Both the position numbers and the translations under genes were made by a program. The notes beneath the pieces are model-generated. The model was given only the letters and a program-made list of their open reading frames with translations, did no database searches and had not been told where the DNA came from. From a virus, in IMG/VR virus record IMGVR_UViG_3300045988_080644: a stretch of 64,000 nucleotides of DNA; one strand, written 5' to 3'. How positions within the stretch are numbered: position 1 is the stretch's first letter; each line of letters begins with the position of its first letter. Of this stretch, positions 1 to 64,000 are shown in pieces.

Positions 1-1
1 T

Positions 2-3000
2 AAGAATTTTAATTTAGATACTTGGAAGAATAACATGGTACTTGCTGCAAATAGGGCAGGTATTAGTGGATGGAATAATGGATATTTCAACATTGGTTCT
101 CAAAGTACTATACCTACAGATGATAAAAAGCCTGAGGCTTTTGATATAAATAATGATTAGGCAGTTATTGATAAATATAAATTAGCAGACTAGATTGCTG
201 CACATCCTGAGTAGAGAGAGCATCTTCTTGATTTAGCTAGAAGACAATATAATCAGGAATCTTAGAATATAACTGATGAGTACAATGCAGCTATTAAATA
301 GGAATAGGAAATTGCTAATAATAAGATATGGCAGTAGTATTTAGCTAATGAAGGTAAGGGTTATGCTAATGTAAGTAAAAGAAACTTTGGTACTGAAGTC
401 TTTGGTAATGGTTGGCAGAACGGAAATACTGATTTTGAGTATACTAGTGGAACTAGTCAAGAAGCAATGAGACGTTTATAGAATGCTTTTAAAACTGGAA
501 ATAGAAAAGGAGATTTTCTTAGAACAGCTATTAATATGACAGTTAATGGAGGTAAATAGAAGATTTCTAATCTAGGTGAAGCACTTGCTTATTACAAACC
601 ATTACTTGATAAAACACAAGGTGGTTGGGATTAGTTTGAAAAAGTATAGGATGCTGCAGGTAATGAGATATATAAATTAAAAGGTTCCGAAAATGCAAAG
701 GGGCAACCTCTTTATATATGGTTTAAAAACGGAAAAGCACATGCTTATAGAGACGATCCATATTCTGTAAGAAAAGCTTAGGTTATCTCAAGAGCTTAGT
801 TAGGTATGAAATTACAAACTAAAGCTGAAAAAGAGGCTGCAAAAGAAAAGGAAAATAAAAAGACTCTTAGTAATCCAAATACACCGGAAGATAAAAAGAG
901 ACAAATAGCAAGTTAGAGAAAACCTGGAGATACTGAATTTACTGCTACTGATATAGCTAGAATATCTGCAGCTGGAATGGATGTAGCTTCTGCTTTATCG
1001 GTGTTTATTCCAGTATATGGTACTGCTGCAAGCGCAGGCACAGGTTTAATTTCTTCTTTAACTAATTTTGGTGCAGATATGTTTGATAAGTCTGTATCAG
1101 CAGGAGATATGTGGAAAAATCTTGGGACTAATATTGCTATGGATGCCGTGGGATTGGTTCCAGGTTTTGGAACTGCTGGAAAAGCAGGTAAAATAACTAA
1201 AACTTTAATTAAATATGTACCTAAGATAGTAACTGCCCTATCTGCAGCTAATGCTTTATCTCCTGAATCTAGAGCATCTTGGGCTAAATTAGCTAGTAAT
1301 GAATCTCTTACAGTTAAAGATTGGCAAAATATTGCAGCAGGTTGTTCTGCTTTAGCAGGAGTTTCTAGAGGTGCAGTTGGACATTTTAATGCTCACACGA
1401 TGGCTAAGGGTACTAAAACTAAGGATTTTAATATAACTGCTTCTGATGGCAAATAGTATAAGGTAATTGCAGAGTAGTTAGAAACTTTAAAGAAACAAAA
1501 ATCATTAGAAGATATAAATAAAGAATTTAAGAAGTTGTATCCTGATGCTGAATTAAGTAGTTTCTTTAGAAATGGTAAATGGTAGTAGTTAAGACATTTA
1601 TACTTTAATAATCCACAAGTTAAATCAGTTTATGATTTTAGTCGATTAAATAATTAGGGAACATTTAGTAACTCTAATATATGGAAAATAGCTAGAGAAA
1701 ATAACTTACGTGGCATTAGTTTAGATGTAAAAAATCCGTATAAGAATTCCTTACTTAAGCAACCTACACCTAGTAAACCTTCTAAAAAGAAATATGAGAG
1801 ACCTAGAGCAACTGCAAAATCTAAATAGTAGGTAACTAATTCACCGCTAAATAATAGTCCTGAACGATATAATTATGTTCGTAGGAGTGTTCAATCTAAT
1901 ACTAGTGACGAAGTAAAAACATGGAGAGATATATTTACTAAGAATCATTTTTATTTTAAAGAGGGTGGTTCTGTTTAGAAATTAGCTAATGGTAATAGTA
2001 TAAATGGTAATCCTGCTAAATAGAATAGTGTAGGATATACTAATGATTATAATTGGAATACTGATGTGTTTTCTAAAAATTTAGACCATATACTTGGTAG
2101 TCTTAAATAGTATAAAGACGGTTATGCTAATTGGTTAAATACTATGTAGGACTTACACTATAACGATTATACTAATGCTTCTAAATAGGATTATTTAAAT
2201 ACTAATGCATATAATAATGCAACTGTTGGTTAGTATTAGGATAAGTATAAAGCTGGATATGAAGACGAATGGAACGTAAGTCCTGAAGGAAATGATCCTG
2301 ATGGTTTAGGATACAATACTCTTGGAATTAAGTCAGCTCAAGATTCTGGAAAATTCGGTATAGTGTCGGGAAATGCTAACTCAGGTGATTGGTTAGGTAA
2401 TGGTAATATGTATAAAACAGATAATTCATTTGGAGGAATTACCGATGCTAGAAGACTTTTAGGTCGTGAAGGTGATTTTAATGATGAATAGCTAAAACAA
2501 TACTAGCAAAAGTTCAAAGAATAGGGATATGATTTTTATCTAGACCCAAATACTAAATATTATAAATTAAAACCTTACACTGACCCTTCAAAGACAACTG
2601 TAGCAGACTAGGATAAACCTAAATAGCCTAATAACTTTAGTTTAAAAGATGCTATAAATAAGATGGATGTTACTGATAAATGGGGTATTCCTAGAGCTAT
2701 GTATGCTGACATAACTAATAGAAAGGTTACAGATATGTTAAAGAAGTAGCCTATATTATATGGTCCACAAGAAGACCATCGTTATGTTTAGTCTGATTTA
2801 GATGCAGAAATGAATGGTCAATAGGCTGCAGCTTAGTTAGCCAGAACAGCCAGTCATCCTATTACATCTGATGGAAATCTACAATCTATGCTTTAGTTAG
2901 AAGCAACTTCTAAAGGTAATGATGCTATTATTGCAGGACGTCAATAGAGTAATTAGAGATTAAGAGAAATGTAGGAATAGGCTTGGTAGCAAGAAGTAGC

Positions 3001-3691
3001 TAATCATACGAGTAGATATAATACAGCTATGAAAAATAGAGAATCTCTCTATAATACTGCTAATGAAAATAAAGCTTTAGAAGCAGCGTATCTTAATCAG
3101 AAATTTACTGTATGGGATGCTTTGGCTTAGGAGAAAGAATTTAAGGATAAATCTGATTACGAGCAAATGAGAGCAAGAGCAGATTAGTTTGCACAAGGAG
3201 ATATAAATAATGCTATTAAATATGGTCTTTCTAATTATGTAGATAAATATGGTTTAACTCCTGAAGATGTTTCTTTATGGGATAAGGTATATACTGATGG
3301 TACAGTTAAATTGAGCGATATTTAGAAAGATCCTATTAAATTAAGATAGTGGAATAAGGTATTATCAGCTACTAGATAGATTCAATAGGATCTATTAGGA
3401 GAATATTACGGTATCCCTAAATCTAAGTATTGGACTATCAGACAATCTACTCCTTCATATAGTTACAGTGATAAAGTTAAAGAAGCTAAAAAAGGTGCTA
3501 AGTTAAATTTACGTAAGGTAAGAGAAGCAGCAAAAGGAGAAAAACTTGCAACAGCACAGTTAAAGGCTTAGACTGCAGATGCTGATAGATTCTATAAAAC
3601 TACTAAAGACCATATAGATAGAATGTATGCTGCTATAAGTAGAACTATGAATTATAGCAGTAATAAGAAAAAACGTAAAAAGAAATCCTAA
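2..3691 (+). CDS. Large virion-associated protein, 5'-partial (about 1229 codons visible), readable only with TAG as sense; contains a Gly/Ala-rich hydrophobic segment
   Basis: Frame 2 is open from the window edge to TAA 3689-3691 with no TAA/TGA. I count 14 in-frame TAG in the first 325 codons. Track ORF 977..1456 is only the longest TAG-free stretch (VYGTAASAGTGLISS...GLVPGFGTAGKAGK). Confidence 0.8.
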
Positions 3692-4938
3692 TGCCAGGCT
3701 AGCAAGATACAGTACATTCTTACAGACCTACTTTACCAATTACTTATTAGTATCATTTAAAACCTGGAGAATCTTTTTATAAAGATAGAAACGGAAAAGT
3801 TACTATTATCCGCTCTAGAAACGAACAAGTTAGCAAAGATACTAGAAATAATTGGCAAAAGAAATAGGACAGTAAGAATGCTCCAAATATGAGAAAATAG
3901 AAGTAGATGACCTAGGCAGAACACAAAACTGCTTAGGTTGCTTCTAATATTTTAGATAGAGTAAGACCTTCTAAATTGGTAACCGCAGTTGTTAGAGGTT
4001 AGAAACCTATGGACTATATAGATAATGGAAATAAGGGCACTGGTAATGAAGTTTTAAACACAGGGTTTGACATACTTAGTACTTTTGGAACAAATGCACT
4101 GTTTAATATGTCAAAGTTTCCAAAGTTAAATCAAATAAATTTGCTTACTAAGGCAACAGAAGATTCCTCTGATTTGGGATTATTTAACTAGGGAAGACTT
4201 GCCCTAATGCGTAGATATAGACAAAATCCTATTTGGGAAAATAATGCAAGAGCCGCAGGATTAACTGATTAGGAAATAGAAACTTTCAGGAACTATGCAA
4301 ATGGTCTATTATCTACTAAACAATCCTCTGAGCCAAGGGTGCCAAGTTTATAGGTTTTATAGGATACTAATTCATATAGTAGTTATAGTAATATTGCAAG
4401 AAATCCTGATGGCTCTATTAAAAGAGAACTTGTTTTAGGAACCGGTCCAAATTCTCCTAAATATACTGGAGTACATGAAGGTGGTCATATGAGTACCCTG
4501 AATTATAATCCTGAAAATGAGAGAGTTGCATTCAAGTAGTTAATGTCTAATAAAGAAGCTAAAACTGCAATAGATAAGTTAATGCAAAATGCAAATAATC
4601 TTGCCAATTAGTTAGAAATTGATCCTCAGAAAATAGTCAATGTAAGAAGGATATTAATAAAAAGAGGTATGACACCAGAACAAGCTGACTAGACTATACT
4701 AAAACAAATAAAATATTTGAAAGAGGGTTAGGAAACTAGGTCTAGAGGCTTGGCTGCTTAGGAGTGGATGTAGGATAATCATAGTGTAGAAGTTCCATAG
4801 ACTGTAGATAATGGCGTCAATTTTTTCACTGATAAATCTTTAAGAAACGTATGGAGAGGAATAGCATCAACAATTCCAATAACATAGGGTTATTCACAAA
4901 TGATGTAGAACAATACCTAGGAAAAGTAGACAAAATAA
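3691..4938 (+). CDS. Hypothetical virion-module protein (415 aa with TAG=Gln) carrying an HExxH motif (HEGGH)
   Basis: ATG 3691 overlaps the upstream stop (TAATG). Frame 1 is open to TAA 4936-4938 with many in-frame TAG. HEGGH is encoded at 4474-4488. Track ORF 4009..4191 is a fragment of it. Confidence 0.7.
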
Positions 4939-5138
4939 TTTTTACACAAGTAGATTGTTTATATGGTTTACTAGATTCTAATTTTAAAATGAAAACTCTA
5001 ACTGTAACCAAAAATATAGACAAAATCCTAGAACAATGTACTAATTTTCCAGGTTCTACTAATTATATAAACGCTGATTTATACAAAGATAATAGATTAA
5101 TAGGAAATATAATAATTGATAAATTACCAGAAATATGA
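4851..5138 (+). CDS. Hypothetical small protein (95 aa; alternative internal start ATG near 4987)
   Basis: Standard-code ORF with no TAG. Its TGA overlaps the next gene's ATG (ATGA at 5135-5138), suggesting coupling. Its 5' 88 nt overlap the previous gene, so the true start is uncertain. Confidence 0.3.
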   Translation: MERNSINNSNNIGLFTNDVEQYLGKVDKIIFTQVDCLYGLLDSNFKMKTLTVTKNIDKILEQCTNFPGSTNYINADLYKDNRLIGNIIIDKLPEI

Positions 5139-7006
5139 TATTTAAGTTTCAATAGGGGGGAACTACTCCTCCCTTTGTTGCTTATTAGCCAGTTATAGTG
5201 TCTGATAAGCGAACTTCAGCTATTCCAGAAGAAGCCGTAGCTGCTAAAGTAGCTAGTGATGCTGATAAGGGTAAATTAACTAGCAAAGATTTATATACTA
5301 TGCTTAAAGAAAAGCTTAAAGGTTTACCTAGTGACGTAGATGTAGCTATGTGGAAACTTCAATCTGTTGAAGAGTCCCTCAATTTAGATTTTTTTCATGA
5401 TTTTACATCTAATGTAGAAAATAGGTATTTAAATGCTTTACAAACTATGAATCAACTTTCATTTAGTAGAGAATAGTATGATAAGGCTTTAGATAATGTA
5501 AAATCTAATGGAGGACTTAATGAAGCGGCTATAGATTAGTATGGTCAAGTATATATGACTAACGGTAAAGACTATAAGTTAATGTCTCCTGAAAAAGCTA
5601 AATAGTCCGGATGGAAACAAATGACTAATTAGGATTTACTCTATTTAAGAGCTAATGACCCTAGTTTGTCGGGAAAAGATGAGATTTTAAACATAGTTAA
5701 TAATGGTATAGGAATAGATAAGGTAACAGAATATATTCAAAAATGTATTCAAGGATTAGGAGCTTCTAAATCTGAAGAAAATCTATATGCTAATGTTAAT
5801 GCAGGAACTATATTAAAGGGCTTAAATGATTTTAAATAGGCGGTAGCTTAGTCTGGAAATTATGATGCCACTGTTCAAGATCTATACAGTGGTAAATTAA
5901 TGACTAAAGATTCTGCAGAATAGGCTCAATAGGCATTAACTTACATATATAGAAGTTTGCCTAATAATATGAAATCCCTTTTAAAAACAAGAACAAAAGG
6001 GGGTACAGATGATGAAGCTTTAGTTATGATAGGACAATTAATCAGTTCTAAGACTTCTCCTGAAAAATCATTTGAACTTAAATTAGAAGATACTGCTTTA
6101 GACCATTAGGAAAAATCAGGTAAAGGAGATAAAGATCCTCATTCTATAGAGGGTTTATCTATGAGTCCAGTAGATATGTTACAAGCAGGTTATGGTTAGA
6201 AGAATGATTTTACTATTTAGACAGCTGCAGGTGCTTCTAATGGTATATAGATTCCTACAGTACAAATGCCTATAACTAAGAAGGGCGAGGGTATTGGCAT
6301 GGCATCATTAAGTGATGTAGCATCCAGCGATTATGCAGGTTATCTAGATTTTAGTAATGCTTTTATGGGGGATGTTTAGATACCACAAGCAGGAATGTAG
6401 AATATAGCTATAGATGGTACTGCTTTATATACAGCTTATTTACCTTTAGACATGTAGTATTTTAATGACACAGGTTAGAAAAGACCTGATATAGCTATGT
6501 TAGGTAGATATAAATAGGCACAGAATGAAATAAGACAATCAGGAACTAAAGATCCAAGATAGATTAATGCCATCTATAAAAATCATAATTTACCAGTAAT
6601 GTACAGTCCTAATGGAGATATTTTAACTAACTATATCAAGTTTGGTATAGTAAATGGAACCGCTTTAGATAATGCCTTTGGTGATGAAGCTAAAGTAGCT
6701 GATTATTTATCAGAAACTACTGATAAAAATACAATAGCTAATACTCTTAATATTTTAAATAAGGGTAGGGGTGAAAAAAATAAGGTAGAATATGATGAAA
6801 AAAGTTGGTGGGATTCTATATCTCCTGTATTTAACGATTATACTCATGTCTATAAAGGAACTATATTTATGCCTATTAATGATGATTACTTTACTTATTC
6901 GGCAGCAGCAGGTTCTAAACCAACAACAGCTTAGGCAGAAATGATTGAAGCTAGATAGTAGGCTGCTAATAAAACTCGTAATTATGTAAATCCAGGACAA
7001 CTTTAA
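5135..7006 (+). CDS. Hypothetical virion-module protein (623 aa with TAG=Gln)
   Basis: ATG 5135. Frame 2 is open to TAA 7004-7006 with no TAA/TGA and numerous in-frame TAG. Track ORFs 5198..5476 and 6599..6934 are fragments in the same frame. Confidence 0.75.
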
Positions 7007-10000
7007 TGAAAGAAAATGATATTATATTAAATATGTTAGCTAACCCTAAATTTACTCTTGAAGATTTTCAAGCTGTAGGTTTAAATAGTGATAACACTGG
7101 GTTACAATCAGAAGATAAATATTTACAAAGTGATAAGATTAAGTCTGTTAGTGCCTTTTAGGATTCTAATGGGCAGTTTGATAAAAATAAATTTCATAAC
7201 TTTTACTAGAGTGCAGGATAGTTTTATAATTAGATGTCTAATGATGATTATGAGAAAGCTATTTTAGAACAAGCACAGTATAGTAAAGATAATATATGGG
7301 TAAATCCTAAGAAAAGAACTGTAGATTATAAACCAACTTTAGTTAAAAGAGCAAATCCAACTTTAGTAACTAATAGTTTGGAATAGATGGGTCAGATGGG
7401 AAAAAGGACATTATCTACTTCTGAAATAGCTTAGACACAAGCTGTAGTAAATCCTATTACTGGTGAGAAATCTGCTAGCCCTAATGATTCTTTCTTTTCT
7501 AATCTATTTAATACTTTAGTACTCGCTTCTTATGATAATGATGTAGTAGATCCAAAGACAGGAGAAGTATTACATAAGAAAGGTGACTTAAAATATAATG
7601 AGGATGGTTTACCTTATTATGAGACTTTATCAGGACGTGATGTACATGATAAATAGGTTCTTAATAAGATGAACACTCTTACCACTGATGGTTCTGTATG
7701 GAATAAATTTGACTTTTTTGATTCTGATGATTTAGATTAGAAGGGAATTGGCTCATCTTTATTAAAGAATGCTGCATTAGTGGGAAGTATGTTTATTCCT
7801 TATGTGGGTCCAGTAATTACTGGATTAAGTGTAGCTACTTAGACAGCAGGATTACTAGCCACATTAGGTAAACTTGTTGCAGGAAATGATAATCCTACTT
7901 TAAACAATATATAGGGATGGGCTAAGTCTGTTAATAGACAATCTGCTACAGAATATGCTTAGCAACATACTTGGTGTGCTGAGAACTTTATTAATATGAT
8001 TGGTGATACCATAGGATAGTTAGCAGAATAGCGATGGATATTTAAAGCAGCTCCTGTATTATTTGAAGGAAAGGATGCTTGGAAAGTAATGTCTAAAGAA
8101 GGCTATGATGCTTTAAAGAAATCAAAGCTTGCAGAGTTACAAAAAACATCAAGTTTAACTACTGACAAATTATTGTAGGATGCAGTAAGTGAAAAGAATG
8201 TACCCTTATTACAATAGTACATGACTGAACTTAATGCTATTAATGAAACTAAAGCTGCTAAATATGTTGATGATTTAGTTAGAAAAGCTAACAATATAGG
8301 CAGTCCTCTTTCTAAAGCTTACATGATAGGTATTACTGTATAGGATACTTATGGTAATGCAAAAGCTGCAGGAGCTTCAGACTTAGAGGCGGCTTTATTG
8401 ACCCTTGGTTATGCTGGAGGTGAAGCTTGGATTCTTAATACTGGTTTAGGAGAATGGATATTACCTGAATTACATATTGACAAGTTTAAAAATAAAGCTA
8501 TAGCTGAAGCTTTAGTTAAACCAGTTAATGATGCTAAAGAAAGATTAGAATAGACTGGAGACAAGCAAGGATTTGTAAAAGAATTACTCAAGATAGGTAG
8601 AAATGTAGCTACTAACGTATATGCAGAAAAAGCTATGGCTAAGAAATCTGCTGAAGTTATAGGAGCACATGCATTAGGTGAAGCATTTGAAGAAACTTCA
8701 GAAGAGTTATTAGCAGATGCTTCTAAAGCGATACTTAATATAACTAGATGGTTAAGAGGAAAAGATGCTCTTAATTTCTGGGATGGAGATAATGCTTTAG
8801 ATAGATATACTATGTCTGCATTAGGAGGTTTACTTGGTGGAGGGATAACTTCTGCTGCAACTAATTTTAGTTAGGTAAGAAGCTTAGCTGGAATGGATAA
8901 CTCTGCAGCTATGTAGCAACTCTTATATATGGCTAATAATAATTAGTTAGGTGATTTCTTGAAACAAGTAGATAAAATGACACTTGGAGACAAGAATAAA
9001 TCTGCTACTAAAACTATATATGATTCAGAACAAGGAGTAATATTTGCAGAAGGAACTAAAGATGATAATCAAGACCTTGCTGCTAAACAAGCTATTCGTA
9101 ATTAGGTTAAATTTATTGACAATATATTAACTACTAATGGTGCTAAGATAAGTACTGACTCATTACTTAGTAAATTAGCTATGGAGGATTAGTAGGATGT
9201 TCTTAGGAATCTTAAAATAGGTAATTTAAAAAATACCAATGTTATAGGTACATATGCTTAGGACTACTTGAATTTACAAGCAGATTTAATAACAGCCTCA
9301 GCTTAGTTAAAAGCTATTGATGATGAAATAGGTGATGTAAAAAGTGCCGCAACACCAGAACAATAGAAAGCAAGAACAGATAAAGCTGCTGAAATTGACG
9401 GCATTAGAGGTAGATTACAGGAATATCTTAATGGCACCATCTCTCCTGATTTTATTAGAGATGCTGTATTTGAGATAAATCCTCTGATTAATGACGGTTT
9501 TGTTATTACTTCATTAGAACAATATACAAAAGCTAAAGTAGGAAAATTACCTAATTAGCTATCTGATACTGAGCTTACAAAACTAACTGAAGAGTTTAAA
9601 AACTACATGAACAGTGATGGTAAAGAGTATACACATACTGCTGCTGCAGCTTACTAGAATATGATGGAATTGGGTTCTCCTATAGTGCAGCAGTATTAGG
9701 AAATAATTAAATAGGCTAATGTTAATAATAATGCTCAATTTATATAGGATTTTAACTAGTTTATCACTAACTATTTAATTAAGTTGGATAGTATTGATAC
9801 TACTGACTAGGAGGCTTATCAGACTAAAGCTTAGTTATTAAATGATTCTCTAGCTTACGGAGCACTTAGATAGATGGCACAACCTTATCTAAGTGAGGAT
9901 TAGAGAAATCGTCTATAGAGTATTGCTGATAGTACAGAGACTGATCCAAATGTTATAGCGCAATTAAATCAAGAAGCTAATAATATTCTTATGGAAACTA

Positions 10001-13000
10001 TCTCAACTAATGTTGATAACCTAGTTAAACCAGTACTATAGTAGGGATTCATACATCCTGAAGCTAGAAAAGCATTACTCTAGGGATTGTCTAAGTTAAA
10101 GGATTTAATTGCAACCAAAGCAGATAATGACTTTATGGAGGTTTACCCAGGACATCCAGATTATGAGGAAGCAAAAAAACGTCGTAAAGAGTCTGTAGAA
10201 AATATTCATCAAATTGATGATTTATAGAAAAAAATTGAGAAACTGCCAACCACACCTGCTTTAGAGTTTATTGATAAATTTAAAATAGGGGCAACCAATT
10301 CTTAGTTAAAGTTTTCAGACCATTGGTAGCAGACTATGGATTTATTAGATAACAATAAGGATGATATGTCTGAATTTGGAACTGATGAAGTATGGGAAGC
10401 TAATAATCAAGAGGCGCTTAGACTAGCTAAAGCCTTTAGGTCAGTACTTAATGGTATGAAAGTTGATAATGCAGATATAAATAACCCAACAGGTTATTCT
10501 AGAATGCTTAATTTAGTATATTAGAAATCTGCACAGAAAAATTATGTACCTTTAGCAGAAATAAGTACTTAGGAAGCTAATATGATGCTAGAAGATGTCA
10601 GCAAAATTATAGCTAGACTAGAATTTGCTGATACCTTAGCTAAAATGAATAGGGGTTAGAAGCTTAAAGAATAGAACAAAGTAGCTGCTAGAAAAAATCA
10701 ATTATTATATAATGGTACAAAAAGACTTATTGACACTTTATCAGACTCTGATTGGAAAGATACTAGTATAGCTGATTTAAAAAATACTTTTAATAATATT
10801 ACTACAGAAGTTAAAGATGCTTTAGAAGGCGAGGGAGTTAAATAGAGTAAAGAAACTAGAGCTGCAGTAGAAAAATATATGATGCAGTTAGATAATGCTA
10901 TATATGATTTCTTTCAAGCTAATAAGGATTCTAAAGGGGAATTAAGCGTTGAGAAAATAGGAAAGTTATTAAAGAAATTTGCAGGCAATGCAGGATTCTT
11001 TTAGAAAACTAATAACATACTTAATGAATCTACTAAGTCTCTAAGTGATAATTCTTATATTTGGTATTTAGCATCTAGAGCAGCAGTTAGAGCATCTGAT
11101 TTTTATGGTTCCTATAAGAAGGCAGTAAATGACAAAGTTGCTCCTATTGCTAGTTAGGAACTTGCAACTTATTTAGGAGTAGCAGCTATAGCTAATATGA
11201 ATACTCTTAACAAGTTTGTAGATGCATATAGAAATACTGTTGTTTAGGAATTTAATAATTTATCTGAAAAAGAGAGAACTGACTTATTAAACCAGTTTGA
11301 TAATAGTGGTGAGGCATATTCTAAGGATTTACTTAAGTACTTCGGGGCACATGATGTTCTTCCTCAATATAAGAATATGATATTTATAGAAGGTATTGCT
11401 GGAAGTGGTAAAAGTAAAGCAGTATTTAGAAATGTAATTAATACTATAAATCATATTAATCCAGAATACTTAAAAAATGCTTATTATGTACATGAGACTA
11501 GTGATTCTGCATAGAAAGCGGCTGAAGACCTAGAATTACAAGGATAGACTTTTGGACGAGTTGATTTTTTAAAACATTTATCTTCTGAATGGAAAAATAT
11601 TAGAGATAATAGTAAAGACAGAAAGAATTACTTATATAAAGATTCATATAAATTTGATCCATTTACAGGTAAATTAGAGAATACCTGGAAATTAAATAAA
11701 ATAGCTGATGCTCCTAAGGTAATTTTTATAGATGAGATTTCTCACTATAATTAGTAGGAAGTCAGTATGATAGAATAGTGGGCAAAGGAACATGGAACTA
11801 TTGTACTTACTGCTGGTGACTTTGATTAGGATACATCTATTGCTTTTATAGATGATGTTAAATATAAGGGAAATCCTGTAAGTGTAACCTTAAATAGAAA
11901 TAATTTTATAAGAAGTCCTAAGTTAGGGGTATCTTTACGTACTTTAAATAAATAGCTTACCAATTGTACTAAAATGATGTAGTTAGCTATTTAGAATCTA
12001 AATGATGGTAAAGATGTAGATTTAAATTTCACTTATCTAGATAACGATCCAGAGCACTTAGGTCTGTTTGGTGTAAAAATAGCTAAGCCAGTTAATGTCT
12101 TAAAAGGTTTAAGCAAAGAGGAACTTGATAGAATTGTTCCTACTATAGATTTGATGGTATCTACTTCAGGTGATGAGAAAATAGGATATATTTATCATGA
12201 TACTAATACTGAATTATATAAGTTATTAACTACTAAATATAAGGATAAAATAATACCATATAAAGATTCTGATGCTTAGGGTCTGGAAGGTAAATATTAT
12301 ATAGTAGAGAATGATATTCATTCTAATGTACCTGATTCTGTCTATTTAAGATCTTTGTATACAGGTATAACAAGAGCTTCACAGGGAGTTTTAGCCATAA
12401 CACCAACTACTACTAAGGGTATTAAAACTATAGGGACATCCTAGGATAAGAGATTTTAGTTAGAGACCATAGGTGCTGAAGCTATTAAACATGCTTCCAA
12501 AGAAAGATTAGAATAGTTAGAAGATATGGTTGATGATAATAATGCCATAACTAAATTAGAAGCACCTACTAATACACCTACTCCTACTAAGCCCCAAGTT
12601 TCAGGTGGTTTACTTCCAATTTTAGCACCTGCAAGTGTTCCTCCAGCTAATACTGCAACTAGTTAGGCTGATGCTAATATAGAAGTTGAGAATTTTAAAA
12701 AGCTTATATATAATCTTGATGGCACTACAAATTCAATAGCTAAGAAATTAGATCAGGAATTTGATATAATAAGTGTTGAAGCTAAAGAGGATAATGGTAA
12801 TTGGATTCCTACTGTTAAGTTAAAGAATGGGGATGATGAGTTTGGTGTTCCTTTAGTAGATTTCAATAAAGAATATACTTTATAGAAGAAGGATGATAAA
12901 ACAACTGTTCCTCTTTACACAGTTGGACAAACATTTTTATTGCAAACAGGTCCTACAGACACTTAGATAACTATTGATGAAGTCTTATCTGGAGAACCAC

Positions 13001-16000
13001 TTACATATAAGGTACACGATAAAGAGGGTAAATCCTTTGAAATAACATAGGAATCTATTTAGAAATTGTATAAGGGAGAAGTCCCTACTGAACCTATAAC
13101 TCCATAGATTACTACCATAACTACTGGAATGGAAAATACTTCAGAAGAGGAATATGAATCTGCAATATCTCAATCTAATATAGAAGACACTGTTGAGACT
13201 CCTAAATCAGTAGGCACTCTATATACTATGAATACTTACTTACCAGGTATGAAAAATGACAATGGTAAAGCTGTATTTGATGATGATTCTCCAGAAAGTC
13301 AAGCTAGACATGATGCACGTATTGATGGATTTGTAGGTTTATCGAGAATACTAAAGACTGATGATTGGAAGGAGTTAGATGACTACTTTGCCTACTGTAG
13401 AAACGCTCTATTTACAAGTGAAAGGAATGCTGATGCAGCTAAATATTTAGCTAATATTTTAGGATTAACAGGTAATGTTAATATTAGATATGCCTTAAAA
13501 AGTTCTGCAGGTAGAATTAATTCTTCAGACCCTCGCTATTATAGATATGATTAGGGAGAAAATGAAAAATGCGAGTATTTACATTCTGATAGTAAGGATG
13601 CAAACGATGCTATGAGAAAAAAGGTGGTAGCCATCTTATTTAATGATGGAAAGCCAGTTCTTGAAATCCCAGTAGCATCTTTAAATTCACCTATTTCACT
13701 AATTTATTATACAGATGAAGAAGGCAATTTATTACATCCTGATTTAAATAAAGCTTATACAGATGCATTAATTAAGTATTAGGGTAACAAGAATTAGAGT
13801 GATTTAGCAGTATAGGAAGTAATTAATTAGTTTGATAAGAGTGGAACAGACTAGGATATAGTTGACTTATTTAAAGTGTATAGATTTACAGGAAATGGAA
13901 TATTCTTTTTTGATGAATCATTTAATCTGGCTGAATAGTCTCCTACAGGAATTATACTTACCGGAGAAAAAGGTAAGTTACAATAGAATGGTAGTTATTA
14001 GACTTCTAATAAATTTATAGATGTGTCAGAGTTAGCTAAGAACCCTTAGTTTAGGGTATCCAAAATATTGACATCTAGGGACGGTTTAGTTAATGGAACA
14101 CATGCTGTAAACCCAGGTCATTCTTTCATTCTAGTTGGTAATCCTAAGGAATTTGCAGGAACTACTGATTTAGTTAATTAGTATGAAAGACAAATAGCAG
14201 ACCCTAAGGCACCTAAAAAAGTATCTTTATATTATGTAATGCCTCCTAAGACTACAGTATCTGCTTGGCTTACTAATTAGCATAATTTATATTTAAATAC
14301 CTTGGGATAGAACAAATAGGTATATAATATAGGTAATGACTTCACAGGATATAGAGTATTAGACTGCTTAGATAAACAAGGTCTTTTAGATTCTATACCA
14401 TCTATAGGAAGTACTGCACAAGGCTATAAGTCGGGACAAGATGTATTAGATTCTATTAAAACAATACTCTCTAATGTTAGAGCTATAGAAAGTAAATGGA
14501 AAGGTGATTTAGCTTTAGATAACTCTAATCAGATAGAGGGTAGAGGTGAGGAAGAATACTATTAGATGCTAATTAACTAGGGAATGAAAGAACCTGATGC
14601 TAGACGAGTAATGTCTATCAAAGAAGTTAATTAGTATCTTAGACAACCTAGTTCATTATTATTTTAGGAAGGACGTACCAATAATTAGGTTCTTAATGCT
14701 TACTTAACTTGTATGGTTTGGAATAGGACTAAGGCTATCGGTTAGAAGGAAGTTATTACATATCACCCTGAAGTGCTTGATTAGATATAGTAGGCGTGTG
14801 AAAATGCAGAGGAACCTTTAAAAGACATATTCTATAAAACTCAATATACAGATAAAGCTCATGGTTCGTTCCTTGAAATATAGTAGAGAGCTAATTGGTA
14901 GCTAGAAGGCATAAACGGAGATGCAGCATTTAGAATTAATGCTCGTATCGACACAACTAATTTTACATCAGATGAACTTCCAATAGCTAGAATTGCTGGA
15001 GAAATAGAATAGAAAGCCATAAGAACTAAAGATGGCAGGGAAGTAAAAGTATGGAGTATGACTCCAGATGCTAAATAGAAATATGAGGCAGTTTATTTAG
15101 ACTAGAAAAAATTAGAAAATAAACCAGACCCTATTGATGAGTATGCTCCTTATATGCAAAAAATAGGAATATCTGAAAAAGAATTAGCTAACATAATAGC
15201 CTTAAACCATGGAGACAAATCTGCTATACAAAGAGATATAGCTAGGTGGTTTAATTCTTAGGATGTTCATAATTTTGGATTCACATATAATGGCAATATT
15301 TATTTATTTAATAATTCTGAATATTCATTAATTTCTAGACCTACAAGCTTAGCTACCACAGATAACTTAGTTTTAAAGGGAGTAGATAATAATGGAGAAC
15401 ATGATATAACAATCACCTTCAATGTAGATGGTAATGGTAATATTACATCTATGTAGGGTAATGTAACTACTTTTAAATAGGTAAGTGCTGGACGTTAGAT
15501 TCCTGATTATATGGAGAGTATGGAAGAGCAATTAAAGGATAAGAGGTCTTCGTGGGAATACTATAGGGATGATATTCAAAGGGAAGACCATGGAATAACT
15601 TATATAACAGGTATTCCCTATCAATCAACTATAGAACCTTCCATAAACTTAGCTGTTGATTCTGGTGTACTGCCTAAAAAGTATGCAAAGTATTTAAATA
15701 AAGATAGACCTGGCTCAATAGCCTTAGAGGACTTGCAAGAGATAATTGATATATTTAAGAAAAAAGGTATTAATAGTCCTACGAATTTGCTATCTTATAT
15801 TAAAAATGATGGAATTACTGTATCTAAGGAAGAATGGGAAGAAGCTTAGAATGGTATTAGGGATTCTATACCTCCACTATTAGCTAGAAATAGTGTCTTT
15901 TTAAGAGAGTATGACAAATCTATTTCAGCTCAAGGTAAACGAGATCTAAAACGTAGTTTAGGGACTGCGAAAAAATTCCTATCCACAGTTAAAAAGAAAG

Positions 16001-16251
16001 GAGACAAGGTTAAAGAAGAAGCTTGGGAAAAAGTGATTTCTATAGTAGAATCAATAACGTCTTCATCTACCCCTACTATATCATTAGAAAATGAAGATAC
16101 TGTTATTTAGAATGGTAAAAGATATACAATAATTGATAAAGAAAACTTAATTGGAGAAGATGAGGTTACTAAAGAATAGGTAACTTTAACTACAGATAAT
16201 TTAATTAAAGAGGAAACTTAGTGTATTCCTGTTAAATTTAATATGATTTAA
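7006..16251 (+). CDS. Giant multidomain protein (3081 aa with TAG=Gln) with hydrophobic Gly-rich segments and an embedded SF1 (RecD/Pif1-like) helicase/ATPase domain
   Basis: ATG 7006 (TAATG overlap). Frame 1 is open for 9246 nt to TAA 16249-16251. Walker A GIAGSGKSKAV (~11392-11421), Walker B VIFIDEISH, motif III GDFDQ (Q=TAG 11827-11829), YTGITRASQGV (~12355-12390). Track ORFs 8635.., 10336.., 13129.., 15511.. are all in this frame. Confidence 0.85.
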
Positions 16252-16252
16252 A

Positions 16253-19200
16253 ATGGCAAAATGTTCACTTAAAAAATCACCTAATGGAGCGTTTGGTGGT
16301 TACAGTTAGGAATCTATAGAAGAATTAGAAGACTTTGTAACCACGGCTTTTAATGAAGCTCTTATGAATGCTGGAGATGGATCAAACGGAGGTTTAATTA
16401 AAAAAGCAGTTCGAGATGCATTACATAAAATTGGTGATTAGTATTCTATGAATTAGTTAGATAAAATAGCAGAAATTACATAGAAGTTAATTGATAATTC
16501 AGAAGATTTAGTATTTTTGAATGAGTACATACCAATAGAGGGTATAAAGAATGCAATAAATCCTAAATATAGATAGACTGTAAAAGAATCAAACTCTTCT
16601 CTGGGAGAACCAGAGGAGGGTGAGACTCTTGCCAAGAAGTCTCAATTCTTAGATGATGTATGGGGCACTAATGTACGATTAAAGAACGCCTATAAACAAG
16701 AAGTAACTAATTAGTTAATTAATAAGTTTATTATAGATAGAGAGCATGGTGTAATTGTAAAAAATGCCGGGGACGCTAACCGAAATATTCGGGACTATAA
16801 GAATAAATTATGGGGAGATATTAAAGAGTATTTAATTGGAAAAGGCTCATTAGATGAGTTTACTCCAGATATTTATGAAGATGGAGAATATACTGGCGTC
16901 TTTGAAGATGAAGAGGTCAGAAAAGCAATAAGAATTTTTGGTTCTTGGGATGCTCAGAAGATACAATCTGATAGAGATACTGATGATTATAAAATATTTA
17001 AGAAATGGTTTACTCTAAAGAACTTTGACAACTTTACTAGAATGTTGCTAGGTAAAGCTATTATTATTAAACCCGGAACTGAAAATACATTTAGTAATGA
17101 AGATAATTACTCCTTTGCTACCAAAAATGATGCGGTAATAACAAGCTGGAGAACTAATGAAGATGTTGTACTAGAATAGGAAATTGGAGCATTAGCACAA
17201 TCCTTAATTAATTCTACACCATATTATTAGTATAGAAATGATGCAGAAACAGGCTAGTATATAAAGTTCTCTGATTTCTATTAGATTATAACTAAATTAA
17301 AGGAGTCTGTTTATAATCCTGTAACTTCTGATATTACATTTAGGAGATTAGATAATAGATATTAGAATTTATTTAATTCAGGTTTACTTACTCAGCATGA
17401 ATTAGATCTTATACAAGGTAAATCTTTAAAAGATTTAATATGTAGTATTAGAGAAAATCCTGCATTATATAGTAAACTATTATTTACAGCTATAATTAAT
17501 GATAAAGATACCCTAGTGAGATTAAATTTCACAGATGAAGATTTAAATAAAATGTACTCTTTATATAAGGGTATATTTGCTCCTAAGGATAAGTCTATTC
17601 AGGCTATTTAGGCTAAAGAAGATTATAGAGCTTAGAACTACTATAACTTAATAACTTAGGTAGTTGATTCTATCAATTCTGTAAAATTCCTATAGTATAA
17701 TATTGAAGATGGAGTAGTAAAAACAAGACTCTTAAAAGATTATTCTGCTGAAAACGTAAGAAGATCTATAGAGAATAATATAGCATATACTAATTCTTCT
17801 CATATTTTATCTTCTTTATTTAAAGAAAGAGAAGTTAAATTATATAATATATAGACATTAGCTGATAAGGCTAACACTTTCTCAGGAATTACATGTACTA
17901 TTCCTGACATTGGTATAATTGTAGAGGTCAATGAATTGGGAAATTACATTTCTTACAAAGATGAGTTTGGCAAGCTTTTAAGTTCAGAGGAAATAGAAAG
18001 GTTAATCGATAATCCGAAAGTAGAATCTCTATGGCAATTTATTGATGATAACTTATCTATTGGAGTTTCTTATGATACAGATTTGAGAAAAGCACTTAAA
18101 ATGTACTCGGTGGGTCATACTATATAGGATTTATTAAAATTAACTTCTACAGTACTTCTTAATAAATATATAGCTAATGTAAAAGGAGAAAGAAGTCATG
18201 GTAAAGCTGCATTAAATGACTTATTTGATAATATATATAAGGGCTATCCCAATAAACCTAAATATAATTCTGAATTAATGGAAATGGGATTATATAGCGA
18301 TGCTATGACTCCTATTCTTGATAATATATCTAAAGCTAAAGCACTCACTTCTGGTATTATGTAGTCTGCTTCAGTTAAAGATGCTGATGGTAAAACCCTA
18401 TCTCAATAGACTCTTAGTCGTTTATTAGGTAACTTAATTCCTTAGTATAATTGGATTAAATCTTACAATTGGGTAGGTAATGATAAGGTTAATCCATTCT
18501 CTAAGATGTCCCTTATGTAGCCTGGTGTATTTAGAGGTATATATACTACAAGAGAGGTTAAGTCTCCTTATGGAAATAAACCTCAAACATAGTTTACAGT
18601 ATCTGAGTTTAGTTAGAGTGCCTTTCTATATGATTTCGTTGATGGTTTTACTACTAAAAAGGATGTTCGAGGAGATGTAGTTATTGGTAATGGAAAAGTA
18701 GGATTACTACCATCTGTAAACTCTGATAAAAATACTATTAACAGAATGTGTGTAGATTTGATGTAGAAAGTTGATTCTAAGCATCCGGAACTTAATGGTA
18801 AACAATTTATAGACCTTGATTCTAAAGAATTACAAACATTAACTAGTGAACAACTTGGACACTATTTCAAAGCAGTTAATTAGAATATACAAAAAGATTT
18901 TGATAAGTTATTTAATTGGATAAACGGTAAGTATCATTTAGCTATATATAGTTTAGAAGACATTAATAGTCGTTATAGTAATCCTGCTGATTAGTTATAT
19001 CAATGGGTAAAAGAGTACAATGACACCCACAATAATGTTATATAGTTAATTGATTAGACTCACTATTCTATTGATAAAAAAACTAAGAGACTTAAATCCA
19101 ATATGCTTTTAAAAGGATTAGAGACTAGATTTTCTGACCCTAGTAAGCTAGCTAAATTTATGCAGTGGAAGGAGACAGAAGTTTTAAAATCCTTATTAGA

Positions 19201-22200
19201 TGAAAATGTAGAAATTCGTCTTATTGACGGTACCAACTCTTCTGCTAAGACCTATTTAAAAGACAATTATAAAGATTGGATTCATAATGGTAAAATGGTA
19301 TTTGCTAAGGTTAACGGTAAGGATATATTAACTAAATAGGACTTAATTAATTTAGGACTAGATATTAATGATCCACATTCTTGGAATATAGAATTACATC
19401 CTATGCTTAGTAAGTATAATGCGTTAGACTATTTCTTTACTTCTCAATATATGTATGCAGGAGTAGGATGTCATACTAATCATCCTTCTAAGGCAGATTA
19501 TAATGTCCCTATTATTTATAAGCATCCAAAATTAGGTTTATCTACATTCTTATAGAATAATCCTCAAGCTGCAAACTATCTCATGGATTTTGATGACTTC
19601 TTTAATGAAAAAAGAGATGCATTTATTGAAGCCCAAACTCATGTAGAAAAATCTATCCCATTCTCTGATGATGAAGGCTATGTTTACTATGACACTAATC
19701 CAGAATGGACAAAAGCTAAAGAAAATTATTTAATATAGAATTAGAATAATCCAGAATTTTAGGATTTTGTAAAGAAAGCATGGAATGAAGCTAAACTTAT
19801 AGCTAAGGAATAGAATAAAATTTTATTAAATTCTAGTTCTATTGTATTAAAGATGTTCCCACAGGACTTTAGTAAAGTATTAACCATGTCCTAGGAAGAA
19901 GCAGTAGCACGTGGTATGGATCCAGATTGGAAAAATACAATTGATACTGCTTTAAATGGTTTAATAGTACCTAAAATAGAATTCAAATCAGGTGAATATT
20001 TTGACAAAGCATTTAGCTCTTATTTAACTAAAGAAATGGATAAACTTCTTCAAAATGAAACTGAAGATGAAGCATCTCGTTTTGCAGCATAGCATAAGAG
20101 AAATGTATCTTATACCGCAGCCATGCATGAGTTTCAATTAAATCAAATAGATGGCGTGCCTTCTGTCTATAATATGGCAATTATGTCAGATTTGAAGTCT
20201 GATGTGTATACAGTATAGGCAGATGTGGATAAAGCTACTAATTTTGATGGTGCTACCTTTGTAAATCCATTTATAGTTATTTGGGAGAACAACTCCCTTA
20301 ATGGAGATAAAGCAGGTATAAATAAAAAGCAATTTGTACACTTTTATGATAGAGCCACTGGTACAGGAGGTATTATTAAAACTGCAGGATTTGGTTTAAC
20401 TAATGACAAAATAAGACAGTTTGACTTCTACCGTAATATGATGTATAATATGACCGGTAAGAAATGGAAAAATGCTGATGGTTCTCAATATATTATGCGT
20501 GATGGGGGTATTCTTAAAGACTTTGAAGACAACGACATTGACTATGGTGATTTCTACTATAGAAAAGGGGCTAAATTTTATAAGAGACGTATTTAGTCCT
20601 ATGATGGAAATAACACTTATTCTATATTAGAGCAAGAAGTTGATGAAAATGGAGAAGCAAAGGGTAATGAGAATACTATTCAAGTATAGGTAAATTCTAA
20701 CTATGATGTGTGGCAAATGTTTGGAGGTATGAATTCTGTAGACTTCTTAGATGGAACTCTTCAAGGTTCTGAAAAGTCTATAGAAATGACTGCACATGCT
20801 GCCAATATTTATGGAACTAAAAAAGAGGGTGTTATCAGAGCGCAGACAGCAGATGACATTATCTAGCCTATGAAGCATTCTGATATACATTATATGCCTA
20901 CTATAGGTGCTGTTAAACACGGTGCTGCAAACATAAATCCAGTCTCTTCTTTCTTTAGTAGAAATGGTCTAAGTTTTATGTAGGTAGAAGTGAGATAGGC
21001 TGGTATTTAGCTTGATAAGGAACATCAAGCTGATAATGAAGACTTGTCTCTTATGACTTAGGTTATTTCAGCTGCTTGTTCTATGGGATACACTAAGGGA
21101 GAGGCTACTAATCTATATAATGCTTTATATAGTCTATCTAAATAGGCTACTAAGGCATTTAGAGACGAAATGGGAGACCTATTAAATGGATTCTCTGATA
21201 GCTTTAATGCTGCGGTAACAGAAACTATTATGAAGTCTTTGATTAATGCTTCAGCTACAGACGGTGATATGCTATAGTTAGTAGCAAAGAATATTATAAA
21301 GAAAATAAATGCTGAAAAATAGTTTTCTATCAATAAAACTAACTACGCTGACATTGATAAAGAAATTCCTTATAGTGATGCTGCTGTTTCTGCTAAGGTA
21401 GTTAGTTCTTTAACCGCTGCATTAACTAAAGCTGGAATTAAAACTAAAATGCCTGGTCTTTTAGCAGTATTAAATCCAGCTGAAGGTATTATAAAAATGT
21501 ATAAAGTGCCAGCCAAAGACAAAGATGGCAATATTCTATTAAATGAAGATGGTTCTACTGTATATAAATATGTAACTATGGATGCCATAGAAAAAGAGTA
21601 TGATACAGAGAATGCTTTTGAAATAATGGAATAGTTACAAGCAGAAACAGGACCACTTAGTTATAATACTGATGAAACTGGATTAATAACTAGTATGCCT
21701 GATGTCAAAATAGGACGTAAATACTTAGTTACTTTCTCAGATGGGGTCAACAAATCTACTAAGGTTGTAAATGTGACATTACCTCATAGAGTGGAGTCTG
21801 ATACTAGTACTGTATTTTATAATAATGTTCCATATCAAGAATAGACTATGGGATATAGAAAACTTATAGACTATTTAAATGGAATAGTTAATGAGGAAAC
21901 TGGAGTTACTAACCAAATTACAGAAGTTAAGGAGTTTTTAATAGGAGGTCAGGACTTAGATAGTTATGATGTAAAATTTTAGGATTCTTTAGGTAATAGA
22001 TGGCAAATGTCTGATTTAGATATTGTACAAGATTATTTTGAAGCAAGAGAATCTAAAGACCCCAGAAGAAAAGTATTAGAAATATTATCTAAGTATGATA
22101 AAGACTAGGAATTAAAAGCTGCTATAATTAAGGAATTTAATGAGTCTAATAATTCAAATAAAGTTAAGATTGTCAATGATTTAAATGATAATTTTAATGG

Positions 22201-25200
22201 AATTTTCTTAACTGAAACTCCTATGTATAAAGAGTTCTTTTAGAAGTATGCATTAAAATTCTTAAATAGAGAAATGCAACGACAGTTGACCGCTTTAAAT
22301 CCTGAAAATACAGAGCCTTTAAATGTATTAATTAATAATAAAGTAGTTACTGTATAGCCTTCTACTATTGATATAACTAGTTATGGAACAGTAATACCTA
22401 AGACAGCTGCTTCCTCTTTTGGTCTTAATTAGTATGACTAGGTTAGTGATATTGTTAACAATCCTGATTTCTTCTTAGATAGATTAGCTAAGAGACTTAA
22501 TACTAAAGTTTAGGATTATTATAAGGATGGATAGTTAGTATATAATTACCACTTGGAGCTAAAAAGAAATGATGGTAATCATGTTTATATAAGAAGAGGG
22601 ATTGATAATTCTGACTTCGCCAATGAAATTTAGTGGTTTAGGTATGTTGATTCTGATGGACATGTATTTAGAGTAAACAGTGATGGAAATATTATGCATC
22701 CAATGTATAGTGAGAATGATAAAATATATACTGACTATGATGGAAATGAAATAATAGTTACTGAAGCTAAAGATACTTGGAAAGATTCTAAAGGCAATGA
22801 AGTAAAGAATCCTGATATAAAGAAAATTCGAGGCATCACCATTGATTAGAAGACTGGAGAAGAAATCCATTTAGATTCTCCATTTACCTTTTACTTAGAT
22901 AACCTTAATTATAACTTTGTAAATTTAAATGCAAATTGCTCAGAAGCTGAACTATTAAATTTATTAGATGCAGCCAGAAGTAGCAAATCTAAAAAGGCTA
23001 ATAATTTTGTAAAGAGACTTGCTAAAATAGGTAATTATGATAAATAGGTGGACTATTTAGATAAACTTACTAAGTATGAAGATTTAATAAAAGGAGATAC
23101 TAAAAATCCAGCATATTTAGCCTTACAAAAGGAATCTAGATAGATATGGACTTCTTTTATGAAATATCTTGAAAATGTAGCAGCACGTATCCCTGCTTAG
23201 TCTTAGTAGTCTTTCATGGCTCAAAGAGTAGCTATGTTTGAGAATACAGATACAAATAATGCTTATGTAAGTAAATTCTAGTTCTTCTTACAGGGAAGTG
23301 ACTTGGATATTGATGCGGTATCTATACAAACATTTGATATAAATAGCAACGGTATTTATGAAACTTATTCTCCGTATGCTAATCTGGATTCACCAGCACT
23401 TCTTAAAGTTTCTGAAAAATACTTACCGTTCCCAACTGGAGATAGGATAAAAGTTGAAGAAATTCATGATCCAACTATAACTACTATGCACTAGTTAATA
23501 GCTAAATAGCATTATGATGGTAAAAGATTATTTGGATTAGCTAATAAACTTAATTAGTAGGATGCTTTATTCTTAATAAACTATACTAGAAATAAGGATG
23601 TAATCGTAGAGGTAAATACTAACAGTGAATAGAATATAAAAGATTTAGCTGATATTCTTGAGTCTATTAATTCAGAGGATTGGTATTCTTACGAAGATGA
23701 TATATCTAATACTAGAGCCTTAACAACTTTATTATTTCCAGATAATGAAATGGTATTGGATGTAGATTTATATGATAAAATAGAAAATGGTATAATTGAG
23801 GCTATAGATAAACATAATACTTATTTAAAGAATAATTCTAAAGCTAAGAACGATAGAATATTAAAGAATTTTGCTGTAACTTCACTATTAAATATTATTA
23901 AAAATCCAGTTAATCTTAGAGAGGCTTAGTCTTCTGTAGATGTTATGACATCAACTGCTAAGAACTTAACTAAGGCTTCTCCTAAAAATGCAGTACAAAA
24001 AACCTTTACTCCAGGTAATGTATTTAATAAAATCTAGAGTATCAATGAGAATATGGTTGGTAAAGATGGTATTGCTATCTGTGCGACAGGTCTTAAATCT
24101 TTCTTTGCATTAACTCATATGTATAATACAGTATTAAATGATGAAAACACTAGTAATTAGGAAAAAGAAGCTTTAATGTGTAAGGTAACAATTGGAGGTA
24201 AAACATATAGAGGACTCGCTAACGTAAATGCTAATTAGGAGTTAATAGAAAGTTTAGCAGATGCCGAGAATGGTAATTTTACTACTTTACAGAATTACTT
24301 ATTAGCTCAAGAATGGGAATCTGATGCTGCTAATGAAGCTTCTGCTTTTCTGTCTCTTTCAACTGATAATGCTAAGGAGTTAGCTTTAGCTAAATTAAAT
24401 GCAGGTACTCAGACTTTGGGTATGTATTTATATGGGTTATCTCTTGGAGTTCCAGTAGACACTTTGTTTAAAATAATGACTTCTCCATTTGCTTTTAGAT
24501 TAGTAGAATTAGCAAAAGGTGATACATTTAGTGGTAATAGTGGTTGTGGAACTATAATTGGTACTCTAGACTACTTACATAAAGACCCACTAGAATAGCT
24601 TTCTAGATTTAATACATTTGATTTATCTACATATAACGAAGGTAAACCAAAAGATTAGAAAATATTAGGTCCAGCTGATTTTGCTTGGTAGTTATTGTAG
24701 AATAGTATAGCAGATGATTATAATGAAAAATTACCACTTCTTAGATAGTTAGCTTATAAAGGTAATGCTATTTAGTTAATTGAAGATTTAAGGTCTAAAG
24801 TTAATTAGATTAGTAGTGTTATCTAGACAAAAGATGAATTTAATCTCTATTCAACCTTATATAATCAAGCACTAGACTTTATGGAATAGTATATTGCTGA
24901 TGTCTAGCTAGAGTTAGATAGTGGAAGTTACGATACTGTATACGGAAAATCCATAATAGCTACAGACTTAGAAACTCTTGCTCTTGGTGCTGATGAATAT
25001 AAAGAAATAGGTAAAATTCTTAGACTTAATCAAGAAGTAAAGACTAATGCTTTAGATTTACAAAACTAGGTAGCTAATATTGAAGAAGTTATAACTAGAA
25101 GACTCAGACAATTAGCTAGAGTTGAAAATAGGGGAAGCTACTATAGTCATGGTGCCACAAAAGATGAGTTAAAAAATCCTGATAAATATAAGATTGATTT

Positions 25201-26635
25201 AGAAAAGTTTTTATATGATGAAGTATACTAGTAGGAAAAAATAGCGTAGTATGATAGAATTAAACAATCTTATAATGTTTTACGTGTTCTTACTACAGAT
25301 CCTTAGTATAAAGGTTATATGGAAACCTTATATATGGCTCATCAAGGTCTGTTAAATAAGTAGTTAAAGTATAGATTTACAGTAGGTAAAATTGCAGATT
25401 TTATTTAGAAAAATAAAGTTACTGGTAATTTATAGTAGTAGGTACTTAAAAATGGTAACAATTATGTTGACTATAAACTAAGACAAAATTGGATGCGAGA
25501 TAGTAAAATACAGATTACTATTCCTGGCAGTACCGATAAAATGAAAACTTATGCGTTTATAGGAACCCCAAATAGTTATAGTTAGTTATACTTTGATAAA
25601 ACTATACAACTGGGCACTGATATGGGAGATGCTAATTTTAAATTATGGATGGAGCAAACTCTTATTCCTAGACTTAAAGCGGACCCAACATTAAAAGATA
25701 ATATATTTATATAGCATTTAAGTCCTATAGTTAACTCAAGAACTAATTTGGGTATGACTGCGGTTTATTATGGATTAAATGGAATAAACATGTTGCCTTA
25801 GTCTGACGCTGAAAGAGAAATGTTTGATATACATAAAGACGCTTTTAATAAATTAGCAACCTATGACTTGATTAGGGACGCTAAAGGTCATACTTTTGCC
25901 ATAAAAGACTTATTTTATCTATATTCTTTAATATGTAATAACGGTAAATTTGGTCCTACTTCTCTACATAAAATATTTGAGGATTATCTAGATTCAGGTC
26001 TAGCCTAGAGTTATAAACACTTTATAGCAGAAAAAGATAGAGACTTAGATTTCTACCAGGATTTAGTAAAGACATGTACAGATGAATGGCTTGCACCTAT
26101 GAGTTCTCCTTATGTTGGAGGTTCTAAAGTACTCAAATATAAGGATTAGAACAATGAATAGATTCTACTTTATAAAAAGAAGGAAAAGAAGTCAAAAGGT
26201 GGATATGACTATGATGTCGAGTAGGATATGGATGACATCTTTATGAATGATATGGGATTTGATCCAGAAGGTGGAAAAGACCCTATGGCAGAAATCAACA
26301 ACTATGTTAAATAGGAATCTAGTGCCCTAGCTAAAAGAGACTATAGTTTCTTCTCAAATCCTGAAGTTAAATATAATACATCAGGTTTTCAAGTATTATC
26401 AACTAAATCAGAACTAATTAATTAGCATCCTATAACCTACGAAGTTAGAGATGGTAAACCTGTATTAGTAAATATAGGGGGTGATGGGGAGATTGCAAAA
26501 AAGTTTATGAAATTAATGAAAGATCGTAAGGGAATATTACCTACTAAGTAGATTCTTGGAACAGATGGATTTACTGCAGTAATTAATGAAGAATAGATTG
26601 AATCAGAATTAAATAGTATAATAAATTGTGGATAA
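16253..26635 (+). CDS. Giant protein (3460 aa with TAG=Gln) containing a two-barrel RNA polymerase-type DxDxD catalytic motif; crAss-like virion-packaged RNAP candidate
   Basis: ATG 16253, two nt after the upstream TAA. Frame 2 is open for 10383 nt to TAA 26633-26635. ARIPAQSQQSF...GSDLDIDAVS has DLDID at 23300-23314. An in-frame triple TAG lies at 25433-25441. Track ORFs 17936.., 19103.., 20225.., 21449.., 23303.., 24416.., 25820.. share the frame. Confidence 0.8.
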
Positions 26636-27683
26636 TTGTTTAATTAAAGATTTAGAATATCGGACTAAGCTATCTTAGTCTGGTATTCCTGAATCTATAT
26701 TTTATCCATTTTGCAATGGATTTATGAATAAGTATGGGAGATTACCTAATCTAGATGAAATTCCAAATGTTGATTCTTCTCAACATATAATTAATAAACT
26801 GCATCTAGATAGTAATAGCTCAACATCTATAGATAATATCATGTCTTCTACTAATACATCAAGTATTGAAGAAGCTAATGTTAGTTTAAATGATACCTAT
26901 AAAGATAAAGATATAAATATAATTCCTTTATATAAAGAAGCTTTAGTTGACATAAAAGATAGACCTTCCGAATATAAAACAATAGAATAGGAAAAACATA
27001 AAGTAGATAGAAATCCTAATATGCAGGGAGTATTTAATTAGTTATTTAATAAGTTAGAGAAATAGTATGGAGTACAATTACATACTATTTCAGATAAAGA
27101 ACTGGCTAGTGATGAATGGTAGGGAATACCTGAAATTTAGACAGCTAATGCTTTTATTTATAATGGAGATGTATATATAAATACAGACCATGCAAAAGCC
27201 GATGCTCCTATACATGAAATGACTCATATGTTATTAGGTTCTATTAGATTTAAAAATCCTGATCTTTATTATGGAATTGTACAACAAGCCTAGGATTTTC
27301 TAACATTTAATTAGTTTATAGAACAAAACCCAAATAGAGCTATAAATGATAATATGGAAGAATTATTTGTTACAGAAATGTCTAAATATCTAGCAGGGGA
27401 ATCTAGCATTATTGAATAGTTAGATGAAACCGTTATTAATGAGTTACATTATAACATGAAGAGACTATTAGATACTGCACTTATGGGTTAGTATAGTGTA
27501 AAAAGTATTCCTGATTCTAAGTTATATAGAATGTCTTTAGCTGATTTAGTAGAAACTGTAAATTCCCAGATGTTAGAAACAAGTTTTTATGGAAGCCTAG
27601 ATGACGCTGCTTTGCATAGAGTATTAGCTAATACTAAGTCAGATTTAATGAAAAAAGGTGATTTAAGAGAAGATTGTGTATGA
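26628..27683 (+). CDS. Putative Zn-metallopeptidase-like protein (HEMTH motif), TAG-recoded; start uncertain (GTG 26628 or ATG 26724)
   Basis: Frame 0 is open from 26625 to TGA 27681-27683, with in-frame TAGs after 26988. PIHEMTHMLLG has HEMTH at 27213-27227. Its stop overlaps the next ATG (ATGA). Confidence 0.7.
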
Positions 27684-30600
27684 AATGTATTTATAGTTAT
27701 AAAGGAAAACAGTTTTAGTCCATACAATAGTTAGATGATTTTCTATTAGAAAAACAAATATATGAAAGTAAATATGGAGATTTAGTATTCTCTATGACTG
27801 AAAAATAGTTGTCTGCTTAGAATAGAATTGATAGCATCAATAAAGAAGCAGAGGAACTAAATAAAAAATATGCTGAAGCTAAGAAAAACGCGTCATTTAT
27901 AGACTCAGAAGAAATATTAAAAATGACTCGTCCTTATGTAGGTGTAAGTGAGTTTTTAATGGATTAGAGAAATGATGAAGGAGAACTTTGGGTGCCTACA
28001 TTTACTACTGAGTATTGGGCTAAACAATACTTAAATTGGAGTTAGGGAATTTACTCAAAGGACGAAAAAGATGCATTTTTTGATGGTGATGATTCTAAAG
28101 TATAGCCTGTAGAATTAGGAAATCAGGGGGATTGGCGTAAGGCGGATGGCTCTCTAAAGGATGATTTTGGAACTATTGAATAGAATAACTTCCGTAAAAT
28201 AATGGAAGATAAGTGGAAACACTAGGCTAAGTATGGTGATGATATTCATGCCATTATGCAGAGTTATTTTGCTAGAATAGGCGAAGATTCTGATGGAAAT
28301 CCTAAGTATCGATATGAATTATGGGAAGGAGATCAAGGAGCTATGCATTTAGCTAAGAGTATTAAATATATGCGTAATAAAGGAATTATTACTGATGAAA
28401 TGACTGATGCTAAAATTAATAGTATATTAGAAATAGCTAGAAATTTAAGAGATTAGTTATAGAGTTAGTATGGCAAAAAATGTATATTTTATCCTGAAAT
28501 TACTGTTAGTGCCAAATTGAATCATGAATATGAAGGTAGAGACGATTTAAGTGTATTAGGTCGTCTAGACTTATTAGTTATTGATGAAGATGGTATTCCT
28601 CATATTATGGATTACAAAACTTCTCCTAAAAATTACGATGACTTTGTCGAAGCTAAGAAACTCACATTTACTTACTAGTTAAGTACCTATGAAAGAATGC
28701 TTAGGAGACATGGTTTTAATACTACAGCCACAAGCTTAAATATTATACCACTTAAACTAAATAACTTTAGAAAAGAAAATGGTAAATGGACTTACGATGA
28801 TGTAGTACCTGGTGGTAATTTACTAGAATCAATAACTGATAGAGCCAATAAAGATTACATAGCTAATAATCTTGATGAATACATAGAAGCTCCATTATTA
28901 TTAGATGGGGATTCTAGTAAGATTACAGAGAATGTAACTGATTTAATGAAAACTTGTTTTCCTGAACATGGTAATGTAGCCACTGATGAATAGATAAAAA
29001 AGATGATTGATGGCTAGGGAGGTTTCCATGAAAATAAGGAAGCGGGTTCTTTGGAGTTTAAGCCCAAGGGATGGACTAAGACTATATCGGTAAAGTAGAA
29101 GGAAGGGGCAGAAGCTGAATTATTTAATAAGGTTAAGAAATTCTTTACAGGCTAGAGAGAACGTAGTTTAAAGAGAACTTAGGAAATTAAGAGAGCACTT
29201 AAACAAGCACAAGCTGAAGACACTAGATAGATTTAGTTACCTAATTCTATGAGTGATTGGACTAAAACAAGGCTATCTAAATATTGTAGTAAATCTTGGG
29301 AAGTAATGGAAGGTCATGCACAAGATGTTGCTGAGCAATTTGGTATGATATTTTTATATAACAAAGCTAATGATTTAGTAGAGGTAGTTAAAATTAGTTC
29401 TGCAGATTTATCTTTTTAGCATTCTTGGGGAAAAGGTAGATAGAATATTATTGGGGCAAAGGAAGCTGATTTGGGAGAAAATTCCAAGTCAGACAGTTTG
29501 ATTATTAAAGCTACTAATGGTAACATAGAGCTTATGGAAGCCATGGCAGTTTTAAATAATATTCAGTTTAATAAGTTTATTTAGTTAGGAAACATAAGTG
29601 TTCTTAATCCGGTATTTGGTTAGGGAGCTGAAACTAATTCTAATAAAGAGCTGCTTTATAACTGGAGAAAACTTAGAAAAACCTTTAACATGGATGGGGA
29701 AGATTAGTTTAAATAGGATGGTACTATTAAATTATTGTCTTTAGCTGAAAGAGCCTATCTGGAGTATGCTGATATAATGGATAGAGTTAATGACAGGTGG
29801 CAAGCTCAAGAATTTAGTAAGTTTAAACCTGCTATGACTGAGTTACAAAGTTCCTTACAACCTAATAATGTAGAAGAAAGTCTTGAAGCTCTTAATTAGC
29901 TTAAAACCAAATTGGAGAAAGACTTTGGAATGAATAAGGATATTTTAACCAGGGGAGAAAATAAGGGTAAAAGTATATATTCTGAAGTATAGAATTATGA
30001 CTAGCAATATACTAAGTAGATGTACCAAATAACTCTTAGAGCCATTGCTGAACTTAGCGGTTTTGATATTAGACAGGAAACAAAAGCACACAGTTCTTTC
30101 TTAGATAGTTTAAATATCTTAGAAAATGGTATGTCTGGAAATATGATAGATAACCCAGGTAACTTTGGTAATAGACTTCTTAATTAGGTAACTTAGTTAG
30201 CTCTTGATGGTTATTAGAATACTCGAGATATGTCAATTAAAAGACTTAATGCACTATCTGAAAAAGTACGAGAGCTAAAAAGAGGTGAAAACTATGGGGT
30301 TATTAGTGAGTATGGATTTGGTAATTAGGCTTCTCTCTATAATGGTATGACTTATTATGATACTGATGGTGACTTTAAATTTAAAAATCCTTGGAAAGAT
30401 AATTCCCTACCTGAACATAAAAAAGAGTTTTTAAAATGGGCATTAACCGAAATAGCTAAAAATAAACATCCTGATTGGACTCCCGAAGTTATTAAAGATA
30501 AAATAGAAGCAAATGATCCAGATTTCTTTTAGGTTCCTTTAATAAGGGCTGATGCCGCATCTAAAATTAATGCAGACGGATGGTTAGGTTGGTTAAAAAG

Positions 30601-32524
30601 TAAAATGAGACCTTTAATTAGCAAAGATAATGGAGCAACTTTTAAAGAGAGAATTCAAAATACTTTAAAAGATATACAATCTAAATATTTATCTGATGAA
30701 ATAGATTAGTAGCAAAGTATTGACGGTGAAGTATTTAAAGTAATAAATACTATGGATTAGGGAAGTGGTCCTGGCAGATTAGACTTAATTAAACATCTAC
30801 AAGGAAAATACGGATCTAATTGTTTTGAAACGGATATAGAAAAAATATTAGGTGCTCATATGATGGCATATGCTACTCAACAAGCCATGGAAGATAGAAT
30901 GCCTTTAATTAAAGCAGCTTATATATCCTTAGCAGTAATGGGTAATAACTAGGGGGTAGACTATTCTTCTGATGAGAAATATATTAAAGAATATGTTCAA
31001 AATAAAATAAATAAATTAGCAATAGATAATCCTTAGTTAAGACATTTAAGGAGTGCCACTGGAATGTTACAAAAAAGTGCTTCTTGGATGGCATTAGCTT
31101 TTTCACCTTTACAAATGTCTTATTAGAGTCTGGAAGGTGTTTGGAAGGCTGCTAAATTAGTTATAACTAAACCAGATGGTAAAGAAACATTTAGTTTTTC
31201 TAATATGCGTAAGGCTATGGGTATTGTATATAAAGAATTGTTTAATTATAGTGAAACAAATTCTGTAATAGAGGGTTGTAACGCTCTTTATGGTATAAAC
31301 GATATGGATGCTGCCTCATTTGCTCAAAACAATAGTACTAATAAGCATGGTCTGTTTAATTTCTTTGACAGAATTGCATATTATTGGTCTTCTCGTCCCG
31401 ATTTCTATAATAGAATGTCAATATTCACAGCATAGATGCTTGAAGATGGTAGTTATGAAGCTCATTCAGTAGATGCCAATGGTAACTTAATATACAATAT
31501 TAAAAAGGATAAGAGATTTGAAGCATTATTTAATAAACCAAAGGGTTCTCCTGAATATAATAAAGCAAAAGCCTTATTCTTAGCCACTGCTTAGTAGTTA
31601 GTGAGGGAAAACGCTAGAAATGCCGATGGTTCATTATACACCATAGATTTAGATAATCCAAATTTACCTAAAGCCTACTCTAATAAAGAGTCTGAATCTA
31701 TGAAAGCTATTGGGGATACCATGTATGGATATTACGATAGTTCTAAGAAATCATTATGGCAATCTACATTCTTAGGAGGCCTTATGATGCAAATGCAAAC
31801 ATATTGGTCTGGTAAAAAGAATTAGTATCTTGCTCCTGGAGGTATTAAAGCACAGGGTAAATGGGTCTAGATGGTAAGTCCTAATGGTAAAAAGTGCTAT
31901 TATTCTAAAAATGAAAATGGAGATATTGATAACTCCTCAATGCCTATAGAAGAGGGAGATCCTAGAGCTAGTGAAGTACCCTTTATGCAATGGAAGGGTA
32001 GATTTGAAGAAGGCGCTTTTATAACCTTATATGATGTACTTAAAAGAACTATAGGACATAAGGGAAATCTTAAAGCTGCTTGGAAAGAGAAGTTAGATGG
32101 AACTGACGAAGACTTATAGAAACTTTATAAGTAGAACATGAAGTTGATAGTTAGTGACTTACTCGGTATGTTACTTATTGGTTCTTTACTAGGCGGATTA
32201 TTAGAAGATTTAGCTGATGAAGAAATTAAAAAGGCTAAAAAATCTGCACAGATTGGAGATGCTATGGCTGCAACAGCCTTAAGTCTAATAGCTAAGACTG
32301 TAAGAAATTCAGCTCTAGATTTTAACATGATAGACTCTTTGTTTGGCTTCGTAGGGGATTGGAATCCATTCTCTATTAGTTATGCAACTAATTAGCTAAG
32401 TAATGGTTGGAGTCTTATAACTGGAGATAAAAATTGGGAATAGACTCTATGCAGTGCCTTCTCTGCAGCACGCTAGATGAGACCAATACTTAATTGCATT
32501 AATTAGTCTTTACAAGAGGATTAA
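27680..32524 (+). CDS. Large protein (1614 aa with TAG=Gln) with an N-terminal PD-(D/E)xK (RecB/Cas4-like) nuclease domain and a C-terminal hydrophobic segment
   Basis: ATG 27680. Frame 2 is open to TAA 32522-32524. GRLDLLVIDEDGIPHIMDYKTS (DYK at 28610-28618) is followed by TYQLSTY, where Q is TAG 28676-28678. Track ORFs 28256.., 28697.., 30347.., 31205.., 31601.., 31871.., 32138.. share the frame. Confidence 0.85.
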
Positions 32525-32534
32525 ATACACTAAT

Positions 32535-32720
32535 ATGAAACCTAGAGACAATTTATCTACTAAATATCCTAGATGTCATTATAATAAATTAGGTAAAACT
32601 AAAATGACATTCGATACTACAGATTTAGCTGAGAAATATCTCAAAAAGATGCATTTAGATACTTATACTATTTATCAATGTACTTATTGTAATAAGTATC
32701 ATATATCACACATAAATTAA
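32535..32720 (+). CDS. Small Cys/His-rich protein (61 aa), last gene of the rightward block
   Basis: Standard-code ORF with a C..H...CxxC..H pattern (RCHY...CTYCNKYH). It lies immediately upstream of the convergence stem-loops. Confidence 0.5.
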   Translation: MKPRDNLSTKYPRCHYNKLGKTKMTFDTTDLAEKYLKKMHLDTYTIYQCTYCNKYHISHIN

Positions 32721-32725
32721 AAAAA

Positions 32726-32760
32726 TAGGGGCAAGCTAGCATTTGCTAACTCACCCCCTA
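32726..32760. terminator. GC-rich stem-loop at the convergence point of the two modules
   Basis: TAGGGG (32726-32731) pairs with CCCCTA (32755-32760), with an inner TAGCA/TGCTA stem. An A-run on the plus-strand 5' side becomes a T-run after the stem on the minus strand. Confidence 0.5.
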
Positions 32761-32769
32761 TAAAGAAAA

Positions 32770-32809
32770 AAGGGCAAGCCAATGGATTTTACTCCACTGA
32801 CCTGCCCTT
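32770..32809 (-). terminator. Rho-independent-type terminator for the leftward module
   Basis: AAGGGCA (32770-32776) pairs with TGCCCTT (32803-32809). On the minus strand the stem is followed by TTTTTTCTTT. Confidence 0.55.
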
Positions 32810-32814
32810 AATTA

Positions 32815-33027
32815 TTATTTATTATACCATATTACATGTGTATATTCCATATTTTTGTTGTTAACCTCATCTAATGTAAAGGAAGAAGGGGATAGCCATT
32901 TACCTGTCCAATCTCCATTCTCATTAGAATACTGTCCTTCACCGTCAGAATCTATAAACAATCCATTCTCAACACGCTCTCTAAACTCATCTCTAGTATA
33001 GAGATTTCCATTACTTAATTTCTTCAT
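32815..33027 (-). CDS. Hypothetical protein (70 aa)
   Basis: Intact standard-code ORF. It is the last gene of the leftward block and abuts the next gene by 1 nt. Confidence 0.5.
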   Translation of the reverse strand: MKKLSNGNLYTRDEFRERVENGLFIDSDGEGQYSNENGDWTGKWLSPSSFTLDEVNNKNMEYTHVIWYNK

Positions 33028-33028
33028 A

Positions 33029-33343
33029 TTAATTATTTTGTAATTGTCTTATTCTCTCTTGACATATATGAATAATCTTTTCGTAGTCTTCTATTCTAGC
33101 TTCACTCTCAGTCTTTCCTTGTAATACTTTAGTTCTATATATACGTTTAACTATATCAGCATCCCAAGGATTTAATTTCCAATCTTGCCATACAGACCAA
33201 GGCTGAATTATAGACTTAGAATAGTTACTTTCTCCAATATTTTTATCTCTTACATTAGAATCATCTGGAAGTATTCCAATCTTTTGCAAATACTTAAAAA
33301 GATCAAGATTATTATTTATATATTCAGGAGTTATTAATTGCAT
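33029..33343 (-). CDS. Hypothetical protein (104 aa)
   Basis: Intact ORF in a tightly packed operon. Its start overlaps the upstream stop. Confidence 0.55.
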   Translation of the reverse strand: MQLITPEYINNNLDLFKYLQKIGILPDDSNVRDKNIGESNYSKSIIQPWSVWQDWKLNPWDADIVKRIYRTKVLQGKTESEARIEDYEKIIHICQERIRQLQNN

Positions 33344-33912
33344 TATTTGATATGTGCTTTATAATGAATTTTATCTAATAATTCTGCCAGATTTACAGGT
33401 GTGAAATTATTATTATCTACACCCACATCATACTGATTATCGAAATAATTCCATGGTTTATCTGGTGTACTATGCACATGACCATGTAATTGAATTATAG
33501 GACGATTAGTAGCTGGATCTGGTAGAGAACCAAAGGGAAAGTGGTTAAGAATTATAGTTTTCTTTTCCACCCTAATTACTTCTTCCCAAGATACTGTTTC
33601 GCATCTAAAAGGAGACTCAAAACTTTTCATAATATTCAAATTATCATGATTTCCCATAATAAAGCTTATATGTCCAGTTAGACGTCTTATAAAATCGGGG
33701 ATGAGTGATTTATCACCTAAAGCGAAATCTCCCAAGTGATAGACTATATCACCCTTAGAAACTACTTTATTCCAATTTTCTATTATAGTTTCATTCATTT
33801 CCTCAACAGAAGAGAATGGACGATTACAATACTTAATTATATTAGCATGATTAAAATGGGTATCTGAAGTTACCCAAATATGTTTTGCTTCTTCTTTTGT
33901 ATATTTAACCAT
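33343..33912 (-). CDS. Calcineurin-like metallophosphoesterase
   Basis: Motifs SDTHFNH, LGDFALGD, GNHD and LHGHVH occur in canonical order. Confidence 0.8.
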   Translation of the reverse strand: MVKYTKEEAKHIWVTSDTHFNHANIIKYCNRPFSSVEEMNETIIENWNKVVSKGDIVYHLGDFALGDKSLIPDFIRRLTGHISFIMGNHDNLNIMKSFESPFRCETVSWEEVIRVEKKTIILNHFPFGSLPDPATNRPIIQLHGHVHSTPDKPWNYFDNQYDVGVDNNNFTPVNLAELLDKIHYKAHIK

Positions 33913-33923
33913 TTATAATATAT

Positions 33924-34643
33924 TTATTTCTTGAAATAAAAGCAAATATCAGGTCTGCCAAAAACCAAGCTTGTATCTATACTACAAAGGTATTTAGTTT
34001 TACCGCCCTGTGTATTGACAACATCATAGTTGATTCCATGACCTACTCCTATTATATTTGTTATTTGTCTTTTATTCCAAATGTTTTCATAATACCCACC
34101 ACCTGGATAAAAATCTATATAGATAGTTTTTTCACCCTCTCTTAATAAATATTTACCAATACATTGTGGAACCCCTGATTCTATTAGAGCTTTAATTAGG
34201 GGTCTCAAATATAATTTATTAAATCTTTTCTGATTCTCGTTATATTTATTAATTATTTGATAATCACTCCCTTTAACAGGCTTTTTATAATTAAGAATAC
34301 CATTAGTTACATAAAACCCACCACGTTGAGAATCTATATCTTCTTTATCTTGAATAAAGCTATAAAATTCTTCTTTAGGATTAAATTTACTCAGATTATT
34401 ACATCTAGATAGGAACTTAGAAAATACTTTATTAACTGGATATCCTACATGGCATTTTAAAAATTTTTCAATATCACCATTAAGATAGGTATAGTCATCA
34501 TCGTTCCAATTATGCTTACAATACCCCCATTCTTTTAAATTTCTAGGAATAGCTGTAAAATCCTTAAACTTATATCTGGGAAATTTCTTATGAGTTCTTT
34601 TACTTTTAGTACTACTTCTTTTTAAACCGAATGTTAATGTCAT
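33924..34643 (-). CDS. Hypothetical protein (239 aa)
   Basis: Long intact ORF on the coding strand of the module. No motif recognised. Confidence 0.6.
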   Translation of the reverse strand: MTLTFGLKRSSTKSKRTHKKFPRYKFKDFTAIPRNLKEWGYCKHNWNDDDYTYLNGDIEKFLKCHVGYPVNKVFSKFLSRCNNLSKFNPKEEFYSFIQDKEDIDSQRGGFYVTNGILNYKKPVKGSDYQIINKYNENQKRFNKLYLRPLIKALIESGVPQCIGKYLLREGEKTIYIDFYPGGGYYENIWNKRQITNIIGVGHGINYDVVNTQGGKTKYLCSIDTSLVFGRPDICFYFKK

Positions 34644-34694
34644 AATAGTTTTATATTAATGTTCTCTGCTTTTCCTACTTTCTTATTAGGGATT

Positions 34695-35045
34695 TTAGTC
34701 AAGTTCTTTTAAAACAAAGCACTTAATTTCACCTTCAATTTCGTAGAATACAACATCGAGTTCATTCAGCCAGTTAAGCATCAAATGTGAATCGCCTTCA
34801 CTAATTTCCTTGTATTCTTTTAACCATCCTTCTAATTCTCGAATTACATACCCATCCATTTGATCAGGACCTCCAAAATGATAGTAACCATCAGGATTAA
34901 TGAATGTAAAGCCTCCTTCAATTTCTACTAATTCATTTTTAATCTTAGTAACTAATTCACGTTCCAAAATAAACTTATTAGAGAAGTACATAATTAATAT
35001 TGATTTAGCTAAATCTAAATTATTCACAAATCCATACTCGTCCAT
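34695..35045 (-). CDS. Hypothetical protein (116 aa)
   Basis: Intact ORF preceded by a 135-nt AT-rich spacer. Confidence 0.55.
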   Translation of the reverse strand: MDEYGFVNNLDLAKSILIMYFSNKFILERELVTKIKNELVEIEGGFTFINPDGYYHFGGPDQMDGYVIRELEGWLKEYKEISEGDSHLMLNWLNELDVVFYEIEGEIKCFVLKELD

Positions 35046-35180
35046 ACTTAATATAGTTATTAATTAATTAAAATTTTAATTAAATTCTTTTGATTATTAT
35101 TCAATCTCATTGGTTTTTTATTTATATAAATAAATTTCTCAATGAATTCTGCAGTACTGGCTTCATAAAACTCTGAAGAA

Positions 35181-35564
35181 TTATTTTGATTCATATTCAG
35201 TTACGGTTACTTCCTTTGGAAATACTTCTGTTAAATCTGCATTTGCATCTACTTGGTCTTCAAAATCCCAATTCCAAGTATAATACCAATCAAAAGAATA
35301 ATATTTATCTTCAATCTTTATAATAGCAGTATAATTAATATAAGACTTTTCTAAGTCAATATAATTAGTACGATATTGTGTATCTATTATTTCTATATGT
35401 GAATATAGGTTTTCTAAATAATCAAAAGCTTCCTCGGGGGTATGAGATTCTCTAAATTTATCTAATTCTTCTACCATATACTGAGGCATATAGTCTTCTA
35501 TTTCATCAAATTCATCAAATTCATCACTAATTATATAGTAATATTCGTCCAGTCTTAATTTCAT
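35181..35564 (-). CDS. Hypothetical acidic protein (127 aa)
   Basis: Intact ORF whose start overlaps the upstream stop by 4 nt. Confidence 0.55.
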   Translation of the reverse strand: MKLRLDEYYYIISDEFDEFDEIEDYMPQYMVEELDKFRESHTPEEAFDYLENLYSHIEIIDTQYRTNYIDLEKSYINYTAIIKIEDKYYSFDWYYTWNWDFEDQVDANADLTEVFPKEVTVTEYESK

Positions 35565-36076
35565 AATTCTAAAAAGTCTCTAACATCAATATAATCTATA
35601 AAAAATCTTGAAGCACATCTCTTATCAGAATCTGAAAAATCTCCTAGTTTACCAGAAGCATCCCCTATCATAATACATTCATCTTTAGACTCTACTTTGT
35701 ATTGATAGTATAATTGTTCTAGCATTCCAGTATTAGGTTTTCGATAAGTATCATTCTTATCCATAGAACAACAATACAAGCTATCACTATATGAAAAATT
35801 ATTAAGTTTATTAATAAAATAGCCATGACATATACCTTCTACAGCCCATATCTTATAATTAAAAATACGTTTATCTGTAAGAGTCTTTAAACCTCCTTGA
35901 TTACTTACTATAAAAAACATACTAAGATTAGGCATCTTTTCTATTATTTTATCTAATACAGGAAGTTGTACTCTAAAATCAGTAATGTCTTCAGGAAATG
36001 TTTTACCTGAAATAGTCTTAATTAAAGTACTGTCCAAATCAATGAACAGTACTTTTTTAGTTTCAAAATCAATCAT
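35561..36076 (-). CDS. HAD-superfamily phosphatase, polynucleotide 3'-phosphatase-like
   Basis: DxDxT (FIDLDSTL), SNQGG, KPNTGM and GDASG...DSD match the four HAD motifs in the arrangement typical of PNKP-type 3'-phosphatases. Confidence 0.75.
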   Translation of the reverse strand: MIDFETKKVLFIDLDSTLIKTISGKTFPEDITDFRVQLPVLDKIIEKMPNLSMFFIVSNQGGLKTLTDKRIFNYKIWAVEGICHGYFINKLNNFSYSDSLYCCSMDKNDTYRKPNTGMLEQLYYQYKVESKDECIMIGDASGKLGDFSDSDKRCASRFFIDYIDVRDFLEL

Positions 36077-36461
36077 CTAAATATTGTTTAAGTAATACTT
36101 CATTAGTTATAGCATCCTTTTGATAACCAATATTAAGTTCTTTCATAGCCAGGCTATAACCCTCCCAATTATCAACTCCTTCAGCCTCTAAAGCCTTTAA
36201 CTTTTCGGAATTTTGAATTAACATTAAGAGAACCTTCTTATCTATGAATGCCTTGTCGTTTGATAAGTTAACAGAAGATAACTCACTTTTACCCCACGGT
36301 ATATATTCTTCCTCTCCTTCAGAATTTTTAGGTAGCATATCTTGATAGCCATCCCATAATGGACAAGTCATTCCAGCAACCCAATCTAATATATCGTGCG
36401 CTGATAAAAAATTAGTATTATCATTAACTAAATATTCAAAAACTTCAGTTACTTTATACAT
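36069..36461 (-). CDS. Hypothetical protein (130 aa), paralogous N-terminus with the next gene
   Basis: MYKVTEVFEYLVNDNTNF compares with MYKIIETFEYYVENPNDF of 36464..36655. Confidence 0.55.
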   Translation of the reverse strand: MYKVTEVFEYLVNDNTNFLSAHDILDWVAGMTCPLWDGYQDMLPKNSEGEEEYIPWGKSELSSVNLSNDKAFIDKKVLLMLIQNSEKLKALEAEGVDNWEGYSLAMKELNIGYQKDAITNEVLLKQYLDD

Positions 36462-36463
36462 TT

Positions 36464-36655
36464 TTATTTACTAATTACTCTGATATTACTATTACCCCAA
36501 GGGCTATCTCCATACTTATGACTAGGTGCATTCTCTGTATTATACCAATAAGCATCAACTCCTAAGTCTTTCTCTTTATCTACTATTTCTTGTACTGGGC
36601 AAAAATCATTTGGATTTTCTACATAGTACTCAAAAGTTTCGATAATTTTATACAT
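36464..36655 (-). CDS. Hypothetical protein (63 aa), paralog of the N-terminus of 36069..36461
   Basis: Shared N-terminal sequence and tandem position. Confidence 0.5.
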   Translation of the reverse strand: MYKIIETFEYYVENPNDFCPVQEIVDKEKDLGVDAYWYNTENAPSHKYGDSPWGNSNIRVISK

Positions 36656-36888
36656 TATACCAAGATACTCTTAAGATTATCTACAAATTTATTTGCCTGA
36701 GCTTTGATATTCTCGATGTCTTTAATTTCAGACTGAATCTTCTTTACTTCCTCTTCTTTTTCTGAAATCTTATCATTCATTTTAGAAATCAAGGTGACTG
36801 CTTTATCGTGAGCAGTCTGAAAAGAAGACTGAATACTATTCAACTTAGAGCTAAAAGAAAGACCAAATAAATCCTGTAATGAGTTCAT
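36655..36888 (-). CDS. Hypothetical coiled-coil protein (77 aa)
   Basis: Intact ORF with a heptad-like charged sequence (EKEEEVKKIQSEIKDIENIKAQ). Confidence 0.5.
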   Translation of the reverse strand: MNSLQDLFGLSFSSKLNSIQSSFQTAHDKAVTLISKMNDKISEKEEEVKKIQSEIKDIENIKAQANKFVDNLKSILV

Positions 36889-36948
36889 ATAACAATATAC
36901 TTTAAAAAATAAATAATTGATCTTGTTAATACTAATCTAAATATTTAA

Positions 36949-37554
36949 TTATTCATAAGTTACTTTTATTGTATCCAGTACATAATTATGGTAATACTCC
37001 TCTAATTTAGGTATAATTTCATTTAAAAGAGTTGACTTATGATTAAATGCCCAGTTATAATTAGGAATTTCTTCTATAGGCAACCATTTAATTCCATCAA
37101 CTTCATCTTTCTCCCCGCCTTCTTGAAGTTTACCAATATGTTTTCTAAGACCTAGGATACATAAATGTCTTAAAGTAACATTACCTTTATTACACTTTTT
37201 AGGGTCAGTCTCCACGTTAATTAATGCAAAAGCTTCTGAAGGAATACTAACCCCACATTCTTCAGCAACTTCTCTAGAACATGCTTCAGTGGCAGATTCG
37301 CCACCATCTAAATATCCACATGGCATATTCCATTTACCTTGGTCATCAGGTGTTCCTCTACCTCTTTTATTAATTAATACATACCATTTACCATCTTTTT
37401 CTTTAGCTAACACGACACAACTAACTGCACAATATCTACCACTCCAAATGGTTTCTCCTTTATGAGGACCATCTGGAATAGTATAAGAATAAGATTTTTC
37501 TATTTTACCTATTTGATTCATTTGCTTAAAATTAATGAAATTTTCTCGAGACAT
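36949..37554 (-). CDS. NUDIX hydrolase
   Basis: Complete Nudix box GYLDGGESATEACSREVAEECGV (Gx5Ex7REUxEExGU). Confidence 0.85.
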   Translation of the reverse strand: MSRENFINFKQMNQIGKIEKSYSYTIPDGPHKGETIWSGRYCAVSCVVLAKEKDGKWYVLINKRGRGTPDDQGKWNMPCGYLDGGESATEACSREVAEECGVSIPSEAFALINVETDPKKCNKGNVTLRHLCILGLRKHIGKLQEGGEKDEVDGIKWLPIEEIPNYNWAFNHKSTLLNEIIPKLEEYYHNYVLDTIKVTYE

Positions 37555-37682
37555 TTATCACATATATATTTCTGTTTATTAAGTGTCCAATACCGAGTAT
37601 AATATTCCAGTATTCCTACTTGCTTATCTAGGTCTAGAGTAGAGCCACAGAAATCACAAGTATAACTAATGTTTTTACCCAT
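37518..37682 (-). CDS. Possible small zinc-ribbon protein (54 aa)
   Basis: ATG follows the upstream TAA directly. Two CxxC pairs (CDFC...CDKC). It overlaps the NUDIX start by ~37 nt and is not in the ORF track because it is under 60 aa. Confidence 0.3.
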   Translation of the reverse strand: MGKNISYTCDFCGSTLDLDKQVGILEYYTRYWTLNKQKYICDKCLEKISLILSK

Positions 37683-38192
37683 TTACTTATAATATTTATA
37701 TAATGAAGTTACATTAGGGTCTTTACCACCATCATAAATACACACAGTTTGAATGATTTTACAACCTTGACGAATTTCTTTGAGGGCTTCCTCTATTTTA
37801 TTTCTAGTAGTGCCTGAATAAAAAGAATCATCAAATAAAATAAAATCATCAACGTCTATTTGATTAACTAATATTTGTGCTTTAGTATCTTCTTGTCGCA
37901 ATCCTCCATTAACTAGTATTACCTGTTCAAAAGTCTTACGTAATTCATAAGGCATATAATTAAATACAGCTCTTCCGAAGGCACCTGTGAGAATTAGACC
38001 ATTCCAACCAAATGTAGGAATGCCTCTATTTACCCACAGATGCTCATCATAACACCATTGAACCAACTTATCCCAGGTAGCATCAATAATACTCTTGTGT
38101 CCACGAATCATATCATCTAAGTGATTAAAGAAATCTTCACCACTAGAATGATTTTTAAGAATCTCTTCTACTTTTTTATCTAAAAAGTTCAT
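37683..38192 (-). CDS. Phosphoribosyltransferase-like protein
   Basis: PRPP-binding-type motif FILFDDSFYSGTT. Confidence 0.55.
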   Translation of the reverse strand: MNFLDKKVEEILKNHSSGEDFFNHLDDMIRGHKSIIDATWDKLVQWCYDEHLWVNRGIPTFGWNGLILTGAFGRAVFNYMPYELRKTFEQVILVNGGLRQEDTKAQILVNQIDVDDFILFDDSFYSGTTRNKIEEALKEIRQGCKIIQTVCIYDGGKDPNVTSLYKYYK

Positions 38193-38440
38193 TTTCTTTT
38201 ATATTTAATTAGTTTTATAAGAGGTTTATTAAACTTAGAAAGAAATCTATCATTTATATAACTTAAAAATTTACCTAATTCATACACAGCTACAACAGAG
38301 TTTAATGCTGGACATAAAACCAAAAGTAATACACCATCTGATTCGTCAGGATAAGTTTCATCATACTCTGAATCGTATCTAATATATAAAATAGCTCCTA
38401 TAGCTGAAATTATATAAATAGCTAACCCAATTGTTACCAT
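38189..38440 (-). CDS. Small membrane protein (83 aa), tandem paralog
   Basis: N-terminal TM helix IYIISAIGAILYIRYD is nearly identical to that of the adjacent gene. Confidence 0.5.
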   Translation of the reverse strand: MVTIGLAIYIISAIGAILYIRYDSEYDETYPDESDGVLLLVLCPALNSVVAVYELGKFLSYINDRFLSKFNKPLIKLIKYKRK

Positions 38441-38667
38441 TTTTTATGAGTTTTATAAGTAATCAAATTATACAATTTTTTATTAAGATATGATAAACTA
38501 ATGGGCACGAAGTCCATTATTTCTATTAAGCATGTACCACTATTTACTATGGGACAGAATACTAAAAATATAGTCCAACTATCCTCATCAAATATGGCTT
38601 GATCATATCTAATACTTAATATGGCTCCTATAATAGATATTATGTATATTATAATTAAGATAACCAT
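38434..38667 (-). CDS. Small membrane protein (77 aa), tandem paralog
   Basis: IYIISIIGAILSIRYD and CPIVNS compare with CPALNS in 38189..38440. Confidence 0.5.
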   Translation of the reverse strand: MVILIIIYIISIIGAILSIRYDQAIFDEDSWTIFLVFCPIVNSGTCLIEIMDFVPISLSYLNKKLYNLITYKTHKKW

Positions 38668-39491
38668 TCCGCTTTAGTTAACTTAAAAAATTCTTTGTGC
38701 ATTGGATTAGCTATTTCCTGAGCCATTGGGTGTGCATCTGGAGCATCTCTTCTCTTAAAGAAATTTTCCCAAGCATCTTTAAATCCACAAGAGATAAGTT
38801 CAGACTTAATGCCTAGAGGAAGTACAGAACGAGCTTGTTGAGGTGTCCAACCATTCTTTAACATTCTAAAATAGCCCCACTCAGCGTGTTGTAAAAAATC
38901 AATGTAGTTACTACCTCTAATATCCCAACAAGGTTGGATAAAGGTTAATTCATTACCAAACTTATCCTTGGAATAATTACAATAACGGGTACTTTCAGCC
39001 AAATGGGACAATCCTACATGAGTTCTGAACTCATCCATAACTCCACGGTCAAGAATCATGTGAACTGTGTATCTTTTATAATGATATTCAGTAGGCTCAC
39101 AAAGATACTTCAAATCCTCTTCTAGATGATTTTCTACTATAACTCTATAATTAGTAGTGACATAATTCAATACAACACGTATATTAGGGTCATATTCTGC
39201 TTTAATAACTTGTTTACGTATTTTAGTCCAAGGATTTTCTGCATATATAAAAATATTACGTAGTGCATCTGTATCATCTCCACGTAATGTAAGGTAAACA
39301 GTGCCAAACTCAAGAGGTCTATCATGCCCTCTAGATTCTAGCATATTTACAAACTTCTCATAAGAGGTATCTGTAATCTTATTTTCACTTTTATAACTGA
39401 CTCGTGCACATCTTTCAATATGCTTTTTGATTCCCACTAAAGAGAAATCTGTTTGATTAATAAATTCAAATGACTGTTTAATTAACTTCAT
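38655..39491 (-). CDS. thyX: Flavin-dependent thymidylate synthase ThyX
   Basis: ThyX signature region FRTHVGLSHLAESTRY (RHRxxSxxxxSxR-type). The length and N-terminal CARVSY region are typical. Confidence 0.8.
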   Translation of the reverse strand: MKLIKQSFEFINQTDFSLVGIKKHIERCARVSYKSENKITDTSYEKFVNMLESRGHDRPLEFGTVYLTLRGDDTDALRNIFIYAENPWTKIRKQVIKAEYDPNIRVVLNYVTTNYRVIVENHLEEDLKYLCEPTEYHYKRYTVHMILDRGVMDEFRTHVGLSHLAESTRYCNYSKDKFGNELTFIQPCWDIRGSNYIDFLQHAEWGYFRMLKNGWTPQQARSVLPLGIKSELISCGFKDAWENFFKRRDAPDAHPMAQEIANPMHKEFFKLTKAEWLS

Positions 39492-39492
39492 A

Positions 39493-39909
39493 TTAAGATT
39501 GATTATTTAATTTATACACTAATTCAGAAACAGAAGCCTTTAGACTTGTATTTTGCTTAGTCAAAGCATTTACCTCTTTCTGTAATTCGAGTATTTTAAC
39601 TTTGGCTTTAGCTAAATCAAAGTCTTCTGGAACTTCAAGTTTAGACGCTTTAATCAAAGCACTCAAGTTAGTTATAGTTTGCTTCTGAGATTGTATTTTG
39701 CCCCGTAACTTAAATTCTGGATCAGTTTCATCTATCCAAGATTCTAGTTCACCAAGACGCTGCATAGCTTTACTATAATAAACTTTTCGATTAGCATCAT
39801 ACTTCTTAAAGTTATCAACTTTATGTTCTAAACTTTGAATTGTACTTTTTAATTTACCAACGTATACTCTAACTGGATCTAGCAGTAGAGGATTCATTGA
39901 TTTTACCAT
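39493..39909 (-). CDS. Hypothetical coiled-coil protein (138 aa)
   Basis: Intact ORF in a packed operon. Confidence 0.55.
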   Translation of the reverse strand: MVKSMNPLLLDPVRVYVGKLKSTIQSLEHKVDNFKKYDANRKVYYSKAMQRLGELESWIDETDPEFKLRGKIQSQKQTITNLSALIKASKLEVPEDFDLAKAKVKILELQKEVNALTKQNTSLKASVSELVYKLNNQS

Positions 39910-40283
39910 AACCCTATTGTCTTTCCTACTTCATTATCTATTAAACAATACTGAGAACCATCTGACAATGTTTGAATAAACTTCTTACAATGTTCAGCAA
40001 TCTCAGCTTCTTTTTTAACACCAACAATTTGTCCTGTTCTATAAGGGTCTGTTGTAGTAGATTTAGAGGCATCTATACCTACAAAAAATACAGCTTTATC
40101 TTTATAAGTGGCACACTCTTTACAAGCATGGTCAGCATATCCAATAGCCTTATTATGTAACTTCTCTACTTCTTTAGCATTTTCCTCAGTAAGCAAAGAG
40201 TTCATAATAATTCCATTGTCTGCTTCCTTACCACAAATCGGACACAAATATTTAACTATTGAAACTCCTAATTTATCAGGCAT
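39903..40283 (-). CDS. Hypothetical zinc-ribbon protein (126 aa)
   Basis: CPICG...CKEC cysteine pairs. Confidence 0.55.
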   Translation of the reverse strand: MPDKLGVSIVKYLCPICGKEADNGIIMNSLLTEENAKEVEKLHNKAIGYADHACKECATYKDKAVFFVGIDASKSTTTDPYRTGQIVGVKKEAEIAEHCKKFIQTLSDGSQYCLIDNEVGKTIGLW

Positions 40284-40590
40284 TTCCTATAATTTCATAA
40301 TTCATAAAATTTTGATCTTTATATTTAATTAAATTATCTAATTGCCAACAAGTACAAGGTTCTATTTCAGGATACATATAGCTAGGAATTATTGCTAATT
40401 CTCTAGCATTTACCCAACAATATCTTCTAGAACATCCCCAATACTTTGTTGGATTATCTTCTTTAAGCTCTAATTCTGGTGTATCATAAAATATGTGTAA
40501 TTTACCTTTATGCTTTTGACCATAGTCATCATTGGGGTAATCATACGTTATATAATCAGAATCTCGAGCTATCCATAATTTTTTACTCAT
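40276..40590 (-). CDS. Hypothetical protein (104 aa)
   Basis: Intact ORF overlapping both neighbours by a few nt. Confidence 0.55.
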   Translation of the reverse strand: MSKKLWIARDSDYITYDYPNDDYGQKHKGKLHIFYDTPELELKEDNPTKYWGCSRRYCWVNARELAIIPSYMYPEIEPCTCWQLDNLIKYKDQNFMNYEIIGNA

Positions 40591-41191
40591 TTGAATAATA
40601 TAGAATTGTTGGATTATCCTTATGTATATCTATATTATCTAATTTAGCTATAGCTAATTCTTGTTTAAATTGCTCTAAATCAAATCCTAGAGTAATTACA
40701 TGAATACCATTTACTGTAGGAACATAATATAATATTTTATTTACATTAGGTCTACATTTTCTAACTAAATCTAAATACTTATTTATAAGACTCCAATCCT
40801 TAGTATCAAAATCTAATATCCATTTAGATTTATACTTATTACACCGTTTTCTGCCAAGAGCCCTAGATACACATTTAAATAATTTATGAGTTCCCAGTTC
40901 TATAGCCTCTAGAGCTTCCCTGATTATTTCATATTGTACTTCTTTACAATTTCTAGGGTTTATCCAAAAATAAGCTCTAGCATTAAAGGCTTTGCACAAA
41001 GTAGTAATTTCTTCTTTCTTAGATAAGAATGTTTCTTTATCAAAGAAATGATAGTCTTTAATTACGTAACCACTACTACCTACATTATTTTTTTCTTTAT
41101 TTCTTTGCATTACTTGTACAAAGAAGAAATCTCCCTGGTCTGAGAGATTGTCAAACCAGGGAGCCACTGCATTAAAATTATCTATTGTCAT
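40583..41191 (-). CDS. Hypothetical protein (202 aa) with a weak primase-polymerase (AEP)-like motif pattern
   Basis: WILDFDTKD (DxD), TVNGIHVIT (sGxGxH-like) and IDIHKD occur in AEP order. The functional call is weak. Confidence 0.5.
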   Translation of the reverse strand: MTIDNFNAVAPWFDNLSDQGDFFFVQVMQRNKEKNNVGSSGYVIKDYHFFDKETFLSKKEEITTLCKAFNARAYFWINPRNCKEVQYEIIREALEAIELGTHKLFKCVSRALGRKRCNKYKSKWILDFDTKDWSLINKYLDLVRKCRPNVNKILYYVPTVNGIHVITLGFDLEQFKQELAIAKLDNIDIHKDNPTILYYSNE

Positions 41192-41626
41192 TTAATTACC
41201 ATTCAAAGGGTATTTATCCTTATAATTATTATAAAAACTTCTAATAACTCTTTCTGTAACTTGTAAATCTCTGTTTTTATCACGCTCAATACATACAGAT
41301 AAAGGAGTATCAAAGAAATCCTTAAATTCTATAGCATGATTTCCATGAGCTATAACTAGAGCACGATAGTTATCTAACACTTTTTTATTTAAATTAGTGT
41401 TATCAATAACTATGTCATAACCTTTAAGTAAGGCTTCAATTAGAGCTTCTTCTTGTATGTGTTGTACAAGAGGCTCTCTCTTAGGTACCCAATACTTACC
41501 TAACATAAGACGAATATCATCTTGATTAATTCTAACTCTATGTTCAGGATCTTCAAGAACCCATTGCTTAGCCCATGTAGACTTTCCACTTGCTGGAAGA
41601 CCTCTTGTTATAATTAATTTACTCAT
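41192..41626 (-). CDS. P-loop kinase, polynucleotide kinase (T4 Pnk kinase-domain)-like
   Basis: Walker A GLPASGKST, then INQDDIR and IVIDNTNL. Size is ~144 aa. Confidence 0.75.
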   Translation of the reverse strand: MSKLIITRGLPASGKSTWAKQWVLEDPEHRVRINQDDIRLMLGKYWVPKREPLVQHIQEEALIEALLKGYDIVIDNTNLNKKVLDNYRALVIAHGNHAIEFKDFFDTPLSVCIERDKNRDLQVTERVIRSFYNNYKDKYPLNGN

Positions 41627-41810
41627 CTTCTTCTACACTAATGCTTTCTGGTTCACCTTCTAATTGTACATCATCAAAGAATTCATCTGTACTAATTACT
41701 TCTCCAACTTTAGCCAATTCAATGGCCTCATCTTCTGACTCTGCTTCTACTTCATATGTAAGGTAGCTTTTACCTTTACACTTATATACCATATTTACTA
41801 AATACCTCAT
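41619..41810 (-). CDS. Hypothetical acidic protein (63 aa)
   Basis: Intact ORF in a packed operon. Confidence 0.5.
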   Translation of the reverse strand: MRYLVNMVYKCKGKSYLTYEVEAESEDEAIELAKVGEVISTDEFFDDVQLEGEPESISVEEDE

Positions 41811-41941
41811 ATTATACTGGCAAAGATTAAAAATAATATCATTAATACAACTGTAAACATACTTACAATTATACCTTTCTCATAAAAATACGCATCTTTC
41901 CAATTTTTATTCCATCCAATATTATTAGCTAATTTAATCAT
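41807..41941 (-). CDS. Possible small membrane protein (44 aa)
   Basis: It fills an otherwise empty 130-nt gap, with a TAATG overlap upstream and an ATGA overlap downstream. Hydrophobic C-terminus IIVSMFTVVLMILFLIFASII. Confidence 0.3.
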   Translation of the reverse strand: MIKLANNIGWNKNWKDAYFYEKGIIVSMFTVVLMILFLIFASII

Positions 41942-42174
41942 TAAACATTCTTTAGAATTTCAGTTATAAGTTTCTTTGTATCTTCTACTGCTTGTGCAAT
42001 AGTTTCTTCATCTAAAGTAATATCTAATCCAAAATCTTCAATTAGTCTATCTATTATACAGTCCCTAAATAATTTAGGGGTTCGTGTATCTTCTTCTAGA
42101 TAATCTGTAAATGCTAATTCTAAACTTCTTTTATAATAAGTTTCTTCAATTTCAACCGTTCCTTTTAATTCCAT
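41941..42174 (-). CDS. Hypothetical protein (77 aa)
   Basis: Intact ORF. Confidence 0.5.
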   Translation of the reverse strand: MELKGTVEIEETYYKRSLELAFTDYLEEDTRTPKLFRDCIIDRLIEDFGLDITLDEETIAQAVEDTKKLITEILKNV

Positions 42175-42187
42175 AATTATTTAATTA

Positions 42188-42442
42188 TTAGTGAACCCAA
42201 TGGTCATTTATATCTATATCTGCTCCTAAAAATACATTAGGACAGAATGGTTTACCTCCGGCTATCATACAATCAATCAACACTTTACCCACTTGTTCTT
42301 TAATTGCTGCTGGACACTCCAAGTTGAATTCATCATGAGCTGGTACACACATCTTTACCTTATCTATTAGCTTATGATCCACAATCCAATTAAATAGTTT
42401 AATAGAAGATAGTTTAAAGCACATTGCTCCTCTATTTTGTAT
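42188..42442 (-). CDS. polA: Family A DNA polymerase, exon 2 (84 aa, carries motif C)
   Basis: IQNRGAMCFKLSSIKLF...CVPAHDEFNLE matches the PolA Q-G-x-A-A-D helix and the motif C HDE. It is in frame with exon 1 after removal of 42443-42647. The track ORF 42188..42514 over-extends it from a TTG. Confidence 0.75.
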   Translation of the reverse strand: MQNRGAMCFKLSSIKLFNWIVDHKLIDKVKMCVPAHDEFNLECPAAIKEQVGKVLIDCMIAGGKPFCPNVFLGADIDINDHWVH

Positions 42443-42647
42443 CAATGTTTGGACTATTTCATTATCCCATAGGGATATTGGGCGCTTATAGGATATTATT
42501 GCTTCAATACTCAATCCTTAGTCTCTGAACCTTCTTACTACTTTTACTTGATTCATAAGCTTGGCTGCAGATTATTCTAATATTAGACCTTCCTGCAATT
42601 CACCCAATTTACAGTAGATAATTACTTATCTACGCCGCATACATTTT
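42443..42647 (-). ncRNA. Putative ORF-less group I-like self-splicing intron in polA (~205 nt)
   Basis: The 5' exon ends in U (42648) and the intron ends in G (42443). Exon CCGU can pair with intron GCGG (42638-42635) across a 9-nt loop, a P1-like helix with a U-G wobble. There is a GUAA tetraloop hairpin (GATAA-GTAA-TTATC) and further stems (TGCAG/CTGCA, ATCCC/GGGAT). Confidence 0.6.
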
Positions 42648-44579
42648 ACGGTAATTAATAGATTGTTTCTCAGAAGCTGCTTTACGCTGCATATAGTGTC
42701 TTACTTCCTGTACAATTTCATCTTGTGGATTACGTTTTCTTACATTCTGATAATACTCCCAAAATCCAGGTTCCTGCATCTTATTATGAGTCTCTTTTAA
42801 CTCTTCAGCATCATAAATATGTGCCCTATGTCCAGTGAGAGGATTAAGTAATATATAACCATCTCTCATAACAGCTGCTCTACAATAATCTTGGTATCTT
42901 TTTATTCCTGGAAAACCCTCCATAAAATTATCATAAATTTCTTTTGCTTCTTCTACAGGAATACCATCATTCTTAGATATAGTATTATAGTCTCCTCCAT
43001 AATTAATAGCAAACTCGATGGATTTGGCTTTTTGTCTCCAATTATGATAGAGTTTCTTTATATCCTCAATCTTAGTGTCTCTTGGGATTATATTAGGATA
43101 ACTCATGTAAGCTACCAGAGAATGGACATCACCACAACCATGTTCAAATAGGTCTATCATCTTCTCATCTTTAGAAACAGATGCAATAATACGAGATTCC
43201 TGACTTTGATAATCAGCAGATAACCAAGCATTACCCTCTTCGGATGTAAAACATGCTCTAGTTTCTGGATCGTGAGGTAGATTTTGCATGTTCAGTTTCC
43301 AAACACCTCCGCCAGAACTAACTCTTGCAGTATCTGTACCTATAGAATGAAAATCTGCATGTATTCTACCTGTTTTAGGATTAATTGCATTTAACCAGTT
43401 TTGTCCATAAGTAGATACGACTTTAGCAGCTTCTTGATATTCCAAAAATATAGGAATAATTGGAAAATCATTCTTTTGAGGTTTTAAAACATTTGCTTCA
43501 ATAGACTTCTTTTTCTGTTTAGTCTTTTTATCAAATGTTTCTACATTAATTCCAAGTAACTCAAATAGAGGTATTACTTGTTTTTGACTACTCCAATTTA
43601 TTACACATTTAGGTTCAGTATCAAATCCTGTAAATAAGTCACCTTGAGTATCAATTCGTGTAAACTGATTCTTAATTACTTTCTTATAAGCATCAACCTT
43701 ACCATCAGGGGTTTGTAAGTCTTCCTGAGGGAACCTTTTATATCCATCTTTAATTAGTCTCTTTACCTCAGCAGGATAATCTGCAGAATACTTTGGATAT
43801 TTAAGTTCAGGATATTGAATATCATAGCCATTATGAGGATTTTCTTTATCCCAAGCTACTACCCAAGCATTTAATTCTGAAATAGCCTTATCAAGTTTAG
43901 CTTGATCTTTAGTCATTTTAGCTTTCCACTTCGTAATATCGAGATGAACTCCACAATATTTAAAGTAAGCAAGGGATTTAACAAATTCACATTCCAGCTC
44001 TACTGCGAGTTTCATGCCTTGTTTTTCTATTTCAATATCTTGTTTTTCTTTTATATCCTCTATATACGTAACATCTCCTGCAGCATAAATAACGACCTCA
44101 GTAGTTAAACCATCATTAACAATTTTACCTCGAACAGTTTTATCAATGTTAATATTTAAGTAATTCCATGCAGCTGCTTTCAAGCTCTTTTCACGCATTT
44201 GAGCTGGATACCCTAGATATAAGAGCTGTTCTACTATCATACCATCCCAAATATGCTTAGGATAGATACCCTGAACATATAAAAAGGTTAAATCAAACAT
44301 TAAATTCCATCCCAGAAACAATCTGTCTGATTCTAGGTAGTTTTTAACTATTTGCTTTTCTCTTGGAGTTAGAGTAGTCCAATCAATAACTACTTGATTA
44401 TCTTTATTACCTAACTGTATAGTCAATAAAGCTTTGGTATGACAGTCGAGACCCTTAGTTTCTGAATCTAACTGACATAGTTTGAGCGGCAACAGAACAG
44501 ACATTGCCTGCTCCATTGTCGCTTCTATATATTTATCCGTTTGAAATAAACTTTTATTATGACTAACTAAATAAATCAT
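42648..44579 (-). CDS. polA: Family A DNA polymerase with 3'-5' exonuclease domain, exon 1 (644 codons)
   Basis: Exo motifs LDSETKGLD, NLMFDLTFL and YAAGDV. Pol motif A SADYQSQESRI and motif B RQKAKSIEFAINYGG. The track ORF runs on to a TAG at 42630 inside the intron. Confidence 0.9.
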
Positions 44580-44839
44580 TGATAATTACAAATAGTTAAA
44601 TTATTTAGAACTATATCTTCATTATCAATATTTAATTTGTCTTTTATAGCTTCTTCTACAGCTTCTTTTAATTCTTCTTCATTAATAACTAAATGCCTAC
44701 CTTCTTTATACTGAGGAATGGTAATATCTACAAAAGTACCTAATTCAACATTTACTTCTACAGTAATATTTCTATTATTAGGTTCATTCCAAGGTGCACT
44801 TGGGTCATTATAAGCTCCTGCTGGATAATTTTCTGTCAT
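44576..44839 (-). CDS. Hypothetical protein (87 aa)
   Basis: Intact ORF with a 4-nt overlap on both sides. Confidence 0.55.
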   Translation of the reverse strand: MTENYPAGAYNDPSAPWNEPNNRNITVEVNVELGTFVDITIPQYKEGRHLVINEEELKEAVEEAIKDKLNIDNEDIVLNNLTICNYQ

Positions 44840-45159
44840 GCTAAATAGTCATTTAACCACTCTATTCCATATTCATCTATTACCTTTTCATCTATCTTTA
44901 TAGCTTCAAGTTCTATATCCTCAAGCTGCTGTTCATACCAATCTTCAAATTGATCCTCATCATCCTCGTCTATATCTGGACTATCTAAATAGCTAAATGA
45001 GTTAACACACTCATCTCTTAATTCATTTGCATAACTCAGTTCTAATGTAGGATCTTCTTCACTTTCAATTACTTCATTTATTGAAGCATCACAAGCAACT
45101 GGATACTTAGCAATAACTAGCCACCAATTCCCATTAAGAAATTCTTCCTTAGATATCAT
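44836..45159 (-). CDS. Hypothetical highly acidic protein (107 aa)
   Basis: Intact ORF with an Asp/Glu-rich run (DIDEDDEDQFEDWYEQQLEDIELE). Confidence 0.55.
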   Translation of the reverse strand: MISKEEFLNGNWWLVIAKYPVACDASINEVIESEEDPTLELSYANELRDECVNSFSYLDSPDIDEDDEDQFEDWYEQQLEDIELEAIKIDEKVIDEYGIEWLNDYLA

Positions 45160-46004
45160 TATATTAATTTAAATAACTGTAAATTGCATCTTTTTCTTAT
45201 TTTATCTAAAGCTTTTTCTTTTATTTGTCTAACTCTTTCAACACCAATGCCAAACATATCTCCTACTTCTTGCTTGGACATAGGATTCATTCCTATGCCA
45301 AATAACATAATAATAATATCATGTTCTCTGACAGGAAGTATATCTAGACATTTGCATAGTTCCTTATTAATAAAGCTTTTATTAACTTGTTCGTCAAGAG
45401 AAGGCTCTCCGTCCGGTATCACATCACATACTTGACTATTTTCCTCATCCCCACCAATAAAGTCATCGACACTAACTAATCTGTTAGAAAATTGTGCCAA
45501 ATAGTCTATTTGCTTTTCAGGGATATTAGTTAAAGTATGTAATTCATTTGTAGTTGGATTTCTACCATTCTTTTTAATAAACTCATTAGTAGCTCTTAAT
45601 ATTTGAATTACTTTTAAGTGTTGAGTTACTGGCAATCTAATCTCACGACCATACCAATATATAGTAGTATAAATACATTGTTTTATCCACCAAGCAGAAT
45701 AATTAAGAAATTTAACACCCCTAGTTGGATCAAATTTATTTACAGATTTACATAAACCTTCCAATCCTGAGGATATTAAATCCATAAGGGGAATACCTCT
45801 ATTTTGAAACTGCTTAGCTATAGTTACTACAAATCTTAAATTAGAAGTAATTACTTTTTCTCTAGCCTTTTCATCTCCATTTTGAGCTTCAACAATTAGC
45901 TTGTTTATTTCTTCATTATCTAATATTTTATATTTAGATATATCTCGAAAATAACTCTGAAGTAGAGAGTCAGACTTGTCAGAAAAAATAATTCTTTTAT
46001 TCAT
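45159..46004 (-). CDS. Sigma-70 family RNA polymerase sigma factor
   Basis: Region 2-like RFVVTIAKQFQNRGIPLMDLISSGLEGLCKSVNKFDPTRGVKFLNYSAWWIKQ. Region 4 HTH MSKQEVGDMFGIGVERVRQIKEKALDKIRK. Confidence 0.8.
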   Translation of the reverse strand: MNKRIIFSDKSDSLLQSYFRDISKYKILDNEEINKLIVEAQNGDEKAREKVITSNLRFVVTIAKQFQNRGIPLMDLISSGLEGLCKSVNKFDPTRGVKFLNYSAWWIKQCIYTTIYWYGREIRLPVTQHLKVIQILRATNEFIKKNGRNPTTNELHTLTNIPEKQIDYLAQFSNRLVSVDDFIGGDEENSQVCDVIPDGEPSLDEQVNKSFINKELCKCLDILPVREHDIIIMLFGIGMNPMSKQEVGDMFGIGVERVRQIKEKALDKIRKRCNLQLFKLI

Positions 46005-46260
46005 TAATTGTGGACTTAGCTAGTGCTTTAGCTTCATCTAATTGTTTTTCTTCCTGGGTTGGTTGATTAAGACCTATACGTATACTAAGAATAGTGAGAT
46101 AAGCTTCCATTGCCTTGAGTTGAGCTATCAATAAGTCTTTATTAAGATTATCTATAGAAGTCTTATCTATTTTATTAATTAAGAAATCTCTAAGCTTTGT
46201 AGTTTTAGTTTCCAATTCTTTGTACTCTGTAAGTAGTCTGTCAAACACGCTCTTTTCCAT
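45997..46260 (-). CDS. Hypothetical helical protein (87 aa) immediately upstream of the sigma factor
   Basis: Intact ORF overlapping the sigma gene start by 8 nt. Confidence 0.5.
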   Translation of the reverse strand: MEKSVFDRLLTEYKELETKTTKLRDFLINKIDKTSIDNLNKDLLIAQLKAMEAYLTILSIRIGLNQPTQEEKQLDEAKALAKSTINE

Positions 46261-46328
46261 GTTAATTTTTATTTTAGTTAAAGTAGAATCTAGAACAGTA
46301 AATATCTAATATATTATCTTCTTCTTTA

Positions 46329-47018
46329 TTAATCGATTTCCAAATATGCAGGTTCATAACTAATATGATAGTCATTATCAAGAATAGAAACATTATATAT
46401 TTCTGTATTATCCAACTTTAGATATTTATCTTTACAAGTATGTAGGTGCCCACAAAATACATATCTAGGTTTAATTCTCTGAATAGCTTCAGCTAAACTT
46501 TGACCTCCAGCATGGATAGATTCTTGACTCCATCGACTCGGAGGTAATAAATCTAAATCTCCCAAAGCGGGAGTATCGTGAGTTAACCATATATCTATAT
46601 CATTTGGAACTTGACTATATAGACCTTCTAAAAATTCCTCACTGTGCATAAATGCCCAATTCCCAAACATGTGACATTGTGGAGACCCATATACCTTATA
46701 ATTTTTACCATCAGGAGCTCTATAATTAGTATAATCATTAAGTAAATAAGTAAACTTAAAATCAGAAAGATACTCTAAGGCTTTCATTACTGGATATTCT
46801 GAAGCACATATAAAATCATGATTACCTGCTACCATATATACTTCTTCACAAGGCAATTCCTTAATCCAAGGTAAAAAATCTTGAAAGAACCATACAATAG
46901 ATTCTACTCTATTTTTCTGTATATTCAAGGGTACAACATCTCCTGCAATTAAACATAAATCACACTTCTGTATATGGATAAGATTACCATGTAAATCAGA
47001 CATTGCACATATTTTCAT
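46329..47018 (-). CDS. Calcineurin-like metallophosphoesterase
   Basis: MSDLHGN, IAGDVVP, VAGNHD and CGHLH. Confidence 0.8.
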   Translation of the reverse strand: MKICAMSDLHGNLIHIQKCDLCLIAGDVVPLNIQKNRVESIVWFFQDFLPWIKELPCEEVYMVAGNHDFICASEYPVMKALEYLSDFKFTYLLNDYTNYRAPDGKNYKVYGSPQCHMFGNWAFMHSEEFLEGLYSQVPNDIDIWLTHDTPALGDLDLLPPSRWSQESIHAGGQSLAEAIQRIKPRYVFCGHLHTCKDKYLKLDNTEIYNVSILDNDYHISYEPAYLEID

Positions 47019-47517
47019 ATTCTATTAAATATTCAAAGAATCCATCATAAGATAAGTTATCTTTTATTGTAATAACTTCCTTTCTATTATCTACAGATTT
47101 ACACCATTGGTGCCTATTAACTACCTGATAAAGAGTTTTATTATTGTATACCATATCTAACATAGCTTCCCAAGTAGCTATATTTCTAGTACTAGAATCT
47201 TCATCGTCTTTAGTTATATAGTTAAAAATAAATATCAATTGCCACTTTTTAAACAAAGTAATAGAAATATAAGGGTCCCATTCATGTTCGATTCTCTCAT
47301 ATTTCCATTTCCAACCAATAGCACTAAATCTAATATCTAATATCTTATTATAATATCTATCTGTTATAGGTAATCCAAAGAACCATATTTTCTTGCCACA
47401 ATAAATATGACAGTTAGGTCTATGGAACCAATTTCTACACTTCCACCAAACATAGAATGGATTTTTATACTCATTCCAATGCTTGATGAAAGTGCGTACT
47501 TTATTAATTAAGTTCAT
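46996..47517 (-). CDS. Hypothetical Trp-rich protein (173 aa)
   Basis: Intact ORF in a packed operon. Confidence 0.55.
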   Translation of the reverse strand: MNLINKVRTFIKHWNEYKNPFYVWWKCRNWFHRPNCHIYCGKKIWFFGLPITDRYYNKILDIRFSAIGWKWKYERIEHEWDPYISITLFKKWQLIFIFNYITKDDEDSSTRNIATWEAMLDMVYNNKTLYQVVNRHQWCKSVDNRKEVITIKDNLSYDGFFEYLIEYENMCNV

Positions 47518-48877
47518 CTTCTTTATCCATCTCTGGGTCAGATTGAGCTTTATCTACAAATTTGAAACATTTTAATTTCCAAGCGTGACCAATCATATCC
47601 TCCTTTTTAATAACTATACCTTCATGAGGTACCTTATTAACGCAAGAAGGTGATTTACATTCCATATAGAAACGCTTATCATTAGATAGTTTATCCAAAA
47701 ACTTTTTTGCCCAGTCCCTATCCTTACTATCTAATTCAGGATATAAATCCTTAGCATATCCATAATAATATTCAGTTACAGGAGTTAGCCCTACTGATTT
47801 ACAATACTGTTGCACTTCTCTTGCACTAAATTCATGTACTTCACCATCTACATTAGTTAGTGTGATTCTATAAGGTCTTACCTTAAAATGTTTTTCTGGC
47901 TTATATATCAAATTGTCTATAATAGCGTTAGGCTGTTCACAACCATAATCATATCCCTTTTGAATATATGTGCCAGTTGGATTGTATCCCACAATCTCTG
48001 CATAAATAGTCATACCCTTTTGAAGATATGGACGCAGATAATCATCGGCATACTTCCAAGTATCACAACCATAAAATCCTGGTGTTACATTAGGATTATA
48101 ATACTGGTTCTTAATTACATTCTTTGAAGCATATAGATGGTCATAAATATCGAAGTTATTACCTGTGAGCCATTTAGCTAATTTCTCTTTCCAAGTAAGT
48201 TCTTTATGACACATTACATATGCTGAAATATGGGAAGTTCCATGTATTTTCTCAGTAATACTAATTAAATCTTCAGGTTGAATTACATTAGGACATTTCT
48301 TGATAATAACTGTTTCGTAATGATATCTAAATTGAGAAGGGATGACTTTATCGAGTTCCTTCTTAACTTTACGTGTCTTTTTTGAGCCTCCTCCAGGAGT
48401 TCCCTGTGATCCTTTAACGATGAATTTCTTATTAACCCAAAATGTCTTGCCTTCATGTTCTACTGTATCAAATTCAGTTCCGTCAATTAATTCAATATCT
48501 CTATTAGTTATGGATATAAGCCAGTTAGTAAATTCTACAGCAGGTACAATAAATCCTTCTGATAATTCACCTCTTAATTTAACGGCTTTAACCTTACCAT
48601 TATCTTCAAATAGACCAGTTTTATGTGGATCATTGTTTTTCTCTGACTTTCTAAATAAGTTATTATAGGATAAAAAATCAGGATTAATACAACAAGCTGT
48701 TGGGAAATATATATATAACCCTGGTTCAGCATCTATTGAAGTAATGATATTAAATCCATCAATAGTACAACACTTGAGTTTAGTTACTTCTGGATTTGAA
48801 TGCTTTCTAAAAACTTTAATATTAACTACTTTAGCTAAGTAATTAATGTTACAATTTTTACTCTTGATTAGTTTCAT
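47504..48877 (-). CDS. Nucleotidyltransferase-superfamily ligase, RNA ligase-like
   Basis: Motif I TEKIHGTS (Kx[DH]G), IYAEIVGY, motif IV HEGIVIKK and motif V WKLKCFKF. It is distinct from the canonical DNA ligase at 50677..51900. Confidence 0.65.
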   Translation of the reverse strand: MKLIKSKNCNINYLAKVVNIKVFRKHSNPEVTKLKCCTIDGFNIITSIDAEPGLYIYFPTACCINPDFLSYNNLFRKSEKNNDPHKTGLFEDNGKVKAVKLRGELSEGFIVPAVEFTNWLISITNRDIELIDGTEFDTVEHEGKTFWVNKKFIVKGSQGTPGGGSKKTRKVKKELDKVIPSQFRYHYETVIIKKCPNVIQPEDLISITEKIHGTSHISAYVMCHKELTWKEKLAKWLTGNNFDIYDHLYASKNVIKNQYYNPNVTPGFYGCDTWKYADDYLRPYLQKGMTIYAEIVGYNPTGTYIQKGYDYGCEQPNAIIDNLIYKPEKHFKVRPYRITLTNVDGEVHEFSAREVQQYCKSVGLTPVTEYYYGYAKDLYPELDSKDRDWAKKFLDKLSNDKRFYMECKSPSCVNKVPHEGIVIKKEDMIGHAWKLKCFKFVDKAQSDPEMDKEDELN

Positions 48878-49184
48878 TATTAATTAATTCTTGAGAGAAC
48901 TTAATATTATCTAATGAAATAATCTCAGATACCCAAGGACACTTATCTAAGATTGCTAATCTAACCGCTTCTTTAACTTTAGATATTACTTGTTCTTTAG
49001 TTAAATTGGTATATTTACTTTTATCTACTTTGATACACCAAGGTAGGGCTGATTCAAACCCTCCTTGGTGTATTTTTATAGTAGCATCGAAATTAACAGC
49101 ATATTCCTTTAGCTTAGAAACATACTTAACTTTTGGTTTCTTTTCGATAACTACTGGTGGAACAACTATTTTCTTTTTAGGCAT
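48858..49184 (-). CDS. Hypothetical protein (108 aa)
   Basis: Intact ORF. Confidence 0.55.
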   Translation of the reverse strand: MPKKKIVVPPVVIEKKPKVKYVSKLKEYAVNFDATIKIHQGGFESALPWCIKVDKSKYTNLTKEQVISKVKEAVRLAILDKCPWVSEIISLDNIKFSQELINNETNQE

Positions 49185-49501
49185 TATGCAAATTCATCAT
49201 CCGAAGCAACAGATTTGAAATATTCACACAGAAAGTTGGCATATACTTGTGATTGTGCTTCACTATAGCTATTATCGAAATAGAACTGAAAACAATGGAG
49301 GAGTTCATGCCAAAATGTATTGGTTATTTGATCTTCTGTCAACTTCACCACAGTTTTATCTTCTAGTTCTATGGTCTTAGCTATAGTTATAGTATTAGTA
49401 GCATCACACCAATTTCCGTAATTATTATCATTTGTTTTTTCTACTAATTCTACTTTAATAGTATTTCCAGCACACTTAAACTCACTTGGCAATTGCATCA
49501 A
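49184..49501 (-). CDS. Small HExxH protein (105 aa), putative metallopeptidase-like
   Basis: FWHELLHCF motif. Confidence 0.5.
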   Translation of the reverse strand: MMQLPSEFKCAGNTIKVELVEKTNDNNYGNWCDATNTITIAKTIELEDKTVVKLTEDQITNTFWHELLHCFQFYFDNSYSEAQSQVYANFLCEYFKSVASDDEFA

Positions 49502-49880
49502 TAATTTTCATTACTTGTTCGGGAGTCATCTTACATATGTCTTCAGGATCTTCTAAATTTGCTCTGTTTTCTAGATAGTTAAGTAAATCATCCATTACAT
49601 CTAAGGTGCCTATTGGTAGATGATTTTTAATAACAGAATATTCTATATCAGAGAGTTCTACTGGTTCAAATTGTAATAAATCTAAACCATATTCTCGACC
49701 TTGGTATATCTCATATTCCCAGGCTTCATTACTACCAAATCCTTTTGTAGTAAATGCACTACCTAATTTGAGTTTAGCATACATATAGATGCGATACATA
49801 TTTTCATCTAATAGTTCATAGAAAGGCATATCAAATTCATCACACCAATCTACACTATAATTAATTAAATAATGTTTCAT
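49482..49880 (-). CDS. Hypothetical protein (132 aa)
   Basis: Intact ORF. Confidence 0.55.
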   Translation of the reverse strand: MKHYLINYSVDWCDEFDMPFYELLDENMYRIYMYAKLKLGSAFTTKGFGSNEAWEYEIYQGREYGLDLLQFEPVELSDIEYSVIKNHLPIGTLDVMDDLLNYLENRANLEDPEDICKMTPEQVMKIIDAIAK

Positions 49881-50521
49881 ATACCTGTTTGTGCTGTATA
49901 AAAGTTAATACTTCCAGTTCCAACTATATGAGCTTCTTCATCTACTTTATCTATATAGTACTCTACTTCACCCTCAAAATCCTCAATTATAGTAGCACAC
50001 CAAGAATGCTCTTCTATCCAAGATTTCCAATCAGGGTTATATGCAAGTATCTCATCAAGTAGGAACACTCCTACAAGACCTGCATCTGCACAGAATCCTC
50101 CTATAGCTTTACCTTCATCAGGAATAGGGAGTTCGTCATCTCCATATTCCTCATCTTCGAGGTTATCATTCAGAACTCGTAGAATGCTTTCTAGAAGTTC
50201 TTTTGGTTCCTCCTCTGTTTGATAAGTAGTACAACTCCAATCTCCATAAATAGTAGATTCAGAAATATAATTATGGATACCTAATACTTCCATATTCTCT
50301 CCAAAATCACATTTACCCCAATCGTCATATTTACGAGACTCACTGAAGTAATAATCTAGAGCAGCTTTGTAAGCTAACTCTTCTGGGGTAGAGTAATCCT
50401 TAAATGGTTTACTACTTATAGACGCCAGAAGTCCAAAATCCTCTTCATTAGGACACTTAATAGGATTCTCCTTAATTATATAACATGGGTCTGTAATTAC
50501 AATGGTTCCTTTAAAGTACAT
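49877..50521 (-). CDS. Hypothetical protein (214 aa)
   Basis: Intact ORF. Confidence 0.55.
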   Translation of the reverse strand: MYFKGTIVITDPCYIIKENPIKCPNEEDFGLLASISSKPFKDYSTPEELAYKAALDYYFSESRKYDDWGKCDFGENMEVLGIHNYISESTIYGDWSCTTYQTEEEPKELLESILRVLNDNLEDEEYGDDELPIPDEGKAIGGFCADAGLVGVFLLDEILAYNPDWKSWIEEHSWCATIIEDFEGEVEYYIDKVDEEAHIVGTGSINFYTAQTGI

Positions 50522-50655
50522 TAGTCTGCAAAATTTAGAGTTGCCCCTACTTGAGCATTATTTAATGTATCTAAATCATATTTATCAAATCTACCTATGG
50601 ATTTGCCTTTATAAATTACCTCGTAGTGTCCTTTACCTATCAGTTTTATTTTCAT
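50521..50655 (-). CDS. Possible small protein (44 aa)
   Basis: It fills the 155-nt gap after the ligase gene. Its TAA overlaps the next ATG (TAATG). It is below the ORF-track size cut-off. Confidence 0.3.
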   Translation of the reverse strand: MKIKLIGKGHYEVIYKGKSIGRFDKYDLDTLNNAQVGATLNFAD

Positions 50656-50676
50656 ATATAAGATTATTAATAAAAT

Positions 50677-51900
50677 TTACTCCAAATCGAAGCGGAAGAT
50701 TCTCAATTTTGGCTGCGTCGGGATATTATCATCTGAATAGTTAAAGAAAGTACATTCAGCTTTATGCCCTTTGTACTTAGTTTCAAAGTTCTCAACATAT
50801 TCAGCCTTAATTTCCCTATTACCTACTGGCATAGCTTCAAAAGTACGTCCATCTTCTAATTCGCAAGTAAATGTCATATCTTCAGAACCTCTAAGTCCCA
50901 ATTTATATCCAATTACTTTAAAATCCTCAGACTTATATTGTTTAATCTTTATAAGATTATTACAACGAGAACCTACTTTATAAGGCTTGGAAGGGTCTGT
51001 AATTACAGCCCCTTCAAATCCTGCAGAAACCCATTCATCGTGAAGTTTCTTCATATTATCCCAACCAGATACATATTCATGTCCCAAGAGTCTGATTGGT
51101 GCTTCTGATTCATCCTCACTACTTCTATAAATAGGGAAATTATGAGCCTCTGCAAATTTATCTTCTAAGAACTTATAACGTTCTGAAGCTATCATGTCAA
51201 TATCTGCAGAGTTATAACAATCATATACCCAATACTGCAACCAATCACAATCATAAGCATTCTTCTCCATTCTAGCAGCTCCTGAAAGTTGCTGAAGAGT
51301 CTTACCTCTTACGAACAACTCACCATCAAGAATAACAGTAGGATTTTCTTTGAAGAAAGCGAGCAAAGAAGGGTTAGTACGCAAGTGAACTGTACTATAG
51401 TCGTAATGTTCACCACCACGGCTAGCTGTATGAATTTCTTTACCATCCCAGTAGAATAATGCCTTTACACCATCGAGTTTTCTACTAATTAGCCATTCTT
51501 TATTAAATATCTTAGGATTTGTAACCTTATCAGCTTGTTTAGCTAATTGAGGTTTAATTACACCATACTGATTGGTTTTAACATCCCCAAATATACTAAG
51601 GAGTTCATCATCAGTATATTCATTAGGATGTTTATCAATTTCTTTATAGCCCTTATCTAAATATTTCTTAACTTCAGAGTTGAATTGTAAAGTATATTGT
51701 TCTTGCCAATTTCTCTTCTGTTTAGTTCTATCTACAATAATTTGAGGTGAGAGGGTTGTTTTTCCCCTCACCTGACCATAACTACGTTGAATTATATAAC
51801 CAGCTCGTCCATCGCCAATTGAATGCCATTCTTCATCACATTCTACAACTGCAAAACGAAACTTACCAGTACTAGCGCGTCCTAAAAGATATTTAATCAT
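50677..51900 (-). CDS. ATP-dependent DNA ligase
   Basis: Motif I SRKLDGVKA, motif III ILDGELF, motif IV FEGAVITDP and motif V NLIKIKQYK. Confidence 0.85.
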   Translation of the reverse strand: MIKYLLGRASTGKFRFAVVECDEEWHSIGDGRAGYIIQRSYGQVRGKTTLSPQIIVDRTKQKRNWQEQYTLQFNSEVKKYLDKGYKEIDKHPNEYTDDELLSIFGDVKTNQYGVIKPQLAKQADKVTNPKIFNKEWLISRKLDGVKALFYWDGKEIHTASRGGEHYDYSTVHLRTNPSLLAFFKENPTVILDGELFVRGKTLQQLSGAARMEKNAYDCDWLQYWVYDCYNSADIDMIASERYKFLEDKFAEAHNFPIYRSSEDESEAPIRLLGHEYVSGWDNMKKLHDEWVSAGFEGAVITDPSKPYKVGSRCNNLIKIKQYKSEDFKVIGYKLGLRGSEDMTFTCELEDGRTFEAMPVGNREIKAEYVENFETKYKGHKAECTFFNYSDDNIPTQPKLRIFRFDLE

Positions 51901-52214
51901 TACTTACGAAACTTTTTAACAATGTTCCAAAGGTCATCTACTGTTTCTGTTGGAATTTCTGAACCATCTTCATTATAGGCTTTATTTACTTCATCACCTT
52001 CAAACAAAGCAGGTCTTTCATATATCCACCAGTTAATCCAATCTACTCCATCTTCATCGAATGTAATATCCCAAATTGATTCGGCAAGATCAGCTACAGT
52101 ATCTCCTATAGGAAGTTCCCACAGATTAATACCAAAATCATCCCATCTATCGTATTCTTTATTCAATTTCAATGTGTCTTCAATAACCTTTGTGAATTGT
52201 TCCTTAGTAATCAT
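51900..52214 (-). CDS. Hypothetical protein (104 aa)
   Basis: Intact ORF. Confidence 0.55.
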   Translation of the reverse strand: MITKEQFTKVIEDTLKLNKEYDRWDDFGINLWELPIGDTVADLAESIWDITFDEDGVDWINWWIYERPALFEGDEVNKAYNEDGSEIPTETVDDLWNIVKKFRK

Positions 52215-52268
52215 ATTAATTAATATTAAATATTAAGTATTTATCTAATTAATCTAATAAATCTAATA

Positions 52269-52769
52269 TCAGTTACGAACTCCAGTGTGTCCATAACCAC
52301 CTTCTCCACGTTCCGTTTTATCGAGTTCATCAACTAATGTAAATTCAGCTTGTTCACATTTATAAATAATACCTTGCCCGATTTTATCCCCCTGCTGTAC
52401 TGTAAATGGTTCAAATCCATTATTCTGTACAATAAGACCAATGTCTCCACGATAATCAGCATCTATAACTCCGAAAGAATTAGCCATAGTCACTCCTTTC
52501 TTGAGACCGAGACCACTTCTAGTTACAACAGCTAACATATATCCTTTTGGAATAGCCATGTGCAAACCAGTTGGAATTAAAGCACGACCACCTGGATAAA
52601 TTGTAATCTCAACAATCTTTCCATTTATATTTCGTGAAAGAGAACAATTCCAAGTAAGCTTTTCCTTTACTTCAGTTACATTGGCACAAAAATCAAATCC
52701 AGCAGAGCCAGATGTTGCATATTCAGGGAGAGCATTGTTAGACTTATTAATTACAGGTACTTTCAACAT
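52269..52769 (-). CDS. dut: dUTP diphosphatase (trimeric dUTPase)
   Basis: All five dUTPase motifs are present: SAGFDF, TRSGLGLKKG, GVIDADYRGDIG, GDKIGQGI and RGEGGYGHTG. Confidence 0.9.
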   Translation of the reverse strand: MLKVPVINKSNNALPEYATSGSAGFDFCANVTEVKEKLTWNCSLSRNINGKIVEITIYPGGRALIPTGLHMAIPKGYMLAVVTRSGLGLKKGVTMANSFGVIDADYRGDIGLIVQNNGFEPFTVQQGDKIGQGIIYKCEQAEFTLVDELDKTERGEGGYGHTGVRN

Positions 52770-53037
52770 TACAATAACGATTTAAAATTTCAGAAATATT
52801 ATCTAAAGTGCATTCATTTGATTCACTATAAAAAGGAATCTCATGATTATTATCTTTAAATAAAGCAAATGGAGTTAATCTAGCACTATAACCACCTTTT
52901 AATCGGTATGCTTTCTTTTTCTCTAGATAATGAGACTCATTATAAGTTTTTATAGTGACACTATAAATAGTAGCCAAGTCCTCCAATTGTTTTTTAAAAT
53001 CTAAAATATCATTATTATAAGCTAATTCTAAAGTCAT
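52747..53037 (-). CDS. Hypothetical protein (96 aa)
   Basis: Intact ORF between dut and nrdG. Confidence 0.5.
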   Translation of the reverse strand: MTLELAYNNDILDFKKQLEDLATIYSVTIKTYNESHYLEKKKAYRLKGGYSARLTPFALFKDNNHEIPFYSESNECTLDNISEILNRYCNVESTCN

Positions 53038-53513
53038 TAATTACTTTTATGCCAAAAATAACTAGTTATATCTTTAGTTATTGATCTTCCACAAGTATTA
53101 TCAATTTCCAACATTACTTGATTTGTATTAGGATTATCTAATCCTCCTCTTTCTTCTACATAAGGACCTAATTTCACATAATCAAAATACTGTAAATCAA
53201 TTTCTGGAGCTAAATGATTTCTACCACTATACCAACCAACTTTTAAGTTATACTCTGTTTTAATATATTGTGCAAGAGCATTAACACTTTTTGGCTCTAT
53301 GTCTCCACCCATAAACCCTACACAAGTAATACCTTTATTTTCTGTAATTAACTTATGTAAAGTTAATTCTCCTAAAGGTTCTCCTATGTCCTCAGCAAGA
53401 TAAGATGAATGGCAACCAGGACAATGGCAAGGACATTGACTAATATTGATACACAAACTAATTTCGTTAGGAAACTCTGAGAAAGTAACCATCGAATTGA
53501 CATATTTAATCAT
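53037..53513 (-). CDS. nrdG: Anaerobic ribonucleoside-triphosphate reductase activating protein (radical SAM)
   Basis: CxxxCxxC cluster within CPCHCPGCHS. It has the small size (158 aa) typical of NrdG, and nrdD is nearby. Confidence 0.8.
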   Translation of the reverse strand: MIKYVNSMVTFSEFPNEISLCINISQCPCHCPGCHSSYLAEDIGEPLGELTLHKLITENKGITCVGFMGGDIEPKSVNALAQYIKTEYNLKVGWYSGRNHLAPEIDLQYFDYVKLGPYVEERGGLDNPNTNQVMLEIDNTCGRSITKDITSYFWHKSN

Positions 53514-53751
53514 TTAAATAATCATTACATTCTTCCCAGAGTTCATCTATTCCGTCTCCCCATTCTACATCTCCATGTTCTACCCCTAATGTATCTAAAT
53601 ATCTCAGAACAAGAGTATTTATATGCTCATAAATGAACATTCGTAAATCTTCATCAGACATTGAAGCACATTTAGAATCTAAAGACCTTACAAAGTCAAT
53701 AAGTTCTCTAGCTTCTATTTCTTCATAAACATTAAGATTTATATATGCCAT
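53506..53751 (-). CDS. Hypothetical acidic protein (81 aa)
   Basis: Intact ORF. Confidence 0.5.
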   Translation of the reverse strand: MAYINLNVYEEIEARELIDFVRSLDSKCASMSDEDLRMFIYEHINTLVLRYLDTLGVEHGDVEWGDGIDELWEECNDYLND

Positions 53752-54440
53752 TCTTCAATTTTATTGGTTTCTGTGTTTAGCACAAATGGTTTACAGCAAT
53801 CTAACATAGCATGCTTATCTGTAATTAAAGGTTTAGTTCTTCCTCCCCAAGAGTGTCCAAATATTTGATAATAACCTTTATATGGAGTTTGCAGTTGAAA
53901 ATCTTCTAAATCATTCCAGACACAAGAGCCATATTTATTATATCCTCCTCTAGAATAAGGGATATGATCAAGAGCACTAAGATTAGTTATATCTATACTA
54001 TCTAAGTCTTTTAATTCTAGATTATTATAATCTAACCAGTCTTTAGTAATGCCTGCATGGGAGAATAAGTATTTATGAGGCTCTTTAAGAGTTAAATCTT
54101 CATATATGTAATATAATTGAGGATTTAAACTACTAATTAGCTCCTTTACTTCTTTTTGTTGCCAGTAATCGAATCTGCATTTACCATTTCCATTGAAATA
54201 AACTAAATCGTGATTACCTAATAAACATATAACATTAGAAGTATAACGTCTATTTTCTACAAAGGTAACTAATTCTCTAAGATTAGTTAAAGATTCTACT
54301 TTATCAGGCTCTTCTACTATATATTCTCCGTAAGGGTCGTGATAATCTCCTAAGAATATAATTTTACCTTCCCAATTATTGCATGGTTCTTTCCAAAAAC
54401 CACGACCATGCACATCAGGCACAATTAATATTTTAGTCAC
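53739..54440 (-). CDS. Ser/Thr phosphatase-type metallophosphoesterase
   Basis: VPDVHGR, FLGDYHD, LLGNHD and FGHS motifs. Confidence 0.8.
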   Translation of the reverse strand: MTKILIVPDVHGRGFWKEPCNNWEGKIIFLGDYHDPYGEYIVEEPDKVESLTNLRELVTFVENRRYTSNVICLLGNHDLVYFNGNGKCRFDYWQQKEVKELISSLNPQLYYIYEDLTLKEPHKYLFSHAGITKDWLDYNNLELKDLDSIDITNLSALDHIPYSRGGYNKYGSCVWNDLEDFQLQTPYKGYYQIFGHSWGGRTKPLITDKHAMLDCCKPFVLNTETNKIEEWHI

Positions 54441-54741
54441 TCAAATACCACTTTTTAAATTTTTCTAAGAACTCATCTTCGGTAACTAACTCTGTAATAT
54501 CTTCAGCATCTATATCACCATTAGAATAATTATAAGGAGAAGCTTCTTTAATTAATTCCTCTATGTAATTTTCTATATTGTCTTGAATGCCTTCAATAAT
54601 CTCGTCTATGCTATCGTCTTCAGTTCCTATATAAGTACGATATACGTAAAGTAAAGCTGAATAAAGGGTATTTTCATCAACAAATACTTGTCGAATTTCA
54701 CGCCATGTTAAATTTATCATTTTTGAAGTTCTTTTAAACAT
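54433..54741 (-). CDS. Hypothetical acidic protein (102 aa)
   Basis: Intact ORF. Confidence 0.5.
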   Translation of the reverse strand: MFKRTSKMINLTWREIRQVFVDENTLYSALLYVYRTYIGTEDDSIDEIIEGIQDNIENYIEELIKEASPYNYSNGDIDAEDITELVTEDEFLEKFKKWYLSD

Positions 54742-54813
54742 TTAGTATAGTAATCTACTAATTTATCTCCTGCTACTTCTTTTATTTGTTCAGCAATATC
54801 TTCAGAATACATA

Positions 54814-55128
54814 TTAATATGGTTCGAATTGTTGTTTTACTAACTTACCTTCTTTATATTCAAATGTTCGTTCGCCTCTTACTGAATCATCAGGCTCATA
54901 TCCTTCATAATAGTATTTACCGTCTTTGAAAAATATTTCATCTTCTACGATGGTACAATTATAAGGAAGCCAATCTGCGTCTAGATTTTTTTCAAAAGGT
55001 ATGTAAACATCATATATTGATACAGCTTCTTTAGTAGTATAATAAATATCATCATACTCTTCAAAAGCTTTCAAATTATAAGATATTTCAGTAATAGCCT
55101 CACCATCAAATTTTCCGTATAACTTCAT
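54814..55128 (-). CDS. Hypothetical protein (104 aa)
   Basis: Intact ORF. Confidence 0.5.
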   Translation of the reverse strand: MKLYGKFDGEAITEISYNLKAFEEYDDIYYTTKEAVSIYDVYIPFEKNLDADWLPYNCTIVEDEIFFKDGKYYYEGYEPDDSVRGERTFEYKEGKLVKQQFEPY

Positions 55129-55557
55129 TACAGTAAAGATTTAAATATTTTGACAATAGTACCTTTCTGAGCAGTAGGAAATTTACGTTGAATATGTGTA
55201 ATAACCATTTTAGTATCCTTAATAGTCAGAGTCATTATTTTCATTAACTCGGAAATAAATTCTCTAATTTCTTGTTCTGAAGGTTCTACAGGCATTATTC
55301 CTCGAATATAACCAATTTCTTTAACCTCCTTAAGTGCCAAATCTTTACGACCCGCCTTCTCATAAATAGCCATAGCTTTTTCGCGCTCTTTAAAAAACAT
55401 CTAGTTCAGAAACTGGTTTCTCGGAATGCTGATTATTAATCAACGCAGCTTTAATTAATTTAGCTGTTTCTAACATAAGGGTATTAGAAGTTTTTCTAGC
55501 ACCTTCAATCAAGATATCAACTGTCTGTTCTATTGTTATTTTATTATCGTTCATCAT
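55128..55557 (-). CDS. GatB/YqeY-domain protein, split by a 1-nt frame change at a T6 run (N-part 55390..55557, C-part 55128..55400)
   Basis: The C-part KEREKAMAIYEKAGRKDLALKEVKEIGYIRGIMPVEPSEQEIREFI is collinear with bacterial YqeY ([39 protein letters not shown]). The N-part LETAKLIKAALIN...PVSELDV matches the YqeY N-terminus. The two parts sum to ~142 aa, the usual YqeY size. Confidence 0.7.
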
Positions 55558-55717
55558 TAATTGTAATATTAGGGTTAATCATATAATCTATTTCATCTAA
55601 ATTAAAGTCCATTGACTCTAACTAGTCATCTATAGCAGCATTATTCATACTTGGATAGGGAAGTTTATAAATCCATACAGACCCATCATAATAATCTAGC
55701 ACAATTATTTCTTCCAT
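55544..55717 (-). CDS. Possible small acidic protein (57 aa) containing one in-frame TAG
   Basis: ATG 55717, in-frame TAG at 55622-55624 (codon 32), TAA at 55544-55546. Its 3' end overlaps the YqeY start (ATGATG). Under the standard code it stops after 31 aa. Confidence 0.35.
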
Positions 55718-55719
55718 AA

Positions 55720-55941
55720 TTATTCTAAATGAGAGTCATAATCGTAATCTATCATAGCAGTTAAATAATTAATAGCTGCTAATTCTCCACTATGTAGACT
55801 AATCTGTTTATCGTTAATTGTTATATCCCAGCCATCTCCATTGATCCATTCTGTTACTACTATATAATCAGAATCTTTGCCATATGTGAAATTGCGTAGA
55901 GAACAATTAACTGATTTAAGCTGTTTTCTTTCTACACTCAT
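55720..55941 (-). CDS. Hypothetical protein (73 aa)
   Basis: Intact ORF. Confidence 0.5.
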   Translation of the reverse strand: MSVERKQLKSVNCSLRNFTYGKDSDYIVVTEWINGDGWDITINDKQISLHSGELAAINYLTAMIDYDYDSHLE

Positions 55942-55984
55942 AGATAGAAAAAGGAGACCTAGTTACCTAAGTCTCCTTAACCGT

Positions 55985-56215
55985 TTATAAATTGTTTTCT
56001 AAATAATCTAAAATATTTTGATGGGTAGAATCATCTATTTGCATACCAACCTCACCTACCAAATTACATACACAAGATTCTAGATATTCAAGTCCTTTGT
56101 CGGTTTCTAAATAGTCTAAAATCTCATCTATGTTTTTAGTGTAAAATTCTTGATGGATAAAGTCTCTTAGAGCTTCTTCATCAAGTGTTTCTTCTTTAAC
56201 TAATGTTATTTCCAT
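55985..56215 (-). CDS. Hypothetical acidic protein (76 aa)
   Basis: Intact ORF. Confidence 0.5.
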   Translation of the reverse strand: MEITLVKEETLDEEALRDFIHQEFYTKNIDEILDYLETDKGLEYLESCVCNLVGEVGMQIDDSTHQNILDYLENNL

Positions 56216-56469
56216 TATTTACTAAGTAATTCCTTTATCTTACTAGCTGGAACTGCTCCGGACAATCTGCCTACTTCCATTCCATCTACTAAATAGATAA
56301 GAGTAGGCATATTTCTAATCTGATACTTTAGTGTTTTCTGTTCTTCAATTTCACAATCTACTATTGTTAACTTAACATCAGGAAAGTCTTTAAGTACATT
56401 ATCCAATGTAGGTTTAAGAGCTTTACACTGACCACACCACTCTGCTTCAAACTTTAATAACTCTTTCAT
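56215..56469 (-). CDS. Thioredoxin
   Basis: Active-site WCGQCK, an 84-aa thioredoxin-fold size and the cis-Pro region NMPTLIY. Confidence 0.8.
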   Translation of the reverse strand: MKELLKFEAEWCGQCKALKPTLDNVLKDFPDVKLTIVDCEIEEQKTLKYQIRNMPTLIYLVDGMEVGRLSGAVPASKIKELLSK

Positions 56470-56490
56470 TAAAAATCAATTTCTGTTATA

Positions 56491-56697
56491 TTAATAATTT
56501 ATTTCAGTAATACTGCCACAATATTCAACTCTAAAATCATCTACTTTCACATCTCCTTCATCCCAAAGCCATTCTTTTTGTTCCTTTAAAGACAAAGATT
56601 TAAATTTCTCAAAATCCTCATCATTTAACTCCATTTCTAAATGACCCATTCGTAAATAACCTTGAACATAATCAAGGTCTCCAAAAATTGTATGCAT
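56491..56697 (-). CDS. Hypothetical protein (68 aa; start trimmed to ATG 56697)
   Basis: The track ORF 56491..56757 starts at a TTG that overlaps nrdD exon 2 in another frame. ATG 56697 lies 1 nt after the exon-2 stop. Confidence 0.5.
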   Translation of the reverse strand: MHTIFGDLDYVQGYLRMGHLEMELNDEDFEKFKSLSLKEQKEWLWDEGDVKVDDFRVEYCGSITEINY

Positions 56698-56698
56698 A

Positions 56699-56802
56699 TT
56701 AAAGATTTGGTTTATATGTAAAGCTTCTATCTCCACTCTTATACTTACGTATTGCAAATTCTAGCTGTCTAGGATTACTCCAATTGTCTACACACACTAA
56801 AT
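56699..56802 (-). CDS. nrdD: Anaerobic ribonucleotide reductase NrdD, exon 2 (completes the Tyr codon, then 33 aa)
   Basis: Joined to exon 1 it reads RIIG-YLVCVDNWSNPRQLEFAIRKY..., matching the NrdD C-terminal pattern GY...W-x6-E-x3-R. It ends at TAA 56699-56701. Confidence 0.75.
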
Positions 56803-57865
56803 CCTTTATACCCTCTCTTTCGAGATATTTAGTTTATTAATAACATAATCTTTTATTTCAGCTTTTCGTTCATCTGAAATTTTATCAATATAAGATTTAT
56901 ATACTGAATCATTAGCTTCATTTCTATACGATTTTAACATATATATTTCACAAAGATACCTTTGATATACTGCTTCTTCTTTTAATGTATATTCTTTCAT
57001 ATAATATCTTTGTTTCATATAAGTAAAATCAGTCTTCCATTTGTTACTTTTTTTACAAAAGGAAACCCCTCGTATTCCGGAAGTATTAGTAGATTTCTTT
57101 TGCAGATTTAACATATTTTCTTGTACAGTTACTTCTCTAAGATTAGATTTCCTATTGTCACGAGTGTCACCACTTATATGATCCACTTGTTTATCAGTAG
57201 GCAATACCAGTCTATGAAAGTATATACGCTCTTTTTTCTGATTTCCTGTAAATAAATATGGTTTATCATTTTTATAAACAGTTCTCCATTTATGACCCTT
57301 TAATTTCGAAATGTCATTTACATCTAGAATAAATGTTTCCATAACATTTCCATAAGAATCATAAGTATCTATTTCTGCAAAATTATCTTTTAATCTAATT
57401 TCATTATCATCAAATACACCTCTTGGATTAGAGTCTTTAAATTCTCCATAATTTTTAAACTGCCTTGCATGTTTAAGACAGAGTGTTTTTCCAGCTAAGT
57501 TATTAAAACTTACTTGTTTAAATTTTGATGATACACCACATACTTCACAAAAGCGTTCTTCAGTTATTTTTCTCATATTGTCAAAATTGTGTTAATAATA
57601 AGGGAGTGGACTATACCATCAACCGATTAGGTTGCGCATTGGTAGTCTCTGAGACCCATAAATTTTTATCTATGTCAAGTATATACACGACTTGTATATA
57701 CCACAATAGTATTAACATAAATTAACAATTTATATGTCTGCTGATTGCCCAATCCTAAGACTTGTTCATTTTTGAATTAAATTCAAATATACTTAGGCTC
57801 TAAGGGGTTTCCAGCATATTCTGCGTTTTCATCATAACATTACTGTTATAAGGGGCGTTTATTTC
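56803..57865 (-). mobile_element. Group I-like intron (~1063 nt) carrying an HNH-AP2 homing endonuclease, inserted at the nrdD glycyl-radical site
   Basis: The 5' exon ends in U (57866) and the intron ends in G (56803). Exon GGGU can pair with intron GCCC (57856-57853) across a 9-nt loop. A 289-nt non-coding, stem-rich segment (57577-57865) precedes the endonuclease ORF. Confidence 0.65.
56806..57576 (-). CDS. HNH-family homing endonuclease with AP2 DNA-binding domain
   Basis: HNH motif HRLVLPTDKQVDHISGDTRDNRKSNLREVTVQENMLN. AP2-like SGIRGVSFCKKSNKWKTDFTYMKQRYYMKEY. It lies wholly inside the nrdD intervening sequence. Confidence 0.85.
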   Translation of the reverse strand: MRKITEERFCEVCGVSSKFKQVSFNNLAGKTLCLKHARQFKNYGEFKDSNPRGVFDDNEIRLKDNFAEIDTYDSYGNVMETFILDVNDISKLKGHKWRTVYKNDKPYLFTGNQKKERIYFHRLVLPTDKQVDHISGDTRDNRKSNLREVTVQENMLNLQKKSTNTSGIRGVSFCKKSNKWKTDFTYMKQRYYMKEYTLKEEAVYQRYLCEIYMLKSYRNEANDSVYKSYIDKISDERKAEIKDYVINKLNISKERV

Positions 57866-59975
57866 ACCCAATAATTCTAGTATAATATTTGATGTGTCTA
57901 CAATGACAAATAGGACACTCATCAATAGGGGCATTTACTACATGTCCGCATTCTCTACATTGAGACATTGGGATATTAAATGTGAAATAACTAGTACCCT
58001 CATCCTTAGCTACATCTAACAGATGTAAATACTGTTGTTTACTTAAATGAGCATCAAGATTTGCATGAAGTGCCTGACCTCCATCACAATACTGAGCTAC
58101 TCCTCTACCATGAAGCTTAAATTTATCAAGAATAGAGGTCTCATCCCATGGATTATAGAAATAACAATTATACAGATTCTGATTTTCAGGTACTGCATAA
58201 CCATCCTTCTTATCCCAATTATAGAGTTTTACACCTAATCCTTCCCCAGGAATAGCTTCACTATTAAACAAGAATGGTCTTTTACTATCGTGGATAGAGT
58301 TTTTCTTATTTTCTTCTTTAACAGTACCAAATACTAATTTAAGAAAATCTTTATATTCCTTATTATTAGATACCGATAGTCCCAAGAATTGTGCAGCTTC
58401 ACAATAACCTATCAATCCAATGGTAGAATACAATTTACGCATATAAATATATCCTGCATTACAATCAGAAAACATTTTAGCGTCTTCCATTTCATAAAGC
58501 ATTGTCTTATATGCAATATGATACTTATATACTCTTTCAAGAATATTAATAAGATAATTTTTTAAGTCTGAAAAACTCTCAGAAAACCACTCAAAAGGAA
58601 AGGCACACTTACCATCAACAATATGATCCTCCCAATTTTTCCATGTATGTATATAATCCTGAACAATTCTATTAATATTAAGAGTAATTACATTACAAGA
58701 ACCAGTCATAACTCCAGTCATACCTGTAGTAGAACTAAAGGTATTATCAGACATTTTATTTAGGACTCTACAACATGATGCCAAAGATGTAGGATTATCA
58801 CTAGTATAGCAGAAGAAACTTCCACCTTTAGCCCACTCTTCGGCACATAACTCTTTGTATTCATGATCAAGATACTCTTTACCATTATGTACAAGAGCCA
58901 TAGTAGTTACTGGAAATGTGAGAGGTTTAATTAATCTGATTTCTCTTAAAAGTTGCATAAAGATTCTCTGCAACTTATCTATAGCATTCCATTCAGGTTG
59001 TGTTCCATCAGGATAATAAAATTCTCCAAAGAGTGATTTAAAATATACTTTATCATAAAAAGATACATTAGAGAAAGGTGAATTGTAGCTTCTATTGCCT
59101 GCAGGTTGATTAACTCCATAAATAAACTGCTTCATACCCTTTCGGATATAATGTCCAACAGTATACTGATGCAGAAAGTGGGAATTAGTTACAACTTCAT
59201 CCACCTTATCATACCATACAGGTCCAAACTCTTGAATTACATAATAATTAAGAGCTATAAAATAATCTCCAAGAGCAACCGCTCCCTTACACTGAGAACT
59301 AAACAAAAACACAGCATTAGTTACCTGACCACTAAAAGACTGAATATCATTTGGAGCACTAGGAGTAACTCCATCAATATTACCTACACCCTTAAGCATT
59401 AATGGGTACAATGTAACTGCTTTACAATAAGGTTTAAGTACCGGAGTACTTGCCTCATCATGAGTATAAATAATATGATTTTCCAAATCCTTAATATACT
59501 GTCTTCCAAGTTCTTGACCTGGATACAATTTATTAAGTTTATCTTTCATTCGTTGTCTTTGGATAATTCTATTAGTTACTTTATATACTTCACCCTCAAG
59601 ATTAGCTACATTCTTAGAAGCAACATTAGCATTAGCATCTGTTTCTGAAGAAGTAGATGCATTTACACCAGAATCTTTATAAGTGTCCATGTAATTAAGT
59701 CTACTTCTAATAAATCTAGCTTTCTTGTGTTCTTCTCTATAAATGGAATAAGCTCTGGCTACATCAAAATATTCGTAATTATATAAAGTCTCTTCTACTT
59801 CATCTTGAATTTCTTCTACAGTAATATTATCCCAGAATCTCATTTCTGAAACCATATCCCGAATAACATTTTCAACAGAAGTATAACCACAAGCTTTAAA
59901 TGCCTTAGTTAAAGCATTAAATATTTTATCTGCATTAAACTCTTCCTTTGTTCCGTCTCTTTTTATAATGACCAT
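57866..59975 (-). CDS. nrdD: Anaerobic ribonucleoside-triphosphate reductase NrdD, exon 1 (703 codons plus 1 nt)
   Basis: N-terminal ATP-cone (VIIKRDGTKEEFNADKI), C-terminal Zn ribbon CRECG...CPICHC and glycyl-radical motif TRIIG. The ORF stops directly after the radical Gly, where about 25-30 more residues are expected. Confidence 0.9.
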
Positions 59976-60334
59976 ATATTCTTTTTATTCATTAATTTTT
60001 TAGTATCTGAAGATAATTTATCTGGATTATAGTTATCTAAATCTATTGTGAAATTAATGAGTTTAAAATTATCAGCAACTTTATCCTTTATAAGCCATTT
60101 AACTAAATCTGTCAGGGATTCGTCAGCATAATCACCTCCTTGAGCATTTTTAACTATCATAGTATTATCCATACTATTAAAGAATGCCCAAGGGACTGCT
60201 TCACCACATGTATAAGCTATGTAACCGACAGCATCATTACCTTTATAAGATATAACTATACCTCCAGTATTATCATCAATAGCACCCAAATCAATAGCAT
60301 CTGAGGTTTCACTTGGCAATATAATATCTTTCAT
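59963..60334 (-). CDS. Hypothetical protein (123 aa)
   Basis: Intact ORF. Confidence 0.55.
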   Translation of the reverse strand: MKDIILPSETSDAIDLGAIDDNTGGIVISYKGNDAVGYIAYTCGEAVPWAFFNSMDNTMIVKNAQGGDYADESLTDLVKWLIKDKVADNFKLINFTIDLDNYNPDKLSSDTKKLMNKKNIWSL

Positions 60335-60339
60335 ACTAT

Positions 60340-60948
60340 TTATTTTAAAGACTCTAAAAACTCATCTACAGCAGGATACTCATCATCATAGATAATATCA
60401 TCAATCTTGAAATCCTTAATAGTAAAGTCAGGTCTCCCATGAGATTGCCAATACTTTGTTACATACTCGGCATTAGAATTAGGACTTCCCACACCTAAAG
60501 CCATAGTCATGTCAAACTGATTAGACTCTCTAGAATGTCCACAATAGAAATTCTGACACTTTTTAATATGCTCCAGGCACTTATCGGTAGCTTCCTTACC
60601 AATCAGAGTATCTAATGATGGAACCTTTTTATAATCTCTATAAGCAGGTCTATCTTTAGTGGCAGGTTTATAATCGTCTTCCGTGCCTCCTTTGACTAGA
60701 TAATCTATTAGTAATTCAAAAGTGTCATTCCAATCATCGGTAATTCCATAAGCATCTTTATATATATCTCTCAGATAGATAAAATTCTTTTCTGACAAAT
60801 AGTGTTTCTTATATAGGGGATCTTCCTTAGAATCTTTATATCCATCTGCAATAAGTTTATCTAAGTCTATAGCTGGTTGAGCCCATTTATACATTTCAAC
60901 CAAGCATTTATGAATTGCTTCACTTAAAATATCACTTCTTGTTAACAT
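60340..60948 (-). CDS. Hypothetical protein (202 aa)
   Basis: Intact ORF. Confidence 0.55.
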   Translation of the reverse strand: MLTRSDILSEAIHKCLVEMYKWAQPAIDLDKLIADGYKDSKEDPLYKKHYLSEKNFIYLRDIYKDAYGITDDWNDTFELLIDYLVKGGTEDDYKPATKDRPAYRDYKKVPSLDTLIGKEATDKCLEHIKKCQNFYCGHSRESNQFDMTMALGVGSPNSNAEYVTKYWQSHGRPDFTIKDFKIDDIIYDDEYPAVDEFLESLK

Positions 60949-60979
60949 GCAGTATTTGTTTTCCTTATTAAATGCTAAT

Positions 60980-62497
60980 CTAGTTATTTCCCTTAACTGT
61001 TCCCATCAACATATCATCCTTTGTAACTACAGAATAATTAATACTCCATTTAGTATGTCCAAAATTAGCAACAATATAATTACTACTTCCATACATACTA
61101 CCTACTGAAATATAATCAAACTGCTTACCGGTAGTATAAGCATAATTATGTAAATCTCCCTTTACTACATAGATATATTTATTACTGATATTCTGTTCTG
61201 CTATATAGTTAGCAAAATATAATTCAGTTTGAGGATTAAGTGTAAGTGGAAATTGACGAGACTGATTGTTATTGTCTTTGCCATGCATGAAAATCCATGA
61301 ATGCTTACCAATAGTAAAATGGTCAATGGGAAAGTTACTGATAAAACTCTTAACCCCTTCATTAGCTAAATATGCAGCTAATAACTTATTATTTAACCAT
61401 CCCCAATTACCATCATGATTACTTTCACCTATACAGAGATAATTAAACTCATCACTTCTTACATTAGCTTTAAGAGCTTTGAAGAACTCCATCATACACT
61501 CTATATAAGTCTCGCTAATTTCTTTATCATCCATTACCTCAGGAAGTTGATGTCCACCTCTAGTAGTTTCTTTATTATAACCATCAATAGAATCGCCAAG
61601 ATTAACTACATAAACTGCTCCATAAGACTGTCCAGCAAATGTCTGTACAATCTTAGTTAATCTAGCTTTAATCTCCTCTTTATCATAATTAGGAAGAGTT
61701 ACGAAACTACTATACTTAGCATTATAAGCTCCAATATGTAAATCAGACAACCATATAATTAATACTGGATATGTTGGATTACTGCTATTAATGTTAACTG
61801 GAAGCTCTTTATAGTCTTTATTAGTTTCTTTAATTAATTGAATTAGTTTTTCCTCACTAATAGAACTTTTCATTTGTTCTTTAGTGAGTTTAATAACTAG
61901 TTGTTTGAGGTCTCTTACCTCATTCTTTTCTACAGCTTTTAAGAAGTCATTCTCCTTCTCTCTAAGTTGCATTTCCTGAAGTTCTTCTGGTGTATGCTCT
62001 TCAATTACATGAGGAGCAAATGGACTAGAAGCTTTAGTTATATTAAAAGCCCGTAAAATTCTCTTAAAATCAACTAAAGAATAATCAGGAAAATGTCTAC
62101 TTACTTGTCGCTGTGTGAGACTAGAACCATAATAAGAATAAAGTCTATAGATAAGATTCATTTCATCTCTAGTTAAGGCTCCTATCACAGGAGTCTTATC
62201 ACGACGGAATACTTTAAATCTATAACTAACTATTGTGCCATCCTCATTACGAATCTGTTCAGTCTCCGCTCTTTCATCAGTATCAATATGCTCTACAGAA
62301 TTACCTGTAGGCTTTTTTACAGAATCATATAGAGAAATAATATCTTCATCTTTACCAATACTACGAGTATATTTAATAGTATTCATTAAAGTACTATAAT
62401 TATAGTTCTTTGCAATACAAGCTGCTTTTACACTACAATTATTCTCTTTAGCATAGTTCAATACTTTCTCAATACGATTTCTGGTTTCCTTTTTCAT
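60980..62497 (-). CDS. Metallophosphoesterase-domain protein with an N-terminal helical/HTH-like region (505 aa)
   Basis: LSDLHIG, NLGDSIDG, GESNHDG, FMHGKD and KGDLHNY occur in phosphoesterase order (Mre11/SbcD-like layout). It is the only minus-strand gene ending in TAG (60980-60982), with a TAA four codons further on. Confidence 0.7.
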   Translation of the reverse strand: MKKETRNRIEKVLNYAKENNCSVKAACIAKNYNYSTLMNTIKYTRSIGKDEDIISLYDSVKKPTGNSVEHIDTDERAETEQIRNEDGTIVSYRFKVFRRDKTPVIGALTRDEMNLIYRLYSYYGSSLTQRQVSRHFPDYSLVDFKRILRAFNITKASSPFAPHVIEEHTPEELQEMQLREKENDFLKAVEKNEVRDLKQLVIKLTKEQMKSSISEEKLIQLIKETNKDYKELPVNINSSNPTYPVLIIWLSDLHIGAYNAKYSSFVTLPNYDKEEIKARLTKIVQTFAGQSYGAVYVVNLGDSIDGYNKETTRGGHQLPEVMDDKEISETYIECMMEFFKALKANVRSDEFNYLCIGESNHDGNWGWLNNKLLAAYLANEGVKSFISNFPIDHFTIGKHSWIFMHGKDNNNQSRQFPLTLNPQTELYFANYIAEQNISNKYIYVVKGDLHNYAYTTGKQFDYISVGSMYGSSNYIVANFGHTKWSINYSVVTKDDMLMGTVKGNN

Positions 62498-62611
62498 TGT
62501 TAAATGTTTAAATAAGCTATTAAGCCGTTAAAAATATAATCTATTTATAAACATCTAATTATTACTGAATCTATATTATATTTTATTATTTAGCTAATTC
62601 CAAATATTTCT

Positions 62612-63388
62612 TTACTTAATACCTAAAATGTCTTTAACTAAATAAATCTTCTCAAATTTATTAACTATATCTCTACCCTTATCATGAGTAATAATATCTG
62701 TAAATGCCTGATAAGCATCGAACATACAAATATCCTCATTATTAGGTACAAAATAGTCAGACTTCTCGTCAATTACTAATTTTTTATAAGCATCAATAGC
62801 TGTAGATTCTGCCAACTTTACAGTACCAAATCCCGAATTAAATTTGCTACTAATACAATTATCTACCCAATGTCCCAAATTGTCATAGAGTTCATTTCTC
62901 TTAATATATGTATTAGCTAAATTCTCTAACATCACCTTTGTATTATCAGTCATTTCCATAACTTGATTTACAAAGGTATATTCCATAGCTGTTTCTGGCT
63001 CTAATTCCCTAACTTGCAGCATATTTGGAGAGAATACACACATATTTAAACAAGCACTACGTACTGCATTTTGAAATATCTTATACACTGGTTTACGGGT
63101 ATCTAAAGCATACAGAAGACTAACTGACTGAGTATGACCTTCATAAGCATATTCTCCTGGAAGTTGTGCTTCTACCCACACCCTATTATATACAATATTT
63201 TCAAAATTAACTTCACCATCATTAGTTAGACTAATCTGATCTGCAGGCTTAACCTGAATTTCAAACTTATCTGTAAACTTAGACATCCTGTCTATAAATG
63301 GCATTACATATTGCTTAGTTGTAAAATACTCCTTTTCTTTAATTCTAGTGGCTTTTCCTGAATAAAGTTGCTCTAAAGTTACTTGCAT
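62612..63388 (-). CDS. Hypothetical protein (258 aa)
   Basis: Long intact ORF flanked by AT-rich spacers. Confidence 0.6.
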   Translation of the reverse strand: MQVTLEQLYSGKATRIKEKEYFTTKQYVMPFIDRMSKFTDKFEIQVKPADQISLTNDGEVNFENIVYNRVWVEAQLPGEYAYEGHTQSVSLLYALDTRKPVYKIFQNAVRSACLNMCVFSPNMLQVRELEPETAMEYTFVNQVMEMTDNTKVMLENLANTYIKRNELYDNLGHWVDNCISSKFNSGFGTVKLAESTAIDAYKKLVIDEKSDYFVPNNEDICMFDAYQAFTDIITHDKGRDIVNKFEKIYLVKDILGIK

Positions 63389-63441
63389 TTAATTTAATTA
63401 CTTAATTATTTAAAGTAATCTAGCTATTAATGTATCTAAAG

Positions 63442-63476
63442 AAAAAAAGGTGACTATCCTCACGGACAATCACCTT
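63442..63476 (-). terminator. Rho-independent terminator downstream of the 63516..>64000 gene
   Basis: AAGGTGA (63447-63453) pairs with TCACCTT (63470-63476). On the minus strand the stem is followed by a T7 run. Confidence 0.6.
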
Positions 63477-63515
63477 ACTTAATTCTAACAATAATGTTAG
63501 TTACCCAATATATGA

Positions 63516-64000
63516 TTATGCATTTTCAATACCAAAAGCAATGTATGAACCTGGCTTAGTATTCTTAGAAGGAGTATACTTAGCTGTAGCTACAACTGCA
63601 TTACCCTCTACTACATCCTTTGTCTTTACCAACTTAGCATCACCTCTAAATGCGCCACTCTTATAGAGTTCCTTGATTGCATTCTTAGCGTCTGCCTTAT
63701 TAGTATCAACCTGACACACTGTCTTACCTTCAGCGTCAATCCACTTGTACATTGACTTAAACTTTCTCTTACCCTCGCTCTTTACATCTTCAATCTTATA
63801 TGGACGCTCACGAGTGTCACCAATAGCAGCCTCTACTACAATAATGTAACCAGCACCTGGGCAGCTCTTACCTTTCTTCTCCAAATAATCCAACTTAAAT
63901 GCCTTGTCATCACGCTCTGTCCAAACACCCTGATGCTTAGCCTTTGCGTTCTTGTAAGCCTGAGTTGCATCACCATTAATATGGAAATACTGCTCTTCAA
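63516..64000 (-). CDS. Hypothetical protein, 5'-partial (open to the window edge), codon-usage outlier
   Basis: The reading frame continues upstream of the track's TTG (…EEQYFHINGDATQAYKNAKAKHQGVWTERDDKAFK-LDYLEKK…). It is visibly GC-richer and AAG-biased compared with its neighbours. Confidence 0.7.
   Translation of the reverse strand, partial: EEQYFHINGDATQAYKNAKAKHQGVWTERDDKAFKLDYLEKKGKSCPGAGYIIVVEAAIGDTRERPYKIEDVKSEGKRKFKSMYKWIDAEGKTVCQVDTNKADAKNAIKELYKSGAFRGDAKLVKTKDVVEGNAVVATAKYTPSKNTKPGSYIAFGIENA

Follow-up and report, generated by a model that had tools for sequence, protein, structure and literature searches.

The 64,000-nucleotide stretch of phage DNA considered here (the window) raises the question of how seven consecutive plus-strand genes can be expressed when each of them contains many in-frame TAG codons, which are stops in the standard code. 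The original prediction was that this rightward module (2-32524) is the virion, or late, part of the genome and includes a packaged RNA polymerase, that TAG is read there as glutamine, and that the genes on the opposite strand are intact in the standard code.

Gut phages whose late and lysis genes are recoded according to code 15 were reportedly described by Ivanova in 2014. TAG-to-Gln recoding of late genes, Zeta phages included, and the idea that it serves timing have been published (Yutin 2021, PMC7886860; Borges 2021/22; Peters 2022, PMC9523058). The phenomenon, its confinement to late genes and the hypothesis on timing had thus been reported before, and the present result is confirmatory.

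Reading Frames of the Late Block

On re-translation, the seven frames at 2-32524 (called g1 to g7) comprise 10,773 codons with 370 in-frame TAG (50, 23, 23, 107, 105, 10 and 52, from g1 to g7) and zero internal TAA or TGA. The length of each frame is divisible by 3, and TAA and TGA occur in-frame only as the terminal codons, six TAA and one TGA, as had been stated. From the base composition, ca 709 TAA and TGA would be expected in these codons, and the probability of finding none is vanishingly small (log10 P = −319), which bears out the earlier argument that such frames are beyond chance. In both off-frames of the same DNA, TAA and TGA are found in the hundreds. A recount of codons 1-325 of the window gives the same tally as before, 14 TAG against 10 CAA and CAG, and over the whole late block TAG is the majority glutamine codon, with 63% of all Gln codons.

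The TAG codons recur in independent assemblies (ENA, Logan and IMG/VR), between which 497 TAG:TAG codon matches were counted; they are thus not assembly artefacts. Homologues also align through the TAG sites, and g7 gives a single unbroken alignment to its standard-code relative MT835470 (tblastn). The proposed chaining of the genes by TAATG and ATGA overlaps, on the other hand, is only partly correct. It is found at g1/g2 and g3/g4 (TAATG) and at g6/g7 (ATGA), but the g4/g5 junction is TAAAATG, with no overlap, and g2 and g3 are spaced by 196 nt. It is doubtful whether g6 starts with the GTG at 26628; in the gene calls of siblings, an ATG further on is taken instead.

Gene Content and Phage Identity

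The first gene, g1 (2..3691, +), represents the C-terminal 1229 codons of a virion protein of ca 1462 residues, of the cargo or ejection type, which is full-length in the siblings L009 and L055. It is followed by g2 (3691..4938, +; 415 aa), where TAG reaches 5.5 per 100 codons and appears as early as codon 4, and by g3 (5135..7006, +; 623 aa); all three end in TAA. Residues 1454-1612 of g4 (7006..16251, +; 3081 aa) give a borderline match to the P-loop family AAA_30 (26.8 bits, slightly below the Pfam cut-off of 27). Next come g5 (16253..26635, +; 3460 aa), a homologue of crAss-like virion RNA polymerases that is discussed below, and g6 (26628..27683, +), which ends in TGA and has 351 residues if the GTG is the start, compared to 319 in the siblings. 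An N-terminal PD-(D/E)XK nuclease domain is found in g7 (27680..32524, +; 1614 aa). Pfam and PHROGs recover little among g1-g6: PHROGs profiles gave no match to any of the six, and g1 has no Pfam match either.

The final plus-strand ORF (32535..32720, +; 61 aa) is without TAG, and the index of the assembly collection lists the identical protein for 4053 blocks. Where the late and early blocks converge, there are two terminator-like hairpins (32727..32809, −), compared to 0.2 expected.

In the siblings, the gene order is TerL, portal, fibres, capsid, ring and muzzle, followed by the genes of the window. The genes directly upstream of g1, which lie outside the window, give Pfam matches to crAss_MUZ (68 bits), Crass_capsid (41.7) and CrAss_Ring_1 (36.7), all above the cut-offs. 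The portal homologues have precomputed matches to PF16510, and the one examined, P0130, was annotated as P22_portal with the match flagged as faint. This position, immediately after the muzzle, ring and capsid genes of crAss type, together with the RNA polymerase homologue within the module, supports the view that the rightward genes are the virion, or late, genes.

As judged from these hallmarks, the phage is a member of Crassvirales. It is assigned to the Zeta group on the basis of its genome size of ca 180-190 kb, its gene content and the literature description; contigs with proteins identical to those of the window are 182-188 kb long, and the sibling contigs 180-190 kb. With the Zeta group (Yutin et al. 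2021, PMC7886860; proposed as 'Echekviridae' in PMC12386605) it shares a genome range of 145-192 kb, a reassignment of TAG (or TGA) mainly in late genes, a giant and highly divergent DxDxD RNA polymerase and an early-region tRNA block, and its siblings also share the suppressor tRNA(CUA) genes. Abundant group I introns and homing endonucleases are also shared, as is variation between polA and polB; in our set, group I introns are frequent, and in siblings the genes for ligase, NrdD, portal and TerL have endonuclease insertions. Another common feature is that neighbouring lineages use the standard code or TGA recoding, which points to a phage-autonomous code change. There is no essential difference from the group, except that the RNA polymerase ORF of the window strain is intact at the DxDxD motif, while many relatives are broken precisely there; those of the MT835470 type have an insertion at the motif.

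The phage is very common in the human gut, indeed extremely prevalent, and standard gene callers shred its virion half unless code 15 is used.

The Putative Virion RNA Polymerase

The DxDxD motif of g5 (GSDLDID) is located at codons 2350-2354 (nt 23300-23314), and the ORF runs through it uninterrupted. In place of the window protein, we modelled a homologue, P0007, which is 35% identical and aligns to g5 residues 641-2065. In a Foldseek search, the sole significant PDB match of this model was gp66, the virion-packaged RNA polymerase of Cellulophaga phage phi14:2 (6vr4_A; E = 3e-6, probability 1.0). The TM-scores are low (0.22/0.14), and the fold result is therefore of moderate strength. The similarity to gp66 is not detectable from the sequence alone: g5 gave no match to PDB sequences with phmmer. 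A megablast of g5 against GenBank phages gave no match either. The two proteins also differ in size, 3460 residues in g5 compared to 2166 in the 6vr4_A chain. As in phi14:2 gp66 and the crAss001 cargo/muzzle module, g5 nevertheless lies downstream of the muzzle protein and among giant cargo-type proteins, and it has a DxDxD motif. With moderate strength, these results indicate that g5 is related to the giant two-barrel crAss-like RNA polymerase of the gp66 type, in line with the prediction that the late block includes such an enzyme, which would presumably be packaged in the virions.

Meaning of TAG

Three independent comparisons of codons and residues agree with the proposed reading of TAG as glutamine. 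Between close strains, differences at TAG sites comprise 25 TAG↔CAG and 8 TAG↔CAA exchanges and 6 of other kinds. At the TAG sites of the window the commonest alternatives are CAA and CAG, and at its CAA and CAG sites the commonest alternative is TAG. Opposite 103 TAG sites, Gln is the top residue in MT835470 (14.6% vs a background of 3.4%), a frequency equal to that at true CAA/CAG sites (15.1%), and in four further standard-code relatives it amounts to 16% vs 5% (P = 6e-8). A code 15-like decoding of TAG as glutamine is thus supported by these codon comparisons. On the other hand, with TAG included, Gln makes up 5.5% of the late proteins, compared to 3.0% of the early ones and 3.4% of the standard-code homologues, which indicates that TAG has spread beyond ancestral Gln sites.

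Two other readings of the TAG-rich frames have to be weighed here. TAG could stand for a different amino acid, for example Tyr, Lys, Glu, Trp or pyrrolysine, and K, S and E are indeed also frequent at TAG sites in distant homologues. Moreover, the discriminator base of the tRNA(CUA) discussed below is A73, unlike the G73 of E. coli tRNA-Gln, and ARAGORN labels this tRNA 'Pyl', which it does on no other ground than the anticodon CUA. However, 33 of the 39 close-strain differences at TAG lead to CAG or CAA, and the 8 changes to CAA require two substitutions, whereas TGG, likewise one transition away from TAG, was encountered only twice. The residue profile at TAG sites matches that at genuine CAA/CAG sites, no pyl genes were seen among the annotated loci, and metaproteomics gave TAG = Q in other crAss-like phages (PMC9523058). 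An amino acid other than glutamine is therefore very improbable. Even less credit, practically none, can be given to the view that the frames are decayed, non-functional genes or assembly artefacts. Such a view could appeal to the standard-code stops and to the poor recovery of g1-g6 by PHROGs and Pfam, but it is refuted by the frame statistics given above. It is also at odds with the conservation of TAG positions between independent assemblies, the homologue alignments that run through them, the domains in g7 and (borderline) g4, the polymerase fold of the g5 homologue and the extreme prevalence of the phage.

The Early Block

The minus strand from 32815 to 64000 carries an early replication and nucleotide-metabolism block, with genes for polA, a sigma-70 factor, DNA ligase, RNA ligase, NrdD/NrdG, ThyX and dUTPase. 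Here, 56 non-overlapping standard-code ORFs with a minimum length of 60 aa account for 93% of the strand (32.8-64 kb), and they stop at TAA in 43 cases, at TGA in 11 and at TAG in only 2. The statement that ca 60 genes on this strand are intact in the standard code is thus accurate for the 56 ORFs within the window. The block reads alike in either code, having no in-frame TAG and hardly any TAG stops.

One of the two TAG stops, an apparent end of polA at 42630, was rejected because the codon sits within a group I intron (42432..42658, −; RF00028, 81 bits); in intron-free siblings, polA has 728 residues. The ORF at 60980..62497 (−) is then the sole early ORF truly ending in TAG. As a back-up TAA follows 3 codons further on, this gene tolerates either code; sibling gene calls give it 505 or 509 aa. 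Beyond the ends of the window, genes with 10-22 TAG are found on the minus strand beside the tRNA island. Recoded minus-strand genes occur in L207 and L202, and a strictly strand-specific recoding could therefore be rejected.

Suppressor tRNA and Expression Scheme

Concerning the decoding machinery, the outcome is mixed. A tRNA(CUA) gene is present in sibling loci of three lineages (L202-204, L210 and L213), in the same position at the head of the late block. It scores 52.5 bits with the Rfam tRNA model, and compensatory stem changes are seen across the lineages. In the window and in ca 155 kb of composite sibling sequence on both sides of it, with ca 25 kb of the window lineage unread, no tRNA(CUA) was found; the unread part includes the position where the siblings carry the gene. 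The idea of an overlooked tRNA between the members of the early tRNA block was rejected, as a permissive Rfam scan found none there, and the GTDB genome collection gave nothing when scanned with a 304-aa protein and with the tRNA sequence. RF2-like and aminoacyl-tRNA-synthetase genes had also been suggested as targets; neither an RF2 nor a GlnRS gene turned up among the loci read.

It is conceivable that the window strain has no dedicated suppressor tRNA and relies on a host tRNA or an unrecognised factor for decoding TAG, combined with inactivation of RF1. Beside the negative result for the readable loci of the window lineage, the loci L206 and L207 show no tRNA(CUA) in the 10 kb upstream of their portal gene, and suppressors are reported in only ca 40% of TAG-recoded phages, with a mismatch within Zeta (PMC7886860; Borges preprint). 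Against this stands the conservation of the gene at one position in three lineages, as well as the location of that position within the unread ca 25 kb. In addition, L213 is 93% nt-identical to L207 and has the same portal protein (P0045) as L211, L212, L214, L215 and L216, and its tRNA(CUA) lies just past where these last five loci stop. A weaker point is the link of the window itself to the tRNA-bearing contigs, which is a chain of 84-93% nucleotide identity in a mosaic population. We consider the absence of a dedicated suppressor to be improbable.

The explanation that we regard as very likely is instead that of a Zeta crAss-like phage with a late, virion block in which TAG means Gln and decoding is driven by tRNA(CUA). 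The window would come from a phage of this group with a genome of ca 180-190 kb in the human gut, and the block 2-32524 would form the last, downstream part of ca 90 kb of late genes, coding for cargo proteins that are packaged in the virions as well as for the giant virion RNA polymerase. Once a Bacteroidota host with the standard code is infected, translation of the early genes would proceed normally. Next, the tRNA(CUA) of the phage, whose gene lies in a TAG-free island heading the late block, would be expressed and presumably charged by the host GlnRS, and only then could full-length proteins be made from the TAG-rich genes. As the 105-107 TAG in each giant ORF would require a read-through of ca 99% or better per codon, RF1 would have to be out-competed or neutralised. 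What the sequences show are the TAG-sense frames, glutamine as the meaning of TAG, the crAss-like affiliation, the polymerase homology and the conserved tRNA(CUA) of the siblings. The timing role, put forward in the literature as a hypothetical 'timing switch' (Borges et al. preprint), the charging enzyme, the handling of RF1 and the presence of the tRNA in the window strain are what we infer.

This scheme has close parallels in the code-15 gut phages of Borges 2021/22 and Peters 2022. [quoted passage not shown] The latter layout fits our siblings, in which the tRNA(CUA), with TAG-free ORFs on either side, precedes TerL and the recoded genes. The proposed block on premature expression of late genes (Borges) is common to both. 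As differences, TAG use is much heavier in the window phage, with up to 107 per ORF, the loci read here showed neither RF2 nor GlnRS genes, and the TAG share is graded. The window phage is thus a very TAG-dense example for studying phage code switching and how release factor 1 is overcome.

As to the grading, the TAG share of Gln codons is 0.10-0.20 in high-copy capsid genes (0.17, the lowest, in the capsid gene, with only 2 TAG), compared to ca 0.6-0.7 in the genes for portal, cargo and RNA polymerase, whose products are low-copy. Virion stoichiometry could thereby depend in part on how many TAG an ORF contains. One might then view TAG as a graded translational attenuator with an accessory toolkit, going beyond an on/off lock on the late genes; ORFs with more than 100 TAG would in this case imply an undiscovered neutralisation of RF1, given the read-through that they need. 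Phage-encoded parts of the code switch could then be the tmRNA, a YqeY-like protein (of the GatB-tail/tRNA-Gln-binding type) and an RNA ligase/PNK pair. We find this extension, toolkit included, rather doubtful. TAG makes up 4.5% of the codons in the SLT-domain gene and ca 7% in a lysozyme-like gene, the latter identified by reading its sequence.

Results

The late block of the window lies on the plus strand (2-32524) and consists of seven TAG-rich frames, here called g1 (2-3691), g2 (3691-4938), g3 (5135-7006), g4 (7006-16251), g5 (16253-26635), g6 (26628-27683) and g7 (27680-32524). The original prediction, that these frames are peppered with TAG and lack TAA and TGA, is borne out by re-translation. 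Each length is divisible by three, the sole TAA or TGA of each frame is its terminal codon (six TAA and one TGA), and the in-frame TAG codons number 50, 23, 23, 107, 105, 10 and 52 in gene order, that is, 370 in 10,773 codons. The recount of the first 325 codons agrees exactly with the 14 TAG against 10 CAA+CAG reported before. The first TAG of each gene falls at codon 4 to 53, and the longest run without one is 179 codons. Given a regional G+C content of 31%, ca 709 TAA and TGA are expected from base composition in the 10,773 codons, and the log10 probability of finding none is ca −319, which excludes a chance origin, as had been argued. The other two frames of this DNA contain hundreds of TAA and TGA. 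In the standard code, no full-length products of the late block are possible. When TAG is taken as sense, the content of ORFs of at least 100 aa increases from 754 to 11,602 aa on the plus strand, with little change on the minus strand (8,550 to 8,974 aa). Full-length products of 3434-3469 aa and 1614 aa are already present in public gene calls for sibling contigs.

The proposed chaining of the genes by TAATG and ATGA overlaps holds at three junctions, namely g1/g2 and g3/g4 (TAATG) and g6/g7 (ATGA); the three others differ. The g4/g5 junction reads TAAAATG, g2 and g3 are spaced by 196 nt, and the start position of g6 is uncertain.

To assign the meaning of TAG, its positions were entered as X in the alignments, which removes any bias toward a particular residue. 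Among close strains (protein identity of 90% or more), which come from separate assemblies in ENA, Logan and IMG/VR, 497 TAG codons are matched by TAG, and where the partner differs it is CAG in 25 cases, CAA in 8 and another codon in 6 (TGG twice; AAA, AAG, GAG and TAT once each). Since TGG, one transition away from TAG, is rare, while CAA, two changes away, is seen, the pattern fits glutamine synonymy and not mutational proximity. In the standard-code relative MT835470, Gln is the top residue at 103 aligned TAG sites, with 14.6% compared to a background of 3.4%, and this equals the figure at true CAA/CAG sites (15.1%). Four more standard-code relatives from IMG/VR give 16% versus 5% (P = 6e-8), again matching their CAA/CAG sites (17%). 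In recoded relatives, the top alternatives at window TAG sites are CAA and CAG, and the top alternative at window CAA/CAG sites is TAG. Homology is continuous through the TAG positions and does not break at them; g7, for example, is covered to 91% by one unbroken tblastn piece. TAG supplies 63% of the Gln codons in g1-g7. With TAG counted, the Gln content is 5.5% in late proteins versus 3.0% in early ones, which means that TAG has spread past ancestral Gln sites. In two crAss-like phages, TAG as Gln has been confirmed by metaproteomics (PMC9523058).

It should be considered whether the code belongs to a variant-code host rather than to the phage. Of 61 related IMG/VR loci carrying the same structural module (L046-L106), ca 42 are TAG-recoded, ca 18 use the standard code (e.g. 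L087 and L092) and one is TGA-recoded (L091, with 58 in-frame TGA). The same mix is described within the Zeta group of crAss-like phages (PMC7886860, PMC12386605). Such a mixture among relatives suggests that the phage, and not its host, is behind the code change.

The opposite strand had been described as compatible with the standard code, and this was confirmed: 56 non-overlapping minus-strand ORFs fill 93% of 32.8-64 kb, with TAA as stop in 43, TGA in 11 and TAG in 2. One of the two TAG codons lies inside a group I intron (42432-42658, minus strand; Rfam RF00028, 81 bits) interrupting the family-A DNA polymerase gene polA, and three codons after the other there is a TAA. Since both are thus intron-borne or backed by a nearby TAA, the early block reads the same in both codes. 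It is translatable in the standard code. In sibling strains without the intron, polA encodes 728 aa. At the convergent late/early junction there are two terminator-like hairpins. Outside the window, genes beside the head of the late block in two related loci (L207 339-2774 and L202 1779-2501, both minus strand) contain 10-22 in-frame TAG, so there recoding is not bound to one strand.

The window contains no tRNA genes. In one sibling contig, tRNA genes for Ala, Gly, Asp, Thr, Met and Tyr are located in the early block. The search for a suppressor tRNA(CUA) beyond the window gave a divided answer: none was found in the window-lineage loci read, within a composite that extends from ca −58 to +101 kb in window coordinates and covers all but ca 25 kb of that strain's genome, and one was found at the head of the late block in three sibling lineages (L202-204, L210 and L213). 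It is placed between small TAG-free ORFs, with the portal gene 8.5-9.5 kb downstream, and scores 52.5 bits against the Rfam tRNA model. Relative to the other two copies, that of L210 has compensatory changes in the acceptor stem and is also altered in the D and T arms; the anticodon arm is identical. This recurrence with compensatory changes indicates that the suppressor, seen in siblings, is conserved in this phage group. L213 is part of a 179 kb contig, shares its portal protein with L211, L212, L214, L215 and L216, and has nucleotide identities of 93% to L207 and 87% to a fibre region linking back to the window lineage. In L211 and L212, an extra 399-aa gene pushes the tRNA island past the 10 kb range. 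Judged by the identity elements of E. coli GlnRS, the weak 1:72 pair (U-G or U-A), G10 and U35 are compatible with charging by GlnRS; A73 is not the canonical discriminator base. RF2-like and aminoacyl-tRNA-synthetase genes had also been suggested for the search; in the loci read, no RF2, RF1-related or GlnRS gene was seen. Sibling contigs encode a phage tmRNA ca +95 kb from the window start (L027 7200-7533, minus strand; L030 431-765; Rfam 59.5 bits) with the tag peptide GEVNNTSASYAIAA. Where host TAG stops are read through and ribosomes stall, this tmRNA could help to release them.

The use of TAG is graded. As a fraction of Gln codons, it amounts to 0.10-0.20 in the capsid gene and two TAG-poor neighbours, and to ca 0.6-0.7 in the genes for portal, cargo and RNA polymerase. 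The capsid gene has 2 TAG in 473 codons and the neighbours 1-2 each (L123 10001-11422; L107 568-5178), compared to 3-5.5 per 100 codons in the window cargo genes. TAG density looks inversely related to expected virion copy number. For an ORF with 105 TAG, a per-codon read-through of 95% gives a computed full-length yield of 0.5%, and one of 99% gives 35%. Reassignment would thus have to be nearly complete, implying that RF1 is out-competed or disabled.

Discussion

The TAG recoding in the window is real and already known. Late-gene TAG-to-Gln recoding in crAss-like phages, Zeta phages included, is published together with suppressor tRNAs, an imperfect match between recoding and detectable suppressors, and the timing-switch hypothesis (PMC7886860, PMC12386605, Borges et al., PMC9523058). 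Added here are the graded TAG use and the need for near-complete reassignment given the TAG load per ORF. What keeps the case of interest is the extreme load, the gradation in TAG use, the RF1 problem and the accessory genes related to translation.

The most likely mechanism is the model of Borges et al., in which early genes would be expressed first. If phi14:2 and crAss001 are taken as a guide, the virion RNA polymerase, injected with the DNA, would transcribe them. The tRNA(CUA) island would be transcribed next, after which TAG would be read as Gln and the virion proteins made, including the packaged polymerase for the next generation.

The predicted polymerase is g5, which has the DxDxD motif GSDLDID at residue 2350. 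The structural model of a homologue 35% identical to g5 residues 641-2065 (mean pLDDT 69.8) has as its sole significant Foldseek PDB match 6vr4_A, the RNA polymerase packaged in virions of the crAss-like phage phi14:2 (E = 3e-6, probability 1.0, TM only 0.22/0.14). Further, g4 has a borderline P-loop AAA_30 match (26.8 bits, cut-off 27) and g7 a PD-(D/E)XK nuclease domain. By walking along sibling contigs, outside the window, we find directly upstream of g1 a 2187-aa protein (Pfam crAss_MUZ, 68 bits), SLT-domain and DUF192 proteins, and further upstream CrAss_Ring_1 (36.7 bits), Crass_capsid (41.7 bits), portal, a 784-aa putative large terminase, assigned by position and sequence, and giant fibre proteins in the upstream part of the late block. 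Contigs with proteins identical to those of the window measure 182-188 kb. Genome size, polA, the early tRNA block and the many introns and homing endonucleases are all as in the Zeta group (Yutin et al. 2021, PMC7886860; 2025 'Echekviridae' paper, PMC12386605). In the assembly collection, 4,053 indexed blocks contain the 61-aa ORF of 32535-32720, which makes the phage a very prevalent one in the human gut.

The g5-g7 module occurs in two versions, with 319+1614 aa or 861+1509 aa (L035-L044, equivalent to window 22.5-32.5 kb), in contigs whose 61-aa ORF is identical and whose early genes are nearly so. The versions being only 22-29% identical in sequence suggests exchange of the whole module. 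In MT835470, a ca 1 kb insert (41942-43001) splits the RNA polymerase gene exactly at DxDxD; it encodes a LAGLIDADG endonuclease and weakly matches a group I intron (23 bits), and several database homologues of g5 likewise stop at residue ~2350. Insertion at this site may be the reason why Yutin et al. noted 'broken' RNA polymerase ORFs in Zeta phages. ORFs for homing endonucleases of the LAGLIDADG, HNH or DUF723 type also interrupt the DNA ligase, NrdD, portal and putative terminase genes across sibling strains (L004/L008 19513-20445; L011 15434-16372; L201 2785-3429; L211 7126-7983). Reverse-transcriptase genes (RVT_1) adjoining the giant tail-fibre gene (L202 19523-20782; L210 19883-20887) suggest a diversity-generating retroelement in some lineages.

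The early block, on the minus strand, encodes a sigma-70 family factor with regions 2, 3 and 4 (45159-46004), which coexists with the virion RNA polymerase in one phage. An RNA ligase (47504-48877) and a PNK3P-type polynucleotide kinase/phosphatase (35561-36076) resemble a tRNA-repair pair. A YqeY-like gene of the GatB-tail type (55128-55557; Pfam 37.8 bits), which may have a role in tRNA-Gln handling, is intact (146 aa) in sibling contigs; in the window, a frameshift breaks it into two ORFs of 55 and 90 aa. On a sibling contig, a P-type cation-transporting ATPase gene with a DKTGTLT motif (L022 1-1834) adjoins the early tRNA block.

Follow-up and report, generated by a model that had tools for sequence, protein, structure and literature searches.

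A TAG-recoded gene of 3,460 codons in a gut phage specifies a highly diverged homologue of the giant virion RNA polymerase of crAss-like phages

Taken together, our analyses give a firm function to gene E, which no other gene exceeds in size in this very common phage of the human gut: it is a highly diverged homologue of the giant RNA polymerase (RNAP) that crAss-like gut phages carry in their particles. Gene E lies at positions 16253..26635 on the + strand of a 64,000-nucleotide stretch of viral DNA (IMG/VR record IMGVR_UViG_3300045988_080644; hereafter the window) and comprises 3,460 sense codons, with TAG read as Gln, followed by a terminal TAA. The evidence as a whole is best explained, and in our judgment very probably correctly so, if the gene encodes a single-chain, two-barrel DNA-dependent RNAP of a large crAss-like gut phage (genome probably ~170-190 kb) and is an orthologue of gp66 of Cellulophaga phage phi14:2, a virion-packaged RNAP (PDB 6VR4; Drobysheva et al., preprint 10.1101/2020.03.07.982082). 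The identity as a crAss-type virion RNAP, which a sequence-only reading of the window had proposed, is, packaging aside, supported by motif, profile, fold and synteny. The finding is not new in kind, as recoded virion RNAP (vRNAP) genes of crAss-like phages and recoding as a timer of late expression are already published; gene E is one more instance of the recoded RNAP arrangement described by Yutin et al. 2021 (PMC7886860). The conserved residues described below are targets for mutagenesis.

The catalytic-type motif DLDID (D2350, D2352, and D2354; residues 2350-2354; 23300..23314, + strand) lies exactly where the sequence-only reading had placed it and aligns with gp66 1361-DFDID-1365. Gene E contains four DxDxD strings against 1.7 expected, so that the string by itself is not above chance; DLDID is nevertheless the only one of the four that is conserved among homologues, a property on which the earlier proposal had been made to depend. 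Among homologues with <=60% identity, its Asp residues are present in 168/170, 165/168, and 165/166 sequences, whereas for the other three strings the share of homologues with Asp varies between positions from 11 to 80%, and in no string are all three Asp conserved. The fourth residue of the motif is Ile in 24 of 28 homologues and Val in three; Ile occupies this position in all crAss vRNAPs, and each catalytic Asp of gp66 is essential (10.1101/2020.03.07.982082). In relatives, a group I intron is inserted within the DxDxD motif, which marks the motif as conserved core; an intron at this very site is not described in the accessible portion of Yutin et al. 2021 (PMC7886860), which does describe group I introns in core genes and, as here, recoding limited to late genes. 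Upstream of the motif, the segment R-I-P-A-Q-S-Q-Q-S-F-M (23186..23218, + strand) is assigned to the beta'-like barrel and aligns with YRIPNQGQSS of gp66; R2312, P2314, Q2316, Q2319, and S2320 are invariant, and Q2316, Q2318, and Q2319 are encoded by TAG. R2312-I-P2314 precedes DLDID by 38 residues, in keeping with the ~35 residues first estimated for an Arg-x-Pro segment. In Escherichia coli beta' (NRAPTLH...NADFDGD), R-x-P lies ~35-45 residues before the Asp triad. Gene E resembles Neurospora QDE-1 and cellular RNAP beta', members of the two-barrel superfamily, in the distance of R-x-P from the Asp triad and differs from them in having Ile rather than Gly at motif position 4; neither QDE-1 nor the beta' chains of cellular multisubunit RNAPs gave a significant sequence or fold match to gene E in our searches.

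Full-length gene E, with TAG translated as Gln, had no direct match in PDB sequences, PHROGs or Pfam, and hmmsearch of the family profile against PDB sequences yielded only noise and did not reach 6VR4; gp66 came within reach only when profiles were compared with each other. This comparison, which the sequence-only reading had suggested in the form of an HMM comparison with a crAss-like virion RNAP, gave a clear result: hhalign aligned the gene E family profile with gp66 at 97.5% probability (E = 8.3e-12) over 359 columns (gp66 1313-1685), a stretch that takes in bridge helix and trigger loop as well as the catalytic DFDID. At the motif level, RIPxQ...GSDxD(I/V)DK of the family matches YRIPNQ...GSDFDIDK of gp66, and BLAST directly links gp66 1314-1375 with family members at the motif; tblastn with P0075, the most distant family member, returned nothing useful. 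In the hhalign columns opposite gp66 ~1520-1556, gene E has a bridge-helix-like segment (MVGKDGIAICATGLKSFFAL; 24026..24139, + strand) in which G2603, K2604, A2611, and K2615 are nearly invariant, and opposite gp66 ~1598-1640 it has a trigger-loop-like segment (SAFLSLSTDNAKELALAKLNAG; 24323..24448, + strand) with an invariant D2705-N-A-K2708; in gp66, the bridge helix comprises residues 1529-1559 and the trigger loop residues 1598-1636 (10.1101/2020.03.07.982082). This sequence-level evidence shows the RIP...GSDLDID, bridge-helix-like, and trigger-loop-like segments of gene E to be homologous to those of gp66.

AlphaFold models were obtained not for gene E itself but for two homologues, P0038 and P0007, which served as proxies (33-36% identity to gene E). 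The P0007 model, corresponding to gene E residues 641-2065 (pLDDT 78, pTM 0.69), had 6VR4 as its only significant Foldseek match in the PDB (E = 1.8e-8, probability 1.00); 6VR4 was again the top match of the other modelled region (E = 0.028, probability 0.95), and bacterial beta' chains appeared in the weak tail of the list. Matches in BFVD were nearly all crAss-like phage proteins, including the N-terminal half of gp66 (for the P0007 model) and a 'putative RNA polymerase'. Judged from these models, the region upstream of the motif has the gp66 fold. Around DLDID, the proxy pLDDT is ~50-64, and the double-psi beta-barrel (DPBB) fold at the motif is therefore deduced from the alignment with gp66 and not visible in the model.

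A second barrel with conserved Lys residues had been proposed at around 20.2-20.4 kb. The most conserved upstream block lies there, carries invariant Lys, and is predicted to be beta-rich, but a residue equivalence with DPBB1 of gp66 did not emerge. The block, recognized by conservation among homologues (KRNVS.TA.MH...FDGATFVNP...KAGI.KKQFVHF...GGIIKTAGF; 20084..20407, + strand), contains invariant K1282, R1283, D1332, G1333, K1359, and K1376; in the proxy model, the corresponding region (gene E 1282-1383) is beta-rich with pLDDT mostly 85-93 and lower values (70, 56, 62) around a loop at proxy residues 476-481. We regard it as a candidate beta-like, Lys-bearing barrel, its residue mapping onto gp66 not being significant. 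A second conserved basic block (QPMKHSDIHY..GAVKHGAANIN...AGIQLDKEH; 20861..21073, + strand), in which K1541, K1555, N1560, N1562, G1584, Q1586, and H1591 are nearly invariant, aligns locally and weakly by hhalign with gp66 1046-1073 (E = 0.09) and possibly belongs to the same barrel after an insertion of ~140 aa. The upstream barrel had no significant hhalign match to DPBB1 of gp66, either against gp66 alone or against a profile of 20 gp66-family sequences; with the ~140-aa insertion excised, E was 0.13 versus 0.31 for the reversed control, and the global score against gp66 was reached by 3/40 block-shuffled controls. A focused profile of the upstream barrel found only streptavidin noise in the PDB. 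By eye, six collinear pairs can be picked out between gp66 and gene E (KRVPATYT/KRNVSYTA, DAQAWITP/DGATFVNP, LKGVYF/KKQFVHF, YLKYSQAVL/IIKTAGFGL, DGVKVGA/GAVKHGA, and GSQIQK/AGIQLDK, respectively), which we offer as a lead only.

Gene E is like gp66 in being a single chain with the R-I-P-x-Q...G-S-D-x-D-I-D-K segment and unlike it in size (3,460 versus 2,180 residues) and in having DLDID for DFDID; beyond the motifs, no pairwise identity between the two can be detected. From the upstream block to the DxDxD segment there are ~950 residues in gene E versus ~300 in gp66; this inter-barrel region, together with ~1,240 N-terminal and ~700 C-terminal residues, may hold further activities absent from gp66. 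A protein that exceeds gp66 in size by 60%, contains long stretches without an assigned function, and has unusual spacing between its conserved blocks could also be a structural protein or ejected giant 'cargo' descended from a vRNAP and no longer polymerizing RNA, and a sigma-factor-like early gene hints at some use of host RNAP. We regard this as very improbable, as the Asp triad, the R, P, Q, and S residues of the RIP segment, the Gly-Lys of the bridge helix, and the DNAK of the trigger loop are invariant among ~170 homologues, down to ~25% identity, and such invariance points to purifying selection on the catalytic site.

The neighborhood of gene E resembles that of gp66. Gene E is situated where the late structural strand ends, within a 'transcription block' encoding giant proteins. 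It is preceded by gene D (3,081 aa with 107 TAG codons; 7006..16251, + strand), a giant protein of this transcription/cargo block with a borderline P-loop domain of the SF1-helicase type (AAA_30, 26.8 bits versus a cut-off of 27), and followed by gene F (319 aa; 26724..27683, + strand) and gene G (1,614 aa; 27680..32524, + strand), with which the recoded block ends. Gene F had no family match in Pfam or PHROG searches; its HExxH motif (IHEMTH), which has a counterpart in phi14:2 gp65 (LHEIMH), makes it a possible zincin-like protease. Gene G contains a PD-(D/E)xK nuclease domain (phrog_1218; PDDEXK_1, 35.6 bits versus a cut-off of 22), and a PDDEXK nuclease is also known in crAss-like transcription blocks (Yutin et al. 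2021, PMC7886860). The order D-E-F-G, after which the coding strand changes at ~32.5-33.3 kb, mirrors that of gp67-gp66-gp65 and the subsequent strand switch in phi14:2, such that gene E, like gp66, stands between two giant proteins at the end of the late strand, with gene D in the position of gp67 and gene G in that of gp65; in pairwise comparisons, none of genes D, F, and G showed significant similarity to gp67 or gp65. [quoted passage not shown]

In our model, the gene E protein would be made late in infection, packed into the capsid along with its giant neighbors D and G, as orthology to gp66 suggests, and ejected with the DNA, whereupon it would transcribe the early genes, which lie on the other strand. 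Its catalytic Mg2+ would be held by the Asp triad D2350/D2352/D2354, and invariant Lys and Arg of the upstream barrel (20.1-21.1 kb) would complete the active site. Two-barrel RNAPs of a non-virion type are encoded by other phages (abstract of 10.1101/2022.12.01.518664), and gene E could be an unpackaged enzyme that acts inside the cell in the middle or late phase. To this we assign a slimmer chance still, because gene E occupies the position of virion-packaged gp66 at the end of a late, TAG-recoded structural strand and because an unpackaged enzyme, if made only late, could not transcribe the early genes.

The 3,460-codon reading frame in an alternative code, as first proposed, proved sound. 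It starts with ATG one base past the stop of the upstream gene and has no TGA, a single terminal TAA, and 105 in-frame TAG codons, a number that the original 'dozens' understated. A reading of the frame as a product of chance or of gene decay, with the TAGs as true stops, might be suggested by the 105 standard-code stops and by GenBank gene callers, which cut the gene into fragments of 50-58 aa, but this is refuted by the probability of ~1e-104, computed from base composition, for 3,460 codons without TAA or TGA, by the abundance of stops in the other five frames (112-595 each), by homologues that are collinear over nearly the whole length and have Gln at TAG columns, and by the TAG-recoding pattern common to all seven + strand genes. 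The two other frames on the same strand have 186-510 TAA/TGA stops, and one sibling, P0237, is full-length at 3,462 aa. Homologues hold an invariant Gln at TAG codons 2316, 2319, and 2343; with TAG masked, the Gln share in homologues is 19.2% at TAG positions versus 19.3% at CAA/CAG codons and <=5.9% for every background residue. By this comparison, TAG is Gln in gene E.

TAG accounts for 105/166 Gln codons of gene E (63%), from codon 19 to codon 3448, and for 370 of 592 Gln codons in the + strand block; in-frame TAG is limited to this late block and absent from 30 early ORFs. The longest TAG-free run is 154 codons, and under the standard code, which phi14:2 uses, the product would be an 18-residue peptide. 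The position of the first TAG, the 63% share, and the TAG-free early block imply that gene E is translatable only once amber suppression is active, which would tie its synthesis to the late phase, for packaging rather than transcription; this codon distribution thus suggests that the product is made only after recoding. A suppressor tRNA(CUA) was not found in the window, in 10 kb beyond its right edge, or in MT835492, a TAG-recoded relative of 121 kb, so the amber decoder may be an unrecognized agent, for example a host factor, a tRNA of highly aberrant form, or interference with release factors. Relaxed ARAGORN runs produced implausible intron-containing 'tRNAs' within coding genes and a weak CUA call in a late ORF of MT835492, all of which we rejected. 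In crAss-like phages with TAG-to-Gln recoding, a suppressor tRNA is sometimes missing from what is found (Yutin et al. 2021, PMC7886860). The TAG load may serve as an obligatory lock on translation that blocks synthesis of the packaged polymerase until late; that an unrecognized decoder, such a lock, and additional activities of gene E absent from gp66 all apply together is, we think, unlikely.

The other known vRNAP of ~3,500 residues, the N4-type enzyme with a T7-like single-subunit fold, is similar in size and likewise virion-packed (abstract of PMC13434306), but an assignment of gene E to that type is refuted by its profile and fold matches to gp66, with two-barrel 6VR4 as the sole significant structural match; polymerases of the T7 or N4 type were matched neither in Pfam nor in PDB sequences nor by Foldseek. 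The gene E family, a two-barrel RNAP family in our reading, comprises ~2,500 clusters at 50% identity, mostly of 3,000-3,900 residues, and is modelled in neither Pfam nor PHROG, such that standard pipelines miss it twice, through the alternative code and through divergence. In GenBank, gene E exists only as dozens of 'hypothetical' fragments of 50-58 aa; nr fragments that share a 90%-identity cluster with its C-terminal part come from 'Crassvirales sp.' contigs of 172-190 kb, and its relatives in phage databases are only crAss-like or unclassified gut phages. The structural genes that serve as signatures of Crassvirales (TerL, MCP, portal, IHF, gene 75-type) fall beyond the window, so that these two observations support membership in the order only indirectly. 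One early protein of the phage is found in >2,200 assembly-collection blocks, and the early block includes a sigma-factor-like gene.

Our results indicate that gene E (16253-26635, + strand) encodes a very divergent member of an already known kind of enzyme, and that the main interpretation of the sequence-only reading, a crAss-type virion RNA polymerase (vRNAP), is correct. E itself has no match in PDB sequences, Pfam or PHROGs, and an HMM of the E family has none in PDB sequences. BLAST ties many family members to a stretch of gp66, the vRNAP of Cellulophaga phage phi14:2 (PDB 6VR4), whose gene is annotated as 'Catalytic RNA polymerase subunit'; this stretch reads YRIPNQGQSS...TKTGSDFDIDKMYVM about D1361-D1365. 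Alignment by hhalign of a profile of 23 family members with gp66 1313-1685 gave a probability of 97.5% (E = 8.3e-12, 359 columns). In gp66, 1361-DFDID-1365 is the catalytic motif, with each Asp essential, the bridge helix comprises residues 1529-1559 and the trigger loop residues 1598-1636; motif position 4 is Ile or Val in all crAss vRNAPs (10.1101/2020.03.07.982082). Taken with these published boundaries, the alignment thus pairs three elements of E with gp66 counterparts: the DLDID motif (23300-23314, +) opposite DFDID and with Ile at position 4, and, by the hhalign columns, a bridge-helix-like segment ..MVGKDGIAICATGLKSFFAL.. (24026-24139, +) and a trigger-loop-like segment SAFLSLSTDNAKELALAKLNAG (24323-24448, +). 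Invariance within the E family coincides with these elements (G2603, K2604, A2611, K2615 and D2705-N-A-K2708).

As a bare string, DxDxD is not more frequent in E than chance would give (four occurrences vs 1.7 expected). Conservation singles out DLDID at residues 2350-2354, the sole conserved one of the four: the three Asp residues are kept in 168/170, 165/168 and 165/166 homologues, while each Asp position of the other three strings is kept in 11-80% of homologues and none of these strings is kept at all three. The Arg-x-Pro segment noted about 35 residues upstream is R2312-I-P2314, 38 residues before the motif, and the family consensus around it is ARIPAQSMQSFM-x12-N-x-AYVS-x2-Q-x-LQGSDxDIDK. 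Several relatives have a vRNAP gene that is interrupted within the catalytic motif. Homologues P0004, P0005, P0010 and P0014 terminate at 'QGSD', and P0027 and P0029 begin at the motif. The locus encoding P0004 carries an ORF-less group I intron of 346 nt (L004:16193-16538; RF00028, 67.5 bits, E = 1e-16) between GSDY and DIDAV, with the canonical U preceding the 5' splice site and G at the intron 3' end; the equivalent site in the window is 23305/23306, and the window copy of the motif has no interruption.

Comparison of predicted folds, with models of two homologues serving as proxies for E, gave the same assignment. P0038 corresponds to E 2048-2779 (34% identity), and its model has a mean pLDDT of 67.8 and is weak (~50-64) around the motif; its best match among 350,000 PDB chains was 6VR4 (probability 0.95, E = 0.028), with bacterial beta' chains in the non-significant tail of the list. 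The model of P0007, which corresponds to E 641-2065 (36% identity), is good (pLDDT 78.3, pTM 0.69, residues 190-740 mostly >90), and its sole significant PDB match was again 6VR4 (E = 1.8e-8, probability 1.00, ~1,190 alignment columns). E therefore resembles gp66 both upstream and downstream of the motif. Significant matches among predicted viral structures were nearly all labelled as crAss-like or uncultured gut-phage proteins, among them the gp66 N-terminal half (E = 9e-7) and a 'putative RNA polymerase' of cr111_1.

A second, Lys-bearing barrel had been proposed at 20.2-20.4 kb. This region is the most conserved block upstream of the motif (KRNVS.TA.MH, FDGATFVNP, KAGI.KKQFVHF and GGIIKTAGF), K1282, R1283, D1332, G1333, K1359 and K1376 are invariant or nearly so, and in the proxy model it forms six or seven strands and one helix with mostly high, locally lower, confidence. 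All sequence-based attempts at a residue match to DPBB1, the first, Lys-bearing double-psi beta-barrel of gp66, reached only E ~0.1-0.5, with controls scoring alike. The placement of this candidate barrel is plausible. A second basic block lies at 20.86-21.07 kb (K1541, K1555, N1560, N1562, Q1586 and H1591). A segment of about 170 residues that directly precedes the conserved upstream block, E ~1088-1258 (19514-20026; compare L001:15001-15498), is missing or variable in most family members and has 29% identity with the N-terminal part of a different giant protein of 2,007 aa in the Suoliviridae phages cr55_1 and cr1_1, a likeness suggesting that domains may be shuffled among giant proteins.

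E is a single frame of 3,460 sense codons, as the sequence-only reading had it, with no TGA and one TAA at its end, and a single base separates its ATG from the stop codon of the preceding gene. Given the regional base composition, a run of 3,460 codons free of TAA and TGA has a probability of ~1e-104, and the remaining five frames hold 112-595 stops each. The "dozens" of in-frame TAG codons number 105, spread from codon 19 to codon 3448 with a longest TAG-free stretch of 154 codons. Each of the seven + strand ORFs at 1-32.5 kb shows the same pattern, with TAG making up 370/592 Gln codons; on the − strand (33.3-64 kb), 0/30 ORFs have an in-frame TAG and 2/30 use it as terminator, one of which runs into an intron. 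When all TAG positions of E were masked and ~200 homologues (<=70% identity) aligned, Gln accounted for 19.2% of residues opposite masked TAG and 19.3% opposite genuine CAA/CAG, with the same residue distributions; at background positions Gln was outside the eight commonest residues, each <=9.1%. The three Gln positions of the invariant segment R-I-P-A-Q-S-Q-Q-S-F-M are TAG codons in the window, and two of them are Gln in 27/27 homologue sequences. By these alignments, the reading of TAG as Gln in E is well supported. No tRNA gene was found in the 64-kb window despite the 370 sense TAG codons of its late block, nor in the 10 kb that follow it on the right. MT835492 (121 kb), the closest deposited relative, is also TAG-recoded, its vRNAP orthologue having 3,402 codons with 128 TAG; it has tRNAs for Asn, Asp, Met, Tyr and Ala only and no suppressor tRNA. 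A suppressor tRNA is often not found in TAG-recoded crAss-like phages, according to Yutin et al. 2021 (PMC7886860).

The surroundings of E mirror phi14:2, in which the coding strand changes after gp67-gp66-gp65. Upstream lies gene D (3,081 aa), with a borderline SF1-type P-loop domain; just past E is gene F (26724-27683, +), whose bare HExxH motif (APIHEMTHML) resembles the zincin-like LHEIMH of gp65 and whose block occupies the gp65 position. Late gene B (3691-4938, +) also has a bare HExxH motif (TGVHEGGHMS), and family models match neither F nor B. Gene G (1,614 aa), downstream, has a PD-(D/E)xK nuclease domain. The block agrees with the crAss-like 'transcription gene block', for which Yutin et al. 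2021 (PMC7886860) describe PDDEXK nucleases, in-frame stops in RNAP genes and TAG-to-Gln recoding of late genes. After G, the strand switches to a standard-code block for replication and nucleotide metabolism (PolA, NrdD, DNA and RNA ligases, PNK, exonuclease and a sigma-like protein). Within this early block, 45159-46004 (-) matches PHROG 351 'RNA polymerase sigma factor' (E = 4e-59), suggesting that the phage may redirect host RNAP besides carrying its own. The family A DNA polymerase gene contains a group I intron (42432-42658, -; RF00028, 81.1 bits, E = 5e-19); the upstream ORF (42630-44579, -) ends in it, and the next (42188-42514, -) has a PAHDE segment resembling motif C of PolA. An HNH endonuclease gene (56806-57576, -) adjoins the anaerobic ribonucleotide reductase gene, between the NrdD-type ORF 57864-59975 and downstream genes. 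In sibling contigs (L009-L012) this spot is variable (the HNH gene is present, different or absent), with a short extra NRDD fragment called, and the HNH gene looks like a mobile insertion.

The family is widespread: an exhaustive profile search returned 2,518 clusters (50% identity) at E <=1e-3 and 1,065 at E <=1e-30. The architecture of E recurs among the best matches, most of which have 3,000-3,900 residues and are matched in their C-terminal third; a full-length sibling has 3,462 residues. In the assembly collection, >2,200 blocks record an early protein of the same phage. The phage is common and has a large genome, consistent with a candidate placement in the Zeta-type crAss-like group. 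Recoding can reasonably be linked to late synthesis of a putatively packaged early-gene polymerase, a link already in the literature. GenBank/IMG records of the E gene consist only of 50-58-aa 'hypothetical protein' fragments (cluster of P0015); those that cluster with the C-terminal part of E at 90% identity are named 'hypothetical protein [Crassvirales sp.]' and come from contigs of 172-190 kb. These fragments are annotation artefacts, produced when genes in recoded phage DNA were called with the standard code. The record of one fragment (WP_415989783.1) even names the bacterium Intestinibacter bartlettii as its source.

Follow-up and report, generated by a model that had tools for sequence, protein, structure and literature searches.

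[quoted passage not shown]

INTRODUCTION

How does a phage obtain a complete family A DNA polymerase when its polA gene is laid out as two open reading frames (ORFs)? The question is raised by a viral DNA of 64,000 nucleotides (nt) (IMG/VR record IMGVR_UViG_3300045988_080644; hereafter the window, i.e., the whole stretch that was analyzed), in which an ORF of 649 amino acids (aa) (positions 42630..44579) is followed by one of 108 aa (42188..42514). Both lie on the minus strand, as do all the features described below. An earlier note on this DNA had proposed that a group I-like intron splits the gene, a reading on which covariance model, comparative, and structural evidence concur.

The host is a large (∼180-kb) crAss-like gut phage resembling the Zeta group, which fits its PolA, its TAG recoding, and the large contigs of its close relatives (111 to 190 kb). 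The polA region had no megablast match among GenBank phages, so that this collection holds no close relative, and a tRNA scan of the 64-kb window found none. In the crAss-like Delta and Zeta groups, core genes reportedly contain group I introns and inteins at high density, the introns having been detected via endonuclease protein domains (Yutin et al. 2021, PMC7886860). The intron described here belongs to the same virus assemblage but has no ORF, and introns of its kind would therefore have escaped such detection.

RESULTS

We first assigned the two ORFs with Pfam. The 649-aa ORF contains a 3'-5' exonuclease domain and covers positions 30 to 288 of the 381 of the DNA_pol_A profile, and the 108-aa ORF covers positions 298 to 379, including VPAHDEF. 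This agrees with the note, which had placed the exonuclease motifs and polymerase motifs A and B in the former and motif C in the latter. Exon 1 (42648..44579) comprises 644 codons, ends in …AAT TAC CGT, encodes the DNA_pol_A_exo1 and DNA_pol_A domains with motifs A and B, and is 41 to 48% identical to Crassvirales PolA proteins by tblastn. Exon 2 (42188..42442) comprises 84 codons plus a stop codon, starts with ATA CAA AAT (IQN…), and encodes motif C (VPAHDEF); its reading frame is open in the intron-bearing alleles, where 13 codons vary only synonymously and 2 with an amino acid change. The insertion site falls between motifs B and C, within the conserved N-x-x-x-Q segment (…SINYR|IQNRG…). 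The spliced protein aligned without a gap to Klentaq (…AFNMPVQGTAADLMKLAM…QVHDE), through N-x-x-x-Q and HDE, which bears out the collinearity with Pol I that had been claimed for it. The equivalent site is FNMP|VQG in Klentaq and presumably Pro847|Met848 in the Escherichia coli enzyme. According to Pfam and the PDB alignment, only the spliced gene unites the exonuclease domain and motifs A, B, and C in one family A polypeptide.

The 205 nt between T42648 and A42442 (42443..42647; intron nt n is window position 42648-n) have stops in all three frames, as had been noted, and an intron-encoded homing endonuclease ORF is thereby absent. We ran the check with the Rfam group I intron model (RF00028, Intron_gpI) that the note had suggested. 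The model matched over its full length (positions 1 to 253) at 81.1 bits, where the gathering score is 50, with E values of 6e-21 (region) and 4.8e-19 (whole window); this is also the sole Rfam match across the 64 kb. Comparison with related phages gave the boundaries. In eight IMG/VR relatives (protein identity, 97 to 99% for seven and 90% for one), precisely these 205 nt are missing and …INYR IQNR… is unbroken, whereas eight others (L010 to L015, L017, and L018) have the intron at the same position. Intron-less alleles read …AATTATAGA|ATACAA… or, in the L019 type, …TATCGT|ATACAA…, and their protein sequence (…SINYR|IQNRGAM…) is the one obtained by splicing after T42648 and after G42443, the 3'-terminal nucleotide of the intron. 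The one alternative 3' splice site, G42432, at which the Rfam alignment ends, was rejected because it does not share the frame of a 5' site at U42648, because a 5' partner in frame with it would remove the conserved NYRIQNR, and because the insert measures exactly 205 nt by comparison with the intron-less alleles. We conclude that the polA interruption is almost certainly a 205-nt ORF-less group I intron with splice sites after U42648 and G42443. The note had put it at the small end of known group I introns. This seems reasonable beside the tRNA-Ile intron of Azoarcus, which we take to be 205 nt long as well; our literature search on the smallest group I intron yielded no usable figure.

We then examined the fold of the intron. 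In P1 (42635..42651), a 9-nt loop separates the exon sequence CCGU (42651-42648) from its pairing partner, the guide GCGG (42638-42635), as the note had proposed; the pair at the 5' splice site is a wobble (U42648·G42638), and 52 of 75 related introns have U·G there. The strand that abuts the guide directly on its 5' side, UGUAU (42643-42639), is complementary over 5 bp to AUACA at the start of exon 2 (42438..42442), and this P10 was read from the sequence. P2 (42614..42633; 8 to 9 bp) is the hairpin for which a GUAA tetraloop (42625-42622) had been noted, and MFE folding recovered it (z = -3.5). The span from P3 to P3' (42477..42608), defined by Rfam alignment, MFE folding, and covariation, runs from P3 (nt 40 to 47, 42608-42601) to P3' (nt 164 to 171, 42484-42477) and encloses P4/P5 (42597-42566), P6/P6a (42564-42530), the 5' strand of P7 (42525-42519), and an extra hairpin, P7.1 (42518-42490). 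It is followed by P8 (42464..42476; 5 bp, AUCCC/GGGAU, from MFE folding and covariation), by the 3' strand of P7 (42451..42456; UAGUCC), which pairs with the 5' strand with A124 bulged, and by an 8-nt tail, AAACAUUG (42443..42450), which ends in G42443 and is invariant in every intron copy. P3 and P7 jointly form the core pseudoknot. The further complementary arms that the note had described were all located.

Between P7 and P3', the intron has the extra hairpin of the IA type (PMC3428280). This is a single hairpin, extended to 29 nt (nt 130 to 158) and containing an internal loop, and not a side-by-side pair; two hairpins at this place, P7.1 and P7.2, are the mark of subgroup IA2 (PMC3428280). 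A P9 domain is absent, and the tail could make at most a minimal P9.0 of 2 bp (AA/UU), closing a 3-nt loop just before the terminal G. The CC:GG stack of P8 is a possible receptor for the GUAA loop of P2, if the receptor preferences that we assume for GNRA loops apply.

To evaluate this structure, we used a model of our own (R1), which matched 99 related introns, 85 of them distinct. In the R1 alignment, 91.3% of the cells pair (35 to 43% in slid controls) and 49 of the 52 pairs change on both sides, counts that are inflated because the alignment was fitted to the model, which the slid controls and P7 offset in part. P7 had been left out of the model structure, and 95.2% of its cells pair, compared with at most 38.5% when slid. 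Its G125-C196 pair, the predicted guanosine-binding pair, is kept in 79 of 81 sequences. Covariation was seen in P3, P4, P5, P6, P6a, and P7.1, and all eight modeled pairs of P2 covary. Near-identical copies differ by a compensatory substitution in P2 (G15-C34 to A15-U34 in L014 and L018), a G-C to G·U change in P7.1, and loop changes. The global R1 alignment always takes 8 nt after P7, whatever the P9 status of the relatives; in the sibling polA introns of L016 and L018, ∼40 nt separate the end of the R1 match from the exon.

The exons next to the intron differ between the two sets of alleles. The codons before the junction are TAC CGT in all intron-bearing alleles and TAT AGA or TAT AGG in seven of the eight intron-less ones. 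Through these three intron-linked synonymous differences, UAGA becomes CCGU, the exon strand of P1 opposite the guide GCGG. The exon codons are adapted to P1, which matters only if splicing occurs and so counts against an inactive relic. Such a relic is assumed by an explanation in which two separately translated polypeptides, one made of exon 1 plus 5 codons and the other initiated at TTG 42514 or internally, assemble noncovalently into a polymerase. The ORF in the frame of exon 2 does extend 24 codons back into the intron from TTG 42514, and RefSeq carries the split polA of another crAss-like phage, cr116_1 (NC_055882.1), as two CDSs, with no intron annotated. Against this, the gene is broken within the conserved N-x-x-x-Q segment, polA is continuous in nearly identical phages, and the core, P1, P10, and terminal G are intact and maintained by compensatory changes. 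Together with the P1-adapted codons, these features make a split polymerase highly improbable.

We propose instead that the intron is spliced. The transcribed RNA would fold into a P1-P8 core with the P3/P7 pseudoknot, the extra P7.1, and no P9. Free guanosine, taken up at G125-C196 of P7, would attack after U42648, at the U·G wobble of P1; P10 would position exon 2, and G42443 would next take the G site, leading to ligation of the exons. The mature RNA would read …AATTACCGT joined to ATACAAAAT… and encode a 728-aa polymerase (…SINYR-IQNRGAM…), whereas unspliced RNA would yield the 649-aa protein without motif C, because a stop codon lies 5 codons into the intron. Given the minimal periphery (4-bp P5, no P9, and 8-nt tail), it is not certain that the intron can self-splice efficiently unaided. 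A genuine group I intron that has lost P9 and most of its periphery might need a phage or host protein (a maturase or an RNA chaperone) for folding and splicing, and the very short P5 and the mere 8 nt beyond P7, where sibling introns of the same gene family retain ∼40 nt, would fit such a need. However, other introns this small, e.g., the 205-nt one of Azoarcus, self-splice well, nothing is missing from the strongly conserved core, and a contact between the L2 GUAA loop and the CC:GG stack of P8 could stabilize the tertiary structure. We therefore regard dependence on a helper as rather unlikely, even though in vivo splicing without splicing in vitro is on record for several introns of Bastillevirinae phages (PMC11878797).

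Endonuclease-encoding cousins of this intron (0.9 to 1.0 kb) occur 2 nt downstream of the same site in other crAss-like phages, RefSeq cr116_1 among them. The polA introns of cr116_1, L020, and L100 to L103 are in the same gene and the same conserved INY(R/P)-IQ segment, with insertion at AU|A of the Ile codon. The cr116_1 core is related to that of the 205-nt intron (39.6 bits with R1), with similar P6, P7, P7.1, and post-P7 sequences, and P1 and P10 are laid out alike in cr116_1 and L020. The cousins are longer (915 nt in cr116_1 and ∼1 kb in L020, versus 205 nt) and carry, 3' of the core, an ORF for a 229-aa HNH-like endonuclease, split in L020 into 95 and 110 aa. R1 detected the cores of cr116_1, L016, and FpV21 but not that of L020, whose splice sites were read by eye from P1/P10 and the reading frame; with Rfam, none of these four gave a match, either at the gathering threshold or at E ≤ 0.1. 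The closest relatives of the 205-nt intron lie outside polA: once duplicates from this phage group are set aside, no pattern-matched intron in IMG/VR adjoins a PolA homologue.

Intron status is at odds with the allele tree. L010 differs from L011 or L012 at ∼7% of exon 1 sites, yet they are identical around the intron, from -59 to +423/+463. Likewise, L018 (with the intron) and L019 (without) are identical from -202 to +309, save for the intron and two synonymous sites next to the junction. These shared tracts may be read as a signal of mobility. Within ±3 kb of the intron, we found no gene-sized indel between intron-bearing and intron-less genomes, no nuclease domain in the neighboring genes, and no adjacent free-standing endonuclease gene, and the 64-kb window contains no homologue of related intron endonucleases. 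In IMG/VR, endonucleases of the cr116_1 type appeared only as polA-intron copies on other crAss-like contigs (L100 to L103), and none in this phage group. Since the intron has no endonuclease, it would most likely have spread by homologous recombination among co-infecting relatives, perhaps helped by a homing endonuclease acting in trans, which could account for its patchy distribution.

In a stronger version of such help, an endonuclease from elsewhere would cut intron-less polA at or near the site and repair would copy the intron in, the intron and altered codons also rendering the allele immune to that enzyme. The enzyme might be encoded in another part of this genome, or co-infecting crAss-like phages might supply it as the HNH-like product of the cousin intron. 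Homologous HNH-like genes do lie in introns 2 nt downstream (cr116_1, L020, and L100 to L103), the off-tree distribution and the short shared tracts flanking the intron would be expected, and the S-PM2 psbA intron with F-CphI is a precedent (PMC6083498, PMC3984707). But an endonuclease gene is absent within ±3 kb and undetected by homology in the window, the loci found are all outside the contigs of this phage group, and ordinary homologous recombination accounts for the same mosaic. We consider collaborative homing of this kind a less probable explanation than recombination, though one that deserves some weight. Somewhat more doubtful still is the possibility that the mini-intron and the recoded flanking codons break the target of the cousin endonuclease, shield the essential polA during co-infection, and are copied into cut rivals. 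If true, this would be collaborative homing between phages instead of within one genome.

DISCUSSION

The element is of a familiar kind, if unusually small, with base-exact boundaries provided by near-identical intron-less phages, and it leaves the understanding of group I intron function unchanged. Other phage family A polymerase genes also contain group I introns (SPO1, SP82, Bastille, Pf-WMP3, phiL7, PhiI, and W31). Their insertion sites correspond to E. coli positions 674, 676, and 881, and these introns encode HNH endonucleases, whereas the intron here lacks an ORF and is inserted at the equivalent of 847|848; this comparison is confined to that set and leaves aside other published sites, e.g., those of the Twortvirinae and the 2025 Bastillevirinae. 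The introns of that set are reported to belong to IA2 and to have P7.1 and P7.2 as separate hairpins, as opposed to the single extended P7.1 without P9 found here. The Azoarcus intron, presumably of subgroup IC3, would be as long as ours, have a similarly minimal periphery, and likewise bear a GNRA tetraloop on P2, but we take it to have a P9 with a tetraloop and no such P7.1 and to reside in a tRNA anticodon loop rather than in a protein-coding gene.

The S-PM2 psbA intron, with its free-standing F-CphI, likewise interrupts a conserved phage gene and is a group I intron of small size with no ORF (PMC6083498, PMC3984707), and spread of either intron by homing would require an endonuclease in trans. 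In S-PM2, the endonuclease gene adjoins the intron-bearing gene; here, none was found within ±3 kb, nor by homology in the 64-kb window.

In this phage group, polA ought to be given as a single spliced gene encoding 728 aa in place of a truncated polymerase and a small ORF, and the RefSeq annotation of cr116_1 poses the same problem. As ORF-less introns elude searches for endonuclease domains, the intron load of crAss-like phages is probably underestimated. The allele series is a natural experiment, with and without the intron on nearly identical backgrounds that differ in P1-forming synonymous codons, and can be used to study the co-adaptation of group I introns and their exon context. Finally, with its 205 nt and no P9, the intron is a candidate minimal ribozyme for structural work.

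Interruption of polA by a group I-like element

We looked into the structure of polA on the minus strand of the window, where the ORF list gives an ORF of 649 aa (44579..42630) followed downstream by one of 108 aa (42514..42188). According to Pfam, the former contains a 3'-5' exonuclease domain and positions 30 to 288 (of 381) of the DNA_pol_A profile, and the latter covers positions 298 to 379. Motif B reads RQKAKSIEFAINYGG and motif C reads VPAHDEF. Since the profile is divided over the two ORFs, polA is broken between these motifs, as an earlier note had proposed. The 205-nt segment 42647..42443 contains stop codons in every frame, also as claimed there, and forms an intron without an ORF. 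The spliced product aligned without gaps to the family-A DNA polymerase Klentaq (…REAAERKAFNMPVQGTAADLMKLAMVKLF…QVHDE), which upholds the collinearity with Pol I and makes the insertion site equivalent to that between FNMP and VQG. In E. coli, where we take the sequence to be AINAPMQG, the site would lie between Pro847 and Met848.

The Rfam search suggested in the earlier note bore out its reading of a 205-nt, ORF-less group I-like intron: the group I intron model (gathering score, 50) matched over its full length at 42658..42432(-), with 81.1 bits and an E value of 6e-21, and was the sole Rfam family detected in the 64-kb window. We found both the P1 and the GUAA hairpin anticipated from the sequence. 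P1 pairs exon CCGU (42651-42648) with GCGG (42638-42635) and places a U42648·G42638 wobble at the splice site, while GUAA caps P2. P10 pairs UGUAU (42643-42639), directly 5' of the guide strand, with AUACA (42442-42438) at the start of exon 2, and the last base of the intron is G42443. P2 is followed by P3, P4, a short P5, P6/P6a, P7, P7.1 (one extended hairpin between P7 and P3'), and P8. The 3' tail is only 8 nt long (AAACAUUG) and lacks P9, but a 2-bp P9.0 could form within it. Unguided minimum-free-energy folding recovered P2, P3, P4, P5, P6a, P7.1, and P8 (z = -3.5). We infer splicing itself, and the polA insert is very probably a spliced group I intron.

Natural alleles and selection on the RNA

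With the spliced protein as query, IMG/VR yielded 22 loci. Eight alleles (L003 to L009 and L019) lack exactly the 205 nt, and most of them read …ATT AAT TAT AGA directly followed by ATA CAA…; eight others (L010 to L015, L017, and L018) carry the intron between …ATT AAT TAC CGT and ATA CAA…. One of the latter, L010, shows 100% identity to the window and comes from a 179,760-bp contig (IMGVR_UViG_3300045988_061496). Because the intron and exon 2 each start with A, the boundary can be slid by one base, and the U/G rule settles this ambiguity. The comparison with intron-less relatives that had been proposed, together with this rule, thus upholds the proposed splice sites after T 42648 and G 42443.

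The exon sites best linked to intron presence, -4 (C/T), -3 (C/A), and -1 (T/A), are all three synonymous, and jointly they turn UAGA into CCGU, the P1 strand. Near-identical intron copies differ by five kinds of change: in P2, a compensatory replacement of G15-C34 by A15-U34 lengthens the helix; in P7.1, C156 becomes U, which converts a G-C pair into G·U; the others lie in J2/3 and L6. A degenerate core pattern retrieved 75 IMG/VR stretches, and R1, our own covariance model, gave 99 matches (85 distinct). In the R1 alignment, which was fitted to the model, 91.3% of cells pair, compared to 35 to 43% with slid partners, and both sides change in 49 of the 52 pairs. P7, which is outside the structure modelled in R1, pairs in 95.2% of cells (at most 38.5% when slid), and its G-C pair was found in 79/81 sequences. 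Exon 2 of the intron-bearing alleles has an open reading frame, with 13 variable codons that are synonymous only versus 2 that change the amino acid. The P1-forming codons, the substitutions between copies, the covariation, and the open exon 2 are evidence that the RNA structure of the intron is under selection.

Intron status is discordant with the allele tree. Intron-bearing L014 is nearest to intron-less L019 (57 differences) and is separated by 111 to 127 differences from the rest of the intron-bearing alleles in the comparison. In exon 1, ∼7% of sites distinguish L010 from L011 and L012, and L010 is identical to both from -59, across the intron, to +423/+463. Likewise, intron-bearing L018 and intron-less L019 are identical from -202 to +309, except for the intron itself and two synonymous junction sites. 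Such mosaic patterns indicate that the intron was either gained or lost precisely, by recombination with short conversion tracts. No endonuclease gene within ±3 kb separated intron-bearing from intron-less genomes, and the 64-kb window contains no homologue of the endonucleases of related introns. The neighbors of polA encode an AAA_33 kinase-like protein, small unknowns and, just upstream in the same orientation (45159..46260), a sigma-70 family factor containing regions 2, 3, and 4, together with a small crAss001_48-like protein.

Introns at other polA positions

In the RefSeq genome cr116_1 (NC_055882.1, locus L002; Steigviridae), polA is annotated as two "DNA polymerase I" CDSs around an "endonuclease" CDS. 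We found an R1 core match (39.6 bits) right after exon 1. From P1 (CCGAU/GUCGG), P10 (ACAAA/UUUGU), the final G of the intron, and the frame of the coding sequence, the splice sites lie after U2293 and after G3208. The 915 nt between them (2294..3208), unannotated as an intron, contain an ORF for a 229-aa HNH-like homing endonuclease 3' of the core. This stretch is in fact a group I intron with its endonuclease rather than separate CDSs. Its insertion is 2 nt downstream of the site in the window, after …INYP and between AU and A of the Ile codon. Introns of this type, with homologous HNH-like endonucleases, occupy the same position in L020 (PolA 55% identical) and L100 to L103. In L020 (5341..6006), the endonuclease is divided into ORFs of 95 and 110 aa, reflecting either a decaying gene or an assembly frameshift.

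The clade has other polA insertions: at about codon 44 in L016 (3133..3763, with a NUMOD1-like ORF); inside motif B, between KSIEFA and INYGG, in L018 (4579..5673, with a LAGLIDADG ORF; Rfam match of 75.8 bits), L021, and L024; and at motif C, between HD and E, in L103 (about 3311..4232) and apparently in GenBank MT835492.1. As L018 carries the motif B intron in addition to the 205-nt intron, its polA gene has two introns. The motif C insertion coincides with the position published for PhiI and W31.

Phage Pol I genes are a classic location for group I introns. The published sites are 674 (SPO1, SP82, Bastille, and Pf-WMP3), 676 (phiL7), and 881 (PhiI and W31), all with HNH ORFs and classed as IA2 (PMC3428280), and introns of crAss-like phages were previously detected via endonuclease domains (PMC7886860). 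What is new here is the insertion site, an intron that has neither an ORF nor P9, and the series of alleles; elements of this type are already known.

Identity of the phage and related compact introns

The best PolA matches are from Crassvirales (41 to 48% identity), and the IMG/VR contigs of close relatives measure 111 to 190 kb, apart from one 75-kb fragment. With the standard code, 1..32524(+) contains no ORF of at least 250 aa; with TAG read through, it contains seven contiguous giant ORFs (1229, 419, 627, 3089, 3462, 352, and 1620 aa), a recoded block resembling those described for crAss-like phages. The standard code applies in the minus-strand replication half (33-64 kb), and a tRNA scan found no tRNA genes in the window. 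The PolA matches, the relatives' contig sizes, the presence of a crAss001_48-like gene, and the TAG recoding fit a Zeta-like crAss phage.

In Flavobacterium phage FpV21 (KT876726.1, locus L001), the stretch 3980..4787, annotated just as "hypothetical protein" or intergenic, has an R1 core match (67.6 bits) followed directly by a GIY-YIG-type ORF; the same core, 73% identical, is shared by 22 records of Flavobacterium phages and by Prevotella Lak phages. Compact introns are clustered on some IMG/VR contigs, with five R1 matches within 4.5 kb in L031 (924..3707), five within about 2 kb in L059 (9201..11237), and two, flanked by ORFs, in L034 (4662..5967). Full-model matches span just 158 to 180 nt in L029 (8282..8439), L062 (6662..6826), and L030 (8281..8460); these candidate introns would be shorter than 205 nt if their splice sites are as aligned.

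What the first reader, a model, noticed from the sequence alone, without database searches (positions are those of the whole stretch)
55128..55557. Phage-encoded GatB/YqeY-domain protein broken by a +1 shift at UUU-UAA within a T6 run
The two adjacent ORFs (55 aa and 90 aa) together are collinear with bacterial YqeY. The N-part ends …SELDVF-TAA. The C-part frame continues KEREKAMAIYEKAGRKDLA… if one T of the T6 run (55392-55397) is skipped. Three readings are possible. (a) A homopolymer sequencing or assembly error. (b) A genuine pseudogene or phase-variable site. (c) A programmed +1 shift of tRNA-Phe from UUU to UUU at a stop codon, formally like the prfB-type frameshift, which senses termination efficiency. 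Established knowledge: the YqeY/GatB tail domain binds tRNA-Gln and boosts GlnRS in some bacteria. Inference: in a phage that reassigns TAG to Gln, such a protein could help charge a CUA-anticodon suppressor tRNA. Its expression could also be coupled to termination status.
Basis: partly seen in the sequence, partly recalled or inferred. Interest (0 to 1): 0.65.

Follow-up and report, generated by a model that had tools for sequence, protein, structure and literature searches.

The report
Deletion-broken YqeY gene in recoded gut phage
A small accessory gene of a human-gut phage (a YqeY-like, tRNA-binding-type protein) is split in two here by an 11-base deletion that is private to this genome, not by a programmed ribosomal frameshift; it is an ordinary loss-of-function allele, though related phages carry a notable number of other, independent breaks in the same gene.

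Summary
On the minus strand, a 55-aa ORF (55557..55390) and a 90-aa ORF (55400..55128) overlap at ATGTTTTTTAA and together are collinear with YqeY (Pfam PF09424).

The break is not a homopolymer miscount, and it is not a conserved slippery site. Relatives about 99% identical read GATGTTTT[ACATAAGATGG]TTAAAGAG. The window lacks those 11 bases, and the deletion itself creates the T6-TAA motif. More than 50 related loci and hundreds of database proteins have an uninterrupted 146-aa gene without that motif. The junction is absent from two large DNA collections, and the predicted fused protein exists nowhere.

A +1 shift would give a protein lacking LHKM from the family's most conserved helix. The exact 55-aa fragment is recorded on 4 contigs from four repositories, so an assembly artefact is unlikely. 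No raw reads could be checked.

Best reading: a genuine loss-of-function allele of a dispensable accessory gene.

Near-identical phages from other samples carry at least nine other independent frameshift or large-deletion alleles, plus about ten in-frame deletion alleles. Flanking DNA shows almost no indels.

The phage does recode TAG heavily in its late genes. A role for YqeY in charging a suppressor tRNA remains untested, and broken alleles in phages that depend on TAG decoding argue against an essential role.

The parts
55390..55557 (-). ORF-N, 55 aa: N-terminal fragment of the YqeY-like gene (helices 1-2 and the first turn of helix 3), ending ...SELDVF-TAA
   Evidence: 98% identical to residues 1-55 of intact P0001; helix map from the AlphaFold model of P0001
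55128..55400 (-). ORF-C, 90 aa: C-terminal fragment of the YqeY-like gene (rest of helix 3, helix 4, and the C-terminal three-helix GatB-tail-like domain). Its ATG at 55400 lies inside ORF-N. Other pipelines call an 81-aa version that starts at MAIYEK.
   Evidence: (PF09424, E = 2.5e-9)
55392..55397 (-). T6 run followed by AA (TTTTTTAA). This is the scar of an 11-nt deletion whose junction lies between 55394 and 55393. Intact relatives read GATGTTTT-ACATAAGATGG-TTAAAGAG.
   Evidence: junction absent from IMG/VR and JGI metagenome contigs
55544..55717 (-). Upstream 57-aa gene of unknown function that overlaps the YqeY start by 14 nt. In the window it carries TAG (55622-55624) where most relatives have TGG (Trp32).
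54814..55128 (-). Downstream 104-aa gene of unknown function; its ATG overlaps the YqeY stop (TAATG). It is intact, and the identical protein is very widespread in public assemblies.
   Evidence: (714 contigs)

Best explanation
The two ORFs are the halves of a phage YqeY-like accessory gene that has been inactivated in this genome by a real 11-base deletion (ACATAAGATGG, codons 55-59). The deletion shifts the frame and, by accident, leaves the sequence GUU UUU UAA A. Ribosomes terminate after 55 residues. At most they make trace amounts of a 4-residue-shorter fusion, or re-initiate at the overlapping AUG to make a 90-aa C-terminal piece.

The gene is functional in most relatives: it is intact, 146 aa, with dN/dS 0.2-0.5. 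It is nevertheless dispensable, because natural populations of this phage carry many independent deletion and frameshift alleles, of which this is one.

Shown: the deletion, its uniqueness, the intact state of relatives, family membership, and the multiplicity of other broken alleles. Inferred: that the deletion is present in the reads and not assembler-made, that the allele is a null, and that the gene is non-essential for TAG decoding.
For: (1) The DNA alignments to MT835492 (87% identity) and to 12 loci of about 99% identity all show the same 11-nt gap in the window only.

(2) Intact 146-aa genes are found in 23 of 24 IMG/VR loci. In the neighbour-anchored sample, 8 of the 10 shown places are intact and 8 further similar places were not shown. 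The main protein clusters have 317 and 160 members.

(3) No hit is identical to the hypothetical fused protein among 5.8 billion clusters; the best is 95%. The T5 or T6 junction pattern is absent from IMG/VR and JGI contigs.

(4) The exact 55-aa fragment ending in DVF is recorded from NCBI, JGI/IMG, Logan and ENA on 4 contigs. Contig lengths of 188,305 and 188,557 point to at least two assemblies.

(5) Over 3.2-5.3 kb the window differs from eight near-identical loci by no indel other than those in YqeY. The four other homopolymer runs of 6 or more in that stretch have the same length.

(6) The missing residues LHKM lie in the motif VLxKMVKxR, the best-conserved stretch against solved YqeY proteins. 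The Pfam score falls from 47.0 bits (intact P0001) to 36.4 bits (fused).

(7) Other independent lesions occur in other samples: a 4-nt deletion (3 samples), a 1-nt deletion plus substitution (2 samples), a 1-nt deletion of A (at least 2), a 1-nt deletion of T (1), a 235-nt deletion (1), and a frameshift in L024. Protein fragments P0131/P0133, P0143, P0130/P0018 and P0128 indicate more. About ten in-frame deletion alleles also exist.

(8) dN/dS of intact copies is 0.21-0.54.
Against: The contigs that carry the identical 55-aa fragment could not be retrieved. It is therefore not shown that they come from different samples or that read support is clean.

The site GUU UUU UAA A is formally shift-prone, so some full-length (minus 4 aa) product cannot be excluded.

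The overlapping AUG could allow the C-terminal piece to be made, and two-piece function was not tested.
Confidence: 0.8

Rival explanations
1. Assembly or sequencing artefact: the real genome has the intact 146-aa gene and the 11-nt gap was introduced by the assembler or by a minority variant.
For: The allele is not found in IMG/VR or JGI contigs by pattern search. Reads could not be inspected. The phage is abundant and polymorphic in many samples, so mixed populations are likely.
Against: An 11-nt deletion in unique sequence is not a typical short-read or homopolymer error. The specific 55-aa product is on record from four repositories on 4 contigs, including Logan's own assemblies. There are no other indels against eight near-identical loci. 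Comparable small deletions in the same gene recur in independent samples and pipelines.
Confidence: 0.09
2. Functional +1 ribosomal frameshift (programmed or usefully leaky). tRNA-Phe slips from UUU to UUU at the UAA stop and yields a 142-aa YqeY whose level reports termination efficiency.
For: The sequence U UUU UAA A allows perfect re-pairing in the +1 frame next to a stop codon. The phage manipulates stop-codon decoding.
Against: The site is created by a private deletion and is not conserved in any of more than 50 related loci or hundreds of proteins. There is no Shine-Dalgarno-like element upstream (GAACUAGAUG). The product would lack LHKM of the most conserved helix. TAA is the phage's normal stop and is not the recoded codon.
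Confidence: 0.04
3. Split but functional gene. The 55-aa and 90-aa pieces are both made, the second by termination-reinitiation at the overlapping AUG, and they reassemble or act separately. The C-terminal GatB-tail-like domain would stay intact.
For: The ATGTTTTTTAA overlap is a classical coupling arrangement. ORF-C keeps the whole C-terminal three-helix domain and still passes the Pfam threshold on its own at 37.8 bits. In other broken alleles the same 89-aa C-terminal ORF is retained.
Against: The cut lies inside helix 3 of the N-terminal bundle and removes conserved residues. Other alleles destroy the gene in different ways, including a 235-nt deletion of its start and frameshifts in the C-terminal half, which suggests plain loss. 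The overlap arose by accident of the deletion. Retention of the 89-aa ORF is expected simply because the frameshifts are recent.
Confidence: 0.07

Closest known systems
Bacterial YqeY proteins (Pfam PF09424; structures 1NG6 Bacillus subtilis, 8XJG Vibrio parahaemolyticus, 8XJE Campylobacter jejuni)
   Same: The size is the same (146 aa in intact relatives). The two-domain, seven-helix architecture is the same. The conserved motif VLxKMVKxRxxSxxxYxxAGRxDLA is present. The Pfam score is above threshold, and the six best Foldseek PDB hits are all YqeY.
   Different: The gene is encoded by a phage, in a nucleotide-metabolism/early block and not next to rpsU. Identity to the solved proteins is only 20-26%. 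In this window the gene is broken by an 11-nt deletion.
YqeY-like C-terminal domain of Deinococcus radiodurans GlnRS and the C-terminal tail of GatB
   Same: These are homologous helical tRNA-binding modules linked to Gln-tRNA-Gln formation (PMC1865053). PHROG 1460, which the phage protein matches, is labelled 'tRNA amidotransferase'.
   Different: The Deinococcus domain works only in cis, fused to GlnRS. The phage protein is free-standing, and no phage GlnRS or GatCAB gene was seen in its neighbourhood.
prfB (RF2) programmed +1 frameshift
   Same: There is a slippery codon immediately followed by an in-frame stop, which allows P-site tRNA re-pairing in the +1 frame.
   Different: There is no upstream Shine-Dalgarno-like stimulator and no conservation. 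The motif is a by-product of a private deletion, and the downstream frame encodes a protein that is 4 residues short.
Accessory ('moron'-type or auxiliary) phage genes that are polymorphic for loss in natural populations
   Same: The gene is intact and under moderate purifying selection in most genomes. Sporadic, independent frameshift and deletion alleles occur at the tips.
   Different: The number of distinct small-deletion alleles is high compared with a neighbouring enzyme gene. About 22 indel or truncated protein clusters at 90% identity or more are seen for YqeY, against 2 for the NrdG-like gene, which has more member sequences.

Membership tests
YqeY (Pfam PF09424) | Profile HMM score above the curated gathering threshold (27 bits), collinear over most of the profile | tested here: met
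   The fused window protein scores 36.4 bits over profile 13-131 of 143. ORF-C alone scores 37.8 bits. The intact relative P0001 scores 47.0 bits. PDB sequence hits are 8xjg, 8xje and 1ng6.
YqeY (Pfam PF09424) | Stand-alone protein of about 145-150 aa with an N-terminal four-helix and a C-terminal three-helix (GatB-tail-like) all-alpha fold | tested here: met
   This was tested on the intact relative P0001. The AlphaFold model has pLDDT 87.6 and seven helices. The six best Foldseek PDB hits are all YqeY, with probability 1.00 and 141-148 aligned columns. TM-scores are only 0.36-0.46, probably because of domain orientation.
YqeY (Pfam PF09424) | Uninterrupted reading frame that includes the conserved VLxKMVKxR helix | tested here: not met
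   In the window, 11 nt covering LHKM(V) are deleted and the frame is broken. By descent the window copy is a member of the family, but it is a disrupted one.
YqeY (Pfam PF09424) | Binding of tRNA-Gln, or enhancement of Gln-tRNA formation | not testable with these tools
   Only literature is available: the effect is cis-only in Deinococcus GlnRS, and free YqeY is uncharacterised.
prfB-type programmed +1 frameshift | Slippery P-site codon that can re-pair in +1, followed directly by an in-frame stop | tested here: met
   GUU UUU UAA A on the coding strand.
prfB-type programmed +1 frameshift | Shine-Dalgarno-like stimulator a few nucleotides upstream of the shift site | tested here: not met
   The upstream sequence CAGUUUCUGAACUAGAUG has no GGAGG- or GGGGG-like element.
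prfB-type programmed +1 frameshift | Shift site and two-frame organisation conserved among homologues | tested here: not met
   All intact relatives have a single ORF and read GTTTTACATAAGATGGTTAAAG. The T6-TAA motif occurs in none of more than 50 loci or in two contig collections.
Phase-variable (contingency) locus | Pre-existing long homopolymer or tandem repeat tract whose length varies among relatives | tested here: not met
   Relatives have T4 at this place. The other broken alleles lie at different positions in very short repeats (AATTAATT, TTT, AA).
TAG-reassigned (code 15-like) phage | Many in-frame TAG codons in long, otherwise open late genes, with TAA and TGA kept as stops | tested here: met
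   Treating TAG as sense doubles ORF content from 11,284 to 22,987 aa and gives ORFs of 3,089 and 3,462 aa. There are 370 in-frame TAGs in seven + strand ORFs.
TAG-reassigned (code 15-like) phage | Phage-encoded suppressor tRNA with CUA anticodon; TAG decoded as Gln | tested here: inconclusive
   There is no tRNA gene in the 64-kb window. Five tRNAs, none a suppressor, are found in the 121-kb partial relative. CAG falls from 1.20% to 0.41% of codons in late genes while TAG reaches 3.43%, which is consistent with Gln but is not proof. About two thirds of the roughly 188-kb genome was not available.

The most novel reading that the evidence does not exclude
The phage YqeY-like protein is a trans-acting helper of Gln-tRNA formation for the phage's TAG-to-Gln decoding. 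Alternatively, it is a translation-linked factor that some hosts sense. In either case the striking number of independent deletion and frameshift alleles, including this 11-nt deletion, would reflect host-dependent selection to lose or alter it, not mere neutral decay. A minor variant of this reading is that the accidental UUU-UAA scar still gives a low level of the fused protein by +1 slippage.
Probability: 0.1. Interest if true: 0.6.

Novelty: new member of a known kind. Interest (0 to 1): 0.25.

Why it matters
As a frameshift signal it does not matter: it is a mutational scar, not a recoding device.

The context has modest value in two ways. First, it documents a free-standing YqeY/GatB-tail-like gene that is conserved across a very prevalent family of TAG-recoded human-gut phages of about 180-190 kb. 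YqeY remains functionally uncharacterised even in bacteria.

Second, natural knock-out alleles are common in phages that still depend on hundreds of in-frame TAG codons. That argues the protein is not essential for stop-codon reassignment. These ready-made natural mutants could be compared if a host is ever found.

Tried and rejected
- **Retrieving contigs with the same allele:** exact look-ups of the 90-aa, 55-aa and 81-aa products returned no gene position, although the cluster table lists them.
- **Junction pattern searches:** the T6 form, and a form allowing T5 or T6, gave nothing in IMG/VR and JGI metagenome contigs.
- **Hypothesis of an in-frame 12-nt deletion plus one extra T:** rejected as unsupported. 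No T5 allele or fused protein exists in any collection, and a single 11-nt event is more parsimonious.
- **Microhomology at the deletion ends:** none was found by inspection, unlike the TL and MKI in-frame deletions, which lie between ACT and TAATGA direct repeats.
- **CRISPR-escape explanation for the many alleles:** considered but not pursued. The lesions are spread over the whole gene and do not cluster in one protospacer-sized window. No spacer search was run.
- **Testing TAG = Gln through MT835492:** the late block has no nucleotide match in that partial record. Only the indirect codon-usage argument remains.
- **Literature:** no paper in the library links YqeY to recoded phages. The search by PDB codes returned only irrelevant hits.
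- **Apparent truncation of the 57-aa upstream gene and of the metallophosphatase gene in relatives' gene calls:** these were gene-calling gaps, not lesions.

Full report
**What is in the sequence.** The feature lies on the minus strand. ORF-N (55557..55390) encodes 55 aa ending ...SELDVF and stops at TAA. ORF-C (55400..55128) encodes 90 aa beginning MFFKEREKAMAIYEK. The two overlap in the string ATGTTTTTTAA, and the T6 of the coding strand is the A6 at 55392-55397 of the + strand. Skipping one T joins them into 142 aa. That protein matches Pfam YqeY (PF09424) at E = 6.8e-9 and 36.4 bits against a threshold of 27, collinear over profile positions 13-131 of 143. ORF-C alone covers positions 54-132.

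**What the lesion really is.** The only GenBank phage record with nucleotide similarity is MT835492.1 (human faeces, 121.6 kb, 87% identity here). It has one uninterrupted 146-aa gene, and the pairwise alignment shows a single 11-column gap in the window exactly at the T run.
- Relatives of about 99% identity were fetched from Logan and ENA assemblies. They read GAT GTT TTA CAT AAG ATG GTT AAA GAG, whereas the window reads GAT GTT TT- ----------- -TT AAA GAG.
- The break is therefore an 11-nt deletion (ACATAAGATGG), and the T6-TAA motif is a product of that deletion. The ancestral sequence has only T4.
- A one-base homopolymer miscount does not explain it.
- The lost residues LHKM belong to the stretch VLxKMVKxR. 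This is the best-aligned, most conserved segment between the phage family and solved YqeY proteins.
- Even a perfect +1 shift would give a protein lacking about one helical turn. The Pfam score drops from 47.0 bits (intact P0001) to 36.4 bits.

**Is the site conserved?** It is not.
- Of 24 IMG/VR loci encoding relatives (55-97% identity to the MT835492 protein), 23 have an intact single ORF and one (L024) has a different frameshift.
- A sample anchored on the identical 104-aa downstream neighbour is unbiased with respect to YqeY. Of its 10 shown places, 8 are intact and 2 are broken in other ways; 8 further similar places were not shown.
- The protein search returned 809 homologues. The nearest (95% identity to the fused query, because of the 4 missing residues) represents a cluster of 317 sequences of 146 aa. 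Nothing is identical to the fused product.
- Exact searches for the junction, allowing T5 or T6, found nothing in IMG/VR or the JGI metagenome contigs.
- No Shine-Dalgarno-like element precedes the site.
- Phase variation also fails, because there is no pre-existing tract.

**Artefact or real?** Reads could not be inspected, so this rests on indirect evidence.
- The exact 55-aa fragment has a terminal DVF that is diagnostic for this junction. It is recorded from NCBI, JGI/IMG, Logan and ENA on four contigs. The C-terminal piece is recorded with contig lengths of 188,305 and 188,557, which implies at least two assemblies.
- Across 3.2-5.3 kb the window differs from eight near-identical loci by no indel except those in YqeY. 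The other homopolymer runs of 6 or more in that stretch agree in length.
- I put a genuine deletion at about 0.8 and an artefact at about 0.1.

**What the gene is.**
- The AlphaFold model of the intact relative (pLDDT 87.6) has seven helices: four in the N-terminal part and three in the C-terminal part.
- The six best Foldseek PDB hits are all YqeY proteins (8XJE, 8XJG, 1NG6), with probability 1.00 and full-length alignments. TM-scores are only 0.36-0.46, as expected if the two domains are hinged.
- PHROGs places it in phrog_1460, labelled 'tRNA amidotransferase'.
- The deletion falls at the start of helix 3.
- Intact copies evolve with dN/dS of 0.21-0.54, so the gene is functional in most genomes.
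- It sits in a standard-code, minus-strand early block between NrdD/thioredoxin and a metallophosphatase, NrdG-like, dUTPase/dCTP-deaminase-like and ligase genes. It is preceded by an overlapping 57-aa gene of unknown function.
- No second copy exists in the window.
- YqeY-like genes are rare in GenBank phages. Apart from MT835492, the only convincing case found is the Xanthomonas jumbo phage Xoo-sp13.

**Recurrent breakage.** This is the most interesting by-product of the work. Looking up the fragments showed that the same gene is broken differently in near-identical phages from unrelated samples.
- A 4-nt deletion (AATT) occurs in SRR21752058, ERR11457681 and SRR36242888.
- A 1-nt deletion with a substitution that creates TAG occurs in ERR13962861 and ERR14028851.
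- A 1-nt deletion of A occurs in SRR23559915 and SRR23559928.
- A 1-nt deletion of T occurs in SRR30862816.
- A 235-nt deletion removing the gene start occurs in ERZ25298984.
- There is a frameshift in L024, and further truncated products exist (P0131/P0133, P0143, P0130/P0018, P0128).
- About ten different in-frame deletions of 1-32 codons also occur in sequences otherwise 97-99% identical. One of them (the TL deletion) is present in at least four samples, including wastewater.
- The controls argue that this is specific to YqeY. The flanks of these loci carry no indels. The metallophosphatase neighbour is intact in 20 of 20 loci. The NrdG-like gene (158 aa) has only six protein clusters at 90% identity or more, four of them full length, despite about 1,430 member sequences. 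YqeY has about 27 such clusters, of which about 22 are indel or truncated variants.
- Part of the sample was selected for being broken, so frequencies must come from the unbiased samples. These give roughly 4-10% broken.
- The pattern shows at least that the gene is dispensable and tolerant of indels. Whether loss is positively selected is not shown.

**The functional speculation.**
- The phage does reassign TAG. Reading TAG as sense doubles the coding content and yields seven long + strand ORFs with 370 in-frame TAGs.
- In those genes CAG is depleted (0.41% against 1.20%) while TAG makes up 3.43% of codons. This is consistent with Gln.
- No tRNA gene lies in the window, and no suppressor lies in the 121-kb partial relative.
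- The Deinococcus precedent is weaker than stated. The YqeY domain enhances the affinity of GlnRS for tRNA-Gln only in cis (PMC1865053), and a 2026 paper still calls YqeY not well characterised (PMC13374519).
- Phages whose structural genes need hundreds of TAG read-throughs carry null alleles of this gene, so an essential role in suppressor charging is unlikely. An accessory, host-dependent role is not excluded.

**Verdict.** This is a real, ordinary loss-of-function allele (an 11-nt deletion) of a known type of gene. It is not a programmed frameshift and not a homopolymer error. The interest lies only in the family context and the unusual density of independent lesions.

Noticed in passing
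window 1-32524 (+ strand): The late/structural block consists of seven long ORFs that are open only if TAG is sense, with 10-107 in-frame TAGs each. They include giants of 3,089 aa (6982-16251) and 3,462 aa (16247-26635). CAG is depleted there. The strand switch and the GC-skew sign change fall near 32.5 kb.
   Followed up: partly
window 55622-55624 (-), inside the 57-aa gene 55544-55717; also L027 and L018: Trp32 (TGG) of the small gene that overlaps the YqeY start is TAG in the window, in the close relative L027 and, independently, in the distant relative L018. L026 has a 7-nt deletion in the same gene. This is either a second recurrently hit accessory gene or a TAG read as sense in an otherwise TAG-free early block.
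   Followed up: partly
L026-L047 and protein hits P0002-P0133 (YqeY homologues): There are many independent in-frame deletions (TL, MKI, TAK, ETAK, PVSE, KPVS, ALKE, VK, and 11, 23 and 32 aa) and frameshifts in sequences otherwise 97-99% identical. Several lie between short direct repeats (ACT...ACT, TAATGA...TAATGA, AATTAATT), as expected from replication slippage.
   Followed up: partly
window 56806-57576 (-) and L027, L030, L036 (HNH_3 genes near nrdD): An HNH endonuclease gene sits just downstream of nrdD (57864-59984) in the window. In some relatives a different 312-aa HNH gene is inserted at about window position 58247, leaving a 581-aa NrdD piece (seen in L027) and a separate 68-aa C-terminal piece (seen in L030). 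Other relatives lack both. This looks like mobile homing-endonuclease traffic around nrdD.
   Followed up: no
window 55951-55978 (-): A terminator-like hairpin (12 pairs, followed by a T run) lies between the 76-aa and 73-aa genes. It suggests that the 73-aa / 57-aa / YqeY / 104-aa genes form one transcription unit.
   Followed up: no
window 45159-46127 (-), 42609-44585 (-), 47504-48883 (-): The phage encodes its own sigma-70-family factor (phrog_351, E = 3e-59), a family-A DNA polymerase and an RNA ligase. The family, with contigs up to about 190 kb, is extremely prevalent: the identical 104-aa protein is indexed in 1,315 blocks of public assemblies.
   Followed up: partly
L048 12150-12230 (MT835492.1): A tRNA-like sequence between the called tRNA-Asp and tRNA-Met genes was not called by ARAGORN. 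The tRNA cluster of this family may hold more genes, possibly unusual ones, than were detected.
   Followed up: no

Follow-up and report, generated by a model that had tools for sequence, protein, structure and literature searches.

Group I introns encoding homing endonucleases have been described in several phage genes of DNA metabolism. The best known of those in ribonucleotide reductase genes interrupts the T4 nrdD gene (sunY), in which a catalytic core (positions 5653 - 5884 of the T4 sequence, L126) is followed by the endonuclease open reading frame (ORF; 4837 - 5613) and a second exon that starts from about 4810. NrdD is the catalytic subunit of the anaerobic, class III ribonucleotide reductase, and NrdG is the partner that installs the glycyl radical on it. 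HNH-encoding group I introns are found in DNA-metabolism genes of phages SPO1 and SP82 (I-HmuI and I-HmuII) and in nrdE of phage Twort, with insertion sites at codons whose residues are conserved and important for function (PMC3653736). According to the main text of a recent report, small group I introns and endonuclease genes break up nrdD in the gut jumbo 'Jug' phages, which are predicted to infect Bacteroides/Phocaeicola, and splicing of some of these introns was confirmed by metatranscriptome reads (Sci Adv 2026, PMC12880540).

The window analyzed here is a stretch of 64,000 nucleotides of viral DNA (IMG/VR record IMGVR_UViG_3300045988_080644). Its nrdD gene is, with high confidence, interrupted immediately after the radical glycine by a mobile group I intron, consisting of a ribozyme and an HNH(-AP2) homing ORF, splicing of which would yield full NrdD. 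Literature searches found no report of an intron at the nrdD glycine.

The interrupted nrdD gene

The locus contains the following features.

57866..59975, minus strand: nrdD exon 1 (ORF list, Pfam NRDD and ATP-cone)
56803..57865, minus strand: group I intron, 1063 nt (frame restoration, same boundaries in 12 other lineages, covariation)
56806..57576, minus strand: putative HNH(-AP2) homing endonuclease gene, 256 aa (Pfam, PHROG, same-site homologues)
56699..56802, minus strand: nrdD exon 2 (frame restoration, C-terminal alignment, Pfam profile completion)
53037..53513, minus strand: nrdG-like activating enzyme (tblastn and a weak Fer4_12 match)

Exon 1 encodes the ATP-cone, the NrdD barrel, a Cys4 zinc motif (CRECG...CPICHC) and the RIIG radical-glycine motif, and ends with the first base (T) of a tyrosine codon. 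The 703-aa ORF that contains it (57864..59975, minus strand) has the C-terminus YYTRIIG followed by TGA, and therefore stops right after the radical glycine, as the first-pass annotation of this DNA had noticed. Exon 1 alone scores 225 bits against Pfam NRDD (profile positions 11 - 541 of 562) and 80 bits against the ATP-cone, and it is 60 - 62% identical to the uninterrupted nrdD of the crAss-like phages cr85_1, IAS virus and cr111_1.

Exon 2 is 104 nt long and consists of AT, which finishes the tyrosine codon, LVCVDNWSNPRQLEFAIRKYKSGDRSFTYKPNL and TAA. T57866 is the final nucleotide of exon 1, and the insertion falls between bases 1 and 2 of the codon for the tyrosine that follows the radical glycine. 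The intron begins with G57865 and ends with G56803. The junction bases T57866 and G56803, the 1063-nt insert and the hidden 104-nt exon had all been proposed earlier, and every one of these coordinates checks out. The predicted spliced junction is ...AGAATTATTGGGT/ATTTAGTGTGTG..., also written AGAATTATTGGGT/ATTTAGTGTGTGTAGAC. The joined exons encode 737 residues that read RIIG-Y-LVCVDNWSNPRQLEFAIRKY... across the junction and end in ...RIIGYLVCVDNWSNPRQLEFAIRKYKSGDRSFTYKPNL before the stop codon.

Joining the exons raises the NRDD score by 21 bits to 245.8 bits and extends the match to profile positions 11 - 560 of 562, with the ATP-cone present. The protein carries CRECG..CPICHC..RIIGY, and its C-terminus has the W-x6-E-x3-R spacing that splicing had been predicted to reproduce. 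In an alignment with the uninterrupted C-termini of cr85_1, IAS virus, Lak-A1 and T4, the R, G, E and R residues are invariant. After splicing in silico, all the features by which NrdD is recognized are found: the NRDD domain, the Cys4 motif, RxxG(Y/F) with a C-terminal tail, and an nrdG-like partner gene. The nrdG-like gene is 54% identical (tblastn) to a candidate NrdG ORF adjoining nrdD in MT835492.1. This candidate is itself called because it has a radical-SAM-like motif of the CxxxC type, because of where it lies, and because it resembles the 4Fe-4S protein annotated beside IAS virus nrdD. The Fer4_12 match of the window gene has 20.7 bits, under the 22-bit cut-off. With an nrdG-like gene in the window, the phage should require an intact NrdD.

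Could the gene simply continue in frame, the TGA being recoded, read through or a sequencing error? Stop-codon recoding is reported to occur in some gut phages (bioRxiv 10.1101/2021.08.26.457843). However, reading past the TGA gives NKRPL and then TAA, with nothing NrdD-like; the true C-terminus is encoded in another frame, 1063 nt further downstream, and the same arrangement recurs in independent assemblies. This explanation is already refuted by the sequence itself and has practically no probability.

Architecture of the intron

The ribozyme is divided between the two ends of the intron. The helices P1 to P8 and the P9 5' strand were located in the window by alignment mapping.

57595..57869, minus strand: ribozyme 5' part (column-to-window mapping, pair counts, RF00028 alignment, MFE fold, nhmmer)
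57869-57865/57857-57853, minus strand: P1, with U57866·G57856
57849-57844/57839-57834, minus strand: P2
57825-57822/57638-57635, minus strand: P3
57816-57811/57744-57739, minus strand: P4
57806-57804/57750-57748, minus strand: P5
57796-57791/57760-57755, minus strand: P5a
57738-57736/57655-57653, minus strand: P6, with a long P6a extension
57647-57644/57612-57609, minus strand: P7
57634-57630/57624-57620, minus strand: P8
57604-57602, minus strand: P9 5' strand
56803..56832, minus strand: ribozyme 3' part (compensatory changes, retention in ORF-deleted relatives, nhmmer)
56825-56814, minus strand: P9a hairpin UCUC-GAAA-GAGA (conserved GAAA tetraloop)
56813-56811, minus strand: P9 3' strand GGG, then the linker UAUAAAG and the terminal G56803

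The 289 nt of the 5' non-coding part of the intron (57865..57577), which had been described as a stem-rich leader, hold the 5' part of the ribozyme. The exon GGGU can pair with the intron GCCC across GAAAUAAAC, as had been suggested. The 9-nt loop assigned to this pairing was not retained, because comparison between lineages gives a P1 of 5 bp (GGGUG/CGCCC) with a 7-nt loop, the first intron G pairing with the C that precedes GCCC. The P7 strands show the hallmark UCAGAGACUA...AUAGUC. In the window, a P10 of 4 bp can form between exon 2 bases 2 - 5 (UUUA) and the UAAA that immediately precedes the internal guide. A lead towards an IA-like subgroup comes from the sequence of P7 and from the phage context.

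Every helix is intact in the window's own sequence, including P3, P7, P8, P9 and P9a, and the single-sequence minimum free energy (MFE) fold recovers P1, P2, P4-P6, P7 and P8 (z = -2.6). P5a contains one mismatch. P6a contains two as placed in the alignment described below (A1), but when read directly, P6/P6a is continuous but for one mismatch.

The HNH ORF occupies the P9 loop. Between its TAA stop and exon 2 lie 3 nt (AGG), in accord with the first-pass annotation, which had placed the ORF simply upstream of the 3' splice site. Its position is in fact inside P9, and its last ~8 codons (NISKERV and the stop) double as the P9a hairpin and the P9 3' strand.

Same-site introns in other lineages

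Twelve further lineages have an intron at exactly the same nrdD position, with sizes from 227 to 1088 nt. They comprise Lak-B megaphages, phage and metagenome contigs, and contigs assigned to Firmicutes bins. Recurrence in 12 other lineages places the junction far beyond chance. The U and G rule of group I introns, which had been invoked for the window, holds throughout: the U·G pair at the 5' splice site and the terminal G are found in 13/13 lineages with both junctions read.

Ten same-site introns were combined in alignment A1, in which the ORF-containing members were trimmed by hand and the ORF removed. RNAalifold finds 36 of 54 pairs to be compensatory. With a structure that includes the P3 pseudoknot, 96.8% of cells are paired and 40 of the 54 pairs change on both sides; none of 500 shuffles reaches the observed level, and slid controls pair at 38 - 46%. 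All four pairs of P3 covary and are 100% paired, P4, P5, P6 and P8 show compensatory changes, and the U·G at the 5' splice site occurs in 10/10 members. No covariation support comes from P7 or from four of the five pairs of P1, which are invariant in the set. P9a and P9 are conserved with compensatory changes in every lineage. The P1 guide covaries with the exon, GGGU/GCCC being replaced by GGAU/GUCC in L164 and L075 and by GGGU/GCUC in L187. A P10 of 3 - 6 bp is possible in each of 11 lineages (hand count). Covariation across its same-site relatives supports a complete group I core, with a P3/P7 pseudoknot, in the insert, in line with the first reading of the locus as a group I intron.

Several of these introns naturally lack the ORF: those of Lak-B (245 nt), L056 (227 nt), L054 (244 nt) and L187 (244 nt). 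In Lak-B and L056, both among the 13 lineages with both junctions read, the ribozyme alone remains. L116 and L005 are ORF-deleted forms of 308 nt that keep the last 25 codons, which hold P9a and P9. L081 is a near-identical copy of the window intron in an independent metagenome contig.

The Lak megaphages provide both alleles. Intronless Lak-A1 reads ATCATTGGAT/ATTTAACT, and Lak-B1 has ATAATCGGGT, 245 nt of intron and ATTTAACT, so that the Lak-A1 allele reads GGAT/ATTTAACT across the predicted Lak-B1 junction. A Lak-B1 3' splice site giving G-L-Y or a terminal U is ruled out by this allele; the site lies after ...UAUAUUGUG. The intron is thus polymorphic for presence, being found in Lak-B, but neither in Lak-A nor in the crAss-like phages, and cr85_1 nrdD is an intronless allele with the sequence around ACAAGGGTTATAGGGTATCTGAGACCC at the site. 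L046 was rejected as a same-site case: the partner of its guide (GUCC) is an AGGAU located eight bases upstream, and it therefore seems to have a different insertion point.

These comparisons bear on an arrangement with protein parts only, in which a free-standing HNH gene has split nrdD, nothing is spliced, and the 703-aa fragment assembles with a separate C-terminal peptide. The nrdA gene of Aeromonas phage Aeh1, split by mobE, is a precedent (PMC3653736). A 32-aa ORF with a GTG start (GTG 56797) is present at 56699..56797, and the Rfam gathering threshold is not reached. Nevertheless, the Tyr and Leu next to the glycine would be missing from the 32-aa product, and a protein-only arrangement leaves unexplained the helix-by-helix covariation in both the 289-nt leader and the final 30 nt. 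Relatives without the ORF carry the ribozyme alone at the same position, and the splice-site rules are obeyed in all 13 lineages. A gene in unspliced pieces is thus highly improbable, and interruption by a group I intron is the preferred reading.

Profile searches

The Rfam group I model RF00028 aligns with the intron end to end (model 1 - 253) at 57590..57875 with 29.4 bits (E = 7.2e-6), only when a 316-nt query is used, and does not reach the gathering score of 50 bits. The outcome of this comparison, which had been proposed as a check, is therefore negative at the curated threshold and positive (E = 7e-6) only on a short stretch. At the gathering threshold over the whole window, Rfam has no match at the nrdD intron and finds only an unrelated intron at 42432-42658. 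Scores for comparison are 81 bits for this other intron and 105 bits for T4 nrdD. A search of Rfam at E ≤ 10 with 1301 nt gave no group I match; a SmY match of 27.5 bits in this search is regarded as chance. RF00028 covers the group I subgroups unevenly.

An nhmmer model built from 8 other lineages, with the window left out, yields three collinear matches in the window, each at its predicted place. The 5' part is matched with E = 6e-18 and 1e-10. The match to the ribozyme 3' part (56832-56798) has E = 0.041 and is the third best in the whole window; at the weak matches near 63.0 - 63.6 kb Rfam finds no intron. When the region and the intron core were compared with GenBank phages by megablast and blastn, MT835492.1 was the only one with a close copy.

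The endonuclease gene and the spread of the intron

The 256-aa HNH(-AP2) protein is a putative homing endonuclease. Pfam HNH_3 matches it with 37.5 bits (cut-off 24.8), the motif DHISGDTRDNRKSNLREVTVQEN is present, and PHROG 99 (HNH endonuclease) matches with 3e-26. The AP2 domain also named in the first-pass annotation scores 18.5 bits (E = 0.0026) in the window ORF, below the Pfam cut-off of 33.3. Among the same-site intron ORFs (the window and 7 others), HNH_3 is found in 8/8 and AP2 in 5/8 at E ≤ 0.01, the best being 9.3e-7. A phmmer search of the PDB with the window protein gave no match, and the profile of the ORF family matches PDB entry 1U3E ('HNH homing endonuclease', E = 0.005), which we take to be I-HmuI.

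The intron is far more similar between phages than is its host gene. The window and L032 share 38.8% amino-acid identity in NrdD, but 89% nucleotide identity in the intron core and 84% in the ORF, where 48 of the 92 differing codons are synonymous. An intron that is 84 - 89% identical between phages whose NrdD is 39% identical argues for recent horizontal spread.

A descendant of a group I intron that no longer splices, leaving nrdD dead or truncated, could account for the low Rfam score and the mismatches in P5a (one) and P6a (two in A1, one when P6/P6a is read directly). Yet all helices are intact in the window and most are recovered by the MFE fold, exon 2 retains the conserved W, E and R, and nrdG is retained. 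The HNH ORF has its full length, with its differing codons relative to L032 enriched for synonymous changes, and the independent copy in L081 has the same core. Decay is therefore unlikely, and a functional intron remains the favored explanation.

On balance, we lean towards an uncatalogued group I intron family that targets the nrdD radical-glycine codon boundary, has recently spread between very different phage groups and escapes standard Rfam annotation. The groups concerned would be crAss-like relatives, Lak megaphages and phage-like contigs binned with Lachnospiraceae and Erysipelotrichaceae. If such a family exists, many phage nrdD genes in databases are mis-called as truncated at the catalytic glycine, because it escapes annotation. 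The glycine site would then be a second, independent nrdD intron hot spot besides that of T4. It would adjoin the intein hot spot in nrdD at the catalytic cysteine.

Proposed splicing and homing

We infer that the RNA is catalytic and self-splicing, and that it is spliced in vivo. In the pre-mRNA, the first ~265 nt would form P1 - P8 and the P9 5' strand, and the last ~30 nt would supply the P9a hairpin, the P9 3' strand and the terminal G. An external guanosine would attack after U57866, which the internal guide GCCC would hold in a U·G wobble. The exon 1 end released in this way would then attack after G56803, with the short P10 aligning exon 2, and the spliced mRNA would encode the 737-aa NrdD with its RIIGY...W...E...R C-terminus. 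In the unspliced RNA, the exon 1 frame would stop at the TGA that straddles the splice site (T/GA), which would keep ribosomes out of the intron core. During co-infection, intronless nrdD would most likely be cleaved by the HNH(-AP2) protein close to the strongly conserved GGN-TAY-YTN, and repair would copy the intron into the cleaved allele.

Comparison with known systems

If the intron goes unrecognized, this nrdD and at least a dozen public phage and metagenome nrdD genes are called as ending at the catalytic glycine. The orphan exon of 30 - 40 residues stays unannotated in such genes, the intron being missed at the curated Rfam threshold. The locus illustrates cleanly how a homing element can occupy the codon of its host gene that is under the strongest constraint. 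Forms with the ribozyme alone, with the ORF deleted and with the ORF present coexist, and transfer is evident between phages with 39% identical NrdD.

The T4 nrdD intron with I-TevII is the same kind of element in the same host gene. The layout is also shared: the core occupies the 5' end and is followed by the endonuclease ORF, and the 3' splice site is remote. However, the T4 endonuclease belongs to the GIY-YIG family, whereas that of the window is HNH, and RF00028 scores 105 bits for the T4 core compared to 29 bits in the window. The T4 intron lies after about codon 180, and T4 Gly580 is uninterrupted in exon 2 (...RRTCGYLG...). Because of this insertion site, the T4 intron is rejected as the same element.

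The introns of the Bacillus phages SPO1 and SP82 and of Staphylococcus phage Twort resemble that of the window in their HNH endonucleases and in their insertion at conserved codons, but the host genes and sites differ. Only the HNH core, of ~50 residues, resembles 1U3E, and the window family adds an N-terminal Cys-rich region and an AP2-like module. The nrdD introns of the Jug phages are likened to that of the window by description only, as the main text of the report gives no insertion positions and makes no mention of the glycine site (PMC12880540). In Aeh1, as in the window, a ribonucleotide reductase gene is broken by an HNH endonuclease gene. Aeh1 nrdA has no intron and gives two polypeptides, whereas in the window a conserved ribozyme flanks the ORF and the junction restores one frame. 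The known workings of group I introns and homing endonucleases are unchanged by these findings, and the nrdD glycine-site intron is a further example of an already known type of element.

The split nrdD gene

Every gene of the nrdD region is carried by the minus strand, and the interrupted gene is laid out as follows.

57864..59975, minus: nrdD exon 1 ORF (ORF list), 703 aa, ending ...CRECGHVVNAPIDECPICHCRHIKYYTRIIG-TGA
57865..57577, minus: 289 nt without a long ORF, after the nrdD ORF
57576..56806, minus: 256-aa ORF (ORF list)
ending at 56699, minus: exon 2, AT TTA GTG TGT GTA GAC AAT TGG ... TAA, three bases (AGG) after the stop of the 256-aa ORF

The 703-aa ORF contains an ATP-cone and an NRDD domain, the latter ending at profile position 541 of 562 (Pfam). 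Joining T57866 to A56802 yields a 737-aa protein, RIIG-Y-LVCVDNWSNPRQLEFAIRKYKSGDRSFTYKPNL, whose NRDD match extends to position 560 and scores 245.8 bits versus 225 bits unspliced. An alignment with the uninterrupted C-termini of the crAss-like phages cr85_1 and IAS virus, Lak-A1 and T4 shows no variation at the radical-motif Arg and Gly or at the Glu and Arg downstream of them. The first-pass annotation had described a group I intron splitting nrdD after the radical glycine, its ORF ending 3 nt before the 3' splice site. All its numbers for this layout agree with the ORF list, the sequence and the joined translation, and the profile comparison bears out its restored C-terminus.

Group I assignment

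At curated Rfam thresholds the sole group I intron found in the window is at 42432..42658 (81 bits), and a scan of 1301 nt around the nrdD insert at E<=10 gave no relevant match. When only 57570..57885 was scanned, the Rfam group I model RF00028 aligned over its full length (model 1-253) to 57590..57875 with 29.4 bits (E=7.2e-6), below its gathering score of 50 bits. The internal guide, P3-P8 and typical P7 strands (UCAGAGACUA / AUAGUC) all find their place in this alignment. The proposed class is thus negative at the curated threshold and matched over the short stretch; this evidence is suggestive but not sufficient alone, and relatives of the intron were therefore sought.

Introns at the same site

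When the last 108 aa of the spliced NrdD were used as tblastn query, matches in Lak-B megaphages end exactly at the glycine and those in Lak-A and Lak-C run past it. In Lak-B1 the exon 1 end ATAATCGGGT is followed by a 245-nt ORF-less insert and then by ATTTAACTAAAATTTCGAATTGG; the intronless Lak-A1 gene joins ATCATTGGAT directly to ATTTAACT... (RIIGYLTKISNW). In GenBank MT835492.1 the same place in nrdD is occupied by an intron whose core is 92% identical to that of the window; the endonuclease ORF there is deleted but for its last 25 codons. IMG/VR and the GTDB genome collection were scanned for the P7-P3'-P8-P7' pattern GACTACCAA-N15-35-GGTATAGTC and then searched by tblastn with the spliced NrdD. 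Many loci showed an NrdD match that breaks off precisely at residue 703 and, some 200 nt further downstream, the pattern. Both junctions are readable in 13 non-redundant lineages.

Table. Lengths of same-site introns (L-numbers are compared loci; L005 is MT835492.1)
With ORF: window/L081, 1063 nt; L032, 1064; L106, 943; L079, 937; L103, 947; L022, 895; L158, 1033; L164, 1088
ORF-deleted: L116/L119/L005, 308 nt
ORF-less: Lak-B, 245 nt; L056, 227; L054, 244; L187, 244

In all 13 lineages exon 1 ends in GG(G/A)T and the intron starts with AA or GA, so that the exon-1 frame stops at T/AA or T/GA straddling the splice site. A guide (GCCC, GTCC or GCTC) lies within 10-25 nt of the intron start, and the last intron base is G (each 13/13). 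Exon 2 always starts with ATTT(A/G) (Gly-Tyr-Leu) or TTTAY (Gly-Phe-Tyr), and the Gly-to-aromatic spacing of eight is kept throughout, the aromatic residue being mostly Trp (Phe in L079, Tyr in L158).

The TTTAY members (L056, L054, L022, L164) form one NrdD lineage, in which the splice gives Gly-Phe-Tyr-Thr-Pro-Ile rather than Gly-Tyr-Leu. The radical glycine would be followed by Phe, and the distance from Gly to Trp stays the same.

RNA structure and covariation

RNAalifold, applied to ten same-site introns aligned with their ORFs removed, recovered P1, P2, P4, P5, P5a, P6, P6a, P7, P8, P9 and a terminal hairpin, with compensatory changes in 36 of 54 pairs. After manual addition of the P3 pseudoknot, standard pairs filled 96.8% of 532 cells and both partners had changed in 40 of the 54 pairs. 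No shuffle out of 500 reached any of five measures of this structure, and sliding the partners by 1-3 columns lowered pairing to 38-46%. Covariation is seen in all four P3 pairs, and P7 does not vary. Outside the alignment, P1 covaries with the exon (GGAU/GUCC) in L164 and L075. A single-sequence fold of 57577..57873 recovered P1, P2, P4-P6, P7 and P8 (z=-2.6). A profile HMM built from eight lineages, excluding the window and its close relatives, matched the window in three collinear pieces.

57871-57733: E=6e-18
57657-57592: E=1e-10
56832-56798: E=0.041, third best match in 64 kb, exactly at the predicted 3' end

A stop after the glycine could also mean a gene split without splicing, a dead intron, or read-through of the stop codon. 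Each is unlikely, because the intron helices covary and relatives lacking any ORF occupy the same site. The observation is real, and the reading of nrdD as split by a group I intron holds on the strength of the same-site relatives, the covariation and the restored C-terminus.

The predicted endonuclease and intron mobility

In ORF-less members the 3' region runs P7', CCC(C), a short loop, an NNNN-GAAA-NNNN hairpin, GGG and UAUAAAAG up to the splice site. The window has the same CCC (57604-57602), followed by the ORF, and the rest stands at the very end of the intron.

56825-56814: hairpin UCUC-GAAA-GAGA
56813-56811: GGG
56810-56803: UAUAAAGG, the terminal G being its last base

This arrangement puts the ORF in the P9 loop. 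The last ORF codons (NISKERV*) double as P9a and P9 strands, which accounts for the ORF stopping 3 nt short of the splice site and for the retention of exactly this tail in ORF-deleted relatives.

The ORF had been called HNH-AP2. In the window copy HNH_3 lies above the Pfam threshold and AP2 below it, and PHROG HNH families match with a best E of 3e-26. Seven other same-site introns hold homologous ORFs of 203-277 aa; HNH_3 is found in 8/8 and AP2 in 5/8 (best E=9e-7). The family profile matches (E=0.005) the PDB entry 1U3E, whose deposited name is HNH homing endonuclease.

Between the window and L032 the intron core is 89% and the ORF 84% identical in DNA, and the NrdD proteins 38.8%. Synonymous changes account for 48 of the 92 differing ORF codons, a share consistent with purifying selection. 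The closest uninterrupted NrdDs, from crAss-like phages (60-62% identity), are without the intron; L158 (69%) carries it, as does Lak-B, and Lak-A does not. This pattern of presence and absence is that of a homing intron, for which cleavage and homing would be expected from the sequences.

Other interruptions and neighboring genes

A family A DNA polymerase gene is interrupted by the second group I intron (42432-42658, minus; RF00028, 81 bits), which is small, has no ORF and is flanked by ORFs 42630..44579 and 42188..42514 (minus). The Pfam DNA_pol_A profile is matched as far as position 288 by exon 1 and over positions 298-379 of 381 by the downstream ORF.

The nrdD ORF of L005 (3730-6915, minus) is 1062 aa long and contains about 350 aa inserted in frame at the conserved Cys-Cys (window residue ~402), a break point in several other phage NrdD matches too. 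This insert scores 30.5 bits on Intein_splicing, under the cut-off of 35.8, and 25.1 bits on LAGLIDADG_3, over the cut-off of 22.5; the gene thus seems to hold both an intein at the catalytic cysteine and the glycine-site group I intron. In Lak-B1 (locus L001, 850-3220) nrdD is broken at further places upstream of the glycine-site intron. In one gap, bounded by an NrdD fragment that ends at 2134 and another that starts at ~2944, there is an HNH-like ORF (2559..2846, ...CSNCHRKIHAG...). In L046 (IMGVR_UViG_3300028797_000807), near oriented position 5976, an apparently related intron lies about 8 nt upstream of the glycine site and interrupts the Ile codon that immediately follows the Arg codon (...CAA AGG AT/T...). 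Its guide GUCC pairs with exon AGGAU, and it would mark a distinct insertion point close by within this motif.

45159-46004, minus: sigma-70-type factor (regions 2, 3 and 4)
50677-51900, minus: ATP-dependent DNA ligase
56215-56469, minus: thioredoxin

The window NrdD is closest to those of crAss-like phages, yet a sigma-70 gene is unexpected for such phages, which use their own RNA polymerase. The 120.7-kb contig IMGVR_UViG_3300045988_056527 is near-identical to the window.

Comparison with known systems

It is textbook knowledge that phage ribonucleotide reductase genes can harbor group I introns with homing endonucleases. The reductase gene most often split in phages is nrdD (PMC3653736), and the T4 elements have been reviewed (PMC2988022). 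In the 'Jug' gut jumbo phages nrdD is split by group I introns, and RNA evidence supports their splicing (PMC12880540). No paper describing an intron at the nrdD radical glycine was found in the searchable literature, which is no proof of novelty. The intron is of a well-known kind and possibly the first described of a widespread family; it matters for annotating such genes correctly, for its striking target and for its clear horizontal spread rather than for any new mechanism. The T4 nrdD intron shares its layout, with the core first, the ORF next and the 3' splice site remote, but it lies at about codon 180, its enzyme is of the GIY-YIG type and the T4 exon 2 contains the whole glycine motif without a break.
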